64,000 nucleotides of DNA from Lingula anatina (taxonomy: Eukaryota; Animalia; Brachiopoda). The stretch is from contig CM120644.1 in NCBI GenBank assembly GCA_051362555.1, positions 2,240,954 through 2,304,953 of the forward strand, written 5' to 3'. A program made the position numbers and the translations under genes. Numbering within the stretch: position 1 is the first letter of the stretch; every line of letters starts with the position of its first letter. Under the pieces are notes generated by a model. That model worked only from the letters and a program-made list of their open reading frames with translations. It had not been told where the DNA came from and searched no databases. This document shows, piece by piece, positions 1 through 64,000 of the stretch.

Positions 1-194
1 TGAGGTCTATATTTCACAATAAATACATTGTTAATAACTCATATAAATATAATATTTTATGTTTTACAACAAAACAGGAGTTATAACTATTATTCTGATA
101 TCTGAGCTTGTCTTCACATCACGTAACCTCCATTGGTGGCTATAATCTGTTATAATCTCTTAAGAGATTTTAACAAAAAAAACAAACTTTTTAG

Positions 195-3100
195 AAAAAA
201 AACAGGGACTAACTTTGAATGTAAAAATTGATTCATCAACCATTGGTAAGTATGGGAAAATTGTTGTTTACTCCAGGAAAATTCATTTTTTGGTCGAAAC
301 GAAGAGTTATTATCCCTTTAATATCTATAATCACAATACTTTGATTTTACCAAACCTTTTTAGAAACATCATGCAACAGCTACATTTGATAAAAAATGGA
401 AGATCTTTTGAAAACATTCTGATGAAAATGTAATTTTCAAGTCGAATCACTAAATCTTCATATTCTAAAAAATCTACTAGTCGTTACAAATAATCACTTT
501 CCGTGGGCGTACGACCAGTGGGTAACGTCGCAGACTGGTTTTAAAAGTAAACTGTTACTCGGTGCAAAATTGTTTTTTAAGTTTAATATATGAGCTGTTA
601 CAGATGTAAAGGACATTGAGGAGCTGGACAAGAAAGTGAAGCTGGAATTCCGATTGCCGGAGGGAGATTTCAGCAAAGATGAAAATGTATTCAATGAAAA
701 CAAAGACAATTTGAGAGCACAGGTACTTTTATATTTTATTATTCTATGAACACATTTGTTTCTTAATATAATAGCTGAAATGAAAAAAAAAGTCCCACAA
801 AGTTGCATGGGAAGATTTATGGAAAATACCTGTATATTGTAAGTAGCAAATACAAGCACTTAAATTGTGTTGACTTACAAATAACAAAAAACGTACACTG
901 AATCAACCAGTGGCTACGTCTGTAGTGTACTACAACTCTACGTGTTTCAGCTGTTTCACCAATTCAATTCGTCCGGCATAGAAGGCCTCAAAGATGTAGA
1001 AATCATCGGTTTTAGGTAAGATGGGGATACGTGATTCTACTTGAAAGTCAAAAAGGCAATCTGCTGCTGTGGATGGTTTAAAAAGTGATCAACAAAAGCG
1101 ATGTATGATCAGTTTAAAGTGTTTTTTGTTTCTATTTTATTACGAAACAAACGCTATTTGACACTGGTGACAGGTAACATTCAAATAACATACATTTTCA
1201 TATAACATACATTTTCAGATTCATTACAGAGTAAATATTGAAATTTGGTGTATATTTTTGTGTTGCCATTCATTCTAAAAACGAAATTTTGTTCACAAGT
1301 TTGTAGTTTCTTGTGTTCTGTCATCTGTTGTCAGTCATTAAGAGTCAGTTTAATTTGTTTCAGAAATGGAAGTATCATCATAGACTACAACTTAATATTT
1401 GCTGTTAAGAGTTTCTTGAAACAAAACGGAACGTCCAACAGCACCCTAGATAAAATCAAAGATGTCCTTATCAATGGCAATACAACATTGGAACTAAAAG
1501 TGAATGGGTCTGTCAGAACGTTTACCCCAGACAGAAATTATAGCGTCGCTGAACTTGAAAAGATAGGTAAGAAATACGAATGTACTATTTACGGGATTTC
1601 CCCTCCGAAATAAAGCTAAATCCAAATGATTTTCTCTTGTACTCACTAACCGTCCTTATAAAAAATACGAACAATATATTTACAACATTGGTCAAAAAGA
1701 TTGTCCCACCCCCAATCCCACGTGCTTTTATTTACAAATGATAGCCTCGCAGGTGTAAATTGTCAAATACATTTTTTTCAGATGCCATATGTAACCTGGA
1801 TAATGGTTTAAAAAAATACAAAATAGAGAATATCCACATTTTGACCCATTTATTCAAAATTGTAACATGTCCCCCTCCAATCCAATGTTTCACTGTGATT
1901 TTCAGCGAGTTAAAGAAATTCCCATGAAATTGAAAAGAGACCGCTAAATATGACCTAATTTACACACAAATAGCATTAAGATGTGGTCGTTAAAGGTCAG
2001 GTATCATATAATGTGTGTATCTACCGCCTACTGTATAAGCTTTCAACAAGGGTAACGATTCTGCTTTGAGAAATATTCACTTCTCTTCCTTACGAGCTTG
2101 GCGGAGTTGGTCCAGATTATTAGGGAATTGGTTCTCCTCTGTATTGCACATTACAATTCACGCACAGGTGCTCAGTAGGCTTAATGCCATGGTGTATATA
2201 TTGTTGCCCCATCCTCAGAACATTGAGTTTCTGCAACAAAACAATCTCCACCGTATATTGTGATTTTTTAATAAAAAAACGAGAAGAGTAAACTACATAG
2301 TTCATAGAGTATCATAGATAAAACTGACACTATGGAAATACTAATTGTCAAATTATTATATTAACAGAGGCTAAGATACAAGATCCATGTATTCTTTACG
2401 ATGACGTGGACATATGTGCCTTTAGAACACAATCACGGGACTACACATGTATTCAAGAGAACCAAGGAGTGCGCTGTAAGCCCAAATGTGAGGGATGGAG
2501 CTGCAGTGGACATGGGTCGTGTATAGTGAGTTATCCCAGCTATGAACCCGAATGCGAGTAAGAACAATTTTCATCTTCGCTCATTAACGCTCATCATAAT
2601 AATATCGCTATATGAAATATATCGAATTAATTTTCCTTTATTTGCTGTTTTTCAGTTTTAATTATATTTCTACTCCGTTAATATACTAATGTACTACATT
2701 AATATGTCTACCCACTTTTCTTCAGTTGTGATACTGACCTCTCTTCTTTCCCTTGGAAATATTATTATGGTGTCAACTGCACAAAAATGCATATGTTAAC
2801 TCGGACCAATCCACCAAAGACGACACCAGCCAGACCAACAGTTAATACCCTGCGTAAGTCACGGGTATATTACTCACATTTCGATCCGCTTTTACCCAGA
2901 TTTATAACAAAATAAAATAAAAATAGAACGAGAAATAAAGTAAAATATAATAATGGCATACTAAAATGGAATCATTAAATTATCATAGTGAAAGTGAACT
3001 ATCATAAATGGTTGCATCCTGTAAATGTTTTCAAGGGAAGGGTAGCTTTAAAACAAGTCCCTTCGAAATCCGGACTTTAGATAATTAACACCCCATTCTC

Positions 3101-4058
3101 ATAGATTAGATCGACCTACATTGGATCGACCTAACTCCCTGGGGGTTCACGCTAAATAGCTGTCAGCCGGGCGGACACGAAAGTTAATTACCCCTTAAAG
3201 CTTGTAGTAGGCGGGGACGGACACTTAAGGGGGATTATCTGACAGTAATCTAGTGAGACTCCCCGCGGTGATAGATCGATCTAAAAGTTGTGAGAACAGA
3301 GCCTAAGCTTCTCAAAATATCGGTAAAATCGTAACGTTTATATAATAGAAAGTTATTATTGTTCATTTTTTTCAGAGGTGAATGTCACTTACGCCGAGAA
3401 TCTGAACAAGACAATTGCGCTAGAACTGCGATTGCTGTCTGGCGAGATTTCTACTTTTGCAAAGCACGCATTAGAAGTGAAACAACAGGTAAAACAGGTT
3501 AAACTAAGAGGCTTAGATAAAAAAGCTATGTATTTGTTTTATTTACTGCTATTTAGCCGCAATAAACATATATCAACTTACAAAAACTACATGCAGGTAA
3601 TCAATGAAATGATTGCAGAATAATACATATTGTAAAGTACAAAAGTTCAGTTCTTAATAACATATGTGCATCATCGCTATTTTAAACAACTGTTACGTAA
3701 AATATATTAATGCTCGAACCCTCCACCCCACCTCGCCGCTACATTGCATGGTTCAATCTACTATAAAGTACCCTGCAAAGTGCTTCTTGTGATAAACCAG
3801 TGCTGATTTTCTGTGCGCCATACCTTTGCTACTGTTAAGGACTGGGTGGTAGTATAGTAATGTGTGCCTCACGACCTAGACTGTACTACTGTAATGAGTG
3901 TTGTGTGTTTGTAACATTTATGATATGCATTGTTTATTGTAATTCTGTCTCATAATTTGGACTGTGCTATCGTAATGAGTATAGTTTGTTTGTAACGTTT
4001 GTGTATTTGTATGTTGTATTGTCTATTGCAATAAAAATAATATCTGTCCAAAAATTAT

Positions 4059-4121
<63 letters not shown>

Positions 4122-7100
4122 TTGTTTTTGGATTATTTAGACATTGACTTATTTTATATTTTATCACGTGTCCATCAATAAACTATCTGCAATTCGCAAT
4201 TTTAGCTGTCAAGCGTATTTAACGAGACTGGTCGGCTAAGAGGAGTTTCAATTAAAGGTTTCAGGTATATATATACATATATGATACGTTATTTCTTGTG
4301 TACTAATTTGTTAAAGAAACAACAGCGTCCCGTTTACATATCACACCTTTTTTAACTTCCGACTTCTTAATTTCATTGTATTCTTATGCAAATGAATAAT
4401 TATGTAAATATATTAACCAAATTAGCCATTAACCTGCGTAAACCTTAAACACCCCTACATGTATTGCTTGGCACTACAGTACATGCCTCAAATGCGCGAA
4501 AAGATCAACGATCAATTTTACCTTCATGTACTTACACGTCATGCTTTGGCTACCCTTGTCTCACTAGACTAACTCTCTAAGGTCTTGGTTGTGAATACAT
4601 CTATTGTTCCTTTATATTTATATTATTTGTCTTTTGCCACAGGAAAGGAATCGTGATAGTGGGTTTTGATTTGGTATACGCATTGAAGAGTTTCCTACAG
4701 ATAAATAAGAGCGCAAATGTTCCGGTTCCCAAAATTGTGGATGATTTGGAAACGATTCTTGACTCTGACATCAACATTGTTGTTGGGAGTAAAAATTACA
4801 CGGTAGATCGCAATTACAGCAAGGATCAAATTAAACATCTAGGTTTGTACTTACACACGCTATGCATGCTTTCTAAAATATTATAAACCAATCTTAGAAA
4901 CATGTATTTGGATTTGTGCACTGCAAAAGCATATAATGAGTGTAGTGATAAGGCTTATGTTATTCATAGTGGGTTACCAGAGTATCTTTGTAGTTTATGC
5001 AGAAAACTCAAAATAACACACACGATGTACATGGCAGATTTTGCTTGTCCTTTTCAGGAGATCAAATAAAAGGTATGTGCAAGTTACCGGGAAGCAGTTT
5101 TGACATTTGTGAAGCAACATCAGAGTGGCAAGATGAATGTGTTTTTCACAGTTCCACGAAGGCTATTAGTTGTGTGAACAAATGTCAGTCCGCTGGAATA
5201 GATTGCAGTGGTAAAGGAAAGTGCAGAGTCACACTCCCGAATTCTAACCCTAAATGCCAGTAAGTCTAAAAACAGAGCTGATGTCGTATTCATCATTTAT
5301 GTAAACTAATCATTTTCAGCGTTTTTTTTTTTTTTTTTTTTTGTTCTGCGTTTTGTTGTTGTGATTGCCATCTGTAATATTAACGAATTCAAAATCAGCG
5401 ATATTATTCATATACCGCCAAATTGAATGCATTCCAAAATGGCAATTTAAATTACCCCACATTGATAGTGATCATAGAGTATAAAAATATTTTTAAATTG
5501 ACTTCCAATTAAATGTTTATCCACAGAAGTCTGTAAAGAATTCTGTCACAAACTGAAATTAGGTATTTCATTCACGTGTGAATTATTACTTTTCATCTAA
5601 AGAACTCAATACACTCAAAATGCTGCTATTATTATTATTATTATTATTATTTCATAACAACCAAGGTGCTTTTCTGAGGAGGAATTCTTCACTGTGATAA
5701 CATATGTGGGAGAACACTGTTCAGAATCCAGCCAAACTCTAACTCAGGCTGGTATCATTATTATCACGGCCGGAGTGGGCGGTTTCTTCCTGCTGGTAGT
5801 CATAGCCCTGACCGTGGGGGTGGTCATCCTTAAGCGAAAGAACAAAGCTACGATAAGCAAGTAAGTCAGTTGGAACCGCATTTAAAAGTGTGAATGGGTA
5901 TTTGATATCAGGCCCGTAGTCTATTACAAACGGTGGGTCTTTTACTGAAAACATGGACCTTTTACGCTGGTGCACCTAGAGCAAAATTTATTCAGAGAGT
6001 ACGCTTTCCCCATCTTCTCTGGCTGCGGGCCTGTGACATTATATATGGATTAGTCCTAAAATGTCTACACCAACATGTAAATATCGTTATCGTCCCCTGT
6101 GCTCCCATAGATTTCTTTAATTGAAGTCACATTGACGGGCTATTAATAAGTATAATGTATAATCTTTGTTTAGTGCAACCCATTATTAACCATTTTTTTC
6201 ATAAAGAAAACGTTTGAGTAACACGATTACAGTTTATAAATTACTCTAACATTCATGTATCGAAATGTGTAGGCAAATAATAAATCTGATGATTGCGGAT
6301 GCAATCTTGTCATAATTAACCTATTTCCTCGTTAAAATCACTGTAAGATAACAATGTCATTGTCAGATACAAGTACCTAGAAGGTCAAGACAGAAACATG
6401 GATATTGAAGACCGATCAACAACATCGTCTGAGGACTCAGGCCAAGAGTCACGTGACATGAAACGCTATGTACACCACCATAACGTGCGTGTGTTTTTTT
6501 TTGTTTTATTAAAAGATTACGGGCTCCATTGCAATAGATGAACGTATGTGAACGTATTGTTTTATTTTAATAGATTGAATGTACTGTGCAGTAGATGGCC
6601 ATTGGCTGTAGGAATATGCATCGCCTTTTACACGTTGCAGTCAAAGTGTTTAGCTATTTTGAACATAATTCAAGTGCCACGTTTCATTATTGACATTGCT
6701 TTATATGAGAACAAAACATATCATTAATTCGATATTGCACATTATTAAACTTGGGAACACTACCTTGTTCAGCTAGGATATGGTGAAAACAACAACCATC
6801 GAAGAGAACACTCCTTTACTTTCTATCAGTGAATTATTTTAAAATTAACTTTTGCCAAGTATGTGCCTCATTGGGGGTGATCGAGTGGCTCCGACATGAA
6901 GTCTTTTTGGACTGCTCACATATGGGTATTTTATGATCTAACCAGACTAGTATTACTCAGGTGAAACTAGAGTCGTGTTTTACAACAGTGATACTAATAT
7001 TTCAGGGCTACGACCCTGATGGTGAGGACTACGTCGGCATAGACCCACATTACACAGGGTTCCAAGTGAGGCTTGATCATATCGACCCTACCATAGATGT

Positions 7101-7401
7101 AAGTTGATTAAAAATATTTTGTTTTTATTTTATTACAAGCAAAACACTCGTTTGGCGTGGTAATGTAGTGTATAAGCTGTATTTGTTTATAATCAATACC
7201 GCCTGACCTACATTTGGTATATCTTGATTCTTAATGTCACATAATGCGTCTGGTATTCAAATCACCTTTCATAATGCTTCACCACATGGTATCCAAGTAT
7301 AAATGAAGACATTTGGGATACTTATTGTGTTGTTTTGTTTTCAGTATTCAATTAGGAGACCGACGGTGTACACCCGTCCCTACGGTCCTCACCACAATTA
7401 A
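195..7401 (+). CDS. Transmembrane SEA/EGF mucin gene 1 (MUC3/12/17-like), 5' part outside the window; two SEA + Cys-rich/EGF modules, TM helix, cytoplasmic tail
   Basis: Phase-consistent GT-AG exons: 195-245 (tentative), 604-722, 951-1015, 1364-1566, 2368-2557, 2726-2853, 3376-3488, 4206-4264, 4643-4842, 5058-5259, 5666-5860, 6367-6484, 7006-7098, 7345-7401 (TAA). SEA1 motif KDVEIIGFR|NGSIIIDY; EGF-like CEGWSCSGHGSC..C.C..YYGVNC; TM GIIIITAGVGGFFLLVVIALTVGVVIL followed by KRKNK; tail GFQVRLDHIDPTIDYSIRRPTV. Several exon lengths (119, 65, 195 nt) are identical in the two downstream paralogs. AATAAA at 7929-7934. Confidence 0.88.
3089..3303. mobile_element. Palindromic MITE (PIF/Harbinger-like) in a gene 1 intron; relatives at ~10990-11102 and ~60563-60799
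   Basis: Imperfect inverted ends (CCCCATTCTCATAGATTAGATCGACCT ... AGATCGATCTAAAAGTTGTGAGAAC) flanked by TAA on both sides; shares TAGATCGATCT and TTTAGCGAGAATCCCC-like motifs with the other copies. Confidence 0.55.
4061..4118. repeat. (TA)n microsatellite
   Basis: Perfect TA run read directly. Confidence 0.97.
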
Positions 7402-8699
7402 AGCAACCCGAGATATAAGTGAATATAATGTGCTGTCACCTATCGAGCATTTCACGCCACCTATTGATCACTTTACATGATGGTATTGACACTACGGATT
7501 ACGGTAGTCCCTTCGTGCAATACTGCGTATAGTAACATTTGAATGTGGCAGTACACAAACACAATTCAGCGATCCCTTCAATAATATATCTATGACATAG
7601 ATTGTGTTTTATAAAACAGAAACTCTTGAAATCAATATTCAATATAATGATGAGAATGAATAGATATCTGACATTGAAGAAATCACTGTAGATACAAATG
7701 TAAAAATGTGTCGAACAAATATTGTTTACTGTAGAAAAATCACTTTTATAGCACTTTTTGCCCTGGAATGATTTGTTTTCCCTTTGATATCCCAGTATCT
7801 GTATCTGTGTGGTGCATTTAATCTTTCTTTGTACCCTTGTTTGTATGTTTTCATGAGCCGCCTTTAAACAAAATTGTATGTACAAATATTAAAAACCAGA
7901 ATTAATAGCATTGTAAATGGTTATAAGAAATAAAACACATGGCACATGTGGAGGCAGGGAGGCCATCAGGAAATTAATCTTAAGTGAGTCGGCCATATTT
8001 GATCAGTGGATCTGTAATGTTCTGCCTCTAGTCGACAGGAAGCACCCAACATAAGTCATGCATGGGGTTTGTTGACTACTGTGGTGTAGGCTAACTGACA
8101 GTGATCAGGGCAACGGGAACAGTTATACAGACCCTTGCATCCAAGCACTGGAAATGAAACTGATCACCTATTTAAGTTTTAGCATGGTAATGCTACTCCA
8201 CGTACAGACAATGCAACAGCAGGCTGGTTATGTGCGAACCAGATCCTAGACCCACCACTCCCAATGGCCAGCTTAATCCCCTAGATAAAAAGGATGTGTA
8301 GGATATCCTCAGAAATGGATAACTGATGGATAATTCTCCAAACAAATATGATCTCAAATTATCTATGTACAGTATGTGGTACAAACGTTACAGAACTTTT
8401 CGACTCCACACAAAGTACGTCTTCCAATCCAGACGATACTTTACAAAATACTAAAGTATGTTTTTTTTTAATTTTTTTTTTAAATATGATTCGGTAACTC
8501 ATGGTGGTACAATTAGTAAACTTTTGTGAAATAAAATCCCTCTAGAAGTTGAATATAGAATGACTTTCTGTATCATATACGCATTGCGTTAGGGGTGACA
8601 CTTCTTTGGCAGAGGAGTATATAAAACATACAACACGGATTATCTCTGCAAGGTCTGGAACGCCGTGAAATTATGACTGATACATGTATAATAATCGAG

Positions 8700-8700
<1 letters not shown>

Positions 8701-8764
<64 letters not shown>
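8701..8764. repeat. (TA)n microsatellite
   Basis: Perfect TA run read directly. Confidence 0.97.
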
Positions 8765-8767
<3 letters not shown>

Positions 8768-9164
8768 CAATTTAACTCAGTTTATTAAAGGTAACAGAAA
8801 ATGCTGCCTGCAGGTCCTGCTCTGATTATGCTTCAATAAAACCATTAATAATTGAGAAAATTGGAAAAAAAAGAAAACAATAAAACGTTACTCAACTTCA
8901 GCATCATTGTACTTTTTTTTTATCTAAGATCATATATGCTTTCATTGGATACGTGGTTCAATTCCCGTTTTTTTTTTTTTTTTTCATATACTATAGATCT
9001 GCTACTACTACTGCTACTGATGCTGCTCCTGCTGCTGCTATAGAACGGTTTGAAAACGTAATCCGCGTACATTGTGTCTTAATCCTTTTTGGCCTGAAAA
9101 TATTTCAATATTTTAAACTACCATGTTTATGCGTCTATTGATTGAAAGTTTACACATCGTTATT

Positions 9165-9326
9165 TGCTAGTTTATATCATTTAAGCACTAAGGCGTGTTT
9201 GCTTGATAAGGCATCAACGTCACCTTAATCAACGGTATAAAAAGAAGTCCGCTTGTGATTGATACCAATAAGTCAAAGTCCACTAAAACAAAACAGACAT
9301 TCAAGTCCAGCAAAAAGTAAGTGTGG
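9165..9326 (+). promoter_or_regulatory. Candidate promoter + non-coding first exon, copy 1 (probably for mucin gene 2)
   Basis: TGATAAG (GATA site) at 9204-9210, TATAAAAAG at 9236, splice donor GTAAGT at 9317. Gene 2's ATG lies immediately after a splice acceptor, so an upstream non-coding exon is required. Confidence 0.5.
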
Positions 9327-9774
9327 CTCTTCTTTTTAATGATTTTGATTGTAAAAAGTGTGCATTGTTTAACACTGCAAATAGGATACGAACAATCAGC
9401 TGCAAAACTCATTTTACTGTTTTGGAAGAGCACAGAGAACACCCACTCTGCATTCGGCGCGTTGTGGCTTTGATGCATTTTTGAGCTTGAGTTTGATAAT
9501 GTAGTGATGTGTGTTGAATGAATTGTATTTTCCGTTGTATGTATATATGTGTGTGTAGTTTGTGTTAGGCTGTATTTGAAACCGATAAAGCAGTATATAA
9601 ACGCAAGAAAAAATAAGATGTTCTTTGTGGAAAGATTCAAAATATGCATTTAAACAAAAGTAAAACGACTACATTATTTTATATTGTAATCCGTGAAATA
9701 ATGTGCAAACTTAAAAAATGTATGTTCACAATGTGTGCAAGAAAAAAATATGATTTATTTAATACACAGTTGTA

Positions 9775-9930
9775 TGCTAGTTTATCTTATTTTATCACTA
9801 GGGCGTATTTGCTTGATAAGACAGTAACGTCACCTTAAACAACGATATAAAAAGAAGTCACCATCTGATTGATACCAATCAGGTAAAGTCCACTAAACAG
9901 GCATTCCAGCGCAGCAAAACGTAAGTGTGG
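9775..9930 (+). promoter_or_regulatory. Candidate promoter + non-coding first exon, copy 2
   Basis: Diverged direct repeat of 9165-9326 that retains TGATAAG (9814-9820), TATAAAAAG (9846) and the donor GTAAGT (9921). Confidence 0.5.
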
Positions 9931-11107
9931 ATATCCACTTTATGATCTCGTAGCTCAAGAAACATATATATGGATGTCGTTGATGTTCATTTTTCAAATA
10001 TAAAAATAGAATTTATATATTATTGCAATCTAATGCAAAAACACAATCCTTCATCTTCATGATTCGAAAATACATTTTTTTTTTACAAATACTAGAATTC
10101 TTGGTGTAGGCCATCGTTATAGTGAATTTCAAAGGTTACTTATATGTAGTGGGAGTTAAACCTCTCCAAACTGAGTTGCCTTCAAAAACAAATATTGCTC
10201 GTAGCTCAAGACACTTATATATGGATTTCGTTGATGTTCATTTCCAACTATAAAAAATAGGATTTATATATTATTGTTTAATTACTTAATTCTTAATGAC
10301 CAGACAGTCTCTTAGGCAGCGACATGTTCATATGTATTTCAGAAAGCAATATTAGCACCCGGTACTTTTATTTGAGCTTTAGCGTTTTAGAAATATGCAT
10401 TTTGAAAGATAAGTTTCCAGGATTTGGGACAGTAGGGACAGGCGCTTTGTGGAATACTGCCCTACTTTCATGAAGAACTTGGCGAAGTTGGTCCATGTTA
10501 TTATGTTTTTAATATTCCTTTGCAATGCGTACTCAAAAACCATCTCAAATGTGTTCAATGAGGTTAGTGTCATGGCTCAAATGTGTCCAATGGCCATAAT
10601 ATTTTAACAGAAGTGCAGTAACCTTTTCGATCAAGATAGCATGTTGACGGCAGTGCTAGGGCTTTGTACAGCGTGCCGAGCTACTTGGCAAGTGGCGCAA
10701 TCTGCTATCAACACACCTCCGGTACATGTATAGATACATGTATATAACTTCGGGGAATGATATTTATTTTTTCATTATGTTTTTTTCTTGTACGCGTCAA
10801 GAGGGCTTAAGTTTGTGAAATCCTCATGTTTACAGGATATTACACTAAGGTGCGAGTAAACAATGCTTTATTAGGAATGCTGCAACGTAATGTGGACAAT
10901 GTGATATGTGCTCCCAAAAACCATGTACGCCCCTTGTTATACATAAACGCATAGACTGCATGTTTTAGTTTTGGAGGACTTTTAAGACTGGGTCCTCATA
11001 TCTAGATTGATCTGACATAATCGATCCATTTTCGAGGGATTTCTCGCTAAATTTCTTTCAGTTTAAACGGCTTAAGTCGATTGCAATTTAGCGAGAATCC
11101 CCTTTAT

Positions 11108-12110
11108 GTACTAACCTTTTCGATCAAGAGTGTATGCTGAGGACAGTGTAAGGGCTTTTTTACAGCGCGCCGAGTCATTTATGTGTTTGGCAAATTAGAG
11201 GTCAAGTAGCTTAAGGACACACGTAGTATTCGTGACAAAGACACTAGACTGATAACGCCGCATGCCTGATCTAAGCGCAAACAGAAATAACGTGTAACTT
11301 AAGATTACCTGTAATTAATAACCTCAGCAAGGACTTCACCTTGATAGGTTGACATTCTTTAAAAAGACAAATGACCGTGTTTTGAAACATTTTACCTACA
11401 CAGAAAGATAATGACGGCTGCATGTAATACGCCCGCACAAAAATGCAGTAGTATCGAAGTAGCAAAGAAGCATTAACGCAGTAGTGGTGTGGAGCATATT
11501 TGCAGTAGAAATGCAGTATAGCCTACTGCAATTCTACTTCAAAAATTACATAGGGTTGTACAGAGGAGGAGCATTAATGCAGTAGATTAGCAGCATGATA
11601 GAAGCATGTTTCAAATATGCTAATAAGCTCCCACTTCGAAGCAGATTTGAAGCATGTTTGCAGTATGATTGCAGTAGTCTACTGCGCTGGAGTATCTACT
11701 TCGTTTTCGTGCGGGCGGTTAAAACGGAAACAATATCCTGCAGTGTGATTTTGACCAGACTTCGAGCTTTTGGAAATATTTCCATTAAGAAGAAAGAATA
11801 ACCTACCCGATAACAAGAGACGCAATATGTTATCAACCCAGCTACATGTATAGTTAGACACTTCAGGGAATGGCATTTATTTCTCATTATGTCTTTTTTT
11901 GTGTATGTGTCATGAGAGCGTAAGTTTATCAAACCTTCATCTTCGCAAGGAATTACATCAACTTACGAGTAAATATTGGGGTCAAAGTTTATTTAAAAAT
12001 TCCGCAAATTGAATGTGGACACGGTGACATCTAAAATACGTACCTTCAAAACACTTAACGTTTCTTGTTTAACATGAAAGTATAAACCACTTGTTTTAGT
12101 TTTGGGGAGC
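11108..12110 (+). repeat. Diverged ~0.7-kb repeat unit (interrupted by a MITE); further copies at ~16119-16832 and, partially, ~10615-10985
   Basis: Collinear similarity, e.g. CATGCCTGATCTAAGCGCAAACAGAAAT and AAAGAATAACCTACCCGATAACAAGAGACGCAAT recur nearly exactly at ~16268 and ~16515. Confidence 0.8.
11432..11715. mobile_element. Non-autonomous CCC...GGG element with 2-bp TSD (CACTA/EnSpm-like MITE)
   Basis: Ends CCCGCACAAAAA / TTTTCGTGCGGG with CG on both flanks and internal TGCAGTA repeats. It is absent from the paralogous repeat copy at ~16435-16450, which shows the empty site. Confidence 0.75.
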
Positions 12111-13000
12111 TTTAGATTTGTTGTGGCACCAGGAAACTTGAACTGTTGGCTTCGTGATGCACAGGGCGTTATTTGTTTTTGCTCTTAGTTCGAGCATCAA
12201 GGAGATACAGGTATTCTGTTTGACATACCGAGAGATAGTAGTTGTATTTTACAAGATAAAAAACACAAAATAAAAATGAAATAAAATAAAATAAAATAAA
12301 ATAAATGAATAAAATAATGAATAAATAAATACAGCGTGTATGTACGCACATTTAGACAAGCAAGACTATCAATTGTCAATGCAGGCCTCGGTCTAGCAGT
12401 GCAATGTAACAACAAAGGACTCTAAAAGTTACTGTACAAATTTTGCTCTATTCAAATACTTCAATCATTAGCTAAGTAAAAAAAAAGATATGTTTTCCAA
12501 TCTGATATCGCGTTTACCACGTTTAGTTGTTACCATGGGCCTAAAGTGTTTTATCTTAACAACACTGATGTAGTGTGCACGCCATATGTATGCCTGTCAT
12601 CTCATCACTTCGTATTTCTGATACGACTGATGAGTGCACTAAATTTGAAACGGCCTGAAAACACAATCCAATCGCTTACTGTTTCAATATTTTTTGGCTT
12701 CAAACATGTCAATGCGTTTTCAATGTCATTATACTTAATCTTTTCTGGAACAGTATTTTGTTGTTAGTGTCCCAGCTTTTATTCTGCGATTGACTAGCTG
12801 CTCGTACCTGAATTTCCTTTAATTAGACATTAGATAAACTGATTGACATTGTTTTTATATGAATTTTGGTGGTAAGATAAGATGCTTGGTGTTCACAATC
12901 AAATTAATATATAACCAGGTTGGCATGGAATGTTGATTGCTTCCTTTAATCTTCTACTAACATTACTATTCTGATTAAATTCCTTTGCAAACATTGATAA

Positions 13001-13972
13001 GGCCACACTTTTTTATTTTTATGGATGACATCCTCTGGGTACCCCAAAATCGGTGCGAGAGGGCGAAAAAAAAAAAAAAAAACAGTCCAAAAAAAAAAAA
13101 AACTGCTTAAGTAAAGGAATGCTGTCAGTACACAGCTGGAAACACAAATTTAACCACAGAAACACGTATCAAACTAACAATATGTCTTTATCCATGCTCT
13201 CAAAATATTAAAGCATTGTGAATACTTCGTAGAAATGTAAAAAAAGTCATGAATTGATATACTTCATATTACCAAATCTATTTAAGGTTATTTCATGCAT
13301 TCATTTGGTATAGCAATCAATAAAACAAATATCAATCAAACAGTGCGTCTTTATTTGTAATCTCAGAATATTAAAACATTTTGAACACTTCACAGCAATG
13401 TTTAAAAAATGATGCAAAGATGTGCTTAATACTACCAAATCTATTAAAGGTCATTTCAGACGATGCCATTTTGTCAACTTCAACTCACACGAAGCAGCTA
13501 AACTGTCAGGTGGCCTGTCCGACCTTCAGCCCACCAAATACCTCGACGCCCTTGTCGACCCTTTTTTCGCTACAGAAAACCTGGTATTAATGTGCTGCTT
13601 TATACAGAATGTCACAGAAATGTTTCGGCCGCCGCCAGCCTTTCGCACAATTGTAAAAAGGTGATATCTCCATGCCTAATATCAATGGCATACCAATCCA
13701 AAACGATGGCGCCCATTCTCTTGATGACTTTTATTGTTGTGTAATTTGAAAGTAATCCTAGAGATGAATTTGACAGCAAAGTGGCCGCATTTCCACGTGG
13801 CGAAAATACGCATGCGCAGAAAGCTCATTTCCTTGCAAATTCAATAACAACGTTTGCGACAACCGACTTCGTTGGGGGCTGGGGGGGGCTTTTTTTTTTT
13901 TTTTTTTTTGGAGAACGGGCGAAAATCCGTGCGCGCGCAGGATGTCATCCATAAAATTAAAAAAGTGTGGCC
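13001..13972. mobile_element. Non-autonomous DNA transposon with TAA TSD (PIF/Harbinger- or Zator-like)
   Basis: TIR of ~34 bp, GGCCACACTTTTTTATTTTTATGGATGACATCCT / AGGATGTCATCCATAAAATTAAAAAAGTGTGGCC; TAA at 12998-13000 and 13973-13975. Confidence 0.85.
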
Positions 13973-14157
13973 TAACCTATCAATACTGGGAGGAGAACAC
14001 GGAAACATTTTAAAGGGTTTTGTTACATGTATCTTGTCTTTTAGATAAATTTAGATGAAAATGTGTTACGTACATACTTAAATATTGACAACTGTGAATA
14101 TGCGATAGATAGCGTGTAGCAAATTAAAGTCTAACTTTTGAGCTACATAAATGTGTG

Positions 14158-14378
14158 TGGGGGATAGAATGGGGGTAGAGTGGGGGTGCGGTGGGGGTAG
14201 AGTGGGGGTGCGGTGGGGGTAGAGTGGGGGTAGAGTGGGGGTGTTTTAGGGGGGGGTAGAGTGGGGGTGTTTAGGGGGTAGAGTGGGGGTGTGGTGGGGG
14301 TAGAGTGGGGTTATTTTGGGGGTTGAGTGGGGGTGTTTTAGGGGGGGGTAGAGTGGGGGTGTGGTGGGGGTAGGGGTA
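14158..14378 (+). repeat. G-rich minisatellite (GTGGGGGTAGA / GTGGGGGTGCG units)
   Basis: Repeated G5 tracts with short spacers, read directly. Confidence 0.9.
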
Positions 14379-15464
14379 CAATGGATCTTTGTGCATTGTA
14401 CGTCTATGTGTCTCAGAGGTAAGGGGGGATCTGCACGCGCGCGCGCGCGCGCGTGTGTGTGTGAATGTGCGTGAGTGTCAGACACATTAAGTCAAGACCA
14501 AGTCTGAGTTGCATAAAACATATAGTGATCAATAAATATCATCTGCAGCGCACATACAGGTAATGATTTATTCCCGGTTTGTCCTTTTTCACGGATTAGA
14601 ATCGAGACGTGGATGTGAACACCAATCTTTCTCTGTGTTCATACATATATCCCTCGTTTTAAAACTGCTCATGCTTCAAAGCGGACGCATTGGGTCATAA
14701 TGCCCTTGTGACACCTGTGTTGGGCTACTGCAGATCTCTTTCTTATGGGTGTCTGCAGTGCATTTCAAAAGATCTGTAACAATACCCTTAACTGTACTAT
14801 TGGGAAAATTCAATTCACACCGATTCTGAAACAACACAGATTACAATAATAAAGTAACGGGTTATCTGTAAACTTCTAGAGTGTGCATGCCCATGTCATC
14901 TATTACAAATTCATGTTACTTGGAAAACCTGCAATGTGACCTTTCGTTTAATGTGTCAGCACCTATCCAGATGTACATGTTTTTTACAATTTTGCCATTA
15001 ATTAATAGCTTCCCGTTGGACTGAAAACAGGTACCTCTTTTTGGAAATCAAACAACTGGAACTTTCTAGCTTTTGCGTGTTACAGATTTCAGAGGTAATG
15101 AAGTATCATTTTGACAACGCAAGTGCTAACAGTTCTCCTCCGATAAGTGATTTATTGGAAAAACGCAATTATGCCATTTTTGAGTGCTGATACTAACCCC
15201 TTTGAGCACATGTGAGATCATTTGGAGTGTGACGTGCAGAGAAGAATCAACTCCTCAATAATCTGCAGCGCGCCACTTAAACACACACGCACATACACGC
15301 ACACACATGCACACGCGTACGTAGGCAAACCAAATGAAGAGCAATCTTGTGTTTGTTTTTGTGGTGTCTTTTTGATTTTATGGAGACTTAAATTTAATTT
15401 TGTGAAACATCAGAATTATGCATCATGTTAAAAGCTGGATACCTCTGCCGGGGTATTAAAATTT

Positions 15465-16014
15465 CAGGCCTACCCAACTACCAGACTCGGCACCTAAGGA
15501 TCCTGAATTAACCGGTATATCGGACCACACTACCCGTTTTCAAGGTGTGTGTCAGATCGCATTTCGGAGTATCAGCCAGAACACCGACAGGATGAGCCCT
15601 GGCATGCTCGGCTGTCACCTTGATTGGATAGTAAACGATTGTCGTAAAATCGCTATATGATTTTAAAACCGGGTGCATAAATTTGAAAGCCACCTAGATG
15701 CACCTTAGACTGCCACATTAATCTAATACAATGCAAAAAAGCCCTATCAAATTGGTTAAAACATTCAAACCGAATGTCGTAAAGTCCCCATATATTCCCA
15801 TAGAGACAATAAAATAGAGTACTCCAAAGTAAGAGTACAGTTTAAGGTTGTTCAGCCGAGCGTGGATGAGCCCGCAGTCGTGCTACAAAATTTGTTGTGG
15901 TGTATGATACTCCGTAATGCGATCTGACACACACCCTGAAAACGGGTAGCGTGGTCCGATATACCGGTTAATTCAGGATCCTTAGGTGCCGAGTCTGGTA
16001 GTTGGGTAGGCCTG
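15465..16014. mobile_element. MITE with ~100-bp TIRs, CAGG termini and 5-bp TSD (AATTT)
   Basis: CAGGCCTACCCAACTACCAGACTCGGCACCTAAGGATCC... is mirrored almost perfectly at the right end; AATTT on both flanks. Confidence 0.9.
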
Positions 16015-17727
16015 AATTTTTTGTACCGTAGGTCACGTTAGTTATGGTGTCTCGGAAAAAGGGTACTATTTATAACTGTTTACAGTTTTGATGTATATCT
16101 TGTTATAAAATGGGAGTGTAGTAACATTTTCGTTCAAGAGTGTATGTTAAGGGCAATGCTAAGACTTTGTACAGCGTGCCGACCCATTTATGTTTTAGGC
16201 AATCAGAGGTCATGACCTTACCTGAGGATACACGTAGTACTATAGTGACAAAGAGACTAGATTGATACATGCCTGATCCAAGCGCAAACAGAAATCATGT
16301 GTACCTTAAGATAACTCATTGTGATTTATAACCCCAGCCAGGACACACCTTTATAGGTTGTCATTCTTTAGAAAGATAAATCATTGTGTTTTGAAACATT
16401 TTATCTATACACAAAGATAATGATGGCTGCGTGTAATACAATTAAAACGGAAACAGTATCCTACACAGTGTGGTTTGACAGTCATCGAGCTTTGAGGTAA
16501 TATTTTCATTAAGCAAAGATAATAACCTACCCGATAACAAGAGACGCAATCGGCTATCAACCCAGCCACATGTATAGTTAGACACTTCGGTGAAGGACGT
16601 TTATTTCTCATTATGTCTTCTTTCGTGTACGTGTCATGAGAGCTTAAGCTTATCAAACCCTCATGTTTACAGGGTATTACATCAAGGTACGAGTAAACAT
16701 TAAAGTCATAGCTTAAATAGGAATGCCGCAACGTAATGTGGACACAGTGATATGAAACACACGTACTCCCAAAACAATCTACGCTCCTTGTTAAACATAA
16801 ACATAGGTCGTTTGCATTAGTTTTGAGGACCTCTTAGTACACGAAAAGTCATTATGAGAATTAAACGTCATTCCCCGAAGTGTCTAAATATGCATGTAAC
16901 TGATGGAGCATTAAAAAATGTATATATCATAGCTGTGAAACAAAACAATTTGCACCATATGCACACCTTAGGCATCATTCTGGGTTATGTCACAAACCGA
17001 CCACTCTCTCACACCATGCATGTTTTCAGGGAAATCGACCATTACACTATTTTACCCTTGCACAGCAGTTATTGGACTGGTTAACTAATTAAAACACCTA
17101 AAAATGGAGTCTTTGATTGGTTTAATATCACTGACAAAATGTTAAAAAAAAACTATTTTGCCAGGTATTTTTCCAGACACTTATAACAAACACAAAACTA
17201 TTAAGAAATGGTTTTAAATATTCCGCTTTCTATCAAGTTCCATTTTAGCACTTATATTTGGATGCAACACACTTTTTACAGTGTCACGATTGATGTTGCG
17301 CTGCAAGGACCGTTGCAAAGGCACACATTTGATGATTTTTGCGACATAAATGCGACAGTCATAATATTTATCTGCTGAATTGAAACAAGAACCGGTTTAT
17401 GTATTCAATGCGTGTTTAAAATCCTGGGCCTGGATGCAACAACGGGTCGCAGCTCATTTGACCAGAGTTACTTCAGCACAAAATGATGCGCCGGAGAAAA
17501 GCCAGTTGCACCAAACTGGAGTACTGTTTACACCATTCTTAACCTAGTCGTAAATGTACACCTGCCATGTTTGTGGTGTATGGCGGTCGTAGTTCGTTTT
17601 CCACCATGGCTAGTCTGACAAAGATGACAATTATAGCAGTTAATGTAGAAATGTTTGATGTTATTTGTTTGTCTCTTCCACAAAGCTTCTGTCTGTATAA
17701 CTGAGCAGTGGCTTGGTTCTATAACAG

Positions 17728-17730
<3 letters not shown>

Positions 17731-17772
<42 letters not shown>
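17731..17772. repeat. (TA)n microsatellite
   Basis: Perfect TA run read directly. Confidence 0.97.
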
Positions 17773-17776
<4 letters not shown>

Positions 17777-18032
17777 TACTCGGGCGTAGATAACATGATC
17801 AAGGTGCAACAGGTGAAAGCACGGAGAGTGAACCTGGCGCACTGACGCCGGGCGTTGCGGTTTACTACAGCTGTATCCGAGCAAATGTACGCCCCGTTGG
17901 TTCAACCGGGCCCTGATGTTTTATCATTTATAAGATATAATAAGTAAACGTCTATTGACTAATTAAAATATAATTCACTATAAGTAGGTAGCAAGTGTAT
18001 TCCATATTCTGTTGAAATTTTTCTATTTTCAG

Positions 18033-21000
18033 ATGTATCTTGTGAGAAAAGTCGTACAATTTGCAACTGTACTTATGATCTATAACCGTCAAAGTGTGGC
18101 TGCAGGGACCTCGAGTACTTCTCTTACAATACCATCGACGTCCACCGTGAAAAATCCAGGTTCCACTGATGCTTCTATTACAGCAAGTAAAAGTGTTACT
18201 TCCGCCGCTGCTTCAACACCACAAACGGCATCGTCTAGAGGGACTAGTGAAAGTGTTACTTCAACCAGTACTATAATACCGTCAACAACAAAACCTACCG
18301 TGATGACTGAAAGTGTGACTTCCACTGCTTCTTCAACATCATCAACAGTTAAGTCTAGTGGGACAAGTACAACTGTGACCCCAACCACTACTTTAACACC
18401 ATCAACAGCAAATTTCACTGGGACAAGTAAAAGCGTAACCTCCGTTGCAATTTCCTTACCACCAACAGCAAAGTCTAGTGGTACAAGTGAGAGCGTGTCC
18501 CCAACCACTACTTTAATACCATCAACAACAAAACCTAGCTTGACGAGTGACGTGGTGACTTCCTCCTCTTCTGCAACACCACCAACAGTATATTTTAGCG
18601 GGACAAGTGAAAGTGTAACACCAGACACTACCATAATACCGTTAATAACAAAAGTTACAGTGACGAGTGAAACTTTGATTTCCACTACTTTTTCAGGACC
18701 ATCGACAACAAATTCTAGAGGTACAAGTGGAAGTCTGACTCCAGATACTACTGCAATACCGTCAATGACAAAAGCTACCGTGACAACTGAAATGTGGACG
18801 TCCACTGCTTCTGCAACACCATTGGCAGCAAATTCCCCTGCTACTTCTACGCACTCAACATCAAAGTCTAGTAGGACAAGTGAAAGCGTGACTTCCTCTG
18901 CTACTTCTACACCATCAACATCAAAGTCTAGTGTTACAAGTGAAAGCGTGACTTCCTCTGCTACTTCTACACCATCAACATCAAAGTCTAGTGGGACAAG
19001 TGAAAGCGTGACTTCCTCTGCTACTTCTACACATTCAACATCAAAGTCTAGTGGGACAAGTGAAAGCGTGACTTCCTCTGCTACTTCTACACCATCAACA
19101 TCAAAGTCTAGTGGGACAAGTGAAAGCGTGACTTCCTCTGCTACTTCTACACCATCAACAGCAAAGTATAGTGGGACAAGTGAAAGCGTGACTTCCCCTG
19201 CTACCTCTACACCATCGACAGCAAAGTATAGTGGGACAAGTGAAAGTGTGACTTCCTCTGCTACTTCTACACCATCAACAGCAAAGTCTAGTGGGACAAG
19301 TGAAAGCGTGACTTCCTCTGCTACTTCTACACCATCAACAGCAAAGTATAGTGGGACAAGTGAAAGCGTGACTTCCTCTGCTATTTCTACACCATCAACA
19401 GCAAAGTATAGTGGGACAAGTGAAAGCGTGACTTCCTCCGCTACTTCTACACACTCAACAGCAAAATCTAGTAGGACAAGTGAAAGCGTGACTTCCTCTG
19501 CTACTTCTACACCCTCTACATCAAATTATAGTGGGACAATTGAAAGTGTGACTTCCATCAATACTTTTTTACCACCAACAGCAAAGACTGGTGGTACAAG
19601 TGAGAGCGTGTCCCCAACCACTACTTTAATACCATCAACAACAAAACCTATCGTGACGAGTGAACCACCAACAGTATATTTAAGCGGGACAAGTGAAAGT
19701 GTAATACAAGACACTACTTTATCATTGTCAACAACAAAACCTACTTACGCTGCATCTTCAACATCATCAACATCAAATTATAGTGGGACAATTGAAAGTG
19801 TAACTCAAAACACTACAGTAATAATGTCAACATCAAAAGGTACAGTGACGAGTGAAAGTGTGATTTCCACTGCTTCTTCAACGCCATCAACAGCAAATTC
19901 TAAAGGGGCAAGTGAAAGTGTGGATTCCACCGCTACTTCAATATCATCCACAACACAATATAGTGGGACAAGTGATAGTGAGAGTACCCCCGCTACTTCA
20001 GTATCATTAACAACAGCAAGGTCTATTGGGACAAGTGAAAGCATGACTTCTGCCGCTACTTCTACAGCATCAACAGCAAAGTCTAGTGGGACAAGTGAAA
20101 GCGTGACTTCCTCTGCTACTTCTACACCATCAACAGCAAAGTCTAGTGGGACAAGTGAAAGCATGACTTTTCCGGCTACTTCTACAGCATCAACAGCAAG
20201 ATCTAGTGGGACAGTGACGAGTGAGTCTTCCCCTGCTACTTTAACACCATCAACAGCAAAGTCTAGTGGGAGAAGTAAAAGTGTGACTTCCACCATTACT
20301 TTTTTACCACCAACAGCAAAGACTGGTGGTACAAGTGAGAGCGTGTCCCCAACCACTACTTTCATACCATCAACAACAAAACCTATCGTGACGAGTGAAG
20401 TGGTAACTTCCTCTGCTCCATCAACACCATCAACAGTAAAGTCTATTGGGACAAGTAAAAGTATGATCCCAACCACTAATTTAACACCATCAACAGCAAA
20501 TTTTACTGGGACAAGTGAAAGCGTAACTTCCGTTTCAATTTCTTTACTATCAACAGTAAAGTCTAGTGGTACAAGTGAGAGTGTGGCCACTCGTGCCATT
20601 TCAACACCACAATCAGCAACGATTACTGGTAGCACAGGGAAAGTGTCTACTGCAGCTACTCCTCCACCGTCTACAGCTGGACTTGGAATCTCTACGACAT
20701 TTAGTTACACCGAAGAACCATCAACTCAAACCGACACTAGGACACCTACTGCCAAACCGAATATAGTTCCGATCATGCCGACGGAAATTACCCTAAGTAA
20801 GTTTGTTTGAAGTTCTTCATTCACGATTGTTTTGATATGCTATTAGAAAAATATTAGCTTTGCAAAACACAGTGACCTTTAATAAGTGGAAAAGTACCTA
20901 TATATAGTTGTTTGAACTTAGTAGTCATGTGATGTAAGTAACGTCCTTTCAACATTTAGCCTCGGTCACAACCGGCCGTACGGGCTCTTACGGGCTGTTT

Positions 21001-24000
21001 GCTACCAACATTTGGATGTTGGGCATGTTCAAAATATTCTACGAATAGCCTGCGAACAGCAAGGCCGCAAGAGATACGCGCGTTGTGCAAGACGCACGTC
21101 GCAAGCAATGAAGGAGCAAGTGCCCTTTGCGTGTTGAGTAAGGCGCACGCAATCACAACTAACGAACAAAGTCGAGAGCACACTGGGAATGCATCGCACG
21201 TGCATCACCCCACGCCTCAGGCCTACCCAACTACCATAATCGGCACCTACGGATCAAGAATAAACCGGTATATCAGACCACACTACCCGTTTTCAAGGAA
21301 TGTGTCAGATCGCATTACAGAGTATCATACCCTATCACAAATTTTGTAAGCCTACCTGTCATCCGGGTATCGCGCCTCGTTTTCGTCAAGTAGGAGTCGT
21401 ATGAATACAACAACATGGAAATCGGCAATCCTCGGCTCATTCCGCCAGCTCCATACTATTGTCGAGTGCGGACACATCGGAGTAGTTCCGAGTAACAATA
21501 TGGCGACAGACGACTCACTGATTATCGTCCAGAAAATATCTAACCCCCGACAGAATATGCTTCCGCTATCAAAATTAGGTCTACTTTTCTAAATGAATAT
21601 ATAAGTTTGCAAGTACCTATATACAAAACATCATTGGCTATGTTCGAACCTAAATTTTATGTTAAAAATTGCGGTATTGTCAGATTTTTAGCATAAACGG
21701 GGAAAATTGCAGCAGCGCATGAATCTAGATGAGATGCACTACTTTCCAACCCCGCTTTAGACCACGGTGGAAGTGAAGAACAAAAGATTCAGTGGATTTG
21801 GTGTAACTCGCATAACCGCACGTCTCGCATGAATGCGTTATAACCCGCAAATGGACCCGTGGTCTAAATAAGATAGATCCCTCGTCAGCGAGGGTTATGT
21901 AACATCCACTCGTGCTTCGCACTCGTGTATGCCACATAACCCTCGCTGACTCGGGGTCTATCTATTACTACGATCATCGCTATCATATCGCGCATCAGGC
22001 AAAATCGGTGTGGTGGCTGATACTCTGTAATGCGATCTGACACACACCTTGAAAACGGGTAGTGTGGTCTGATATACCGGTTTATTCTGGATCCGTAGGT
22101 GCCGAGTCTGGTAGTTGGTTAGGCCTGCGCCTGGTGTATAAAAGAAGTGCTCACGACGCACGCTCGTGTCTTTACAACGAACGTCGACTGTTTAAAATGT
22201 ACAACAATTTTCAAAATTTTCAAATTTTTGCTTAGTTTCTAATATGCCTTCAAATGGCAAGAGAAAGAAGCTTACATAGTAGAAAAAAGGGAGGAGGAGA
22301 AGAAAGAAGAGGAGAACAGGAAGCAAAACTGACGTACGCCGTCAGTACATCACCACAAACGTGTGAGGCAAGTATGAAGCAAAACTGACGCAAAGGGCAC
22401 TATTTCGCCGTGCATTACATTCCCTTCGTAAGTGATGAGTGTGGACCACGTACACGGGAAGCAAGACAAACTCAAGAAATGCCCCTTGCAATTAGCGTCC
22501 CTGCTTGAAAGGACATCTCATGTGGCCCATGCAACTCGCAAGGCAGACTTTCATCTACCTCTACGACCTCCACGGCCTCCACAACACCAAAAAAATCGCA
22601 GGGGACGTACGATCCTGATATATGATGCGTCCAGTTGTGACCGAGGCTTTTTCCATTGTTTTTTACGTTGTACGTATTTGACAGTTTTGTGCCAAGTTAC
22701 ATTTTGAGTTCATACTTTTTTCCTTTTAGAAAACACTGAAATTGAGGAATTAGACAAGAAAATAACATTAGCGTTGAGAATACCGAAAGCAGACTTTGAC
22801 AGTCTCGAAAAAACATTCGAAAATGATAAAACAGATTTGGAAAATCAGGTATTTTCTTCTTCGAGGCCAAAGTGGGTCTATATAACTGTTCCCAACAATG
22901 ACATATATTGGTTAATATTATATTACTTCGATATGTATTTTTTCAGTAATTTACTGTATATTAATGAGATGTTGACGCATAGATACGCTCTATCCCTGTC
23001 TATCTCTGTTCTATTAAATTATTATGATAAGGAAATTTGTCTATTTCAGTTGCTGGCTACGTTTAATGCGTCAGGAGTCGAGGGATTGAAAGGAGTGGAA
23101 ATAATAAGGTTCAGGTAGGTTACTTTGCCCCTCTTTTTGTTTGCTATCTTAACGTCAAAATGCGATAAAAAAAGAAGAAAAAAAAACGCGTAACTACACA
23201 ACACACACAATTCATTTTATTCACATCTTATACCTTTTAGGTACGGAAGCATTATCATTGACTACAACCTTATATTCGCCCTCAAAACTTTCTTAGGGCA
23301 AAATGGAAAAAGTAGTAAAACGCTGAAGACAATCGAGAACGCTCTGGTGAATCGGAACACAAGTTTAAATATAACGGTCAATGGGACTACCTTTTCCACA
23401 GACAAAAAATATAGTGCCTCTCAATTAGCTACAGGTGGGTACTATGATATTGGTGATCAAAACAATAATAACAAAATAGTATATTTTGCCTAGAAGATTA
23501 ACAAAAAGGAACTCACAATATACCGTAATTAATATGCGAATTTTAGAGTACCGTTAGGAATACTCTTTGTGTGGTTGGTATAAATTTCCTGATAAAGAGT
23601 CTCTTGTATGGGAGATTACAAAATTTTACCTTAGGGAGTAACTGATTAAAGGTATTTCACCAATGACAATATGGCTGACAGATACAGAGACTCTCTAGGT
23701 TATGATTTGTCATTTCTACTAGCACTTGATAAGAATAATATATGTGATGGTTTACATCAACATAAATGTGCCAGTGTCCGTTTTGATTACTCTACACATA
23801 CTTAGATCTATACTCCCACATTCAACCTTAAATGTAGCTAAGGTTTACTGGGACATTTATTTAGATTTACTTTTTATGTGAAAGTAGTTATCTTTCCCAA
23901 CACTGCATACACCCGATTAGTACCTCTGCACTTTGTTTGGTTTACCATATGTTTATCGTAGATGTCACTTACATTTGTACCATTGCACAGTAAAATCAAG

Positions 24001-25902
24001 TCTAACGGACCCGTGTATACTCTATGATGATGTCGACATCTGCGAGCTTAGAACACAATCTCGTGATTACTCGTGTGTCCCAGAAACCAAGGGTATACGC
24101 TGTAAGCCGAAATGTGAGGGTCAAGACTGCAGTGGGCATGGACAGTGTATAGTGCGCTTCCCGAAATACGCCGCGGAGTGCATGTAAGTAATTATTGTTG
24201 TGAGGGACATATGTGTAATCTTGTGGCCAGTAAGAGGAAGTAAAGAGGTAGTAGCATCCACCATAGTTCAAGTGTTCCCACACGTGTATGTTTGTAGTCA
24301 AGAACAATATTCGAAAAAAGAATCCGTTCTGCAAAAAACGAATGCGGTGTTTTAAGTTCAATAAAATTAGAGTAACCAATGATAGTGATATCTGTCTAAC
24401 AAAACTTCACAAAGCTTGGAGTAGTCATAAACATCATCTTTAATTTAAACGTCGCAACTTCCAGATGCAAGGTTGAACACACGTTCATCTCGACGACTAC
24501 CTATACTGGACAGACTTGCTCAGAACCCAACCAAACCCTGACCCAAACTGGTATCATCATAATTACCACCACTGTTGGGGGAGCTCTGCTTCTGGCAGTC
24601 TTTGTACTGGTTGCGGCAGTGCTGCTACTCAGGCGAAGTTACATTGCTACGAAAAACAAGTAAGTATAAAGTTGATATATTTCAATTAAATCTATTTTCA
24701 AAAACTATCACTGGCTTAATGTAAAAATGAATTTCAAAAGATATTAAAAAGACAGTGATACCAATGTGCTAGATTTTTTAAACATTCGATAGTTCAAAAT
24801 AAAAAAAACTTAATTTTCAAACCATTCGTGTACAGATATGGGCAGATTGAAAGTCAAGAAAAGCAGTCAGATTTGGATAATCAGTCAAGCTCTTCTTCCG
24901 ACGTAGAAACTACAGGATTCCGTAACAGAGGGAATCATTTTTATCATGAAAACAAGGTAAGTATTTTTTTATAATAAACCATGTTTTGCATAAATCAAAA
25001 ACGTGAAAAATTGAATAAGCAATCAAGTGTCATACAGCATTTTATACATTTTAATTCATTCCAAAATGATGGATCAGTTTATTATCTTGCCAATATCGGT
25101 TTAGTCAAAGGAAATAATGAAAATTTTTCTTCTGAAGCAATATTTCAAAAGTGAAAAGCGAAATTTTCATTTCCTTTTATGCATCATCTCCTGATACATG
25201 TAACATATAATCAATATTATATAACCGAAAAAAAATTAGATGGAAACTTAATGATACGCATTGGGTATACCGGCTCACTAAATTTAAGTATTATTTACCC
25301 TAGAAATTTATAACTGTCAGTATAACTCTTAAAACGGAAACCTGCACGTATGAAAAAGCCAATCATTTAAGTAATATTTTACCATGTATCTGTCTGCAGG
25401 TTAGGTGTTATAGTGTACTATTTGTATATCTACCGATAGTGACTCCTGCAAATGCTTATATGTACTGCGGGTAGTTCTAGTACTTTATAATTTCAGGGTT
25501 ACGACCCTGACGTCGACGACGGCTTGGACCCCAGGCACGCAGGATTCCAAGTGAGGCTCGATCATATCGACCCTACCACAGACGTAAGTTGATAAATAAA
25601 TCTTCAATAGAAGCAATGTTGTATGTAGTGACTATGTAGAGGCAGTGACTACATTTTGGTAGTTCATGTTGTGCATTTACACCTTGCTTTGATTCTCAAA
25701 GTTACTTAATATGTGAGATATCCAAGTTGTCGTCGAAATATTCGTAGGCGTGTTTGACAAGTCCCATCTAACATGAACAAGTGAAGCGCGGAAGACTAAT
25801 CGGGTGTTTTTATATTATTTTCAGTACTCCATTAGGCGGCCAACCGTGTACAGCCGTCCTTACGGTCCTCACCACAAGGAAAACAAACCAAAATATACGT
25901 GA
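18033..25902 (+). CDS. Transmembrane SEA/EGF mucin gene 2 (MUC3/12/17-like): putative signal peptide, ~900-aa PTS domain, SEA, Cys-rich/EGF, TM, tail
   Basis: Exons 18033-20796 (ATG right after ttttcag; MYLVRKVVQFATVLMIY then Ser/Thr/Pro-rich), 22730-22848, 23050-23114, 23241-23434, 23991-24183, 24465-24659, 24836-24956, 25497-25583, 25825-25902 (TGA). SEA motif KGVEIIRFR|YGSIIIDY; TM GIIIITTTVGGALLLAVFVLVAAVLLL then RR; tail GFQVRLDHIDPTTDYSIRRPTV. All intron phases are compatible. Confidence 0.92.
18841..19555 (+). repeat. Coding VNTR: 60-nt / 20-aa unit (ATSTPSTAKSSGTSESVTSS), 11 near-perfect units plus a degenerate 12th
   Basis: Successive 60-nt lines are almost identical. The rest of the PTS exon is made of degenerate versions of the same unit. 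Confidence 0.97.
20958..22648. mobile_element. PIF/Harbinger-like non-autonomous element in a gene 2 intron, carrying a nested MITE
   Basis: TIR AGCCTCGGTCACAACCGGCCG / CGTCCAGTTGTGACCGAGGCT, with TTT on both flanks. Confidence 0.75.
21218..22127. mobile_element. Second member of the CAGG-terminus family (5-bp TSD CGCCT), nested
   Basis: Same ~100-bp TIR as 15465-16014; CGCCT at 21213-21217 and 22128-22132; different and longer interior with an internal hairpin at ~21866-21966. Confidence 0.9.
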
Positions 25903-28900
25903 ATATCATATGGTTACTACTGACACCTATCGGTCATTTTACACGATATCATTGGGGCTATGGATGACGGTAGTCTGTTTGAGAAATACTTGGAAACTTT
26001 ACTTGAGCATGTCAGTTTAGGGTCAGCACAATTATAATGGACGTTATCTTTAAATTATCTCTAATTTAGCTGATATATATGTGTTTATAAAACACTAATA
26101 TAAGTTGTTGATTCAATATTCATATTTGATTGAAGTATGATATTGATATAGATCTGGAATTGTTAAAAAAAAGCCTGACAGGTTGTTTTGTTTGAAGAAA
26201 TTACTGGAGATCCAAATTTAGAAACGAATGTTTCAAACAAGTTCACTAAAATAAGATTCTGACATTACCCAAAGTATTACAATACGTCAAAATCATGCAA
26301 TACAGCTACTGCAGAAATACGAGTGTTTGCATGAACGAAGTCTAGAAATAGAAGAATTACATTTCAAGAGGGGGCCATTGGCGTGATTATTTTTCAGAAA
26401 TCGAAGAGGGGGGGTGGGCAGGACACCCCCTAAATCCGTCACTAGTCGTAGTCGTAGTAGTAGTTGTAGTAGTAGCATCATTGTAGTAGTAGTAGTAGTA
26501 AAGGAATTGAGAAAGCAGTTTATAAAGAAACTTAAGATATTATAAGAAGGATAACAAATACAAGACCCATGATGGTTGTAGCTGCATGTGTATGTGCATG
26601 ATATGTCTAAATGGATATTGATTAGTAATGTCTGTCCCAAGTACCCTTCAGGCTAGACAATTAGTATTGAACTATATTTATCTTATTTAATATAGCCGTA
26701 GAGTTATAAAATGCTTTTATAATCTATAGCATCAATGTTAGTTGTATGAAGACTTGCTACGTATGAAGCAGGTAAATACAACTGTGTGTAATAAAAGTAC
26801 TATTATTGATATTATAACGGGCTATTTATATTGCATCCAAACACGAGTTTATACATGTTTGTATGCTCAAGTATTCGTAACTGAAATAATGTATATATGA
26901 ATCGGTTTATGCATAATTATCAAATTGAAAAGTATTAGATATTCAATTAATTAAAGATACTTGCTTATAGAGACTGGCGTCTCTGTCCAAATATTATCTA
27001 CACGATACTAGCTCCACCCTTAGCAAAATGAAAAGTTTACAGCAATATTGCAGTGCCATTATACGCGTCAGAAATATACCTATGTACAACACCCTTAATA
27101 CATTGAATGCATGCACGCAATTAGTAAATGCATGTTAAAGAGTGTGTGTGCTTGGTAGAAGTTTTCAGATTCTTTTTGCTTTTTTGCGTTTCTTATTACG
27201 TACTCATCAACAACGCGCTCTGGAAAGTTGTAAAATGAGAAGTGGCTTATCAAGAATTGTCCCTGAAATGATTTTGTTGACGTCATATATTGTTTCAAGC
27301 CTGGTTATTAAACTTTCCTGGTAATCTGCGTCAAACAGGATCCAGCCTGAATACTTTCTTTTACTGGGAATCTTAGGCCATCTTCATTTTTCTGTCGTGT
27401 TTGCATGGAAAAACACTACCAGAAACGTATCCCCTGTTCATATTCAACTCAGCCGGATAGTGATCAATGATCGTATAACATGGTCTTGTTGTGCAGGGTT
27501 ACAACAAATGATGTGTACAACTACATGTACATGTACCGTGCAGAATTCACTGTAATCAAATACCTTTTTTTACAAAAAGATGAAGAATTATGATAATTCA
27601 TAAAATAATAAACGTTGTTTATCTTTAAAGTATTGTTTTTTCTTCAGTGAACAGCTTGAAATAAAATGTTTTTTTTTAACCTCCAATATTTCCTTCATAA
27701 CATAACACAGGTGATGAAATTCTTCTCTGGCGCTTTGTACTAAGTCTTATTTAACAATACAACACATTGGACGGTTTTAATATAGTTAAAACTAGAATGT
27801 AAACAGGATGTTAAGTGCATCAAGCACTTCAAAAACATTAAATTGTTTTGAGATTTTAGCTTTTAGCTTTTCCAGTATGTTTTTAGCGTAAACATGTTGT
27901 GTTTTTAGCATATACATTTAGTTTTGCCACCGACGCTGCACTTTAACCTGTACTTCCATTAATTTGTCATTCGTTTGTTGTTGGTTGTGTGATAAGAACT
28001 TGACATTTGAAATTAAAATTAGTCGTTTACTAGGTTGACAAGGAACGTTAAACCACCACCCTGAACTCTATTTTTATTCTTCTTCAGGATAAATTCATGC
28101 ACACGGTTACGATGCTGGAGGGAGGGTTTACAACATTTAAAAATGTGCCTGTCACAGGTGATTTTTTTCCAGACAACTACAGGATACTGAGCCTTTAAAT
28201 CAGTTAAAATAACCTATTGATATGACCATACTTGATAGCTAACTTGTAGTAAATATACCCTAAATAGCAGCTTGTGTATCAAAATCAAGTGATGGTAAGA
28301 ATGTTGTGTGAGTGTGTGAGTGTTGGGGGGGGGGGGGTTGGGGGGGGGGGGGGGGCGCCTGTTTGTGTGGTTAAGGCAGGCCACGTGCATGTGTGAGCAA
28401 GCAAGGGGGTGTATATACCGGGGTATGTGAGGGAGTGGGTAAGGGGGTATGTCCCTGTGTGCACAGGTGTGTTTGTGTTTGATAGAGTGAATAGGGGGTG
28501 TGTGCACGAATGCGTTTGTAAACTCAATATAAATGAATATCAGATGCAATGAGGGATACATTTAAGCACGGTAATGCAAATAAAACGACATGCCTGAATA
28601 CATGTGACCTGTACAATTACAAAATGGGAGAAATAGGTATTTGAAATGAAAAAAAAATATTTTAAAAGCGGTTTTAGTTGAAATTATTCACAAAAAACAG
28701 CACTTTCTCAGCATCAAACACTCCAAATAAACAATATCTATTTCAAATTTAACGTCTTACACGCGCCCAGTACGTAGAAATGAAATACTAAAAATGGCAT
28801 TTATATCCCGCGATTTTAATATACCTTGCGTGTCACGTTACTCAGATACTAGCATATGAATGAACGGGTGAAAAAAATGTGGGAAAATTGCTCAACCTAT

Positions 28901-30929
28901 ACTTTCCATCGGTGAAGGCCAAGTGAGCAGGCGTACCACGTGACTGCTATAATTTGAATTAAAACAAGTAAATGCAGCGGACGATGCGAAGAAAAAACTT
29001 TTTTGCACATAAGAGGGATATAAAGCAGAAGAAAGCATGACACAAAGCTTGCGCGAATAAAAGTAGGATCATAATAAAGAGGGGCAATGACATGTCTACA
29101 GAGGTAAATTAAACGTTCAACGCTCAAAAACCTTGCATCGAATGATGCAATGACCACAGCGGTTTGGAAGCCCATATATAGTATTAGTTGTAAAAGTGAA
29201 TGAATTGTGCGCACGCAAACCATTTTTGAAGACTGCTGAGCGTAAAACTGAACGCGAGAAATGGGCAAAAACAAAGTTTAAATTGCGTTTTGACGAATAA
29301 TATATACATTTAATGTTGATGATTATTTTAGATAAACAATTTTAGACACCACTCATATCATCTAAACAACTATAAATGCCCCTTTAAGATTACCCTGGGA
29401 TACTTGAAAAAGCACAGTGATGTAAATAATGCGACATGTCTGACTACCGATACATGTGACCTGTGTATATACGAGAAGCGAGAAAAGGATACTTAAAAAA
29501 AAATTAAACAAATCAATTTTAAGGTTACCTTGTTTGCAAAAGGGTTACTCTCAGTTATTTGGTTTTATTTATCAATCATTTTAATCTATAAAAAAAAGAC
29601 ATTTCACGCAACGTTATCGCTCGACATCAACGTGCAGTAGCATGGACCACCGAACAACATTACAGAACGGCAAAGAGTAAGACAATACACTTAGAATATG
29701 TGCAGATGAGCATTATAGGACCATCGAAACATAATTGAAAGACGCTGCAGTTGATGTTTGGATTTAAAGGTAGAGGCTGGGTATTAATCCCAGTTGTGTT
29801 GGCAGCCTTTTTTATCGTCATTGACATCTGCAAATAAACGCATAGTGATAATTTGTCAAATAGAGAAGATACACGTAAAGCTTCGCCTGGACTTAACACA
29901 AACAGGAATTATGTGAATCATTTACAAGGAATTTCGTAATGTAATTTATAACCACGCTGACTGCTTTATCTTGATAGATTGGCATGCTTTAATAAGATAA
30001 ATGACCTTGTTTTCAAACGCTTCATTTAAATTGAAGAGAACATACGGGCGGGTGAGTTTTATACTGGACAAGCATACATGTATTGTATGTTTTAACATAA
30101 CTAGACGTGGAATTAAAATTTTGTGAAACAGCAGTGTCATGTGCGGAAGCGTGTAAGGGTCACAACACCACACACGTGACGTTCGAGTGGTGTTGTGTCC
30201 CTTAAACTCTTCCGTAGTAAAGTAACAGCTCAGCATTTAAGATGCAAATTAAGTTAGAGTAGAGAGAAGAGAGTTGAATACATTGTCATAAACACAGGTA
30301 AATAAGCAACACGATGGTAAGGCACACATGGAGAGAGTCTCGCAGCCATTTTAGCATGTCAGTTTTACCACTGACCACGGGGGAGGGGGGGTCCCAATAA
30401 CTATGTCTAGGGATTTTAACGTGTCAGAAACACCTGTGATCACAGCCTCGTTGATTCCCTCGTTCCAAGTTTTTTTTTCATTTTCGCCTGTGGTTCTCTA
30501 ATATATGCCCCGCGTCCAATTGAATGCTCCATTCATCGATATAAACAGTTAGTTTACATTGACACATAGCGCTGTTTTCTCTCTCATCACTCCCCGAATA
30601 TTCCTTAGAGAGCTTGAAACTGAAAAAAAAGTATACCCAGCCAGCCTAATAGCATACAGCAGTTGCCTGGGTCTACCCGCCGATAGTATTTTTAATATTA
30701 GTTTGCTGGTCATTAACTGCCGTTGTGTCTCAGCTGCTTACGGCGGATCCTTTTATGCCACATGCCAGATTCCAACCTTCCATGCCACCTTTTATATGTG
30801 CTTGTGTTATTTCCGGGGCTACTCTGGAATTTAGAGAAGATTGGTCGTTTGTAGACTCTGTTTTACTAATAAAACTATTTCCCTATTCCATCCAGATTAT
30901 ATAGAAAATCAACTATTACCTCCACTGTA

Positions 30930-31172
30930 CACACACTGGACAATAGAAGTGTCCCCCCCCCCCCCCCCCCCCCCCCGAATCAGATTAATCAAAGTTTTAA
31001 TGCCTGGTCTACTTATAATGTGACTAATGAGTATAAAACCACTGTACCATGGGATTGTATTGTTGATCTTTTTGTGAAATTTGATGTTAATAAAATGATA
31101 CTATGAACATAGTCATTTATCTCCCCCAGAGTATTGGTTCAGTAGGGGTGCACTTCTATTACCCAGTGTGTG
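30930..31172. mobile_element. Tc1/mariner-type MITE (TA TSD)
   Basis: TA-CACACACTGGACAATAGAAGTG ... CACTTCTATTACCCAGTGTGTG-TA. Confidence 0.75.
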
Positions 31173-31218
31173 TAAATGTAACCTTTAAAACAGTAATGTC
31201 TATTTCCAGAAAGTCAAA

Positions 31219-32674
31219 ATGTGTCCTGGAAATAATATCAACCAGATTGCCCTGTTTTTGCTGATTAGCACAATTCCTGAGGCTTCCAGCAGTACTTCAG
31301 CACCAACGACAACCGTTAGTAAGACAGTTGAATCTGTGACCTCCCCCGCTAATTTGACATCATTTTCAACGAAGTTTACTGGGACAACTCCAACTTATAC
31401 TAATGAATCTACTAGTGCGCCAACCGTTTTACCCCCTGCACCAGCTAGACCACAGGGACCTGGCAAACCTACAGTGCAGATCAAGCCAGTGAAAATTGCT
31501 CTAGGTATAAAGTCGAATATGAAGGATATATATGCTGTCTTGAAGTATCCTTTAATTGCATTATTTATAAAATATCTGCCTCAATATTGAGTTGGATTGA
31601 AAGCTTATATTCCTGTTTATGTGATGTCAAGAAACATTCTAATGCATAATAATGTTTTGCTCATTTAGAAAACACTGAAATTGAGGAATTAGACAAGAAA
31701 ATAAAATTGGCGTTGAGAATTCCGGAAGCAGACTTTGACAATCTCGAAGAAACATTCAAAATTGAAAAGACATATTTGGAAAATCAGGTATAGGGGCTGG
31801 CACATTTTAATATATTTTCTTCTTGGGGTAAAAGCATATATATTGCATTGTTTTCAGCATCCCTCAAAAAACTATGACACTATGTTGCGACGTATATTTA
31901 TTCAGTTATTGCTTTGTATATTATGATACAGTGAGGTATGGTTAAGTATATATCTAGGCGTCTGTCTCTTAAGTCTCCCTCTCTTTCTCTGTTTTACTAC
32001 ATCAGTGCGCATATGGAACTCATCTATTTCAGTTGCTGAAAACTTTTAATGCGGCAAGAGTCGAGGGCTTGAGGAGGGTGGAAATAATAGCGTTTAGGTA
32101 GGTTACTTTGCCCCTCTTTTTGTTTGCCATCAAACAATTTTTTTCACCTAAAAATGTGTTTCGAATCCAATTCAGAATCAATCAATACATTAAGAAAACA
32201 CAAAATAACCTTATAGTCCCTGCATGTTTTCAAATGCAAATGATGTTATAACCATGTGGAATGTTTGCAAAGGAATTAGATAATGGATATCTTTCTTGAG
32301 AAAAGTGATGTATGAAAAAGCAAACCCATAACCAAAGCAACAGACAATTTATTCTGGTCACATCTTATACGTTTTAGGTTTGGGAGCGTTATCATTGATT
32401 ACAACCTAATATTTGCCCTGAAAACATTCTTAGGGCAAAATGGAACTAGTAGTAAAACGTTAAAGACAATCGAAGATGTTCTGTCGAGTCAGAACACAAT
32501 TTTAAACATAACAGTCAATGGAACCACCTTTACCACAGACAGAAATTACTCTGCCTCACAATTAGCTACAGGTGGGTACTATGGTAATGGGAAAAATAAT
32601 AGAATAGTATGGTACTATGCAGAAACAGACGGTAATCAAAGCACCTCACAGGCAGAAGCAATATTTATGTGTAC

Positions 32675-32707
<33 letters not shown>

Positions 32708-35700
32708 CGTAACATGTCACCTACATTTCTTCCACTGCACAGCAAAATCAAGTCTAACGGATCCATGTATACTATATGATGACGTCGACATCTGCGAGTT
32801 TAGAACCCAATCTCGTGATTACTCGTGTGTGCCAGAAACCAATGGTATACGCTGTAAGCCGAAATGTGAGGGTCAAGATTGCAGTGGTCATGGGCAGTGT
32901 ACAGTGCGCTTCCCGAACTACGCTGCAGAGTGTGTGTGAGTAATACATGTAAAAAGGGCAGACGAGTGGTGGTCATAATAATTAGTTAAAATATAGTCAC
33001 ACCTACTGTTATTACTGCCTCTCATTTGTTGTGGAGATAAGACACAATGTTTGATAATACATTCGTTTCACAGCATTGAATTGCAGTATTAAACATTCAG
33101 TTTAGTCTAGTTATAACCAAAGGTAGAGGTATGTATCACTAAGGAATGTTTACGAAAGGTGAAACAGTCACAAAACTGTCATGAATAATTAAAAGGCTTC
33201 ATCCTACAGGTGCAAAGTTGAACACACGTTCATGTCGACGACTACCTATACTGGACAAACTTGCTCAGAACCCAACCAAACCCTGACCCAAACTGGTATC
33301 ATCATAATCACCACCACTGTTGGGGGAGTTCTGCTCCTGGCAGTCTTAGTACTTATTGTGGTAGTGGTGATACTCAGGCGAAAGATCAAAGTGATGAAAA
33401 ACAAGTGAGTATACATTATACAGGAACATTACATATATTATAAAGGAAAAAATATAATTATTTAACTAGAATGATAAGATAAGAGTTTATCTAGCCAATT
33501 ATAAAAATCGGAAATCGTTTTCCTTTTGGAGCAAGAGTAAAAGTAATACAATTGATACATTAAGAATTTGGTTTTGAGATCAAATTAAAATGTGTCACTG
33601 CACTTGGATTAAAGCTGTTAAAGAGTGTTTACTGCCTTTAAAAGTTAAAAGTCTACTATTGCTTGGTAAAAACGTAAAAAGTGATGGTGCAGGATAAGAA
33701 GAGTATTCCATGGTGTTGACAGTTCTTTTATCCATTCTGTTTTTAAAAATATCATACAGCTTGGGTACACACAATATACCATAGAAGTGTCACCCCTACT
33801 GAACCAATTCTTTGGGGGAGATAAATGACTGGAATGATATGCTCCTGGTATCATTTTATTAACATCAAATTTCACAAAAACTGACCAGGTATTATAACTA
33901 CTCAAGATCTGCTTACTTTGATTATTGATTACTTGATTATTATTTGATTACTCTGATTCAGGGGATGACACTTCTATTGTCCATTGTATGTAGGTCCTGT
34001 CGGATAATCTTGCTTGCAGTTTTCACAACGTTGGTTAGTTTATTTCTTTCCTTCCCAGTTGTTTCGCTGTACTATATTGTAATTCCGTACGCAAGGACGC
34101 TTTCAATTACACACCTGTAAAATTAACTAAGATAGGCACGCTATCAGTAAAAGTTCTCAGTGATCTTAAAAATACAGTCTTGGACGTGTCTTCTTTACAC
34201 CCTTCCCGGTGTAATCTTTCCAGTTACTATTCAGAATTACTATTCAGGTGTATACCAAGTAGTTTAAATTCCTCTACATGATGTACCCTACTAACTTCGA
34301 CATTACCAATGGTGAGTGGTGGTTGTACATTCTGATTCCTTCTAAAACCCACTATCATTTATTTGGCTTTAGCTACGTTTAAAATAAGATCATTACTCTC
34401 GCAACACCTTACCACTGACTCAACAGATTTTCTATGTGTACTCTCGTCATTATCAGTAACTAGCCCCACAAGCGTAGTATCAATCTGCAATCTTTAAAAA
34501 TTCCATAACATCCCCAGATATGCGCTGCATGAGGTCACGCTTAGCCCATTGCGCATGCGTGCACTTTTAATGAGTTGCTAGATTGCCATAGGAAAATGAA
34601 TGGGTTCGCGATTCGTGGGTAATTCGTGATAATTGACAAACTAACGACCTGATGCCGATAGACAGCAACGATGTGCTATGCTTCAAGCAACTCCTGACCA
34701 AATATCGTTAGGGTTTTTAAAAAAATTCTGTTGTACACACGTACTAAGAAGTTTGCCGTGTATTGCCTAGCCTACCCTCAGCAAAACGCACATATTTTCA
34801 GAAATAGTGATTTTAGACGGTAGATTCACTCAGAAACAAAGGCAAACTAATTCGTTGCCGATAGCACCAGCAGATAGCAGCACCATACAGAGTCTGATTA
34901 AAACTTTCATGGCAATTAAAAACTTTTACCACTGTACAATGGAGTCCAAAAAAGCACTTGGCACAAATGTGAAACTGCCCAGTGCAAGGCCAAGAATTCA
35001 ATCAGTATTTTCAATTATATTATCAGAGTCTACATAAATTGACTGACAATATCACTACTCAGTATTTAGCTAATCTCTTAATCCAAAATTCCTATCATCA
35101 TTTAATAATAATAATGCAAAATTCTTCTTTCAGATTGCTATTTATTTCAAATTTTAATGCTGCAACTATTCCAAAATAATCTTGTAGTAAAGGAAAAATA
35201 CAAATAAGAAGTGGAAGACTAATTTTACCCACATTATTCAATTATTTGAATATAAAAAGAATAAGATCACGATTTTACAAATTAAAATAATCTTTCATTA
35301 ACTCTTTCATGAATAACATATTAAACAAAATTAAAGTTATAAATTAAAGTGGTAATGGCTTATTCTGGAATAAATGACCTCTGCACATCATCAGTACCTG
35401 ACTTGGTACAGTATAGTTACTACTTGGATACAGAGTTAGATTTAATAATGTAACAATAAGAACAATATATATTACAATAAACTCCTCTGCACATGTCAGA
35501 CGCTTGTTAACATGAACTAACACTACCTGACAATGGGCTGAGCACTTACCGTACTTGGATTAAGAATGTGTACATTTACCCCGTGGACCATTTGAAGATT
35601 ACACTGCGATTAATGCGGTGGAAAATACAATAGAGAGAGTGTATAATGATAGGGTCGCTAAACGATTGTTGAAGGCATATAGTAACTAGCCTAATCCCCT

Positions 35701-38700
35701 GGTCGCCTGGGTAGCCACGCCCCCTTAGAGTACTTATGTAAACAAACAGTCTCCCGTACCGAACTATCCTTTTGTTCAACAGCTTCGCGCGTGCAGCTGA
35801 TTACGTATGTAGTGACACTATAGCTAACTGCATATAAATTTGTGCTAGCTGTTATTTGATTCATTCTGCTGTGTCGGATGTTGTGGATCAGCCCACTGGT
35901 TCGTCGACTTATGTTTTTCTGAAGTTTGGTGGTGCAGATTTTGAGTGCTTAATTATTTTCCCTCCTTCTAACAAGAGAAAGGGGAAGGGAGATAAAAAGA
36001 GAGAGTGTCAAATGAAATGGGTAATGAGTAATACATTACATTAAATAAAGGGACTCGCGGTGGAAGAAACGATAGACTGTTTTGCATCAAGGTATGCCAT
36101 TATAATCCGACATGGCCCATAACATGATCCATAACATGACTCATTGTTGTATGCCTTATATTTGTGCCGACTTATATTTTACTCTCGTTCATTTCGTGAA
36201 ACTATTTCCTTGAATAAAGTTTTGCCTGTATAAATTAACTTTGTGACATGAAGTAATTAATAAAACGCGCCTGTTGAAAAGGGGGCTTTTCGTAACTAAT
36301 AAAGGTTCACTATTCAGAAAAATATCGTCGCCGTTCGTCGCCGCTACCTTCAGGAAAGCGTACCCTCCGCGTGGATCACCGGCATTTTTGATTATCTGAC
36401 AAATTAGCGCAATTTACGTTTTAGCTAATAATTCTGAATTTACTAATATTTTGGACTAAATTCGATGTCAGATTCATAGCAATGACGGAGAGCCGCCAGA
36501 GTAACTGTTTAATTTTCTAAACTAATCAAACTAGAACGCGTGGCGATAAAATGTGTCGCTAGATCTTGTAAACATTCAGTGAAATGCACCTAGTGACTAT
36601 ATTCAATGTGCCGTCACTTAATTCCTTTCTCGATTTCATTAATTGACGATAGTAATTGCAGATAACAAGGAAGAGGAAATGCTGAAGACAAAACAACGTC
36701 GGGTCTTTGTGTGACTTTCTCCCTAAACACTTTTTATGTTGCTGTCAAAGCAAAAGGAGTCTAGATAGCGATTATTTAAACCACTGCTGCTGCTTTTGCA
36801 GGTAGACTTCCTCGTTTATCATTTAAATGCTCCCCTCCCCCAGCAGACCCAACTTGATGCATGTACGTCTTGGTAGCTATAGTACAGATCTTGGTTCAAG
36901 TAATGAAAGGTTTAAGCACAAAACGATAATTTGAGGCTATTTTTTCATTCAAGACAAAATAAAGTATCTATGGTGTGTGACAATAGGGACTTTACAAAGC
37001 TTAATTTGTCCTTAAATATATATTCCAGTAGCATAGGCGAGCGATGTAATTGTAACCTCAACTTGAGGTATCCTCGATGAAAGCGGAGTACAAAAATTAA
37101 CTTTTTTAAATATAAATTACAACATGCTGTACAATGATGTTGAGACTAAAGGGTTTAATGGACTTCTTTGTCTTAAAAGCAATTCATTTCAATATTAAAA
37201 GAAACAGTTTCTTCGGGGAGCGCGGGTACAGTTTACGTCAGGTGATTCGTTAAAGTCGAGGAGTGTTTCACTATCAAATGTGTAAATCATATATGTCATA
37301 AAACACTATAAGAAAGTTTTTTGTTACGATCTGCAACATTTGTTCATTTATATAGCAGGGCGAAGTTAAAGCCAGAGGTAAATAGAACCTAATACCGTAA
37401 TCCTCCTCGTCCATTTATTTAAATCGTATCAAAACGTTTGATACACAATGTTCATTAAATTCATAATTTTGGCGATTTATTAAAACCATATTGGTACATA
37501 AAAGTTTAAGATTAGCATAAGTTAAGCAACAACCAGTATGAAGAACAACACCCTTTTTAAATGAGGCAAGACACCCTCTTCACACTGATTATAACCTTGA
37601 GAAAGACATTATGCAACTTAAGGCAAAGGAGTTATGCAAAGTTCTTTCAACTCGTGTGTGAATACAACACTTTCTTTGTCACTTTTACAAGACAATGGAG
37701 GCGAGCAAGTAGAGTAATTACAATATACAATAAAAAGGACATTAGTATAGAAAGCTAACTTCGGGTCAGCCCTTTGGTTGTTCGAATGAAAGAGATAGAT
37801 ATCGCGCCGCGACTCCCTTTATTAAACCTTCGTGTGATTGTGTAAAAGTGTGAAAGACAGACAGCGGTCTTTAGTCGCTGTTGATATTGTTCGCGATTAA
37901 TATTGAAGTATAACTCCTTCGCCTGCATGTAAACGTGTTACTTTTCCTCATGTTCACTATATTTCTTTTAGTTGGTTCAGACAATGGGATGAGATCGATA
38001 AAAGTAAAGGTTAATCTAAACACTATTAGATGCGATTTTAGTGAAATGACTTATTAAGTGATGTGCATGTACCAAGCATGTTTAAATTCTTGAATTTCTA
38101 ATTTGTTAAATCTTTCATACACGGCCTCATATATGTATTACTCTCAGGCCTTCGATATTATTGTGTTGCACGGGACTCCTGGAAACCTGAAGCACAGTCT
38201 TGTTATCCTTCATTCAGTTTTATGGCTGGGATGAACACTGCGAAATAGAAACAGGCTTTACTTAGCTTTACTTGATGCACGACAGTTTAAACAAAACCAG
38301 TCTGCAAGGCTTGCTTTGATTTGGCGTTAACCTTACACTGGGTTTAAAAGAACAAATATAAATATGTTCGATGGATTAAATGCCGGCTTTGTTATATTTT
38401 AACTAAATGCGTTCATTTGCACAGTTACACAGATAATATTTTTAAGTTGTCTGTCGTTCAGCACGCATTATAGGCGAGTAGCTAAATAGTGACGGTGATC
38501 AATCCAAGCTCAATCTTGGCAAGTATCGTTTACAAAATAGATCATGTTGAATAAACTTAATTACGCTTTAATTAATAATCAACACACGGTTCGGTTATTG
38601 TCACTTGAAAGCTTTTGATCAAAGACGTTCAATGAAATCACAAATTATTTGACGATTAAAAAATGGACATGTTCAAGGGGCAGTTTTTGTTTCAGCTAAA

Positions 38701-41700
38701 GGGACTTCAGGTACAGGTAGAGGTTTCAGTTACGTGTTTCATCGGATGATAGCATCACGCCCTAGGTCTAAGCGAGTTGAATAGAAGCTTTTTATCCAAA
38801 CATCCTATTCCTAACTACTGAGTTAGGACAAAGGTCTAGTAACATGCACTGTGCAATTACTATTAAAGGATCAGATGCATACTTGATTGTTTTTCCTCTG
38901 GTGTCGCACGTATGCATCCTTTCTTGAGTGATCTAAAACAAGTCGCTAGTGTACCATGTTTCTCACTGTAGCAAAATATGTTCGACATAATTCTGAACGG
39001 CAGCCGGAAACACAGTAATTGTATAGGCATGCTTTAAGCTTGTTCGAGAGATAATAACAGTCGGGTTTAACAATAGATAGCGAGCTATAGTAAGACCCCC
39101 TCCTCTTTAACTGATGATTTACACTTTTAATTGACCGTACTTTCGTATATTGTATGATCATACAGCCAGACTTCCCCCTGTTGCACGTTGTAGTTGGATT
39201 GTCATTGCGCCTATGTCAATGCACCTCATTTAATTTCAATATTATAATATAAGCATAATATAAGTAATATGTTATTTCCTTATTCCTCTTTCATTATCAT
39301 TCATGTTTTATAAATACTTGAACGCTTGAATGCAGATATTTCAAATTAAAACGTAAGTACATAAATGAATTATACATTTATAAATTAATGCAATAGGAAT
39401 TTTTTGAGACAGATTGATGCTGACGCTCATGCATTTCAACCAAAGAAACAATAATTAGTTCAATATTTGACTGCGGAAATTTCATATAGGATGAAATAAC
39501 TGATAACAAATTTAACTAGCAGTTTGTTAGCAACACTAAAAACCAGCTGCGCGTGCCAAACTAGTGAACAAAAGGACAGTTCGCTTCGCGTGGCACGCCT
39601 TAGCACGGGTTTAGCCTCTTCAATCTATAATCCTATCGCCGCAACAAACAATAGGGACCTTCTGGCTGATGTATCCTGCTGTTGATTACACCTAGTTACA
39701 GCGGATTGTCACGCTCGCGCTGGGCCACAGAAACCGGCGTCATGGGGTTCACTCGTATTAAGTATTGTGTTATTCCACCTAAGCTATTGTGTTTGTGCGT
39801 TCGAATTTTGAAGGGATTTATACGGCCCTCCATTGTTTGTCCGCCCCCTTCTATTCACAAGATAGGGATTAAAACATTTCGAACGATGTTACACCGGTGT
39901 ACAACGGAAACAAAATTATTCCGACCACTGTACATGTGTATCACAGAGTCTGTGTGCGATGCCATTGTTGTGCTGTGATTGGCTAGTTGAGTCACGTGAA
40001 GCCCTACTGTAGCGCCCTCGCGTATCGCGTGAATGCTGCGCATTTCTGGCCATGAGAAAAGTTCCGTCGCTAACACTAGTACAATCATAAGTAAAATGTT
40101 TGTTATTTGAATTGAACCGTCCGCCAGTTAATATATTTAAACAAACACCAATAGAACTTTAACAGACAGTGATGATGAAGCATAATTTTATTTTGATAAT
40201 TCAACAGTAGCTTAAAGCTCAAGCTATTTTTTCTCATTCGATTCCTAAACAGTTGTGTTGAAAATCAGGAAACGCAACAAGATTTTGATAATCAACCACG
40301 TTCATCTGACGAGACACAGGAATCACGTTACATGAAACCATATCATAATCATGAAAACATGGTAAGTCTTTTTCATTTTGAAGAATAATTTGCATAAATG
40401 AGAAAATAAAAGTATTAACATATATAATTATAAATAGTAAGTAAATAACGACTGTACTATGATTAAATTTCTACATTTTTATTCATTCCCATATGGTGGA
40501 TTATTATCTTATATAGCAAATTGATTAAGTCATGCCAATGAAACCTCTTGCGAAACAATATTCTTAAGCTGAAAATGTTAAAAATATTTTCGCTTGTATG
40601 AATGATCTACAGACTTGACATTTAATATGGAATTTTTTAGTTTTAAAGGTATACCTAGGTGAAAATGCGTTCTTTTTTCAAAATATTCAGATTTCATATA
40701 AGACATCTGACTGGAGAAGTGTGAAGTCAGGTGTGTCGCTGCCAATAAACTGACTACCAAGTCTGTTGCACTGCTGCCTTGTGTAATATGCAATGATTTA
40801 ATTGGGCAGTGCTCATTTGGGCTGGTCAAAGCTTGGCTTTGGCAAAGCATGGTTCTGTCAAAAAAGTATCCATATATTGGCAAATACTGCATGGAAGAAT
40901 TTGAAAGTTTGCATGCAAGCGGTTTTGCAGTGCGTAAAACGAGTTAAGCAGTGTTTTACAAAATTGTTTAGCTGTGCCAGAATGGCGCGAAAAACACAGA
41001 CATTGCCAGACAGATTATTGTGTCAAACGGAACGGTCTACGCAGTTTTATAGAGTTATACCCAGTTTGATGCACTACACAGAGACCACGCCCAATGCATC
41101 GACGTCTTACCACCAGGGTACAGGACTCATTGTACTTCAGGATATGCTGCTGCAATAAAACCAAAACCACCCAGGCCGTTTTGAATGAGGGGCAAATTGC
41201 ATCGACGTCTTATCACCAGGGTACAGGACTCACTGTCCTTCAGGATATGCTGCTGCAATAAAACCAAAAGCACCCAGGCCGTTTTGAATGAGGGGCAAAT
41301 TGCCACCAAATCTTGTTTTTCAAGGCTCTTAGCAAACACCAAACTGGTTTCAGCAGGTTAGAATTCCAGGCGACCCATGAGGAAGCCACAGTAAACAGAA
41401 AAGCACCCTAGTCAGTTTCTTTAATGAATTAGGGACCATGACAGTTTCTGGGTAAAACACTGAAACCGCGTGGCTTTCTTTATTGAGGTCAGATTTCACC
41501 TGTACCGCCAAACTGGTCAAAACAGAGTTTACAGACTTTCTATAGAGGCCTACGACTAAGCGTGTGCCACTTATTAAGTGACTAGGGTCATTTACAGCGT
41601 CAGTATTTGGAGTGGATACCACATCGGTGCAAAAACACCAATGGTAGGCTTCGATGAAAACCTGAACCAGATCAAATAAAGGAATAATCTGGGAACCACT

Positions 41701-43035
41701 TGACTATTATTTGATAGGGGGCACCTTAGGAACGATTTTAGGCTGCAGGATGAGCTTGCCGGTTCACACAGAGAACTTAAAATAGCAGATGACTAACTGA
41801 ACCAAGGGAATGAGTAGCTACTTTGGTCATCAAAATCGCCATATTTGAACCACATAGACAATATGTGGGTAGGTTATTTTTCGCCGAATCAACGGCCTGC
41901 GTGTCCTACATCAAAACTGAACCAAACCGGACAACTGTTAACCTTATTCTAGAATTTTATTCCAGATTAAACTCTAAAAACCTATCATAAGCAATGCCTT
42001 GCGGCTTGAAAGCTCTGGTAGCAGCAAGATGAGGTCAAGCGTAACAGAGACTGTTGCTGTGACTAGACACTGACATGGGGGGGGGGGGCTTTGTGGGGCG
42101 TGTAACTCTTTAAAAGACAATAATTATGAAAATAGGAATATCCAAAACATCGCTTTCAATGGTTGTCGTATGACTTAAAATAGGCGATGTATTTTTGTTT
42201 GCTTCACTGACGAATTCAGTTAATGAACTGATGTCACAATGACATCGAAGAGATTATCAAAAGTTATTAAACACGATTTTAATCATTATTTTCATTTATC
42301 AGTCAGCAAAATAGGAAAAACACTGATGAATTATGTTTTGGAAAAAAATATTCCATATTAAATGTCAACTCTGTAGTTAAAAGCAACAGGATACTACCGC
42401 ACAGCCAATAAAATACAAATTACACGCTGCGACTCACTAGCTCTTGAACTTTCTAAATACAGATACCTTATAATGTAAATTATCTTTAGCGACCACATGC
42501 GTTATATCCATGTTGAATATTGTTTACTCTAGAAAATATGATAGTCATGAAAATATAAACTCGGAAATATATGGAAAATTACCAATCATGGGAGTCGTTT
42601 ATTATTAATATATTTTTTTTTATCTGGCCATATGTAGAGCGAAGCGTGATAGCTGATATTTATAAACGTGTCACTATAGTGACTTCTGAAACTAATGTAG
42701 GCCTACACCACGCCTATACAACTGGAGGTGCCTATTTAAGCTTGCAGCTTCCTAATTATTCAAGGGTTACGGTCTTGATATTGAGGACGACGTGGACCAT
42801 CAGTACGCGGCACTCGAAGTTAGGACTGATTACACCGTCCCTACAATAGACGTAGGTTAATCAGTATTTAATGTGTTACTTAACACTTTAATCACAATGT
42901 TTTGTGTAATATCACAAGTGAAGCTGCTGCCGTTCTACCGTGTACCTTGATTTGTTATCTAGGGTGTTTTTACATGTGAATGTATACAGCGCTGATACAC
43001 GTGTTGCACGATTTTAAGAGATAATCATTATTACC

Positions 43036-43074
<39 letters not shown>

Positions 43075-43301
43075 AATAATAATATATGTATGCACACACT
43101 CATTATTGTTGTTATTGTTGGGATATAGTTCATTCCATGGTGACATTTATCCACATTACGCAACAGCATGAGATAACTAGTAGCGTGACATGGACGGCTA
43201 ACCATGTTATTATTTGTTTTCAGTACTCAACCATAGGGCCGACTGTGTACACTCGCCCTTACGTTCCTCACCACATGAGAAGGAACGCAAGATTTACGTA
43301 A
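31219..43301 (+). CDS. Transmembrane SEA/EGF mucin gene 3 (short PTS, diverged cytoplasmic tail)
   Basis: Exons 31219-31504 (acceptor at 31209; MCPGNNINQIALFLLIS aligns with the gene 2 N-terminus), 31669-31787, 32033-32097, 32378-32571, 32743-32935, 33210-33404, 40253-40361, 42765-42851, 43224-43301 (TAA). SEA motif RRVEIIAFR|FGSVIIDY. No stops or frameshifts; most exon lengths equal those of gene 2. Confidence 0.88.
33768..33990. mobile_element. Tc1/mariner-type MITE, same family as 30930-31172
   Basis: TA-CACACAATATACCATAGAAGTGTCACCCCT ... AGGGGATGACACTTCTATTGTCCATTGTATG-TA. Confidence 0.7.
34000..34490 (-). mobile_element. Degenerate non-LTR retrotransposon fragment (Rex1/Babar-like RT C-terminal part)
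   Basis: Minus-strand translation, with stops and frameshifts, gives TTLVGLVTDNDES, LNVAKAK*MIVGFRR, VEEFKLLG, RLYF and IESVLAYGI, typical of this RT clade. Confidence 0.65.
35755..39590. mobile_element. ~3.8-kb segment bounded by imperfect inverted repeats (unclassified decayed DNA transposon)
   Basis: CGAACTATCCTTTTGTTCAACAGCTTCGCGCGTGCAGCTGATT (~35760-35802) is the inverse of AACCAGCTGCGCGTGCCAAACTAGTGAACAAAAGGACAGTTCG (~39541-39583). It lies in an intron that is only 176 bp in gene 2. Exact termini and TSD were not resolved. Confidence 0.5.
40610..42373 (+). mobile_element. Decayed Tc1-family DNA transposon in a gene 3 intron
   Basis: TA-CAGACTTGACATTTAATATGGAAT ... ATTCCATATTAAATGTCAACTCTG-TA. 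Remnant transposase motifs include WSSKSPYLNHIDNMW (Tc1 consensus WPSQSPDLNPIENLW) near 41825 and LQDE. Many stops; internal 103-bp tandem duplication at 41095-41300. Confidence 0.88.
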
Positions 43302-44079
43302 ATTTTACTTAACTGCTGCACGGAATTGAACGCAATGTAGCCTCTTCAAGTTGTGCTTTTAATGGTATCTATCATTAAATGAATAGACTGGTGTATCAGG
43401 AATATAAACATCATGTTCAGGAGATCATTCAAATTTATCTGATACATATACTATTATATCGTTATTCAGAAATGACAAACGGTATAGAATAGGTCAGAAC
43501 TGAGAAAATGAACAGTGATTGAAACAAGCTCATCCTACACCACGCAATTGTGATTTACAGTGAGAGTTGGTGACCGTTAACTGAAAATTGGGAATAAGTC
43601 GTTATTATAAACATGACAGGTAAAGTATATTGATAATTGCAATAGAATAATAGTTTGTACAGTGGTGTACTCAGGACTATCCATTGTATGTAATTAAAAT
43701 TTCTACTAACACATATTTCGTGTTTACACCCTAATTTAAATTAAAGAATACAAGTAACACATGGATGCTCACCTAGTTTAATTGCCGGCGATAATATCAT
43801 CAGGACTAGAAATATAATCCGGTGAGTTATTCATATAATTACTTGTAGCAGTCAGATTCTGTTCAAATTACCTTGATACATGTCAAACTGCACGTCTTTA
43901 AAATGAAAATAAAACCATGGGTTGATCTAGCGTTCAAATTATATATAAAAACTGAATTGTTATAAAAGTAGACATGCCATTAGGTTATCCATAAACACAG
44001 GACACCCGTTGTTTACGCCATATTTTATGATAACTCGTTTCTCTCTTTTTTACATTCAATGTATCATTTTCAGATTGCA

Positions 44080-44499
44080 GTAGCGGTGATACTTTTTGGT
44101 ATTTTAGTATATAAAAGATGTATGGTATTGGGCACAATTTTTTAAATATATTATAAACTGCACATGCTCTTTCGAAGAAAAAGTTACGAATCTCTAAACA
44201 TCTCATTTTCAGACACATTTGTACATCGATCATATATTCTAAAGAACCATCATAACTAAGTAGCGTCTTCATTGTCTTGGAAGCCCACACAACAATAAAT
44301 GACTATGTTTACATTTAAAGACAATTATGTTCAACTTGCAAAGTTGAAGACGTTAGGGGATATACAGTGAAATACGGGAACACTGATATCACGCCGAAGT
44401 CATTACACTATTACATTATTACATTATTGGATATAAACAGACAGCAGTCCTTAAGGCTTAATCATCGGATCAGACGATTGGAAAGACCATCTGGTAAGT
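44080..44499 (+). promoter_or_regulatory. Promoter block and non-coding exon 1 of EF-hand gene A (donor after 44493)
   Basis: Strongly similar to 55205-55846 upstream of gene C; both end GAAAGACCATCTG|GTAAGT. TATA-like TACATTTAAAG at ~44310. Confidence 0.6.
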
Positions 44500-45240
44500 C
44501 ACATGTAGTGGATTTTTCGAGGTTTTTTTTCATAACATTTCTTGGCAAGTGTGGTAACATGTGTGGTTAGAAAGTTTAAAAATTAATTGAAACCGCCGTC
44601 AATAAATGCACTTTGACATTGAATTCTATTATAAAATCCAGCAGTAAAAAAGAATAAACACCGCCAAGCTAGGGTATGATGATAAGGACAACTGTAAATC
44701 TATTTCCAACAGTCAATGTCTTTAACCAAAGCTGAGGTTATTTCATTTCTATTTGATTGGCTACTAGCTTTCAAAGTCACATAAATAATTTCCACACTTC
44801 GTCACCCGCGGGATGTTTAATGAAAAAATACAATTCTTTTTAAACTAACAATTTAACACTTTTCTATGGAGCTACTGGAGCGACAATATTTTTGTTCCCA
44901 CATAGTATTTTGAAAATTAAGGAGGTTGTAAGCTGCTAGAATGTCCAATAAAATTGGAATTGGTTTTAATCGATACTTTCAGACAGAAATATGATATTCC
45001 TATACCCGAGTTCTTGCAAATGTAGGGCACTGTGTTTTTGTTTGGAAGATGTTTCCAATGAAAAGATAACCGCCATTATATATATGCTGCTGAGTCCAAT
45101 CCTACTCCTCAGTCAGAGGTATCCTAGGGATACGTTCACATAGATTCTAATTGATCTGGTTAAAGTTGGTCACAAAAATATAAGCAGAAAAATGTTTTAT
45201 TCTTAGAGAAAAATCCTCGTACATCGAGGCCTTCGTCATC

Positions 45241-46168
45241 ATGGAAGCTCGAGGAGTTCTGCTGCTAGTAGTTCTGTGTGAAAGTATTGTTTCTTCAAAT
45301 GCTATGAAGGTAGGTTCAGACACTTGCTACAGTTTGGGTGCCAGTACCTCATGGAAATGCTAAATCAAATAGCGCAAAACACCCAGTGTGGTTTTGCAGT
45401 AATAGAGAATATCTGTATCTATACACTAGTGTGGGTGTGTGTGTGTATGTGTGTGTGTGTGTCTGTAAACTATTATTAATTAATTTTAAACCATTTTAAA
45501 ACATTTCCAACTTTATTTTCAACGATTGGAAAAATGTTTTCACTAATCACTACCAATGACTTACCTTAAAATGTGCTCTTTTACTTAAATAATAATGTAC
45601 ATTTTTTCATATTTCTTTCCATATTCCATAGAACTCTAATATAAAGTTCACTGAACACTGGATTTCTAAGATGAAGGCGTTCTTTGACACTGTTGACATG
45701 GATGGAGACGGTGCGGTCACTAGAGAGGAGTTTATTGACTTAAGAGCGCAGCGAGCTCAAAATGTCTTGGAATCTTGGAGAGCCAAGGCGGTATATGGTA
45801 TCATTTCCCATTCTTATCGAACCTGGTGGTCCAACAAAAACACCAACTATGCAACATCCATAACCTTTGAAGAGTTGATCCAAGCTGTTGAGAAGAAAGC
45901 TGATGATTCGAGTGAGGCAATCGACCAAAGCTCCAGGGATTGGTTCCACACATTTGACCTTGACTGCAATGACAAACTGACTGTGGATGAGTATTCCAAG
46001 TTCCTTTCGGTGTTCCGTAACACAGCCCCTGTTGGAGATGTATTTATTGCTATCGACCAGGACGGCAACGGTAGCATTGATGATGAGGAATTCTTGAACG
46101 GAATCCATCACAAATGGTATGACGCAGCGCCAAATCCTGGTGAATTAATAATGGGCTCCAGAAATTGA
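45241..46168 (+). CDS. Secreted EF-hand Ca-binding protein A (sarcoplasmic calcium-binding protein / aequorin-like fold)
   Basis: Exon 45241-45309 encodes the signal-like MEARGVLLLVVLCESIVSSNAMK; phase-0 intron; exon 45632-46168 (537 nt). HWISKMKAFFDTV-DMDGDGAVTREE (EF1), degenerate EF2, DLDCNDKLTVDE (EF3), DQDGNGSIDDEE (EF4). Confidence 0.9.
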
Positions 46169-48533
46169 CATATTCAGCCGGAATTAAAAGGGTTTGCATT
46201 TGAATTTTATACTATTGGATTGCTAACGTCTTCTTCAATTTTTTCAGAAATTTCGCTACTTGATTTCTTTCACATTTGCACATACTGCTGTTGTGATACA
46301 GAAGTGTACACGCACTTTGCTTGATAAATTTTTCTAACTTTCAGGCATTTAAGCAGTACTGTACCTCAGATTTTAAACGTTTGGTCCTGGTGTTCTCTAT
46401 TCAATTAAAAGAAACAAAGATGCACATGTATGTCTTAGAACTCTAACTCACCAGTTGTAAAACATGCGTTCCAATCGGATTGACCAACGTGTGCAATCAA
46501 AATTGTGCACCCAAAATAACGTTCTATTCTCCCTAAATTTAATATTGCATAAAATAACAATAAAACAAATGGATAATAAATAATAGAATGCAAGTCTTCC
46601 TATTTTTCGTAGCATGGTAATTAAGTATTGCTTACCACATGGTTTCTCACGTGTGGTTCTAACCAACGAGTGCTTACAATGTTATTCATCAGAATTAGTG
46701 TATCTATGTGTCCTACTTCACTTCGCAAACTATGAAAAAAAAAAAAAAACAACAAAACGTTAGACCTCTGGAACAAATGATTTTCATATGTTGTCCATTT
46801 CGAAAAATTGGAATTGCCTTATAATTGTATTCCTCAGCTATGTGGGGTATTTTATCATTACAGGGTAAACATAAAAAAAAATAAAGTTACTATTTTACGA
46901 GTGCTTTTTACAAAATTCTATTAAAAATTGTTCTTGATACAAATCAGCACTTCCAATTATGCTTTCAAATATACATGTACAAGCCCTTCTATTTTATATG
47001 TGGATATAATATGTAGTGGATGTAACGAATTTATATGTGGATCTAATGTATAGTGGTTGAACGAAAAAACTCATAAGTCACATTTTGTTGAAAGCACTCA
47101 AAGCTGTCTCATTTTTTTCACTTGACAACCCACATGCAAATTTAGTTTCATGTTACATCGAAAGATGAATAGGGTAAATCTATTCTGTAATGCAGGCGGA
47201 GATACAGGATTTACATTTGGATATGGGACCATCACTGAGCGCAATAAAACATTTCTGTTAGTCAAAAAATACATCACTCCTTCATAACAGCAGATCCGAC
47301 AAGGGAACACCATTTAAACAAGCTGGTAAGTGATATTGACAACGGCACAGTTTGTAACCGACGTATGATTCTGTCAAGCTTACCCCCTTTTTTGAGCTCA
47401 ATCCGCAAGTGAAATAATTTCTAGTTAAACATTTTGAGTGCCTGATGCACAAAATTTGGTCTAGCGTAAAGGTCAACTACTTTATAATTGAATAATCAAT
47501 CAGATATTTCAGTATATATATCTTTCAGTACCCCCAATTTTGTACTTAGGTTGCAGGTTTGAATGTTCTTTGTAAAAGTGGGATAATTGTAATGCATATC
47601 TGCCCAAGGCATGGATCATGTTGTTTTGGATATCCCTGATTCATATTGATTCATAAATATCGTTGTTGTCGTAGTCTTTTCCTTTCTCCAAAAATATGAT
47701 GTACATATATTTTCAGAAGCCCTGACAAGGAAAAATATAAAAATGACGGCCATCGTATTGGGAATTCTGATGCTAGTGGTGGTTGTTGCTTCAAATGATG
47801 TGAAGGTAGGTCCAGACATGTGTTCAAATATCTGTCCATGCCTGCTAGTTATCACCAGATGTTAGCTTAGTTTCAAAAGAACCATTAGAACCATAATGTG
47901 CTAACCTAGAAGAGCGCTTAATAGTCCGTCCGCCTCTTATAGGCATCCCGACGCATCGTCCTTGCAGGGGAACAGTAATTAAATCTCGGCTCCATTCGAC
48001 CAGACGCGTGGGGGAGGCGGAGGACCATAACAGGATTAAGAGGTCTTCATTTCATGTAGGTCCGCCATATTTAGGCCGTGGACCAGTTGGCACTCGGATC
48101 TTCTCATTCTAAATGACCCCAAAGAGTAAAATCAGAACCCTCATGTTGCAACCAATGAATAAATATTTTAACCTAAAAATATCTTCTAGGAAATTCACAG
48201 TAATGATGTAATATGTTTTATCTTTATATATAACAAAATTAAGCATGATCCCTGTTTTTAAGTTATCTGGTGGTTGGGACGACGTCATTTTCTCTATAAT
48301 TTTAAAAAGCATCTATAAATTCATGTTATTTTTCTACCCCTCTTACAAGCAAACATCCATAAGATGACAGTTAGGCAATATTTTTTTTCGAAAATCTTTA
48401 CCAATATTTTCAAGGTAGGCATTTATGCGGTTTAGGGGATGTAAGAAATGGACCGCAGTGACTGATCTTATGGATTTAGGGAAATCTTCAATAAGAAAAT
48501 ACGATCTTATTATTCTGAAACAGCTTATATTAA

Positions 48534-51500
48534 GAGCTTGTCCACGAGAGAACCAGCCCAGGGTGGCAAGGTGGGGGTCAGCGGATTTCAACCAAATTTG
48601 TTGTATGGAGGCATATTAGGAAGTTATTCGTGAGTTAGGAAGGAATCCCAAAAATATCCTTTCTTCAGAGAATTATAGCCTATTATAAGTCATGGCTTAT
48701 GTAGCCTCTTTGAGACTCCATTTTTACCTTGGAAAAATTATGATATATTTTGTGTAAATTAAACAAAAATGGAGAAAACTAAAAAATATTAGACCTTACA
48801 ATCATTGAAAACAATCATTTGGCTTGCCACAGATATATGTAGAATTCAGATAAGACCCTGCTTGGGCGAGCCACACCCATTTATAACACCCCTCCCCCCA
48901 AAGTCCAATTTTGATACTACCATCTTTAATTGCATATATCTCCATCTTCACAGGGTTTACAGCTATAAAACTGCATGAATATTTTAGGCAGATATGGGTC
49001 ATTCCAAATCAAGTTTCAAAAGTTACTGCTGTATTAAAACAGGTACTGAAAAATACCTCCAAAGTTGGCCATTTTTAAGGCAAAAAATCGTGGTGGATTC
49101 ATTCAAGTCTATGTAGACGATAGGTTTGATTAATTTATTAAACCATTTTGCTCTACAATGATGTTACTAAATTAATAGGGCTGGTGATCATGGAAAGTGG
49201 GTGTGTACTAATGAATATCAGGTCAGTAGGTCAAGGTCACTGGGCTTCATATTTGTAAATTGCCATATATGGACTTCTTAATTTATATGGACAAAAAATT
49301 TAGAGGAAATAAATCATAGATTCTGTTACTTTGGAGAGGCACTGGCAATTAACTTGAGAGTTTACAAGATAATTTTAATATATATATATATATTTTAATA
49401 TCATCAATTTGGTGAATACAAATTAAAATCTTAGTTTAGTAGCGATTTCTTTTTGGTGCAATATTTATTATATAGAGATCAGGATATGCCATAGTATTTA
49501 TGATAGCAAAGCCAGAACAAATCTTTTTTAATTATCAAGAGTTTTTTTTTTAATCATCCACACCACTTTTTGGTGACTATTTATGAGCATACAGTAACTA
49601 AAAAATTATTCAATTTAGTTTATTGTTGTCTCAGATGAATAATTACAAATAATAAAAAAAAATCACAAAATTATAATATAGCAATACATGCAAAGCAGTG
49701 CAACATTAGTTGTGATCATTACAAACTATATCATAATGTAGCAAAACAAGATAATTTTCTATTCAAAAAGCAAAACTAACACAACCGCAAAATATATCCT
49801 GGTGTTATGAAACATCTTTGCAGTTTTGTATCAAACATTACAGCTCATAACATCAAAGTTTTTAATACATTCAAAAATAACTGCCGATTTTTTCTTCCTG
49901 AATAGTCTGTAACCCTCCTTACTGACATTTCAATCTCATCTTCATGCTCACAAATGCTAGGTTCTGCTGGCCTGTTTCTTGTGCCCTTCTAACCTCCTTC
50001 AGTAAAAACTCCTTTACTTTATTTGAATATAGTTTCAAAGGTTTAGATGACTTTAAAGCTCATCCATTGTGTAACTCAGTGAGATATTCAAGAGGGTGGA
50101 GTTCTCTCACAGCTGATGTGCTTTAAGTTTTTCTTTAGTCAGATTGTTGGCCCACTAGACTTTAATTTGGTCAAAAGCTGTTTTTTTTTTTTTTGGCACA
50201 TTTCATAACTGTGGTCTAAAAAAAGACCTTACAAATACTCTTCAGTCTTAGTAGCAAAAGATTTCAGAGAAAACTTCTCTGGACAAGAAAAAATTTCCCT
50301 GTTTGTGATCTTGCTTGGTATAGTCCCAGTTGGCATATTTGCCTCAGAAAAACCCAAATTAACTTTAACATCAGTATCACTCATGTTAAAACTGCTCAAG
50401 GAAGGAAGACACCTTTTCTCTTGTTGTAGGAATCAAGAAAGCTAAATTGTTGTAATTGGACACTCCAGTCCATGCAGGTTTGGAAGATGTCTGTTTAGTT
50501 GGATGTAGAAAATGGCTCCAACTGCAGAAACTAGGGCCTCATGCATCTCCTCAGCATTTGTTATATTGTGGCTTTCATTTACATACATGCCTTTCTACAA
50601 CAGCCATCATTTCCACACTAGTTTCAGTTTCTGCAAGACTTTGGACTCTTTTGCTGACCATAAGATCACTGTGTGTCAAATAACACTTCTCAAATATGCC
50701 TGAAATATAAATATAGCTTACTATAGACACATGAAAACACTTATCTGAAAGTTAATTGATACATTGATGAAAAATAAATTATTATCCCATTTGTCCATGT
50801 TTTATAAGTAAGGCATGGTTTCGAATATTAATTATGATGAGCCTAGCAATTTTGCCAAGACCAGCCCTAGCTTCAATCTAATTCCAATTGTTACCCTTAA
50901 ATTTATTTTACCCAAGTACCATTAAACCTACATAAATACCCACACAAATATAGCTTAAAAGATAAAATTATCACAGGTCCTTAGGCTGCAATTTCATTAT
51001 TTGAAAGGGGGCATTTTTCTTTTTTAAAAAATGGAGCGTTTACCATTAAAAAAATTACACCTAGATCATTTTTCTGAGTGAACTTTTTTTCTGGATTTTA
51101 GCCTGTATTAAAATACAAACAAACCCGTTTCTTACCTGAACCAAGTGGCATCGGTATATTCAAATGGCTTTTTGTCTACACTGACATCTGCAAGTTAATC
51201 CCATGACATATTTCGTTATAGGCTCGTTTTCCCCTGTGTGGATGGTTTCCAGCACAAACCAAGCCCATATCCCAGTGCTGGTCACATGGTGTAACCCATT
51301 TATTCTCCCAAAGATACTTGAAAAAGTCCAATTGCTGTCATCGGATACAAAAGAATTCACACCTGACAAGAACCAGTGTGCTTTCGTAACTCACGCTGTT
51401 TTGCTTCACGTAAACGCGACGAAGATGACTGTTAATATCTCTGTTGCAATTTTTCAATACACTACATGTTTTTTATATCTGTAGACAGAGTATAAACCAC

Positions 51501-52318
51501 ATGATATACGACTTCGTTGAGGAAGATTTGTAAACAAACAGTCTGCGATTTCCGCCATGTTGGATAATGACGTTGTGTTGTTCTGACGTTAGTACATTAG
51601 TTTCACATGGTTTTAAAATGTGTTAGATGCTTGTTTTAACCAGAAAAAAAATTAGAATAGGTAAAATGAAAATAAAAAGTTCAACTAACAGTGTTTTAAA
51701 CCATTCGGTGACTTGAAAGAGATGGCTGAAGTTCAGTGCACCGATATACGTGTTCGGATATATTTACGAAAAATGAAGAAATTAGGTCATGTTCTATCTG
51801 TTACAACGGACAAGTTGTAGAACAGCAGTAAGTTTTGATTTCATGTATAAATAGATTAATGAGTTATCTGTTAGTCCTGAACACGCTTTACCCCAAAGAC
51901 CTGTGAAGATGAAGATATTGTCAAAAATAGAAGGGGGGTGTTCAAAGCATGTGGTTTGTAGGCCTGAGAAAAACGCTTGGTTTGTTACCATGGAAACAAA
52001 GAGAGTGGAAAAAGTGTATATCATTTTAATCCCCTATCTTTAGGTTATAATATATCACCAAACTAAATCATTTGGTGACACCTGTATAAACTTTAAGGCC
52101 AATCAATATAACCCTGTTTTTCAAAAGAATTTTTGGTTGATAAACCCCCCAAATTGTCACTGGCCATATCTCTGTAAGTAGGGATTTTTTTCGGGAAATA
52201 TTGCAGCCTCAGATATTGTTCATATAAAGGTTCAAACACACCAAATATGATGTAAATCCGTTCACCCCCACCTTGCCGCATTTTCTACATTTGCTTTGGT
52301 TTTCTCGTGGACACACAC
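48534..52318 (-). mobile_element. TTAA-specific DNA transposon relic (Sola3-like) in the gene B intron
   Basis: TTAA at 48530-48533 and 52319-52322; imperfect ~140-bp TIRs (GAGCTTGTCCACGAGAGAACCA..GGCAAGGTGGGGGT / inverse). The flanks rejoin to match the uninterrupted gene C intron. A decayed spliced ORF lies on the minus strand (ATG 51558, donor after 51136, acceptor before 50699) with a Cys/His-rich N-terminus. The superfamily call rests on remembered TTAA + GAG-terminus rules. Confidence 0.72.
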
Positions 52319-52410
52319 TTAAGTGCAGAGCACATTATGACCCCATGGAAAGCAGTGCTTTTATATCTTTCTCAAAATGTATAGGCTGTTTCACATATGA
52401 CATATTTTAA

Positions 52411-53910
52411 TATAATAATAATAATTTATTTTTCTATGGCGCATTCCATTAAAAATCTCAATGCGCCTTACAACATTCACTTAAAAGAGCTAAATAACAC
52501 AATACTAATATAAGAACACATTACAATTTTAAAGGACTAAGAACTAATTTAAAAAACCAATTATTCATATTCTAAAATGATAAGAACCTAAAGTGACAAC
52601 ATTTAAAATTAATCATAAAATTACAGTACACCTTATTAAAAACTAAAATTAACTATATGATAGCTACTGATAGGCTATTCTAAAAATATGAGTTTTCAAA
52701 AGCTTTTTAAAAGTATCTATGTCACCTGCTGCTCGTATTTCAGAGGGTAAAGTGTTCCAAACTTTGGGTGCATATATCATAAATGCCCTTTCACCGTAAA
52801 ATTTACCAGCTTTTTTCTCTAAGACACTGTGTTCTAAAAGTAAATGACTAAAAGTTGAAGACCTGGTAACTCTTCCATGCTGATGTTGCTTCATAAGTTC
52901 TGAGATATAAAGTGGTTTATTCTCGGTGACTGCTTTAAAAATGACACATAAAATTTTAAATAAAATTCTCTCTCTTACTGGAAGCCAGTGAAGTTCCATC
53001 AAAACAGGTGTTATATGCTCTCGGCTATTCCATCCCATTTTAGTTACCAGCCTAGCTGCAGAATTTTGAATTAATTGAAGTTTGTTCAGATGATTTTTGC
53101 CTAAACCATATAAGAGACTGTTGCAATAATCAAGCTTAGAAGTAATGAAAGCATGGACTAGTTTTTCAGTTGAAGTTTTGTCCAGTAAGTCACGTATCTT
53201 ACTAATTCGCCAAAGTGAGTATGATGCCGATTTGCAAATTTCAGAGATCCGTCTATCCATAGTTGCATACTGATCAAAGGTGACACCTAAATCTTTCACA
53301 TAGCTAGATGGATTGATGTTGACACCACCGATACAAATATCAGATTTCATTGCATTTCCCCTGTCTGACTTAGACCTTGATGTAAACCATATTAGTTCAG
53401 TTTTTCCATCATTTAGTGCTAGCATGTTTGTTTTCATCCAATTTCGGATCTCAACTAGACAAGTTTCTATTGAGGTGATAGCCATGGAGCGATTACTTTC
53501 ACTTGTGACATAAATTTGAGTGTCATCAGCAAAAATGACAGTGTTGAGACCATGTTTAACTATAATGTCTTCTACTGGTAGCATATACAATGAAAAGAGC
53601 AATGGACCTAGCACAGACCCCTGAGGGACACCATACTCTAAAATAGTGGGCTTTGATAGCAACGACTCAATTGACACCTTTTGTGTTCGATCTTTTAGAT
53701 ATGAGGTTAACCAATTAAGTGCTAAATCTTTTACTCCAAATCGGTACTGTAGTCTGTGCAGAAGTATGTTGTGGTCAATGGTGTCGAATGCAGCAGACAG
53801 ATCTAAAAGGACTAAAATAACATCTTTTTGTTTGTCTAAAGAAAGCATGATGTCATTATGAACCCTTAGGAGAGCTGTTTCTGTGCTATGTCCTTCTCTA
53901 TAAGCTGATT
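52411..53910 (-). mobile_element. 5'-truncated CR1/L2-clade LINE
   Basis: RT motifs SAYREGHSTETALL, LDLSAAFDTIDH, GVPQGSVLGPLLF, FADDTQIY and L2-like LHWLPV..RI.FK; 3' stem-loop GGCGCATT..AATGCGCC (52438-52467) and (ATT)n tail. Confidence 0.93.
52664..53848 (-). CDS. LINE ORF2 reverse transcriptase, C-terminal fragment (open frame, no true start)
   Basis: 394-aa ORF with canonical non-LTR RT motifs; the frame continues upstream to the truncation point at ~53910. Confidence 0.85.
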   Translation of the reverse strand: MLSLDKQKDVILVLLDLSAAFDTIDHNILLHRLQYRFGVKDLALNWLTSYLKDRTQKVSIESLLSKPTILEYGVPQGSVLGPLLFSLYMLPVEDIIVKHGLNTVIFADDTQIYVTSESNRSMAITSIETCLVEIRNWMKTNMLALNDGKTELIWFTSRSKSDRGNAMKSDICIGGVNINPSSYVKDLGVTFDQYATMDRRISEICKSASYSLWRISKIRDLLDKTSTEKLVHAFITSKLDYCNSLLYGLGKNHLNKLQLIQNSAARLVTKMGWNSREHITPVLMELHWLPVRERILFKILCVIFKAVTENKPLYISELMKQHQHGRVTRSSTFSHLLLEHSVLEKKAGKFYGERAFMIYAPKVWNTLPSEIRAAGDIDTFKKLLKTHIFRIAYQ

Positions 53911-55204
53911 ATTATAGAATTCATATATAATAGCAAAAGTGTTAAATGAATTCGTAAACCTGTTTTGTACTACAAATGGCTTTCATTCAAATTTTTGTAG
54001 GACTCCAAGGGAAGATGGTTTGGTCACTAAAAAAGAGTTTATTGATTTAACAACAAAGCGAGCTGAACAGGTTCTGGTATCTTGGAGAGCGAAGGCGGTA
54101 TATGGTATTTTATTCAAAGTATATCAAACATGGTGGTCTAACGAAAACACTAACTATGAGACGTCCATAACATTTGAGGAATTGCTCCCAGCTTTCGAGA
54201 AGGAAGTCGGTAATACAAATGAGGCACTTGTCCAAGTCTCTAAGGATTGGTTTCACACATTTGACCTTGACTGCAATGACAAACTGACAGTAGATGAGTA
54301 TTCCAAATTTCTTACCATCCTTCGCAACACATCCCCAGTCCAAGAAATCTTTGAAGATATTGACCAGGATGGTAATGGTCATATTGATGGTGAGGAATTC
54401 TTAAACGGATTTCAGCATTCATGGTATGACATAAAGGCTGATCCTGCAGATTTTATTTTTGGCTCCCAAAACTGAAAACATGTTGGTAAAATCAGAAAAG
54501 CAATTAAATTTGATTGTATAGTTTTCCTTTAAAATTGTATAACTCTGACATTATTCAGAAGTGTCAAAATTGTACATTGTTAACTCTTCCAGAATAGACT
54601 ACAATGCTGTTGAGTTAAAACTGGGGCGAAGGGTGTTTAGTACGTCTTTTGAATTAGGGATGTTTGCAGTTAATTCATTTTGAGAGAGCTTATAAAGGCG
54701 GCGGCCACTAAAGACACTGGCAAAGATATACCGCCAAGCTTGTTATAAGCGCCTGGGAATCCGAACGTGTTATTCAATATGGCCTGACCTTATGTTCACA
54801 TACCTAATTATGTTGTTATCTAAAATATCAGGCACTTAATAATCCAAGTCTATTTCTGACGCGTACTTGGACAAACGTAATTTTTAGGTTAACTCTCCAA
54901 TGACATTTCATGCTGTACAGTTAAATATACTGTGTTTGACCAAAAAAGTGCAACATACAAGGTATATCGACTGGGTGGCTTTGGAGCCAGAGTGCACACC
55001 TCCGGGTCGGGAATACATGGATTGGATCCATTCCGGCAACGTCGATGTCCTTCATTAACGGGGCCTAGCTGCTGTCTCTCAATTTGAATTTGAGGGTTGC
55101 GCTTGAAACAACGTAATACACTGTACCTAGTCTAGAAGTGAAAGATGCCGTTTGTTTGTTTGTACATCTAGTTTGCAGCGCCTTATTCGGCACTTGGGCA
55201 GTTT

Positions 55205-55846
55205 GCAGTAGCGGTGACACGTTTTGATATTTCAGTATAAATACAATGTATGATATTAGAAGAACATCTTAAATATTTTTTGAACTGTATCCCAAAATAT
55301 CAGACCTTCTGCAAATTCGCAGCAAATTTGATGCAAATTTGCTGCAATATTGCTGCAAACTGCAATTACTTCTTGCAAATTTGTTGCAATATGGCTGCAA
55401 ATTAGCAGCAATAATTTTTTTCTTGCAAACTCCTTCAAACTCGTTGTTGCAAACTTTAAGTTTGCAGCAATTTTGCTGCAATAAAGCTGCAAACTTTTCA
55501 TTTTGCTAAGGGATAGGTTCTTTCGAAAAAATACTACTCACCAAATTTCTTATTGGGTTTTCAAATACATCTGTACATCGATTATATATTCTAAAGAACC
55601 ACAATAGCTAAGTAGCGTCATTCATTGTCTTGGAAGCCCACACGACAATAAATGACTATGTCTATATTTAAAGACAATTATGTTGAACTTGTTAAGTTGA
55701 CGACGATAGGGGATGTTTATTGAAATAAAGGATCACGCCAAAGGCAATAATGCATTCTTGGATCCAAACAGACATCACTCCTAAAGACTTGAAGCATCGG
55801 ATCAGACACGATTTTATTAGACGGGTAGAAAGACCATCTGGTAAGT
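55205..55846 (+). promoter_or_regulatory. Promoter block and non-coding exon 1 of EF-hand gene C (donor after 55840)
   Basis: Paralogous to 44080-44499; TATATTTAAAG at ~55663; donor CTG|GTAAGT. Confidence 0.6.
55291..55512. mobile_element. CCC...GGG MITE with 2-bp TSD (AT), built of TGCAAA/TTGCAGC repeats
   Basis: AT-CCC ... GGG-AT; absent from the paralogous gene A promoter near 44160. Confidence 0.65.
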
Positions 55847-57303
55847 AACATGTAGTAGATTTTACAGTCAGAGTTTGTTGAAAACAAGAGTGGAAATGAG
55901 TGTTAACAGGGAAGATTAAAGTACACTGACGATTTGGCGATAAATTCATTTTTCCGTTGGTTTATTTTTCATATGAAAGTCCAACTGTGAAAAGGAATGG
56001 ATACTGTAGTGCTAGGAACTCTGTGATCAACTATTATATCCAACAAAATATTTTTCAAAACTTTACAATTCGCATAAAAACGTGGGAAATGTTCAGTTCC
56101 ATTTGCTTAGATACTACACTGTAGAAACGGTGTTTAGCATTTAAAAACATACAACGCACGTTAGACCCCTATACGCATTTAGAAATATGTGTAAAAGCTA
56201 AACACGTATAGCTTTTCAAACGTTTCACAGAAGAAAAAGCTAGACACGTTGGCAGTGTTACACGTTTAGTTATGTGTTTAGCTTCACCGTCATATGATTC
56301 TATAATAAGTCTATCACAAGCTAAGCACATTGACTAAGCACTTCCCCTGCTAAGCGCGTGAGGCTGCTAAACATATGGAGCTGCTATAGGTGTGGAATTC
56401 CTAAACAACAAAACGTCAAACCTCTGAAAATTATTATTTTCATCTGTTGTTCACTTCAGAAAATTAGAAATGCTTCACACATTCCTCAGCTATATGTGAT
56501 ATTCCATAATTACGTAGTAAACATAAGAAAATAAGGTTAGTATTACACGTGTTCTTTTTCCAAACTTTATTTAAAGAAAATCGTTATTGATACAAAATGT
56601 CGATAATATGTTCCTAAAATACACGTTTTACGTTCTGAGGATGTAACGAAGAACCAATTAAATTTTGACAAAAAGCTCAAAAGTGCTTTCTTCTCTTTCA
56701 CTTCAATGTAGTTTCATGTTTACATTGAATGATGACTTGGGTAAACTTACTTTGTAATACTGGCAGAGATAAAAGATTTACATCCGGATAGGGGACTATC
56801 ACTGAACGCATTAAAACATTCTTATATCTAAAAAACACACAGCTCCTTCAAAACAACGGATCCGACAAGATTCTACAATATTCATGGTTCTATGGGAACA
56901 GCAGATAAACAAGCTGGTGATCGATACAGGTATATACAATGGAAAATACTGATCTGGGCAGTCGACGTATTATTCTGTCAACCCTATCCACGATGTTGAG
57001 TTCAATCAGCAAGTGAAACAATTAAACGTTCAAGTTGAAAGATATGTTTGAGCGCAAGATGCACATTATTTGGTCTGGCATACATGTATAAAATGAATTT
57101 ACAATCAAAGTAGTTTTATTGATTTGTGATTGAATAACCAAAGAAATGATATGTTTAATTGAAATTTGTTGGATTTATTTTGATATTCCCACTTTTGTAC
57201 TCGGGAGGGATACTTATAATGCAGGTTTCCCCCAGTCATGGTTCCTGTTGTTTTGGATTCCTTAGTGTGATCTTCTAGTAATTTCGTTCTCAAAAATGAT
57301 GGC

Positions 57304-57348
<45 letters not shown>
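57304..57348. repeat. (TA)n microsatellite directly upstream of the gene C exon-2 acceptor
   Basis: Read directly; one AA interruption. Confidence 0.9.
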
Positions 57349-57357
<9 letters not shown>

Positions 57358-57388
57358 TTCAGAAGCCCTGAAAAGGAAAACTATTAAA

Positions 57389-58861
57389 ATGTCGGTCACC
57401 AAATTAGGAGTTCTGCTTCTTGTGGTGCTTGTTGAAACCATTGTTGCTTCAAATAATGTGAAGGTAAGTCATGCGTTGAAATCTCTATCCATGTTGACAA
57501 GCTATTACCAATAGTTAGACTAGCTTAGCTTTATAAGAACCATGCAGTGTCAACCTAGCAACTACTCGTGGTACCGATCAATTTGCACTGCAGGTAGCTT
57601 GGAATAGTTGGATTACCAAAATTCTTTGGTTGGGTAGTATGTAATTGGAAATATTAGCCACACATACCATTAATTATAAGAAAAAAATAATACAGGTTAA
57701 ATGAGGACAGCTTTAGAAGGAACATCAAAAATGTCTAGTTAAAATAAATTAATATTTTATCCTCAGAAATGTATCTTTGAAAATCCACAGTTACGATGCC
57801 ATATGTTTTATCTTCGAACTTAACAATTTTAATCATGATCCCTATCTGGGATTTTATTCTAAGTGGAATTAATTGTAATATGCGAGGTGGTGAGGCGACG
57901 TTATTCTCTCTCTAATTTTCAGCACAAGCACCTATGAATTCATGCTTTTTAGGCCTCTTACTGTACGTCCCTCCAAAATTAAAAAAAAAAAAAAGAAAAA
58001 ATAAATATATTTTTTCGTGATTCTTTACTCAAAACAGACGAAACACCTATGTTTTCAAGATAAGCACGTGCAGTTCTGGGCATGTACGAAGTGAACAGCA
58101 GTGACTAATCTAATGGGTCAAGGAATATGCAATAATATAAGACATTACGACCTAGTAATTCTGAAATAGTTTACTTTCAGTGCTCAGTACAATGTGACCC
58201 CAGGGAAAGAAATGTTTTAACATACTTCTATATTTCCTCAAACATATACATTTCAATAGCGAAATTTGTGAAACAAATTTATAAACCTGTTTTGTACATA
58301 TGATTTTCATTCGAATTTCTACAGGACCGCAAGGGAAATTTTACTGGCCACTGGATTTCTAAGCAAAAGGCATTATTTGATATATTTGATGTTGACGAAG
58401 ATGGTTTGGTCACTAAAGAGGAATTTATTGATTTAACAACAAAGCGAGCTGAACAAGTTCTGGTATCTTGGAGAGCTAAGGCGGTACATGGTATTTTATC
58501 CAAAGTATATCAAACATGGTGGTCGAACGAAAACACTAACTACAAGACGTCCATAACATTTAAGGAACTGCTCCCAGCTTTCGAGAAGGAAGTCTGTAAT
58601 ACAAATGAGGCACTTGTCCAAGTCTCCCAGAATTGGTTTCACACAGTTGACCTCGACTGCGATGACAAGCTGACAGTAGACGAGTATTCCAAATTTCTTA
58701 TCATCCTTCGCAACACAGCCCCAGTTCAAAACATCTTCGAAGATATTGACCAGAATGGTAATGGTTATATTGATGGTGAGGAATTCTTAAACGGATTCCA
58801 GCATGCATGGTATGACTTAAAGGCCGATCCTGCGGATTCTATTTTTGGCTCTCGAAAGTGA
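57389..58861 (+). CDS. Secreted EF-hand Ca-binding protein C (SCP / aequorin-like fold)
   Basis: Exon 57389-57463 encodes MSVTKLGVLLLVVLVETIVASNNVK; exon 58325-58861 (537 nt) encodes HWISKQKALFDIF-DVDEDGLVTKEE, DLDCDDKLTVDE and DQNGNGYIDGEE; intact frame. Confidence 0.9.
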
Positions 58862-59662
58862 CAAATTAAAAAAAGCAGTTTGATCGTTATTGTTTTTTTT
58901 TTCTTTTTTAATTGCATGTGGCTCTGATACTATTCAAAAGTGTCAATATTTTGCTATACTTACTTTTCCAAAGTTGTGTGCAATGTTAGTTAACTATTCA
59001 GTATTCCTACAAAGACTATTGCTATTAATCTAATCTTTGTCAACAGAGTGCTTATTAATTTGGTTGAATAAAATTTGCCTACAATTTTTCCTTCGTGCAG
59101 TTTGTATTTGTTTTGCTTTAAATGCCGTTTTTAGGTTTGGAATTTTAAGTTTAAAAACTTATATTAATTTTTAAGACAGCGCGTATAACACGATACCAAC
59201 ATAATATTGTAAAGAAAGAGGGTCTGATAATGTATTCCAATAAGATTCACATATAATACCATATAATTTTTACCTAAGTTTCTGTCTAGCCGCAGAACAA
59301 GGCCCTCAGCAGTTCCCATAGTCGTTCAGAGAGGACGAGAATCAGTTAACCCCATAAATCCATACGATAAATAGCAAGTTTTTACAGGAAGAATCGACGT
59401 TACAGCCGTGTTAACATGTAGAAGGTGTAACCTCATAGACCACGAGCAGAATACACCAGGGCCCCGTATCTCGAAAGCATCAAGCATTGCGACCGAGCGC
59501 AAGCGTCTCGATTCCATAACTCGCTCATACTCGCCCCATATAATACTGTAGCCTCTATGCAACATCGCGTATCATGGGCGATGACGCAATGCAGGCTATA
59601 AATAGTGGACGGCACTGCACGCCCTATTTTAATCGTCGATTAAACCACTCCCCCCCCCCCCC

Positions 59663-59699
<37 letters not shown>

Positions 59700-60562
59700 C
59701 GAAACGTATAATATCGTCTCATTATATAATTAGGAATAGAACACCCATTCTTGTATTAAATAAACCACCAGAATACTGATGCTACGATAGCACTAATGTT
59801 CAGCGTCCAAAATAAATGTATTATACATGTAAATCACACCCATCTTATATATAAGAGGGGACCTTATCACATTTGAAAGGCGCTGAACAATATTTAAATT
59901 CATATAACAGACGTAAGCTCCAGAGGTCTTACGTAATACAGCGACAGGAACAAAGGGTTCCCGTTGTAAAATTCAACATTTTGAGTTCGAATCACACCGT
60001 ATACTTTTCTTCATTTTTTAATGCAATGGAGAGGACAAGCCGGTGTGCAGTCACGTGACATATATATATCAAACCAAAATGAATGGATTGAAACAAATTG
60101 GTTTAGCGAGTACCGAGAAGGATACACGACGTCATACGGCAGATATGACGGCATATTGGCAGCTACGCGCACAGGTTTTTCCCTCTGTCATTTTCTTTCT
60201 GAACATAACATTAACATTTCTTAACTATGACGTCTCTCATCCACCCATGATACTACGGACAAGGTTGTGTTTTTCTGAATTGGCGAAAGTTCCCCAGTGT
60301 GCAATAAACACCTAGAAGCAAGTAAAATGTAGAAAGTGTTTTACGATTACAATGTATACCGTCACCTGAAGTTCGAATATGACAAAAGACAAATGAGTTG
60401 TTGACAGCTTTTACTTATAAGTTTGATCTTATTGAAATCACAAACAACATTTGTTGGAATACTTAATTTTTTCTAGTAGTAGTAAAGCAAATATATCCAT
60501 GCAATTAGCACTACATGTATGTCTAATACTAGGCACTTATATATCAAGAGTTCCCCCACCTA

Positions 60563-60799
60563 GACCCCATTACCATACCTAGATCGATCTAGCAGGATCG
60601 ACCCATCTCGATAACTTGCATTCAATTACATTCAACTCTGAGGTCTGCCATGCCTACTGAAGTTGTTAAGGGGTAATTACCTATTGATAAGCAGCTTCAG
60701 CTGGCGTGTCAGACATCCAAGCCACTTAACGCAATTTAGCAAGAATCCCCTCGGAGATGGGCGGTCCAGCTAGATCCGTCTAGGTATGGGAATGGGGTT
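60563..60799. mobile_element. Palindromic MITE related to 3089-3303
   Basis: ACCCCATTACCATACCTAGATCGATCTAGCAGGATCG ... CGGTCCAGCTAGATCCGTCTAGGTATGGGAATGGGGT inverted ends. Confidence 0.7.
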
Positions 60800-60964
60800 T
60801 TAGTTTATTTGAAAAAAAAAACATTTGATTTAGGAAGTTACCCAACGCACTATGGATTATCTTGACGCAATATAGGAGTTGATTTACGTCGCATATATAT
60901 ATATATATATATACACCATTATTAACCATTATTATAACACTATCATATATTAAGCCCGCAAGAG

Positions 60965-63858
60965 TAGGGGTGGGCAAATGACAAAATTTTTTTAAAACAG
61001 GTGGATTCTATGGCCATTTTGGCTGCTGAACACAAATCTGACAATATTTTTTACCAAAGATAAAGATTTATATTGGTATCTGCTGTTTTTGTGAAAAAAG
61101 GCGGGAAAATGGCTTTTTGGCCATATTTTCGCAGTAAAGTGCATAATAATGATGTGTAAAATGTCTTTCCATATGTTTTGGGGGTTGCACAGTTCAAATA
61201 TTAGCATATTCAAGACATTGGGAATATTGTTAGGGTGACATCTTTAAAAATATGTTATTTTAAGCAAAAATATACAAAAAATGCATGCTAAAATAAATGC
61301 AAATAATGGCCATTATGTACATACTGAATTCATGGATAACAGTTTGATATTGAAAACAATGCTGAAAATAACTGGATGTGTACCAACTAATGTTATGCTG
61401 CATAATTGCCCTTTTCCTTAGAACAGATAAAACTTTATTAAGTGGCATTAATCTCTAACAATCTGCTTTTGACATTAGAATAGTACTTTTACATCGGTTG
61501 TGTAGTTTAAGATTATATCACCAACACCATGGATGAAAGAAAACAATTACGCAATAGCACAAAAAAGGAACTGTTTGGAGAAAGTTACAGAGAAATCAAT
61601 GAGTTCAAATCAACTGGCAAATTACCATCTGGGACCCAGGTCATTGGTAGAATGCTAGCGCTTTGTAAAAAGCCAGCCAAGGGACAGAAGGCAATGTCTC
61701 GTGATACAAGCAGCAAGATAGTTGCTAATGAGCTTAGGCAAGATTGGATCTCAAAAAATGTTTATCCTATGCATGAAAGATCTGTAGCAAGGAAAATTAA
61801 AGCAGACTATGAGCGGTTTAATGACTTAAGAAAAATGGAGCAGTGTAAGGAAAAGACGAGAACTGACGAATGGTTTAAAAGTCCCAATGATTTCAATGAC
61901 ATGCTGACAAAACATGCTTACAACATTCGAACAAACGACCCAGCATATCAAAAGCATCTTGAAGATGAATTTGGAGTTAAGATGACTAAAGAGGATGAAG
62001 CTTTCTATGAGGATAATTGCTTTGGGTGTTACAAAGCTGTGTGCACTTCTACAGTTCCAAAACATTGGAAGAAAAAACAGAAAAGGAAGCATGAGCGAGA
62101 ACAATCAGCAGCAAACAAAAAAGCAGCAACAGTGAGCAGTTTGGAAGAGCAAAAAAGACTAGATGAATCAGAAATGAGTGAATTACTTAATACTCAGATA
62201 GATAGTGGGGAAATTGACCCACTTTTTACAGGACCTCAGATGTCAAATACATCTCCCTTCCAAGAACGAAAACTTCGTTCATCAAAAGACGACCCCAATG
62301 TAAAAGAAACTGACAAAAAACAGGGCTCTCCGTTTCCGCAAATTAAAATACGCACTGGAAGGAGAAGTCTGAATGAAAGTTTGATGAGATGTATAGTACA
62401 GTGTCTTGCAGAGACAAGGATGTCGCCTGATGAAGTTGCCACAGTGGTCGTAAGAGTAGCTAATATGGTGTTTGGTCAGAATTGGAAGAAACAAAATGAA
62501 AAAGATGATGAGAATGATGAAACTGAAAGTGACGAAGAAAGTGAGCCAACAGAATCTTCACCTTCGGTACCAGGAGTCTGCTGCTTGTCTAATGATTTAA
62601 CTTTTGTTTTCCCAAGTCGTAGATCAATTATGCGATACTTACAGGACGCATCTTACCTAAGCCTAGAGTATGTTGCTCAACAAATCCTCAACCAGATGTC
62701 CAAGACTGATTATTTCAGAAGATCAGATGTTGACAGTGATGATGATATGAAGTATGCTCCATTGACGAACTTAGGGTGTGAGTCTGAATTTTCAAAGCTA
62801 GACCACAGGATTAAAGTTACTGGTGGAAGTTCTTCTGTTCAGACTCTTTCCAGAAAGAATCTGCTTGCAAGTAGTGGTCTTCTGGTACATTCTCAATTTG
62901 AAAGCAAGAGTGCAGCAGAAAGGAAAGAAAGATGGAAATTGGCTCGCTGTTCTGAAGAGGTGAAAGCAGTGCAAAAACTAGAAACAGACTTTCTTGCAAC
63001 TGTTGAATCTGCAAAGAAACTAGCACTACATAAGAAGGAGGAACTCAAGAAGAAAAAAGCTTGTAAAACTCTTGCAGTTTTGGAGAGATGTAAAGACCAT
63101 AATGGCCCACTGACTGTTAAAAGCCTAGACTTATTACCAAGTCTCACGGAAAAACAACTCTTAGATGAAATAAATTATCTGCGGCTCACAGTGGATCCAG
63201 ACATACGTCAGAAGAGGCGTGTTAAAGCAGCAGATGGCAAGTTTAGAATGGAAAAATTCACTGTAGAGGAACTGAAAGCATCAATAAAAATGCACTGAAA
63301 CCAGAACCACTGTAAATGAAGACATTAATGCTTTGCTACTGAGTGTACTACTGTAAACATTCATGTATGTAAATAACAATATAACTACTCTATAAAACAA
63401 GATTGTACAGTTTCATGTGAACCATTGACCATATTTGTTTTTTTTTTTATTGTTTTCCCCATCTTAAAAGCCACAGTTGCATAAACATTTGAATTTTCGT
63501 ATACAAAAATGGTCGTTTAGGGGTGTTTTTTACCTCAAAATGACCAAAAATCCTCTTTTTAACACAAAATAAAATGACTCAGCAAAACCTATTCATCTAT
63601 TTTGTGCTTGTTGATCATAAAATCATATGGTTAGACATAGTACAAGCCATATTTGAACCGATATTTAGAGATTTACATGAGAAATATGTGATTTGCGGGA
63701 GCGTTTGGTGGCCATTTTGAAAAATCACTTGATACCAATATCAGATGTAATTTAAAATGAAAATACTTATTAGATTTGTATTCAGCAGGCAAAATGGCCA
63801 TAGAATCCACTTGTCTGAAATTGAATTTCCCAAAAAAGCGTTCATTTGCCCACCCCTA
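60965..63858 (+). mobile_element. hAT-like DNA transposon (2.9 kb), probably internally deleted
   Basis: Perfect 17-bp TIR TAGGGGTGGGCAAATGA / TCATTTGCCCACCCCTA, plus a subterminal inverted repeat (GTGGATTCTATGGCCATTTTG at ~61001 and its inverse at ~63790-63810). No clean 8-bp TSD is visible. Confidence 0.85.
61529..63298 (+). CDS. Transposase-derived ORF (hAT-like, 589 aa)
   Basis: Single intronless ORF inside the TIRs; N-terminal LPSGTQVIG..IVANELRQDWISKNVYP..VARKIK pattern as in hATm/x-type transposases; C-terminal APLTNLGCESEFS resembles the hAT P.TS..CER.FS motif. Confidence 0.7.
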   Translation: MDERKQLRNSTKKELFGESYREINEFKSTGKLPSGTQVIGRMLALCKKPAKGQKAMSRDTSSKIVANELRQDWISKNVYPMHERSVARKIKADYERFNDLRKMEQCKEKTRTDEWFKSPNDFNDMLTKHAYNIRTNDPAYQKHLEDEFGVKMTKEDEAFYEDNCFGCYKAVCTSTVPKHWKKKQKRKHEREQSAANKKAATVSSLEEQKRLDESEMSELLNTQIDSGEIDPLFTGPQMSNTSPFQERKLRSSKDDPNVKETDKKQGSPFPQIKIRTGRRSLNESLMRCIVQCLAETRMSPDEVATVVVRVANMVFGQNWKKQNEKDDENDETESDEESEPTESSPSVPGVCCLSNDLTFVFPSRRSIMRYLQDASYLSLEYVAQQILNQMSKTDYFRRSDVDSDDDMKYAPLTNLGCESEFSKLDHRIKVTGGSSSVQTLSRKNLLASSGLLVHSQFESKSAAERKERWKLARCSEEVKAVQKLETDFLATVESAKKLALHKKEELKKKKACKTLAVLERCKDHNGPLTVKSLDLLPSLTEKQLLDEINYLRLTVDPDIRQKRRVKAADGKFRMEKFTVEELKASIKMH

Positions 63859-64000
63859 GCAGTGCCAAGAGATATATACGGAATATCACATGGGACAGTA
63901 TGACTGGTACATGTAGTTCTATAAGACCTGGTATATATAAATGATGCCCGTAGCAACATTGGCCACATATTTCTCTTCCTTTCGTATTTCCACTTTCTTC

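What the first reader, a model, noticed from the sequence alone, without database searches (positions are those of the whole stretch)
604..43301. Tandem trio of MUC3/MUC12/MUC17-type membrane mucins in an apparently invertebrate genome
Seen: three same-strand paralogs with a PTS-SEA-Cys/EGF-TM-tail layout. The SEA site reads K[GD]VEIIxFR|xGSIIIDY. Knowledge (from memory): human MUC3 has KGVEILSLRNGSIVVDY, MUC3/12/17 also form a tandem cluster, and SEA membrane mucins are usually regarded as a vertebrate innovation. Inference: if the host is a mollusc or other invertebrate, this mucin type is much older than assumed. Unlike MUC3/17, no EGF was found between PTS and SEA in genes 2 and 3.
Basis: partly seen in the sequence, partly recalled or inferred. 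Interest (0 to 1): 0.75.

Follow-up and report, generated by a model that had tools for sequence, protein, structure and literature searches.

The report
Gut-mucin relatives in a lamp shell
Three neighbouring genes of the lamp shell Lingula encode predicted cell-surface mucins whose outer SEA module and a short inner-tail motif match the vertebrate gut mucins MUC3/12/17, so this mucin line likely predates the split of vertebrates from molluscs and brachiopods, although invertebrate SEA mucins in general were already reported.

Summary
Real. Three same-strand paralogs with clean GT-AG exon models; gene 1 is 97% identical to a Lingula anatina RefSeq protein, so the host is a brachiopod. The SEA domain, missed by Pfam, is confirmed by a custom profile and a confident model (Z 9.3 to MUC16 SEA). 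Corrections: gene 1 has two SEA-Cys modules and no mucin array inside the window; gene 3's stalk is short; the SEA cleavage motif and the EGF intron are shared with IMPG2, so they do not diagnose MUC3. New evidence does: a 21-residue cytoplasmic motif, absent from the search query, is shared with 4 of 5 vertebrate MUC3/17-type hits and 5 of 12 named mollusc hits, not with the one IMPG2 tested. Trees put the Lingula copies in their own clade, so the cluster arose independently of 7q22; they cannot settle MUC3 versus a MUC3+IMPG2 ancestor. No upstream EGF, no PDZ end, and no RNA support in the runs laid. SEA membrane mucins were already reported in sea anemones; a MUC3-type line in spiralians and the tail motif were not found in print in 10 searches.

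The parts
604..1566 (+). Gene 1, SEA domain 1 (exons 604-722, 951-1015, 1364-1566; Gly-Ser site just after the phase-2 intron); 5' end of the gene lies outside the window
   Evidence: custom SEA profile 41.0 bits; model of the RefSeq counterpart, mean pLDDT 89.8, Z 9.3 to MUC16 SEA
2368..2853 (+). Gene 1, Cys-rich module 1 (four-Cys unit plus EGF-like unit; exons 2368-2557, 2726-2853) ending in a short Pro/Thr linker
3376..4842 (+). Gene 1, SEA domain 2 (exons 3376-3488, 4206-4264, 4643-4842); Gly-Ile at the cleavage position in this window, Gly-Ser in the RefSeq protein
   Evidence: custom SEA profile 23.5 bits; Z 5.7 to MUC16 SEA5 in the whole-protein model
5058..5860 (+). Gene 1, Cys-rich module 2 and transmembrane helix (exons 5058-5259, 5666-5860)
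6367..7401 (+). Gene 1, cytoplasmic tail (exons 6367-6484, 7006-7098, 7345-7401); the last two carry the conserved tail motif
6773..6832 (+). Gene 1, alternative last exon used by the RefSeq model; it would remove the tail motif
18033..20796 (+). Gene 2, first coding exon: weak signal-peptide-like start and 921-aa Ser/Thr/Pro stalk with about 29 copies of a 60-bp repeat (18833-20585)
22730..23434 (+). Gene 2, SEA domain (exons 22730-22848, 23050-23114, 23241-23434)
   Evidence: custom SEA profile 35.5 bits
23991..24659 (+). Gene 2, Cys-rich module and transmembrane helix (exons 23991-24183, 24465-24659); phase-2 intron between EGF Cys4 and Cys5
24836..25902 (+). Gene 2, cytoplasmic tail (exons 24836-24956, 25497-25583, 25825-25902) with the conserved tail motif
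31219..31504 (+). Gene 3, first coding exon: signal-peptide-like start and short Ser/Thr/Pro stalk (95 aa)
31669..32571 (+). Gene 3, SEA domain (exons 31669-31787, 32033-32097, 32378-32571)
   Evidence: custom SEA profile 35.1 bits
32743..33404 (+). Gene 3, Cys-rich module and transmembrane helix (exons 32743-32935, 33210-33404)
40253..43301 (+). Gene 3, predicted cytoplasmic tail (exons 40253-40361, 42765-42851, 43224-43301); tail motif degenerate
   Evidence: linkage across the 6.8-kb intron not shown by RNA

Best explanation
These are three tandem Lingula genes for predicted single-pass membrane mucins with a SEA domain, a Cys-rich EGF-like module and a conserved tail motif, which likely descend from the same bilaterian gene as vertebrate MUC3/12/17 and would, like them, hold a sugar-coated stalk on the surface of an epithelium. 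Shown: exon models, domain order, SEA fold of the model, Gly-Ser site in three of four SEA modules, the tail motif and its match to vertebrate MUC3/17-type tails, and a Lingula-only clade for the copies. Inferred from MUC1/MUC17 (PMC13643018 section 8): the SEA domain cleaves itself at Gly-Ser during folding, the halves stay bound, and force sheds the O-glycosylated stalk while the membrane half stays. Inferred from conservation alone: the tail motif binds an unknown cytoplasmic trafficking or cytoskeletal partner that is older than the PDZ end of the mammalian proteins. The three copies vary stalk length (921 aa, under 95 aa, unknown) and SEA number.
For: (1) SEA is real: a profile from 14 non-Lingula SEA domains scores the four modules 41.0, 23.5, 35.5, 35.1 bits against a best of 10.2 in 1000 shuffles; the model's three best matches among 48,161 chains are MUC16 SEA domains (Z 9.0-9.3, rmsd 2.5-3.5, 100-115 aligned). 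(2) phmmer over 1.84 billion representatives with the RefSeq form of gene 1 gave 28 hits; of the 20 looked up by name, 10 were molluscs, 3 vertebrate mucin-3A/17-like, 2 uncharacterized shark/ray proteins and 1 each Lingula, amphioxus mucin-17-like, Macrostomum, Xenia and IMPG2. (3) That query lacks the tail motif, yet a matrix from genes 1 and 2 finds it near the C-terminus of 4 of 5 rows of the vertebrate MUC3 clade (Ascaphus, Hyla, Latimeria, unnamed P0032; p=0.0005 each, 2000 shuffles) and 5 of 12 named molluscs (p<=0.004), not in IMPG2 (p=0.29). The reciprocal matrix from the four vertebrate tails finds genes 1 and 2 in the same register (p=0.0005). One off-target window reached the same score in 26,200 scanned. 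Human MUC17 ends in the peptide IQRPQVMTTSF (PMC6705488 passages), which fits the motif's second half. (4) For Lingula paralog P0033 the three nearest Atlas clusters by features are mucin-12, mucin-12 and mucin-17-like (0.95, 0.94, 0.93), IMPG2 0.90. (5) Ten Cys between SEA site and membrane in Lingula, most molluscs and all 5 MUC3-clade rows, 13 in IMPG2. (6) Intron between Cys4 and Cys5 of the membrane-proximal EGF, reported for MUC3/12/17 (PMC1618406 passages). (7) AU test rejects Lingula+IMPG2 (p=0.025) but not Lingula+MUC3 (p=0.21).
Against: The free trees of the extracellular module join MUC3 with IMPG2 and amphioxus against the spiralians (88/86, 81/88), with no outgroup to root them; pairwise scores to IMPG2 (29-54 bits) overlap those to MUC3-type rows (32-61 bits). 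Only one IMPG2 and no MUC13, HEG1, vap or MUC1 sequence was available. The Cys4-Cys5 intron is also in IMPG2, MUC4, meprins and ErbB ligands. The first four of the ten Cys are spaced differently in MUC3-type rows. No EGF before SEA and no class I PDZ end. The motif was missed in the Carcharodon model, amphioxus, Macrostomum, Xenia and 7 of 12 molluscs, and gene 3's copy is not found by the vertebrate matrix. Four poly(A)/RNA runs of 3 studies, tissue unknown, gave essentially no depth on the exons of genes 2 and 3 in 20700-40500, so no splice junction was seen. Pfam finds no SEA in the RefSeq protein.
Confidence: 0.68

Rival explanations
1. One bilaterian SEA-EGF-TM mucin gave rise to both the MUC3/12/17 line and IMPG2 after deuterostomes split off; the Lingula genes are equally related to both, and the tail motif is simply an old trait that IMPG2 lost.
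For: Both trees join MUC3, IMPG2 and amphioxus against spiralians; pairwise scores do not separate MUC3 from IMPG2; one Patella hit is auto-named IMPG2; the EGF intron is shared by all.
Against: It still makes the membrane-mucin line pre-vertebrate, so it differs from the best reading only in exclusivity. Support for the deuterostome branch is unstarred and the tool warns of long branches meeting. Cys count and tail are MUC3-like.
Confidence: 0.22
2. Independent assembly: spiralians and vertebrates each joined a PTS stalk, a SEA domain, an EGF and a membrane anchor by exon shuffling, and the tail likeness is convergent.
For: SEA is a mobile module found with fibronectin, DOMON and MAM domains among the hits; SEA and Cys exon blocks are bounded by phase-1 introns; identity to vertebrate modules is only 20-33%; mucin stalks arise repeatedly (PMC9417175, abstract start and passages).
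Against: The 21-residue gap-free tail motif matches in both directions, at the same place near the C-terminus, in proteins selected without it.
Confidence: 0.07
3. Genes 2 and 3 are silent or decaying copies, or the models join exons that are not one transcript.
For: No exon coverage in four RNA runs; the EGF-exon search returned only gene 1's protein; gene 3's tail motif is degenerate and follows a repeat-filled 6.8-kb intron.
Against: Open frames, conserved exon sizes and phases, synonymous excess in the Cys exon; RefSeq supports gene 1; tissue of the RNA runs is unknown.
Confidence: 0.03

Closest known systems
Vertebrate MUC3A/MUC3B/MUC12/MUC17 membrane mucins (PMC9578598, PMC13643018; database rows Ascaphus XP_075434101.1, Hyla XP_056425078.1, Latimeria XP_064408886.1)
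   Same: Single-exon PTS stalk (gene 2), SEA with Gly-Ser site, Cys-rich EGF-like module with the Cys4-Cys5 intron, one TM helix, 75-105-residue tail with the shared motif; tandem gene cluster.
   Different: No EGF before SEA; different spacing of the first four Cys; no class I PDZ end; gene 1 has two SEA modules; cluster duplicated independently; downstream neighbours are EF-hand genes, not TRIM56.
IMPG2 (row Petaurus XP_068921393.1)
   Same: SEA site of the same pattern, similar membrane-proximal EGF and intron, TM helix; two SEA domains as in gene 1.
   Different: Two full EGF units, no tail motif (p=0.29), AU test rejects a Lingula+IMPG2 clade (p=0.025; one IMPG2 sequence only).
Unstudied mollusc SEA-Cys-TM proteins (Patella XP_055959240.1, Mercenaria XP_053385640.1, Solemya KAL5005576.1, Sinanodonta KAL3854452.1, Lymnaea, Physella) and other Lingula paralogs (XP_013399712.1, XP_013399713.1)
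   Same: Stalk directly followed by SEA, ten-Cys module, TM; second half of the tail motif in 5 of 12; tandem copies in Patella caerulea and Sinanodonta by locus tag.
   Different: Separate branches of the tree; carry only automatic names such as uncharacterized, IMPG2, Mucin-13 or mucin-5AC-like.
Sea anemone 'mucin1-like' SP-PTS-SEA-TM proteins (PMC9080433)
   Same: An invertebrate membrane mucin with SEA.
   Different: As described, no EGF between SEA and membrane; assigned by domain order only, with no tree; its partial 'mucin3A-like' sequence was not analysed there and was not seen here.

Membership tests
SEA domain (PF01390 fold) | Ferredoxin-like SEA fold and sequence profile | tested here: met
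   Custom profile 23.5-41.0 bits against 10.2 for shuffles; Z 9.3 to MUC16 SEA. Pfam itself does not hit.
SEA-type membrane mucins | PTS-rich tandem-repeat stalk N-terminal of SEA | tested here: met
   Gene 2: 921 aa, 59% PTS, one exon; gene 3: short stalk; gene 1: not visible in the window.
SEA-type membrane mucins | Gly-Ser-[Val/Ile]-Val-Val type cleavage motif (PMC13643018 section 8) | tested here: met
   GSIII, GSIII and GSVII in gene 1 SEA1, gene 2 and gene 3 (Ile for Val); absent from gene 1 SEA2 in this window.
SEA-type membrane mucins | Signal peptide, single TM helix, cytoplasmic tail | tested here: met
   TM hydropathy 2.6-3.1, tails 100-104 aa; N-terminal hydrophobic stretch clear in gene 3, weak in gene 2 (hydropathy only).
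SEA-type membrane mucins | Autoproteolysis, O-glycosylation and apical epithelial display | not testable with these tools
   Needs bench work; RNA runs laid gave no exon coverage.
MUC3/MUC12/MUC17 subfamily | Two EGF-like domains flanking SEA (PMC13643018) | tested here: not met
   No Cys upstream of SEA in genes 2 and 3, against 4-9 in the four vertebrate rows checked.
MUC3/MUC12/MUC17 subfamily | Membrane-proximal EGF with an intron between Cys4 and Cys5 (PMC1618406) | tested here: met
   All four Cys modules; not exclusive, IMPG2 has it too.
MUC3/MUC12/MUC17 subfamily | Class I PDZ-binding C-terminus (PMC9578598, PMC13643018) | tested here: not met
   Ends are HHN, KYT and RFT.
MUC3/MUC12/MUC17 subfamily | Groups with MUC3/12/17 in a tree | tested here: inconclusive
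   Not in the free trees; not rejected (p-AU 0.21); unrooted, thin outgroups.
MUC3/MUC12/MUC17 subfamily | Shared cytoplasmic tail motif (a feature found here, not a textbook one) | tested here: met
   Genes 1 and 2, both directions, p=0.0005; gene 3 degenerate.
MUC3/MUC12/MUC17 subfamily | Same intron positions in SEA and tail; ACHE-TRIM56 synteny | not testable with these tools
   No vertebrate gene structure available; only the downstream neighbours are in the window and they are EF-hand genes.
IMPG1/IMPG2 | Two full EGF units before the membrane and grouping with IMPG2 | tested here: not met
   Ten Cys against 13; Lingula+IMPG2 rejected at p=0.025 with a single IMPG2 row.

The most novel reading that the evidence does not exclude
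MUC3/12/17 are the vertebrate branch of a glycocalyx mucin already present in the last common bilaterian ancestor, and its most conserved intracellular feature is an undescribed 21-residue motif, F-x3-L-x2-[IV]-[DN]-[PT]-x7-R-P-x-[VI], just upstream of the PDZ end, which docks an unknown apical-trafficking partner; Lingula gene 1 could switch it off with an alternative last exon.
Probability: 0.45. Interest if true: 0.72.

Novelty: new variant of a known kind. Interest (0 to 1): 0.52.

Why it matters
[quoted passage not shown] A MUC3-related line in brachiopods and molluscs would move the brush-border glycocalyx back to the bilaterian ancestor and give mollusc models for it. The practical gain is the tail motif: work on the MUC17 tail centres on the PDZ end and a 2026 review calls tail signalling incompletely understood (PMC13643018); a motif kept for over 500 million years (divergence time recalled) names residues to mutate in human MUC17.

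Tried and rejected
No genome was held for this window. Pfam on 24 single exons or ORFs and on the RefSeq protein found no SEA or EGF above cut-off: a sensitivity limit, not absence. PDB sequence search with one exon gave only chance matches. Whole-protein model of gene 1 was weak (pLDDT 61) and its fold searches were dominated by RRM-like domains and the TM helix; Foldseek on the better model had no match at E<=0.001, though SEA structures filled ranks 2-5. No RNA holder was listed for gene 2. Four contig runs laid in the hope that they were RNA covered introns and showed no splice joint. Gene 1 was never laid. The alignment-based homolog search was crowded out by Ser/Thr-rich words and returned 8 proteins. 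Exon boundaries of human MUC3/17 were not in the supplements of PMC9578598 (search of all 10 files, files 2 and 7 read, part 1 of 5 of file 4). Lang 2007 and Pei and Grishin 2017 are not held; they and the unread supplements of PMC9080433 may bear on priority. Ten literature searches listed no paper on Lingula or mollusc SEA mucins or on the tail motif; subscription journals are largely outside that library. Rejected as evidence for MUC3 identity: the SEA-site motif, the cluster of three, and the EGF intron.


Full report
Observation. The window (about 36% GC) holds three + strand paralogs. Exon models snapped to AG/GT give open frames of 579 aa (gene 1, 5' end cut by the window), 1271 aa (gene 2) and 441 aa (gene 3), with matching exon sizes and phases: SEA in three exons (phases 1-0-2-1), a Cys exon ending in phase 2, an EGF-end plus TM exon, and three tail exons. 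Gene 1 repeats the SEA-Cys block, so it has two SEA modules and shows no PTS array in the window. Gene 2 has a 921-aa single-exon stalk, 59% Pro/Thr/Ser, with about 29 copies of a 60-bp unit. Gene 3's first exon is 95 aa. Genes 2 and 3 are 84% identical over the module, gene 1 SEA1 about 55% to both.

Host. The neighbouring EF-hand gene is 84% identical to a Lingula anatina protein, and gene 1 matches RefSeq XP_013388111.1 at 519 of 533 residues. The host is therefore Lingula, a brachiopod. The RefSeq model independently supports the first 11 exons but ends in another last exon, present in the window at 6773-6832. It also has Gly-Ser where the window has Gly-Ile in SEA2.

Is it SEA? Pfam says nothing. 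A profile built from 14 non-Lingula SEA domains hits all four modules at 23.5-41.0 bits, against 10.2 at best in 1000 shuffles. An AlphaFold2 model of the first module of the RefSeq protein (mean pLDDT 89.8) has MUC16 SEA structures as its three best matches (Z 9.0-9.3). The domain is a divergent SEA.

Relatives. phmmer of the RefSeq protein against 1.84 billion representatives gave 28 hits at E<=0.001. I looked up names for 20 of the 27 other than the query: 10 molluscs, 3 vertebrate mucin-3A/17-like, 2 uncharacterized cartilaginous-fish proteins, and one each of Lingula, amphioxus mucin-17-like, Macrostomum, Xenia and IMPG2. Most carry SEA by Pfam. Several mollusc rows have a PTS stalk directly before SEA, as in Lingula. 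So the Lingula trio is one sample of a widespread, unstudied spiralian family.

MUC3 or generic? A better mark came from the tails. Genes 1 and 2 carry a 21-residue motif across their last intron. The search query lacked it, so the hits were not chosen for it. Of 33 sequences, 3 had no tail and were not scored. A matrix from genes 1 and 2 found the motif near the C-terminus in 4 of the 5 rows of the vertebrate MUC3 clade (p=0.0005 each; the Carcharodon model, whose tails stop or run on earlier, was a miss), in 5 of 12 named molluscs, in 1 of 4 other unnamed rows and, first half only, in Lingula paralog P0033; not in IMPG2, amphioxus, Macrostomum or Xenia. The reciprocal matrix from the four vertebrate tails found genes 1 and 2 in the same register (p=0.0005) but not gene 3. 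Human MUC17 ends in IQRPQVMTTSF (PMC6705488 passages), which fits the second half. The Atlas ranks mucin-12 and mucin-17-like clusters first for P0033 (0.95-0.93; IMPG2 0.90); for gene 1's first module alone it gave only weak SEA leads (0.77).

Trees. On the SEA-Cys-TM module (29 rows, mixture model; 20 rows after dropping 9 long or redundant ones) the Lingula modules form their own branch (95/95 with Macrostomum inside; 100/99) and the vertebrate MUC3-type rows theirs (98/96; 100/95). MUC3, IMPG2 and amphioxus stand together against the spiralians at unstarred support, without a root. Lingula+IMPG2 is rejected (p-AU 0.025), Lingula+MUC3 is not (0.21) but is not shown. The cluster of three is thus a Lingula expansion and not a counterpart of human 7q22.

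Differences from MUC3/12/17. No EGF before SEA, no class I PDZ end, different spacing of the first four Cys. By these tested features I do not file the genes as members of the MUC3/12/17 subfamily; they are likely relatives that would work like it.

Mechanism. By analogy with MUC1/MUC17 (PMC13643018, section 8 read, other passages): entry into the secretory pathway, self-cleavage at Gly-Ser, O-glycosylation of the stalk, display at an epithelial surface, shedding under force. All of these steps are inferred. A role of the tail motif in trafficking or anchoring is inferred from conservation only.

Expression. Not shown. Codon differences between genes 2 and 3 favour synonymous change in the Cys exon (12 against 4) and less so elsewhere.

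Prior knowledge. [quoted passage not shown] PMC9080433 (passages) already reports SP-PTS-SEA-TM proteins and a partial mucin3A-like sequence in sea anemones, so the broad claim is not new. Ten searches (listings only) showed nothing on spiralian MUC3-type mucins or the tail motif; two key papers were not held. PMC3056801, PMC9564314 and PMC9417175 were seen as passages and added nothing decisive.

Verdict. A real, partly mis-described cluster; a new variant of a known kind; about 0.68 that it shares a specific ancestor with MUC3/12/17 and works alike, about 0.9 that the membrane-mucin line is pre-vertebrate in either of the first two readings. Interest 0.52.

Noticed in passing
window 6773-6832: In-frame alternative last exon of gene 1, used by RefSeq; it would give a tail without the conserved motif.
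   Followed up: partly
window 4643-4660: Gene 1 SEA2 has Gly-Ile in this window but Gly-Ser in the RefSeq protein: a possible cleavable versus non-cleavable polymorphism, or an assembly difference.
   Followed up: partly
window 45632-46168, 53918-54475, 58304-58861: Three tandem EF-hand genes, sarcoplasmic calcium-binding protein-like; the search with the first returned only 4 Lingula proteins, and the nearest has a signal-peptide-like start.
   Followed up: partly
window 52667-53908 (-): LINE-type reverse transcriptase fragment directly before the second EF-hand gene, whose ORF lacks the start of the exon seen in the other two copies; likely an insertion into the gene.
   Followed up: no
window 61511-63298 (+): 595-codon ORF with no Pfam family above cut-off, flanked by an inverted repeat (60991-61050 and 63760-63820); possibly a DNA transposon.
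   Followed up: no
window 34500-40000: The long intron of gene 3 is filled with multi-copy sequence by contig depth.
   Followed up: no
P0006, P0033 (Lingula LOC106165897, LOC106165899): Two further Lingula paralogs on one other scaffold; P0033 stops matching halfway through the tail motif, near where the window's genes have their last intron, so its last exon may be mis-annotated.
   Followed up: partly
P0024, P0039, P0040; P0031, P0038: Patella caerulea and Sinanodonta also hold nearby copies by locus tag, so tandem expansion of this mucin recurs in spiralians.
   Followed up: no
P0011: The amphioxus 'mucin-17-like' model looks like two fused PTS-SEA-Cys-TM genes, without the tail motif.
   Followed up: partly

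Follow-up and report, generated by a model that had tools for sequence, protein, structure and literature searches.

The human MUC3 cluster at 7q22, which comprises MUC3A, MUC3B, MUC12 and MUC17, is a tandem cluster of type I membrane mucins that combine a PTS domain encoded in one large exon, a juxtamembrane SEA domain with a G-S-[VI] site, an EGF-like region before the membrane, and a cytoplasmic tail of about 70-90 residues. With regard to this tail, the available part of a 2026 review of MUC17 treats the PDZ ligand and phosphoserines only, and Pfam holds no model for the 21-residue motif that concerns us here, in agreement with the suggestion of an earlier note on this locus that the motif is little characterised. 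The same organisation is found in the brachiopod Lingula anatina, where three SEA-EGF-transmembrane mucin genes lie in tandem on the + strand of a 64-kb stretch of DNA (the window, analysed over its whole length; 97% match to RefSeq LOC106157143). Here too the tails are about 70-90 residues long, and in genes 1 and 2 they are predicted to bear near the C-terminus the motif F-x3-L-x2-[IV]-[DN]-[TP]-x3-h-x-I-x-R-P-x-[VI], which we propose as diagnostic of the MUC3/MUC12/MUC17 subfamily; in gene 3 the motif is degenerate. The Lingula genes differ from the human cluster in lacking a class I PDZ ligand, in the two SEA-EGF units of gene 1, in the absence of an EGF-like domain before the SEA domain of genes 2 and 3, and in a motif that is aromatic at position 14 and is accompanied by PxxDY and a Y-x-R-P-Y-x-P-H-H extension.

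Gene 1 begins upstream of the window, and its 5' end is thus outside our view. Its first SEA domain is encoded by exons 604-722, 951-1015 and 1364-1566 (SEA profile 43.4 bits versus 12.3 for the best shuffle), with a G-S-I-I-I cleavage site directly 3' of a phase-2 intron, and is followed by an EGF-like exon at 2368-2557. A block at 2726..5259 then adds a linker, a second SEA domain (3376-3488, 4206-4264 and 4643-4842; 30.5 bits), which in this allele lacks the cleavage serine of G-S-[VI], and a second EGF-like exon (5058-5259). The transmembrane exon (5666-5860) leads to a weakly conserved first tail exon (6367-6484). Gene 2 starts with a signal peptide and a single large PTS mucin exon (18033..20796) of 921 codons with 60-nt tandem repeats (54% S+T, 61% P+T+S), and continues with the SEA domain (22730-22848, 23050-23114 and 23241-23434; 40.2 bits), the EGF-like exon (23991-24183), the transmembrane exon (24465-24659) and the first tail exon (24836-24956). 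The earlier note had recognised these two genes, and both are borne out, but it overlooked a third paralog: gene 3 has a short PTS exon (31219-31504; 95 codons, 50% P+T+S), a SEA domain (31669-31787, 32033-32097 and 32378-32571), an EGF-like exon (32743-32935), a transmembrane exon (33210-33404) and a first tail exon (40253-40361). In genes 2 and 3 the PTS exon leads straight into the SEA domain and a cysteine-rich region is found only downstream of it.

The definition of SEA-type membrane mucins used here is that of PMC13643018, and its juxtamembrane SEA domain is present. The Pfam SEA model misses the Lingula proteins; a profile built from the SEA domains that Pfam recognises in other matches (13 stretches) recovers 6/6 Lingula SEA regions at 30-43 bits, compared to 12.3 bits for the best of 1800 shuffles, and hhalign assigns the Lingula SEA a probability of 98.1%. 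The autoproteolysis motif G-S-[VI]-V-V has its counterpart in a predicted cleavage site with Ile replacing Val, which reads G-S-I-I-I in the first unit of gene 1 and in gene 2, and G-S-V-I-I in gene 3. A single transmembrane helix with a cytoplasmic tail is likewise present, as is the PTS-rich extracellular domain, large in gene 2 and short in gene 3.

The motif is divided between the last two exons. In gene 1, positions 1-13 occupy 7060-7098 at the end of the penultimate exon (7006-7098, 93 nt), and positions 14-21 occupy 7345-7368 at the start of the terminal exon (7345-7401, including the stop codon), the two exons flanking a canonical phase-0 GT-AG intron; a conserved 9-residue extension 3' of the motif in the terminal exon is specific to Lingula. 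Gene 2 has the same arrangement, with the motif at 25545-25583 in the penultimate exon (25497-25583) and at 25825-25848 in the terminal exon (25825-25902). The junctions 7098-7345 and 25583-25825 are predicted splices. It had been claimed that the motif is near-invariant between the two genes while the upstream tail is poorly conserved, and both statements hold: 20/21 residues of the motif are identical, compared with 14/49 for the membrane-proximal part of the tail and 110/190 across SEA and EGF. Since nonsynonymous differences in the motif are rare (pN 1/48, or 0.02) and synonymous differences frequent (pS 8/14.8, or 0.54), it is the protein that is conserved and not merely the DNA, and purifying selection in the tails of genes 1 and 2 is confined to the motif. 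The last two exons of gene 3 (42765-42851 and 43224-43304) still have an open frame, though the motif is lost: 12/21 residues match gene 1, F1, L5, the H-I-D core and the invariant Arg are gone, and PxxDY and the downstream extension are kept.

The RefSeq model of gene 1 (protein P0001) ends in another, motif-less terminal exon at 6773-6832, whose acceptor site is good and whose frame is open in the window. The earlier note did not take this exon into account. If 6773-6832 were the main ending of gene 1, either a choice between last exons would turn the docking site on and off or the RefSeq model would be wrong; we consider this highly improbable. The motif exons have canonical splice sites and are under strong purifying selection, no AATAAA or ATTAAA signal lies between 6832 and 7006, whereas poly(A) signals follow the motif exons at 7888 and 7929, and a counterpart of exon 6773-6832 looked for in genes 2 and 3 was not found. 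Moreover, in the RefSeq model of P0029, another Lingula paralog, the penultimate exon is retained and the model departs from the motif at the same junction, which suggests that annotation overlooks short last exons. RNA reads, examined in 8 of 9 listed runs, count neither way: four runs over 4200-8600 yielded nothing but partial, repeat-like reads that fell outside exons and, with few exceptions, close to 7945-8015, the other four over 22700-26300 gave four reads on the transmembrane exon of gene 2, and the motif exons of both genes had zero coverage.

The earlier note had proposed a likeness to human MUC17, and the ending that it gave proves correct: the C-terminal peptide printed in PMC6705488 fits gene 1 at 10/23 ungapped positions (p roughly 0.001-0.015 over all tail-to-tail offsets), and the proposed spacing, counted by eye, is shared by both. 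Intermediate taxa also possess the motif, namely five molluscs, frogs, a coelacanth, a bird and a bat. Nine of the 27 non-self relatives found with the motif-less query P0001 bear it in their tails (five molluscs, three frogs and the coelacanth); word-based protein searches with P0001 and with the EGF exon of gene 2 returned P0001 alone. Profiles made separately from protostome and from vertebrate motifs detect each other's motifs, overall far above shuffles. When the protostome profile (two Lingula and five mollusc motifs) is applied to 14 held-out named vertebrate MUC3/17-like tails, 13 show the motif in the same register; their scores are reached by 0-6 of 2000 shuffles, compared to at least 124 of 2000 for motif-less tails. 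Conversely, the profile of 13 vertebrate motifs gives genes 1 and 2 scores of 22.9 and 24.6 bits (0/5000 shuffles), while the 38,340 six-frame 21-mers of the window reach at most -1.7 and control 21-mers from the retrieved proteins at most 1.1, two duplicates of training rows aside. On the five mollusc motifs this profile is weak (6, 6, 16, 126 and 181 of 5000 shuffles); the mollusc version deviates at positions 1-5 (S3, Y5), and several mollusc carriers are partial gene models. F1 and L5, neither of which belongs to the anchoring pattern, are invariant in 13/13 vertebrates and both Lingula genes, and the Arg-Pro is invariant among all carriers.

The full motif is absent from the amphioxus, sea urchin, coral and flatworm matches, and the named matches include no teleost, arthropod or nematode carrier; the portions of PMC2150763 and PMC2150771 at hand mention no related motif in nematode MUP-4/MUA-3. 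The position of the last intron in vertebrate MUC3/17 genes was found neither in the literature nor in the MUC3B supplements, and a Lys at motif position 13 in 9/13 vertebrates is suggestive in that it is compatible with an exon end.

We regard it as very probable that Lingula genes 1 and 2, the molluscs and the vertebrate MUC3/MUC12/MUC17-type mucins share the motif by common descent. The ectodomain offers some support, as Mucin-3B and mucin-12 clusters are among the three nearest Atlas matches of the motif-less P0001 (0.94; 183-188 of 256 features). However, the ectodomain tree, with a vertebrate clade at 98/98 and a Lingula clade at 99/96, leaves its deep branches without resolution, and in the free tree the carriers do not form one clade. 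Constraining them together is not rejected (p-AU 0.123; rows 25 vs 11), a weak result given that three non-carriers were added after the tree had been seen. Scores on the vertebrate ectodomain profile do not discriminate, because motif-less proteins score at least as high (IMPG2 63 bits, a Sinanodonta protein 77) as genes 2 and 3 (58). The poorly supported deep branches, the scattered carriers of the free tree and the scores of the motif-less proteins, together with the divergent mollusc positions 1-5, would suit a history in which the motif belonged to the ancestor of a wider SEA-EGF-transmembrane group, or evolved repeatedly for the same partner; the Lingula genes would then work like MUC3/17 without being their orthologues. 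We find this unlikely, since twenty-one gap-free positions in the same place of the same architecture are hard to obtain by convergence. Furthermore, IMPG2, MUC13, HEG1 and ADGRF1 share the SEA plus EGF-like ectodomain and are among the Atlas and HMMER neighbours, but the motif is missing from the five tails compared, one of IMPG2 and four of ADGRF1.

The closeness of the motif to the C-terminus in MUC17 and most vertebrate carriers (3-6 residues), and the fact that the known partners of the MUC17 tail are PDZ proteins, could indicate that it is an upstream extension of the PDZ ligand, read together with the last residues by a scaffold of the PDZK1, SNX27 or GOPC type. The earlier note had held the motif to be separate from any PDZ ligand, which is what we find: a class I ligand ends just 4/21 carriers and 0/3 of the window genes, and the distance from motif to C-terminus varies between 1 and 19 residues, with a single doubtful model at 45. 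The ligand is missing in 10/13 vertebrate database carriers and therefore marks mammalian members better than the whole group. According to the accessible part of the 2026 review, the MUC3 and MUC12 tails do not bind PDZK1. Mutation of S4492 in the PDZ ligand left the surface presentation of MUC17 unchanged, and both observations allow for a second signal. An extended PDZ ligand thus seems very unlikely to us.

Known short ligands likewise account for the motif only in part, and no ERM, filamin or PxxDY pattern fits all carriers. The FERM motif-1 ligand of ERM proteins is a strand [YLF]-x-[VIL]-x-x-[AP] near a juxtamembrane basic cluster, and filamin ligands also alternate hydrophobic residues in a disordered tail, as the motif does. 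Unlike these ligands and PxxDY, the motif extends gap-free over 21 residues, has an invariant Arg-Pro and lies far from the membrane, about 50 or more residues away. The ERM pattern fits 7/7 protostome motifs but 0/13 vertebrate ones, and the available portion of the published MUC17 interactome names SNX27, MYO1B, FSCN1 and others but no ERM protein. In each of the three Lingula genes, even the decayed gene 3, PxxDY straddles the last junction, and EPS8, a microvillus protein, binds PxxDY through its SH3 domain (PMC9407544, seen in part). It might therefore be thought that PxxDY is the functional element in Lingula, tying the mucin to microvillus tips as a ligand of an EPS8/Nck-type SH3 domain, with the rest as mere context. 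As the main element, however, it fits 2/20 carriers, both from Lingula (0/13 vertebrates, 0/5 molluscs), and being absent from the other carriers it cannot account for conservation across phyla; this reading appears quite improbable, and PxxDY is at most a lineage-specific second site. Still less credible is that the motif is a strand ligand of a filamin Ig repeat, or that an enzyme, for instance calcineurin, docks there, in place of a trafficking or retention signal. Positions 8, 10, 12, 14 and 16 do alternate like filamin ligands in 9/13 vertebrate and 2/5 mollusc motifs, but in 0/2 Lingula motifs, where position 10 is Pro, as it is in MUC17; the terminal Pro position of the filamin pattern is Arg in 20/20, and the calcineurin pattern PxIxI fits 1/20.

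In the AlphaFold2 model of a frog carrier, the pLDDT increases from 42-46 to values of 60-65 along the motif, which has no fold of its own; conditionally folding motifs show such a rise. The D-[PT]-x-T-K turn resembles those of model hairpins, but a hairpin at this turn is not supported, two AlphaFold2 models having coil over the motif. The motif exons retrieved no PDB sequence at E<=10, the family profile matched PDB entries in the SEA, EGF and transmembrane parts only, with no solved structure over the motif, and an Atlas feature search with the frog tail gave no usable match.

Our preferred explanation is a motif inherited from the bilaterian ancestor that docks a conserved cytoplasmic adaptor and so delivers or holds the mucin apically; taken as a whole, we give it a little better than an even chance. 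Its docking part, a role in apical targeting or retention, is by itself probable. The motif would work as a docking peptide that folds only upon partner binding, and one conserved cytoplasmic adaptor would deliver the mucin to, or hold it at, the apical, microvillar membrane. As a guess, which we ourselves find rather doubtful, the half h14-x-I16-x-R18-P19 may add a beta-strand to a FERM/PTB-type lobe, with F1/L5/[IV]8-D9 as second anchor. On this view the PDZ ligand would have been added later and would be dispensable to the scheme.

Judged from the sequences, the motif probably serves a conserved partner protein as a docking site that has so far been overlooked. Because vertebrate and mollusc proteins share it, this type of mucin likely predates the vertebrates, and a brachiopod PTS-SEA-EGF-transmembrane cluster with the MUC17 tail motif, along with five molluscs and the coelacanth, would set the lineage far back. 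Tentatively, and at somewhat less than even chance, MUC3/12/17-type mucins may descend from the protostome-deuterostome ancestor, with the motif, rather than the PDZ ligand, as their most strongly conserved intracellular feature and one adaptor building the brush-border glycocalyx throughout Bilateria. The motif also provides a sequence marker by which to recognise MUC3-like genes that escape Pfam and are often truncated in gene models, and it pinpoints residues in the tails of mucins of a barrier that is linked to Crohn's disease. If the tentative reading is true, the motif would supply the missing link that explains how MUC17, MUC3 and MUC12 are brought to human microvilli and kept there.

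The stretch has a GC content of about 36%, its genes contain spliceosomal introns, and in a protein search the gene 2 EGF exon matched a sole protein, RefSeq LOC106157143 of Lingula anatina (P0001). Since the spliced gene 1 model is 97.4% identical to P0001 over 533 columns, the window belongs to L. anatina or a close relative. Self-comparison and exon building yielded three tandem membrane-mucin paralogs on the plus strand, all of them with open frames and canonical GT-AG splice sites. Gene 1, which starts 5' of the window, has the order SEA-EGF-linker-SEA-EGF-TM-tail; gene 2 (1271 aa) comprises signal, a 921-codon PTS exon, SEA, EGF, TM and tail; gene 3 (441 aa) keeps this order with a short PTS exon. 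Pfam made no call in the Lingula SEA domains. With a profile built from 13 SEA stretches recognised by Pfam in other matches, 6/6 SEA regions of Lingula reached 30-43 bits and the best of 1800 shuffles 12.3; hhalign gave 98.1%. In gene 1's second SEA domain (4206-4842) the cleavage serine of G-S-[VI] is missing in this allele, so that this domain is probably uncleaved; the differences from RefSeq fall exactly at the cleavage-site residues.

The 21-residue motif near the C-terminus of the tail is real in genes 1 (7006-7098 and 7345-7401) and 2 (25497-25583 and 25825-25902), at exactly the coordinates of the earlier note. The last intron splits the motif between positions 13 and 14, and the exon join across it is predicted: reads over the motif exons occurred in 0 of 8 RNA runs checked (9 listed). 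As that note had claimed, the motif is nearly invariant between genes 1 and 2 beside a poorly conserved upstream tail: 20/21 residues are identical (pN 0.02, pS 0.54), as against 14/49 in the membrane-proximal tail (pN 0.43), with 110/190 in SEA plus EGF (pN 0.26, pS 0.83). Gene 3, from which the Arg is lost, retains 12/21 identities to gene 1. The SEA and EGF domains of genes 2 and 3 (22730-25902 and 31669-43304) share 83% identity (pS 0.32), but the tails of these two genes up to the motif, which is lost in gene 3, share just 38-52% (pS about 0.5), a contrast reflecting either ectodomain homogenisation or rapid tail divergence. A 9-residue Lingula-specific extension, Y-x-R-P-Y-x-P-H-H, lies 3' of the motif (7369-7395, 25849-25875, 43248-43274), with 7-8/9 identities across all three paralogs, gene 3 included; together with PxxDY it may form a second, lineage-specific site.

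RefSeq ends gene 1 with another exon, 6773-6832, lacking the motif. This alternative terminal exon is intact and would yield a motif-less membrane mucin, through either a possible last-exon switch or an annotation error. The RefSeq model of another Lingula paralog (P0029) contains motif positions 1-13 and departs at the same junction. A short dispersed element 3' of gene 1 (7945-8015) draws partial RNA reads of other transcripts in 4/4 runs checked on gene 1. Elsewhere in the window, three similar plus-strand ORFs with EF-hand-like loops (45632-46168, 53918-54475 and 58304-58861), presumably resembling sarcoplasmic calcium-binding proteins, appear to form a tandem cluster in which a single exon holds the coding part. 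Two further labels come from translation only: a reverse-transcriptase-like LINE fragment of 414 codons (52664-53908, minus strand) and an apparently transposon-derived ORF of 595 codons (61511-63298, plus strand).

The likeness to the MUC17 tail, proposed in the earlier note, is confirmed by the 23 C-terminal residues of human MUC17, printed as an antigen in PMC6705488: aligned by eye without gaps, gene 1 shares 10 of them (L, H, I, D, P, I, R, P, V and one Thr). The estimated binomial p of 0.001-0.015 across 55 x 60 offsets is meaningful tail-to-tail but would not be so in a proteome-wide comparison. Independent grounds for comparing with MUC17 come from P0001, which lacks the motif and still has Mucin-3B and mucin-12 clusters as two of its three nearest in the ESM Atlas (0.94; 183-188 shared features). 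An abalone protein, for example, is labelled mucin-3B-like in the databases, so automated annotation already picks up the ectodomain likeness.

A phmmer search with the motif-less P0001 (1.84 billion representatives, E<=0.001) returned 27 non-self matches, 20 of them with names obtained; tails were scoreable in 23 and absent or shorter than 25 residues in 4. Nine carry the motif: five molluscs (Patella vulgata, Haliotis rubra, Mercenaria mercenaria, Sinanodonta woodiana, Solemya velum), the frogs Ascaphus, Hyla and Engystomops, and the coelacanth. In a family-profile search, whose query included tails, a further 10 mucin-3A/3B/17-like proteins of vertebrates came up (8 frog, 1 bird, 1 bat), of which 9 have the motif and the remaining model stops early; 4 ADGRF1 proteins came up as well, 0/4 with the motif. 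Intermediate taxa thus possess the motif, and the MUC17/MUC3 reading is supported and extended across phyla. The full motif was absent from the amphioxus, sea urchin, Xenia, Macrostomum, other gastropod and IMPG2 matches, although one match per lineage cannot prove absence. The Macrostomum (P0018) and Branchiostoma (P0007) tails have just a short hydrophobic-x-x-P-R-A stretch like the motif's second half. This stretch, which is not significant with the profile, may point to a form of the motif that is shorter and more widespread.

Cross-validation works in both directions. A protostome-trained profile found 13 vertebrate motifs in a single register, each score reached by 0-6/2000 shuffles, as against at least 124/2000 for motif-less tails. 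The vertebrate-trained profile gave gene 1 22.9 and gene 2 24.6 bits (0/5000 shuffles), molluscs 6-181/5000 and gene 3 1127/5000; the best control 21-mers scored -1.7 in the window (38,340 positions) and 1.1 in the fetched proteins (27,595 positions, two training-row duplicates excluded). The consensus is F-x3-L-x2-[IV]-[DN]-[TP]-x3-h-x-I-x-R-P-x-[VI] (h, hydrophobic). Because the pattern used to cut the training segments was anchored at positions 8-10 and 18-19, part of the invariance at those sites is built in. This does not apply to F1 and L5, outside that pattern, which occur in 13/13 vertebrates, both Lingula genes and 0/5 molluscs.

Whether such likeness reflects homology or convergence was weighed on the ectodomains (36 rows, 281 columns; 12 duplicate, poor or redundant sequences excluded). 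The tree recovers a vertebrate (98/98) and a Lingula clade (99/96) with no resolution at its base; a topology that forces the carriers together, to which three close non-carriers were added once the tree had been seen, is not rejected (p-AU 0.123). On a profile of vertebrate ectodomains, carriers do not outrank IMPG2 or a motif-less bivalve protein. These results fall short of strict orthology to MUC3/12/17. Shared descent of the motif itself is nevertheless the simplest reading, and quite probably the right one, because a long gap-free motif stands in the same place within the same architecture.

No description of the motif was met in the literature searched, although remarks on conservation among mammalian tails may well exist; the exact peptide occurs in one relevant paper, as reagents, and a figure of PMC6705488 aligns human and mouse C-termini for the phosphoserine. 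To the extent of that search we regard it as a previously undescribed tail motif that SEA-type membrane mucins share across phyla.

The tail is disordered. In AlphaFold2, pLDDT in a frog carrier (19 aligned rows) rises from 42-46 before the motif to 60-65 over it, without a hairpin there, and is 54-58 over the motif in a mollusc model (9 rows). Fixed length, partial order, alternating hydrophobic positions and an invariant Arg-Pro are what one expects of a peptide that folds when it binds a globular domain, which the motif appears to resemble. Each of the known ligand patterns compared fails in some carriers. The strict ERM motif-1 pattern fits 7/7 protostomes but 0/13 vertebrates, filamin-like alternation 9/13 vertebrates, 2/5 molluscs and 0/2 Lingula, and calcineurin PxIxI 1/20 carriers; PxxDY (PMC9407544) matches 2/20. 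Class I PDZ ligands end 3/13 vertebrate, 1/5 mollusc and 0/3 Lingula tails, in agreement with the earlier view that the motif is separate from a terminal PDZ ligand. Strand-addition docking on a FERM/PTB-type adaptor would be the single likeliest mode, doubtful as it is on its own. Published accounts place vertebrate members of this mucin group on microvilli, with apical retention controlled by their tails; the simplest role is for that reason docking to a conserved adaptor, which would serve apical delivery or retention, and the motif is somewhat more probably than otherwise an apical targeting or retention site.

What the first reader, a model, noticed from the sequence alone, without database searches (positions are those of the whole stretch)
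45241..58861. Secreted members of the SCP/aequorin-obelin EF-hand fold, with a photoprotein-like C-terminus
Seen: each gene has a dedicated signal-peptide exon, no KDEL, EF1/3/4 intact and EF2 dead. The N-helix reads F-T-x-H-W-I-S-K-x-K-x-x-F-D, and after EF4 there is FLNG-x-[HQ]-H-x-WY-x8-[LFS]I[MF]G. Knowledge (from memory): SCPs, calexcitin and hydrozoan photoproteins share this 3-of-4 pattern but are cytosolic. Obelin has WIKRHKHMFDFLD and WY at +9/+10 after the EF4 loop, the same spacing as here. Several coelenterazine-triad residues are not conserved (His22 is M/Q, Tyr190 is M/F, His175 is shifted). Inference: an extracellular, Trp/Tyr/His-lined, Ca-switched ligand-binding family, not necessarily luminescent.
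Basis: partly seen in the sequence, partly recalled or inferred. Interest (0 to 1): 0.8.

Follow-up and report, generated by a model that had tools for sequence, protein, structure and literature searches.

The report
Secreted dimer-forming calcium proteins of Lingula
This lamp-shell (Lingula-type) DNA holds two intact genes and one broken gene for calcium-binding proteins of a kind that normally stays inside cells; each has an extra exon for a predicted export signal, and the proteins are likely released as calcium-loaded pairs, not as light-producing proteins.

Summary
Three tandem genes encode SCP-fold EF-hand proteins behind a separate signal-peptide exon. g1 and g3 are intact. The closest relatives are all Lingula anatina RefSeq models, unstudied in what I could search; they form a well-supported clade beside Lingula's cytosolic SCP-like proteins. 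RNA reads of a near-identical relative splice the signal exon in frame. The photoprotein reading fails: WY has obelin's spacing, but only 1 of 8 mapped triad residues is kept, and Nereis SCP is the best sequence match. New here: a predicted homodimer (score 0.66, best control 0.00; calibration counts in the report) through a clade-specific conserved helix-C patch, and a Cys in the EF3 loop (12 of 12 members, 0 of 39 non-secreted relatives). A Ca switch is unlikely outside cells. A ligand pocket is neither shown nor excluded. The family was not found in two Lingula shell proteomes. The scan noted a secreted SCP before on other DNA (a clam; unchecked). Verdict: new variant of a known kind, moderate interest.

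The parts
45241..45309 (+). g1 signal-peptide exon (23 codons; predicted cleavage after about Ala21), GT donor at 45310
   Evidence: RNA reads of a close relative splice from 45309
45632..46168 (+). g1 coding exon 2: whole SCP domain, 178 aa, no further intron; a second in-frame acceptor AG at 45645-45646
   Evidence: 84% identical to L. anatina XP_013387736
47743..47805 (+). g2 signal-peptide exon (21 codons), GT donor at 47806
   Evidence: 18 of 19 residues identical to the leader of P0003
52664..53908 (-). reverse-transcriptase (LINE-type) fragment inside the 6.2-kb intron of g2
   Evidence: Pfam RVT_1 E 1.4e-24
54001..54475 (+). g2 exon 2, broken: 62-base deletion between 54010 and 54011 removes the N-helix and start of EF1; frameshift and stop after 9 codons
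   Evidence: orthologue XP_013387735 intact
57389..57463 (+). g3 signal-peptide exon (25 codons), GT donor at 57464
   Evidence: only a few reads, no joint listed
58325..58861 (+). g3 coding exon 2: whole SCP domain, 178 aa, recent duplicate of g2 (dS 0.21)
45770..45811 (+). helix-C patch of g1 (residues 47-60 of exon 2, E-S-W-R-A-K-A-V-Y-G-I), core of the predicted dimer interface
45965..45967 (+). codon of Cys112, invariant clade-specific Cys at position 4 of the EF3 loop
   Evidence: 12 of 12 core rows, 0 of 39 non-secreted rows; at the rim of the predicted interface

Best explanation
These are two intact genes and one broken gene of a Lingula subfamily of sarcoplasmic calcium-binding proteins (SCPs) that carry an extra exon for a predicted signal peptide; the proteins are likely exported, are predicted to pair as dimers, and likely act as permanently calcium-loaded carriers or stores in a secretion, not as calcium-switched light emitters. 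Shown: gene structure, the g2 break, purifying selection, in-frame splicing of the signal exon in a close relative, and a clade-specific conserved surface. Predicted: SCP fold, cleavable signal, homodimer through helix C with the end of helix E and the EF3 loop. Inferred: origin from Lingula's own expanded cytosolic SCP-like group by gain of a signal exon; EF1/3/4 fill with calcium in the secretory pathway and stay filled outside, so calcium is cargo and structure and not a trigger; release would need a competing anion (phosphate or carbonate), as reported for Pf-SCP. The tissue and fluid are not known.
For: Signal-type leader in all 3 window genes and in 7 of 9 core RefSeq rows (the other two, P0006 and the first half of P0161, look N-truncated); none in 39 non-secreted rows; no KDEL. 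Joint 45309 to exon 2, GT..AG and in frame, in 6 reads of run X7, plus 3 reads of a variant. AF2 model pLDDT 88.8; Foldseek rank 1 is Nereis SCP 2scp. Nereis SCP is the best full-length sequence hit for g1 and the top hit for the family profile. Tree: 12-row core clade 100/97*, grouped with Lingula cytosolic SCP-like proteins at weak support, 74/93. Acidic EF1/3/4 ligands largely kept across the core rows. Homodimer model: score 0.66, best of 3 controls 0.00; runs agree in at least 91% of contacts; partner pLDDT at least 72. The mark was reached by 21 of 30 microbial homodimers and 0 of 23 monomers; on eukaryotes by 17 of 29 (animals 7 of 16; only 1 of 7 with no older solved relative) and 0 of 30 monomers; the counts hold only roughly because calcium rode along. 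Check on the alignment, which that job did not use: the 19 interface sites have entropy 0.69 against 1.08 elsewhere (p 0.010; 2 of 104 slid patterns as low), while the same sites are the more variable ones in Lingula cytosolic SCPs (1.86 vs 1.06); W49, A53 and G56 stand where those proteins mostly have polar or charged residues. Precedent for anion-driven Ca release from an SCP: PMC12542302.
Against: No Ca binding, secretion or dimer was measured. No SignalP was available, and an acidic residue interrupts the leader of g1 and g3. The spliced reads are about 94% alike (at least 8 other differences per read), so they come from a relative, not this locus; no joint was listed for g3. A few EF-hands make a poor buffer against about 10 mM seawater calcium (general knowledge), and read depth was low. 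None of the family accessions searched, and none of six family peptide motifs, is in the 2026 shell-proteome supplement, where a control accession was found 10 times. The 2015 shell-protein domain table has no EF-hand. The dimer pass may be from memory of related structures. The tree has no photoprotein rows and its deep forks are weak. Pocket-facing sites vary more than other buried sites (1.31 vs 0.96, p 0.064), which fits a ligand carrier better.
Confidence: 0.42

Rival explanations
1. A secreted family of small-molecule carriers: calcium is structural and the core holds a hydrophobic ligand (pigment, lipid, hormone or dietary toxin), with paralogues tuned to different ligands.
For: The fold has been used for ligands several times. 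VIA-align lists JH-diol kinase Z 18.6 (rmsd 2.6, 169 aligned), Renilla coelenterazine-binding protein Z 18.2 (2.6, 172) and Nereis SCP Z 18.0 (2.9, 169) as tied; okadaic-acid-binding protein has Z 15.3. The His22-equivalent site reads M/Q/I/H/E/F/F/Y/M/M in ten paralogues but only M/L/I in the nine cytosolic Lingula rows; sites 100 and 101 are mostly small. Polar residues at the 18 cavity sites: 2.2 per protein against 1.3-1.6. It would explain a multigene family better than buffering does.
Against: The variability excess is not significant (p 0.064). Summed side-chain volume at cavity sites is not lower than in cytosolic SCPs (3044 vs 2989, p 0.31; a crude measure, since obelin itself sums to 3177). 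The Gly/Ala at +5 of SCPs is mostly Phe here, which fills the His175 space. Lingula's cytosolic SCP-like group is just as expanded.
Confidence: 0.27
2. A structural component of mucus or matrix: the dimers are cross-linked through the invariant exposed Cys112 to each other or to mucins, or Cys112 with His106 and Asp103 forms a transition-metal site at the dimer rim.
For: Cys112 is in 12 of 12 core rows, 0 of 39 non-secreted rows and 0 of 4 other Lingula leader-group rows, and it is the only Cys in g1 exon 2. H106 is in 10 of 12 and D103 in 10 of 12, both in the predicted interface. A long Ser/Thr-rich mucin-like ORF lies upstream in the window.
Against: A 112-112 contact is not among the 25 best-ranked pairs; the two-fold centre is at residues 52-56. 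Gene neighbourhood says little in animals. Not found in the shell proteomes.
Confidence: 0.14
3. The leader leads to the ER, Golgi or secretory granules, where the proteins stay as luminal calcium buffers or are membrane-anchored; they are not released.
For: A luminal setting has calcium levels at which EF-hand buffering is meaningful (general knowledge). Absent from shell proteomes.
Against: No KDEL/HDEL-type end in any core row. The hydrophobic stretch is about 8-14 residues, short for a membrane anchor.
Confidence: 0.1
4. A secreted photoprotein or coelenterazine-binding protein.
For: Same fold: obelin Z 14.7-16.0 for most entries, apo-aequorin 17.2. W/Y at +9/+10 as in obelin, in 8 of 12 core rows; W at +9 in 2 of 39 and Y at +10 in 1 of 39 other rows. 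Renilla CBP binds coelenterazine without the triads (recalled).
Against: Of eight mapped triad residues (H22, F88, W92, W114, Y138, H175, W179, Y190; roles from PMC10095345), g1 and g3 keep only W179, and no core row keeps more than 2. No closer to obelin than other SCP-like rows at 18 cavity sites. WY is missing from P0004, P0005, P0006 and P0010. Extracellular calcium would discharge a photoprotein at once (inference). I know of no luminescence in Lingula (recalled, not searched).
Confidence: 0.02

Closest known systems
Nereis diversicolor SCP (PDB 2scp/1q80) and the annelid/mollusc-type SCPs
   Same: Best full-length sequence hit and Foldseek rank 1; about 175-aa compact four-EF fold, dead EF2, W-x-x-K N-helix, aromatic then Gly at the C-terminus.
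   Different: About 20% identical; cytosolic. The window proteins add a signal exon, an apolar helix-C patch, Cys in the EF3 loop, and lack the usual aromatic at +8 after EF4.
Lingula anatina RefSeq models XP_013387736, XP_013387735, XP_013409153, XP_013387022, XP_013409152, XP_013407389, XP_013410333, XP_013404058
   Same: Same subfamily; g1 is 84% identical to XP_013387736 and g2 groups with XP_013387735.
   Different: Only automatic names (SCP-like, calmodulin-like, uncharacterized). No description of secretion or dimer found in my searches. g2 is broken here but intact there.
Pf-SCP of Pinctada fucata (PDB 9L5M; PMC12542302)
   Same: SCP fold (Z 15.9, rmsd 2.7, 163 aligned); proposed calcium carrier for shell formation, with release driven by carbonate.
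   Different: 10% identical; localised within mantle epithelial cells, described as monomeric with two bound calcium ions; 'signal peptide' does not occur in the paper's main text.
Hydrozoan photoproteins (obelin, aequorin, clytin, mitrocomin) and Renilla coelenterazine-binding protein
   Same: Fold, EF I/III/IV pattern (PMC3570280), W179/Y180 spacing.
   Different: Triads absent (1 of 8 sites); these proteins are intracellular calcium switches (recalled).
JH-diol kinase (7pjd), calexcitin (2ccm), okadaic-acid-binding protein 2.1 (4wri)
   Same: Same fold, Z 15-18.6; they show that the fold can take on ligands.
   Different: 14-18% identical; no motif or activity link was tested here.

Membership tests
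SCP fold family (SCP/calexcitin/photoprotein superfamily) | Compact eight-helix four-EF-hand fold of about 175-190 aa | tested here: met
   Model pLDDT 88.8, pTM 0.85; TM 0.73 to 2scp; Z 18.0, rmsd 2.9 over 169
SCP fold family (SCP/calexcitin/photoprotein superfamily) | EF1, EF3, EF4 with calcium ligands; EF2 degenerate | tested here: met
   Loop sequences for g1 and g3 (EF3 has Asp at position 6); g2 has lost the start of EF1
Classical SCP | Cytosolic protein without a signal peptide | tested here: not met
   Hydrophobic leader on its own exon, spliced in frame; hence a variant, not a classical member
Classical SCP | High-affinity Ca/Mg binding, buffer function | not testable with these tools
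   Needs titration of recombinant protein
Ca-regulated photoprotein | His175-Trp179-Tyr190 triad | tested here: not met
   I158/W162/M174 in g1 and F/W/F in g3
Ca-regulated photoprotein | His22-Phe88(Tyr)-Trp92 triad | tested here: not met
   M14/L82/V86 in g1 and Q/L/F in g3; the W92 mapping was made by hand, ungapped from F85
Ca-regulated photoprotein | Tyr138-His64-Trp114 triad | tested here: not met
   F124 in 10 of 10 intact core rows; site 100 is S/V in the window genes; His64 could not be mapped reliably and was left out
Ca-regulated photoprotein | Phylogenetic placement with photoproteins | not tested
   No stored photoprotein sequence was available for the tree; only profile ranks
Ca-regulated photoprotein | Light on calcium addition after charging with coelenterazine | not testable with these tools
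   Bench assay
Ligand-binding SCP-fold proteins (Renilla CBP, OABP2.1, JHDK) | Closed hydrophobic cavity in the core | tested here: inconclusive
   Entropy p 0.064; volume p 0.31; no coordinates for a cavity calculation
ER-resident EF-hand proteins (CREC type) | Signal peptide plus C-terminal KDEL/HDEL-like signal and six or seven EF-hands (recalled) | tested here: not met
   Four-EF SCP fold; ends GSRN/GSQN/GSRK
Lingula shell matrix proteins | Peptides detected in shell extracts | tested here: not met
   No hit for family accessions or six peptide motifs in the PMC13425148 supplement, control accession found; no EF-hand in Table 27 of the PMC4595640 supplement. Non-detection is not absence; XP_013404058 and XP_013379571 were not searched by accession

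The most novel reading that the evidence does not exclude
Lingula has turned the aequorin/SCP fold into an extracellular, lipocalin-like family: secreted homodimers, locked by a lineage-specific helix-C patch and an invariant Cys, whose paralogues carry different small molecules in the space that photoproteins use for coelenterazine. With the clam case noted elsewhere in the scan, shelled lophotrochozoans would have exported SCPs more than once.
Probability: 0.22. Interest if true: 0.68.

Novelty: new variant of a known kind. Interest (0 to 1): 0.45.

Why it matters
SCPs are described as intracellular calcium buffers, and their fold is the scaffold of aequorin and obelin. A secreted, dimeric branch shows a further use of that scaffold and gives testable candidates for extracellular calcium handling in one of the few invertebrates with a calcium-phosphate shell. 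The predicted dimer patch and the invariant Cys give concrete mutations to test. If a ligand is found, it adds an extracellular carrier family with the photoprotein fold. It is not evidence of hidden bioluminescence.

Tried and rejected
No whole genome is held, so copy number, synteny and the intron structure of cytosolic relatives could not be checked. The Atlas search with P0001 gave only sub-0.9 leads (bacterial EF-hand, clytin and calexcitin clusters tied at 0.88-0.89): uninformative. The profile of A2 was enriched with SCPs, so its PDB ranking is biased; I relied on the family-only profile. The Lingula model named 'clytin' (P0160) hit only Nereis SCP and Renilla CBP in the PDB, so its name is no evidence. 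No RNA holder was listed by index; raw-read runs were laid instead. Of 7 runs laid (X3 and X6 were not), exon-2 reads of the family appeared in X7, X8, X9 and sparsely in X1, and none in X2, X4, X5 on the stretches laid; tissues are unknown, so no tissue claim is made. Side-chain volume as a cavity proxy did not discriminate. A script printed the g2 frame one base off; corrected. tblastn found no fourth family gene in the window. Ten paper searches found no description of a signal-peptide-bearing SCP or of this family; subscription journals are mostly outside the library, so older Lingula shell-protein papers were not seen. Passages of PMC4453069, PMC13190495, PMC5935387, PMC4391921 and PMC12248592, and a term search of the PMC13121700 supplements, gave nothing on this family. 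Pfam named none of six upstream ORF pieces.
Full report
WHAT IS THERE. The stretch 45241-58861 holds three tandem genes on the + strand. Each has a short exon encoding a hydrophobic leader that ends at a phase-0 GT donor (45241-45309, 47743-47805, 57389-57463) and one exon with the whole EF-hand domain (45632-46168, 54001-54475, 58325-58861). g1 and g3 are open. g2 lacks 62 bases relative to g3, between 54010 and 54011; read from its acceptor it gives nine codons and a stop. Its intron is 6.2 kb and holds a reverse-transcriptase fragment. No fourth copy was found in the window. Pairwise dN/dS is 0.24-0.29, and g2 and g3 are recent duplicates, dS 0.21. In g1 and g3, EF1 and EF4 are canonical, EF3 has Asp for Gly at position 6, EF2 is degenerate, and there is no KDEL.

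WHOSE IT IS. A search with g1 exon 2 gave 5 hits among 33 candidates, all Lingula anatina RefSeq models at 59-84% identity and all with the same kind of leader. A profile search of 1.84 billion representatives gave 2387 hits at E up to 0.001. Of the 150 listed I fetched the 19 short or single-stretch ones and dropped the long multi-EF proteins. The strongest full-length hits were again L. anatina. I found no close member outside Lingula, but these collections hold few brachiopods. The window is therefore most likely from a Lingula (inference from protein identity).

IS THE SIGNAL EXON USED? Raw RNA reads of run X7 join 45309 to exon 2 at GT..AG in frame (6 reads, through the AG at 45645-45646; 3 more reads show a variant). 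These reads carry at least 8 other differences, so they come from a close relative of g1, not from this allele. Family reads were seen in X7, X8 and X9, sparsely in X1, and not in X2, X4 or X5; no joint was listed for g3. RefSeq models with the leader agree. Peak hydropathy of the leaders is 2.5-3.6 in the window genes and in 7 of 9 core RefSeq rows, against at most 1.47 in 39 non-secreted rows (the groups were assigned by eye, so this describes them and does not test them). No SignalP was available.

FOLD AND FAMILY. AlphaFold2 gave pLDDT 88.8. Foldseek ranks Nereis SCP first and obelin second. VIA-align ties JH-diol kinase (Z 18.6), Renilla CBP (18.2) and Nereis SCP (18.0), with apo-aequorin 17.2, calexcitin 17.1 and most obelin entries 14.7-16.0. 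The fold thus names the superfamily, not a subfamily. By sequence, Nereis SCP is the best full-length match for g1 and the top hit of the family-only profile, whose best 60 of 253 hits include no photoprotein. In a 55-row tree the window genes lie in a 12-row clade (100/97*). It joins a Lingula cytosolic SCP-like clade (97/92*) and two other Lingula pairs (three of those four rows have leaders) at weak support (74/93). Left out of the tree were P0009 (scrambled model), P0088 (repeat protein), the near-duplicates P0138, P0155 and P0156, and two short fragments (P0257, P0258). Photoproteins were not in it, for want of stored sequences.

THE PHOTOPROTEIN IDEA. The alignment to obelin printed confirms W179/Y180 = W162/Y163. 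That pair is uncommon elsewhere (W at +9 in 2 of 39, Y at +10 in 1 of 39), though an aromatic at +9 (30 of 39) and the final Gly (38 of 39) are general. Using the cavity and triad residues listed in PMC10095345 (passages), g1 and g3 keep 1 of 8 mapped triad residues and no core row keeps more than 2. Over 18 cavity sites the family matches obelin at 2.4 on average, other SCP-like rows at 3.1. The mappings around W92 and W114 were made by hand, and His64, Phe72 and Ile144 were left out as unmappable. The WY looks like a local convergence: the family also lacks the +8 aromatic that obelin and the SCPs share and mostly has Phe at +5, a repacking of the last helix. A calcium trigger is also hard to reconcile with export into millimolar calcium (inference).

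WHAT IS SPECIAL. Cys112 in the EF3 loop is in 12 of 12 core rows and 0 of 39 non-secreted rows; W49, I57 and W104 are likewise clade-specific and invariant. A two-copy fold of g1 residues 4-178 with calcium scored 0.66 against a best control of 0.00; runs agreed in at least 91% of contacts and partner pLDDT was at least 72. The mark was reached by 21 of 30 microbial homodimers and 0 of 23 monomers, and on eukaryotes by 17 of 29 (animals 7 of 16; 1 of 7 without an older solved relative) and 0 of 30 monomers; the counts hold only roughly with a ligand present, and the pass may be from memory. The predicted interface (47-50, 52-53, 55-57, 59-60, 99, 102-104, 106-107, 111-112) falls on the clade-specific residues, although the job did not use my alignment. 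Its 19 sites are more conserved than the rest in ten intact paralogues (entropy 0.69 vs 1.08, permutation p 0.010; 2 of 104 slid patterns as low; relatedness not corrected). They are the more variable sites in cytosolic relatives (1.86 vs 1.06), where helix C is mostly polar or charged. A Cys112-Cys112 contact is not among the 25 best-ranked pairs, so a disulfide across this dimer is not shown.

FUNCTION. Best reading (0.42): exported, calcium-loaded dimers serving as calcium carriers or stores in a secretion. The precedent is Pf-SCP, which gives up calcium to carbonate but sits inside mantle cells and is described as monomeric (PMC12542302: abstract, term search, sections 1 and 2.1). Against a shell-matrix role: no family accession or peptide motif that I searched is in the supplement of PMC13425148 (abstract, passages, the proteome results section and supplement term searches seen; control accession found). 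The domain table of shell proteins in PMC4595640 has no EF-hand (passages, supplement term searches and part 9 of 24 seen; the start of Table 25 was not read). The ligand-carrier rival (0.27) rests on the fold's record and on variable, partly polar inward sites (p 0.064), but core volume is ordinary (p 0.31). Cys-linked matrix or metal site 0.14, luminal retention 0.10, photoprotein 0.02.

NOVELTY. The genes are in RefSeq under automatic names. Ten library searches found no account of a signal-peptide-bearing SCP or of this family; the library lacks most subscription journals, and preprint supplements are closed. PMC3570280 (passages) places Nereis SCP just outside Renilla CBP and the photoproteins, which explains the overall likeness. 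An unreviewed note of this scan reports a secreted SCP in a clam, made by added 5' exons; I did not test it. Look-ups by sequence, by words and by place gave nothing else. Verdict: a real, apparently lineage-restricted, secreted and probably dimeric variant of the SCP family; not a photoprotein; interest 0.45.

Noticed in passing
window about 1200-33000 (+), incl. ORF 17988-20810: A long Ser/Thr-rich mucin-like ORF (940 aa) with several similar SEA-like exon pieces (1242-1613, 4581-4886, 32316-32939) and an EGF-like Cys piece; Pfam named none of the pieces. 'SEA' and 'EGF' are my labels by eye.
   Followed up: partly
window 61511-63298 (+): A 595-aa open frame without a Pfam family above cut-off, with a 61-base inverted pair nearby (60991-61050 / 63760-63820); likely a DNA transposon.
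   Followed up: no
window 47850-52600 and 55300-55520: Transcribed repeats inside the g2 intron and between g2 and g3; most RNA reads laid on the region come from these, not from the genes.
   Followed up: no
window 47139-47885 and 56705-57543; 46747-46943 and 56403-56596: Upstream regions of g2 and g3 are homologous (64-75%), and both ATGs follow an acceptor-like TTTCAG about 25 bases upstream, suggesting a further non-coding first exon.
   Followed up: no
P0161 (XP_013404058): This 361-aa RefSeq model has a complete signal peptide in its middle and is probably two tandem family genes merged by the annotation.
   Followed up: partly
P0057, P0077, P0160 (L. anatina): Further, more distant SCP-like proteins with signal-type leaders but without Cys112 or the helix-C patch; whether all leaders share one origin is unresolved (66/84).
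   Followed up: partly
window 45632-46168 and 58325-58861: The whole SCP domain lies in one exon; a retrocopy that later gained a leader exon is one possible origin, untested without a genome.
   Followed up: no
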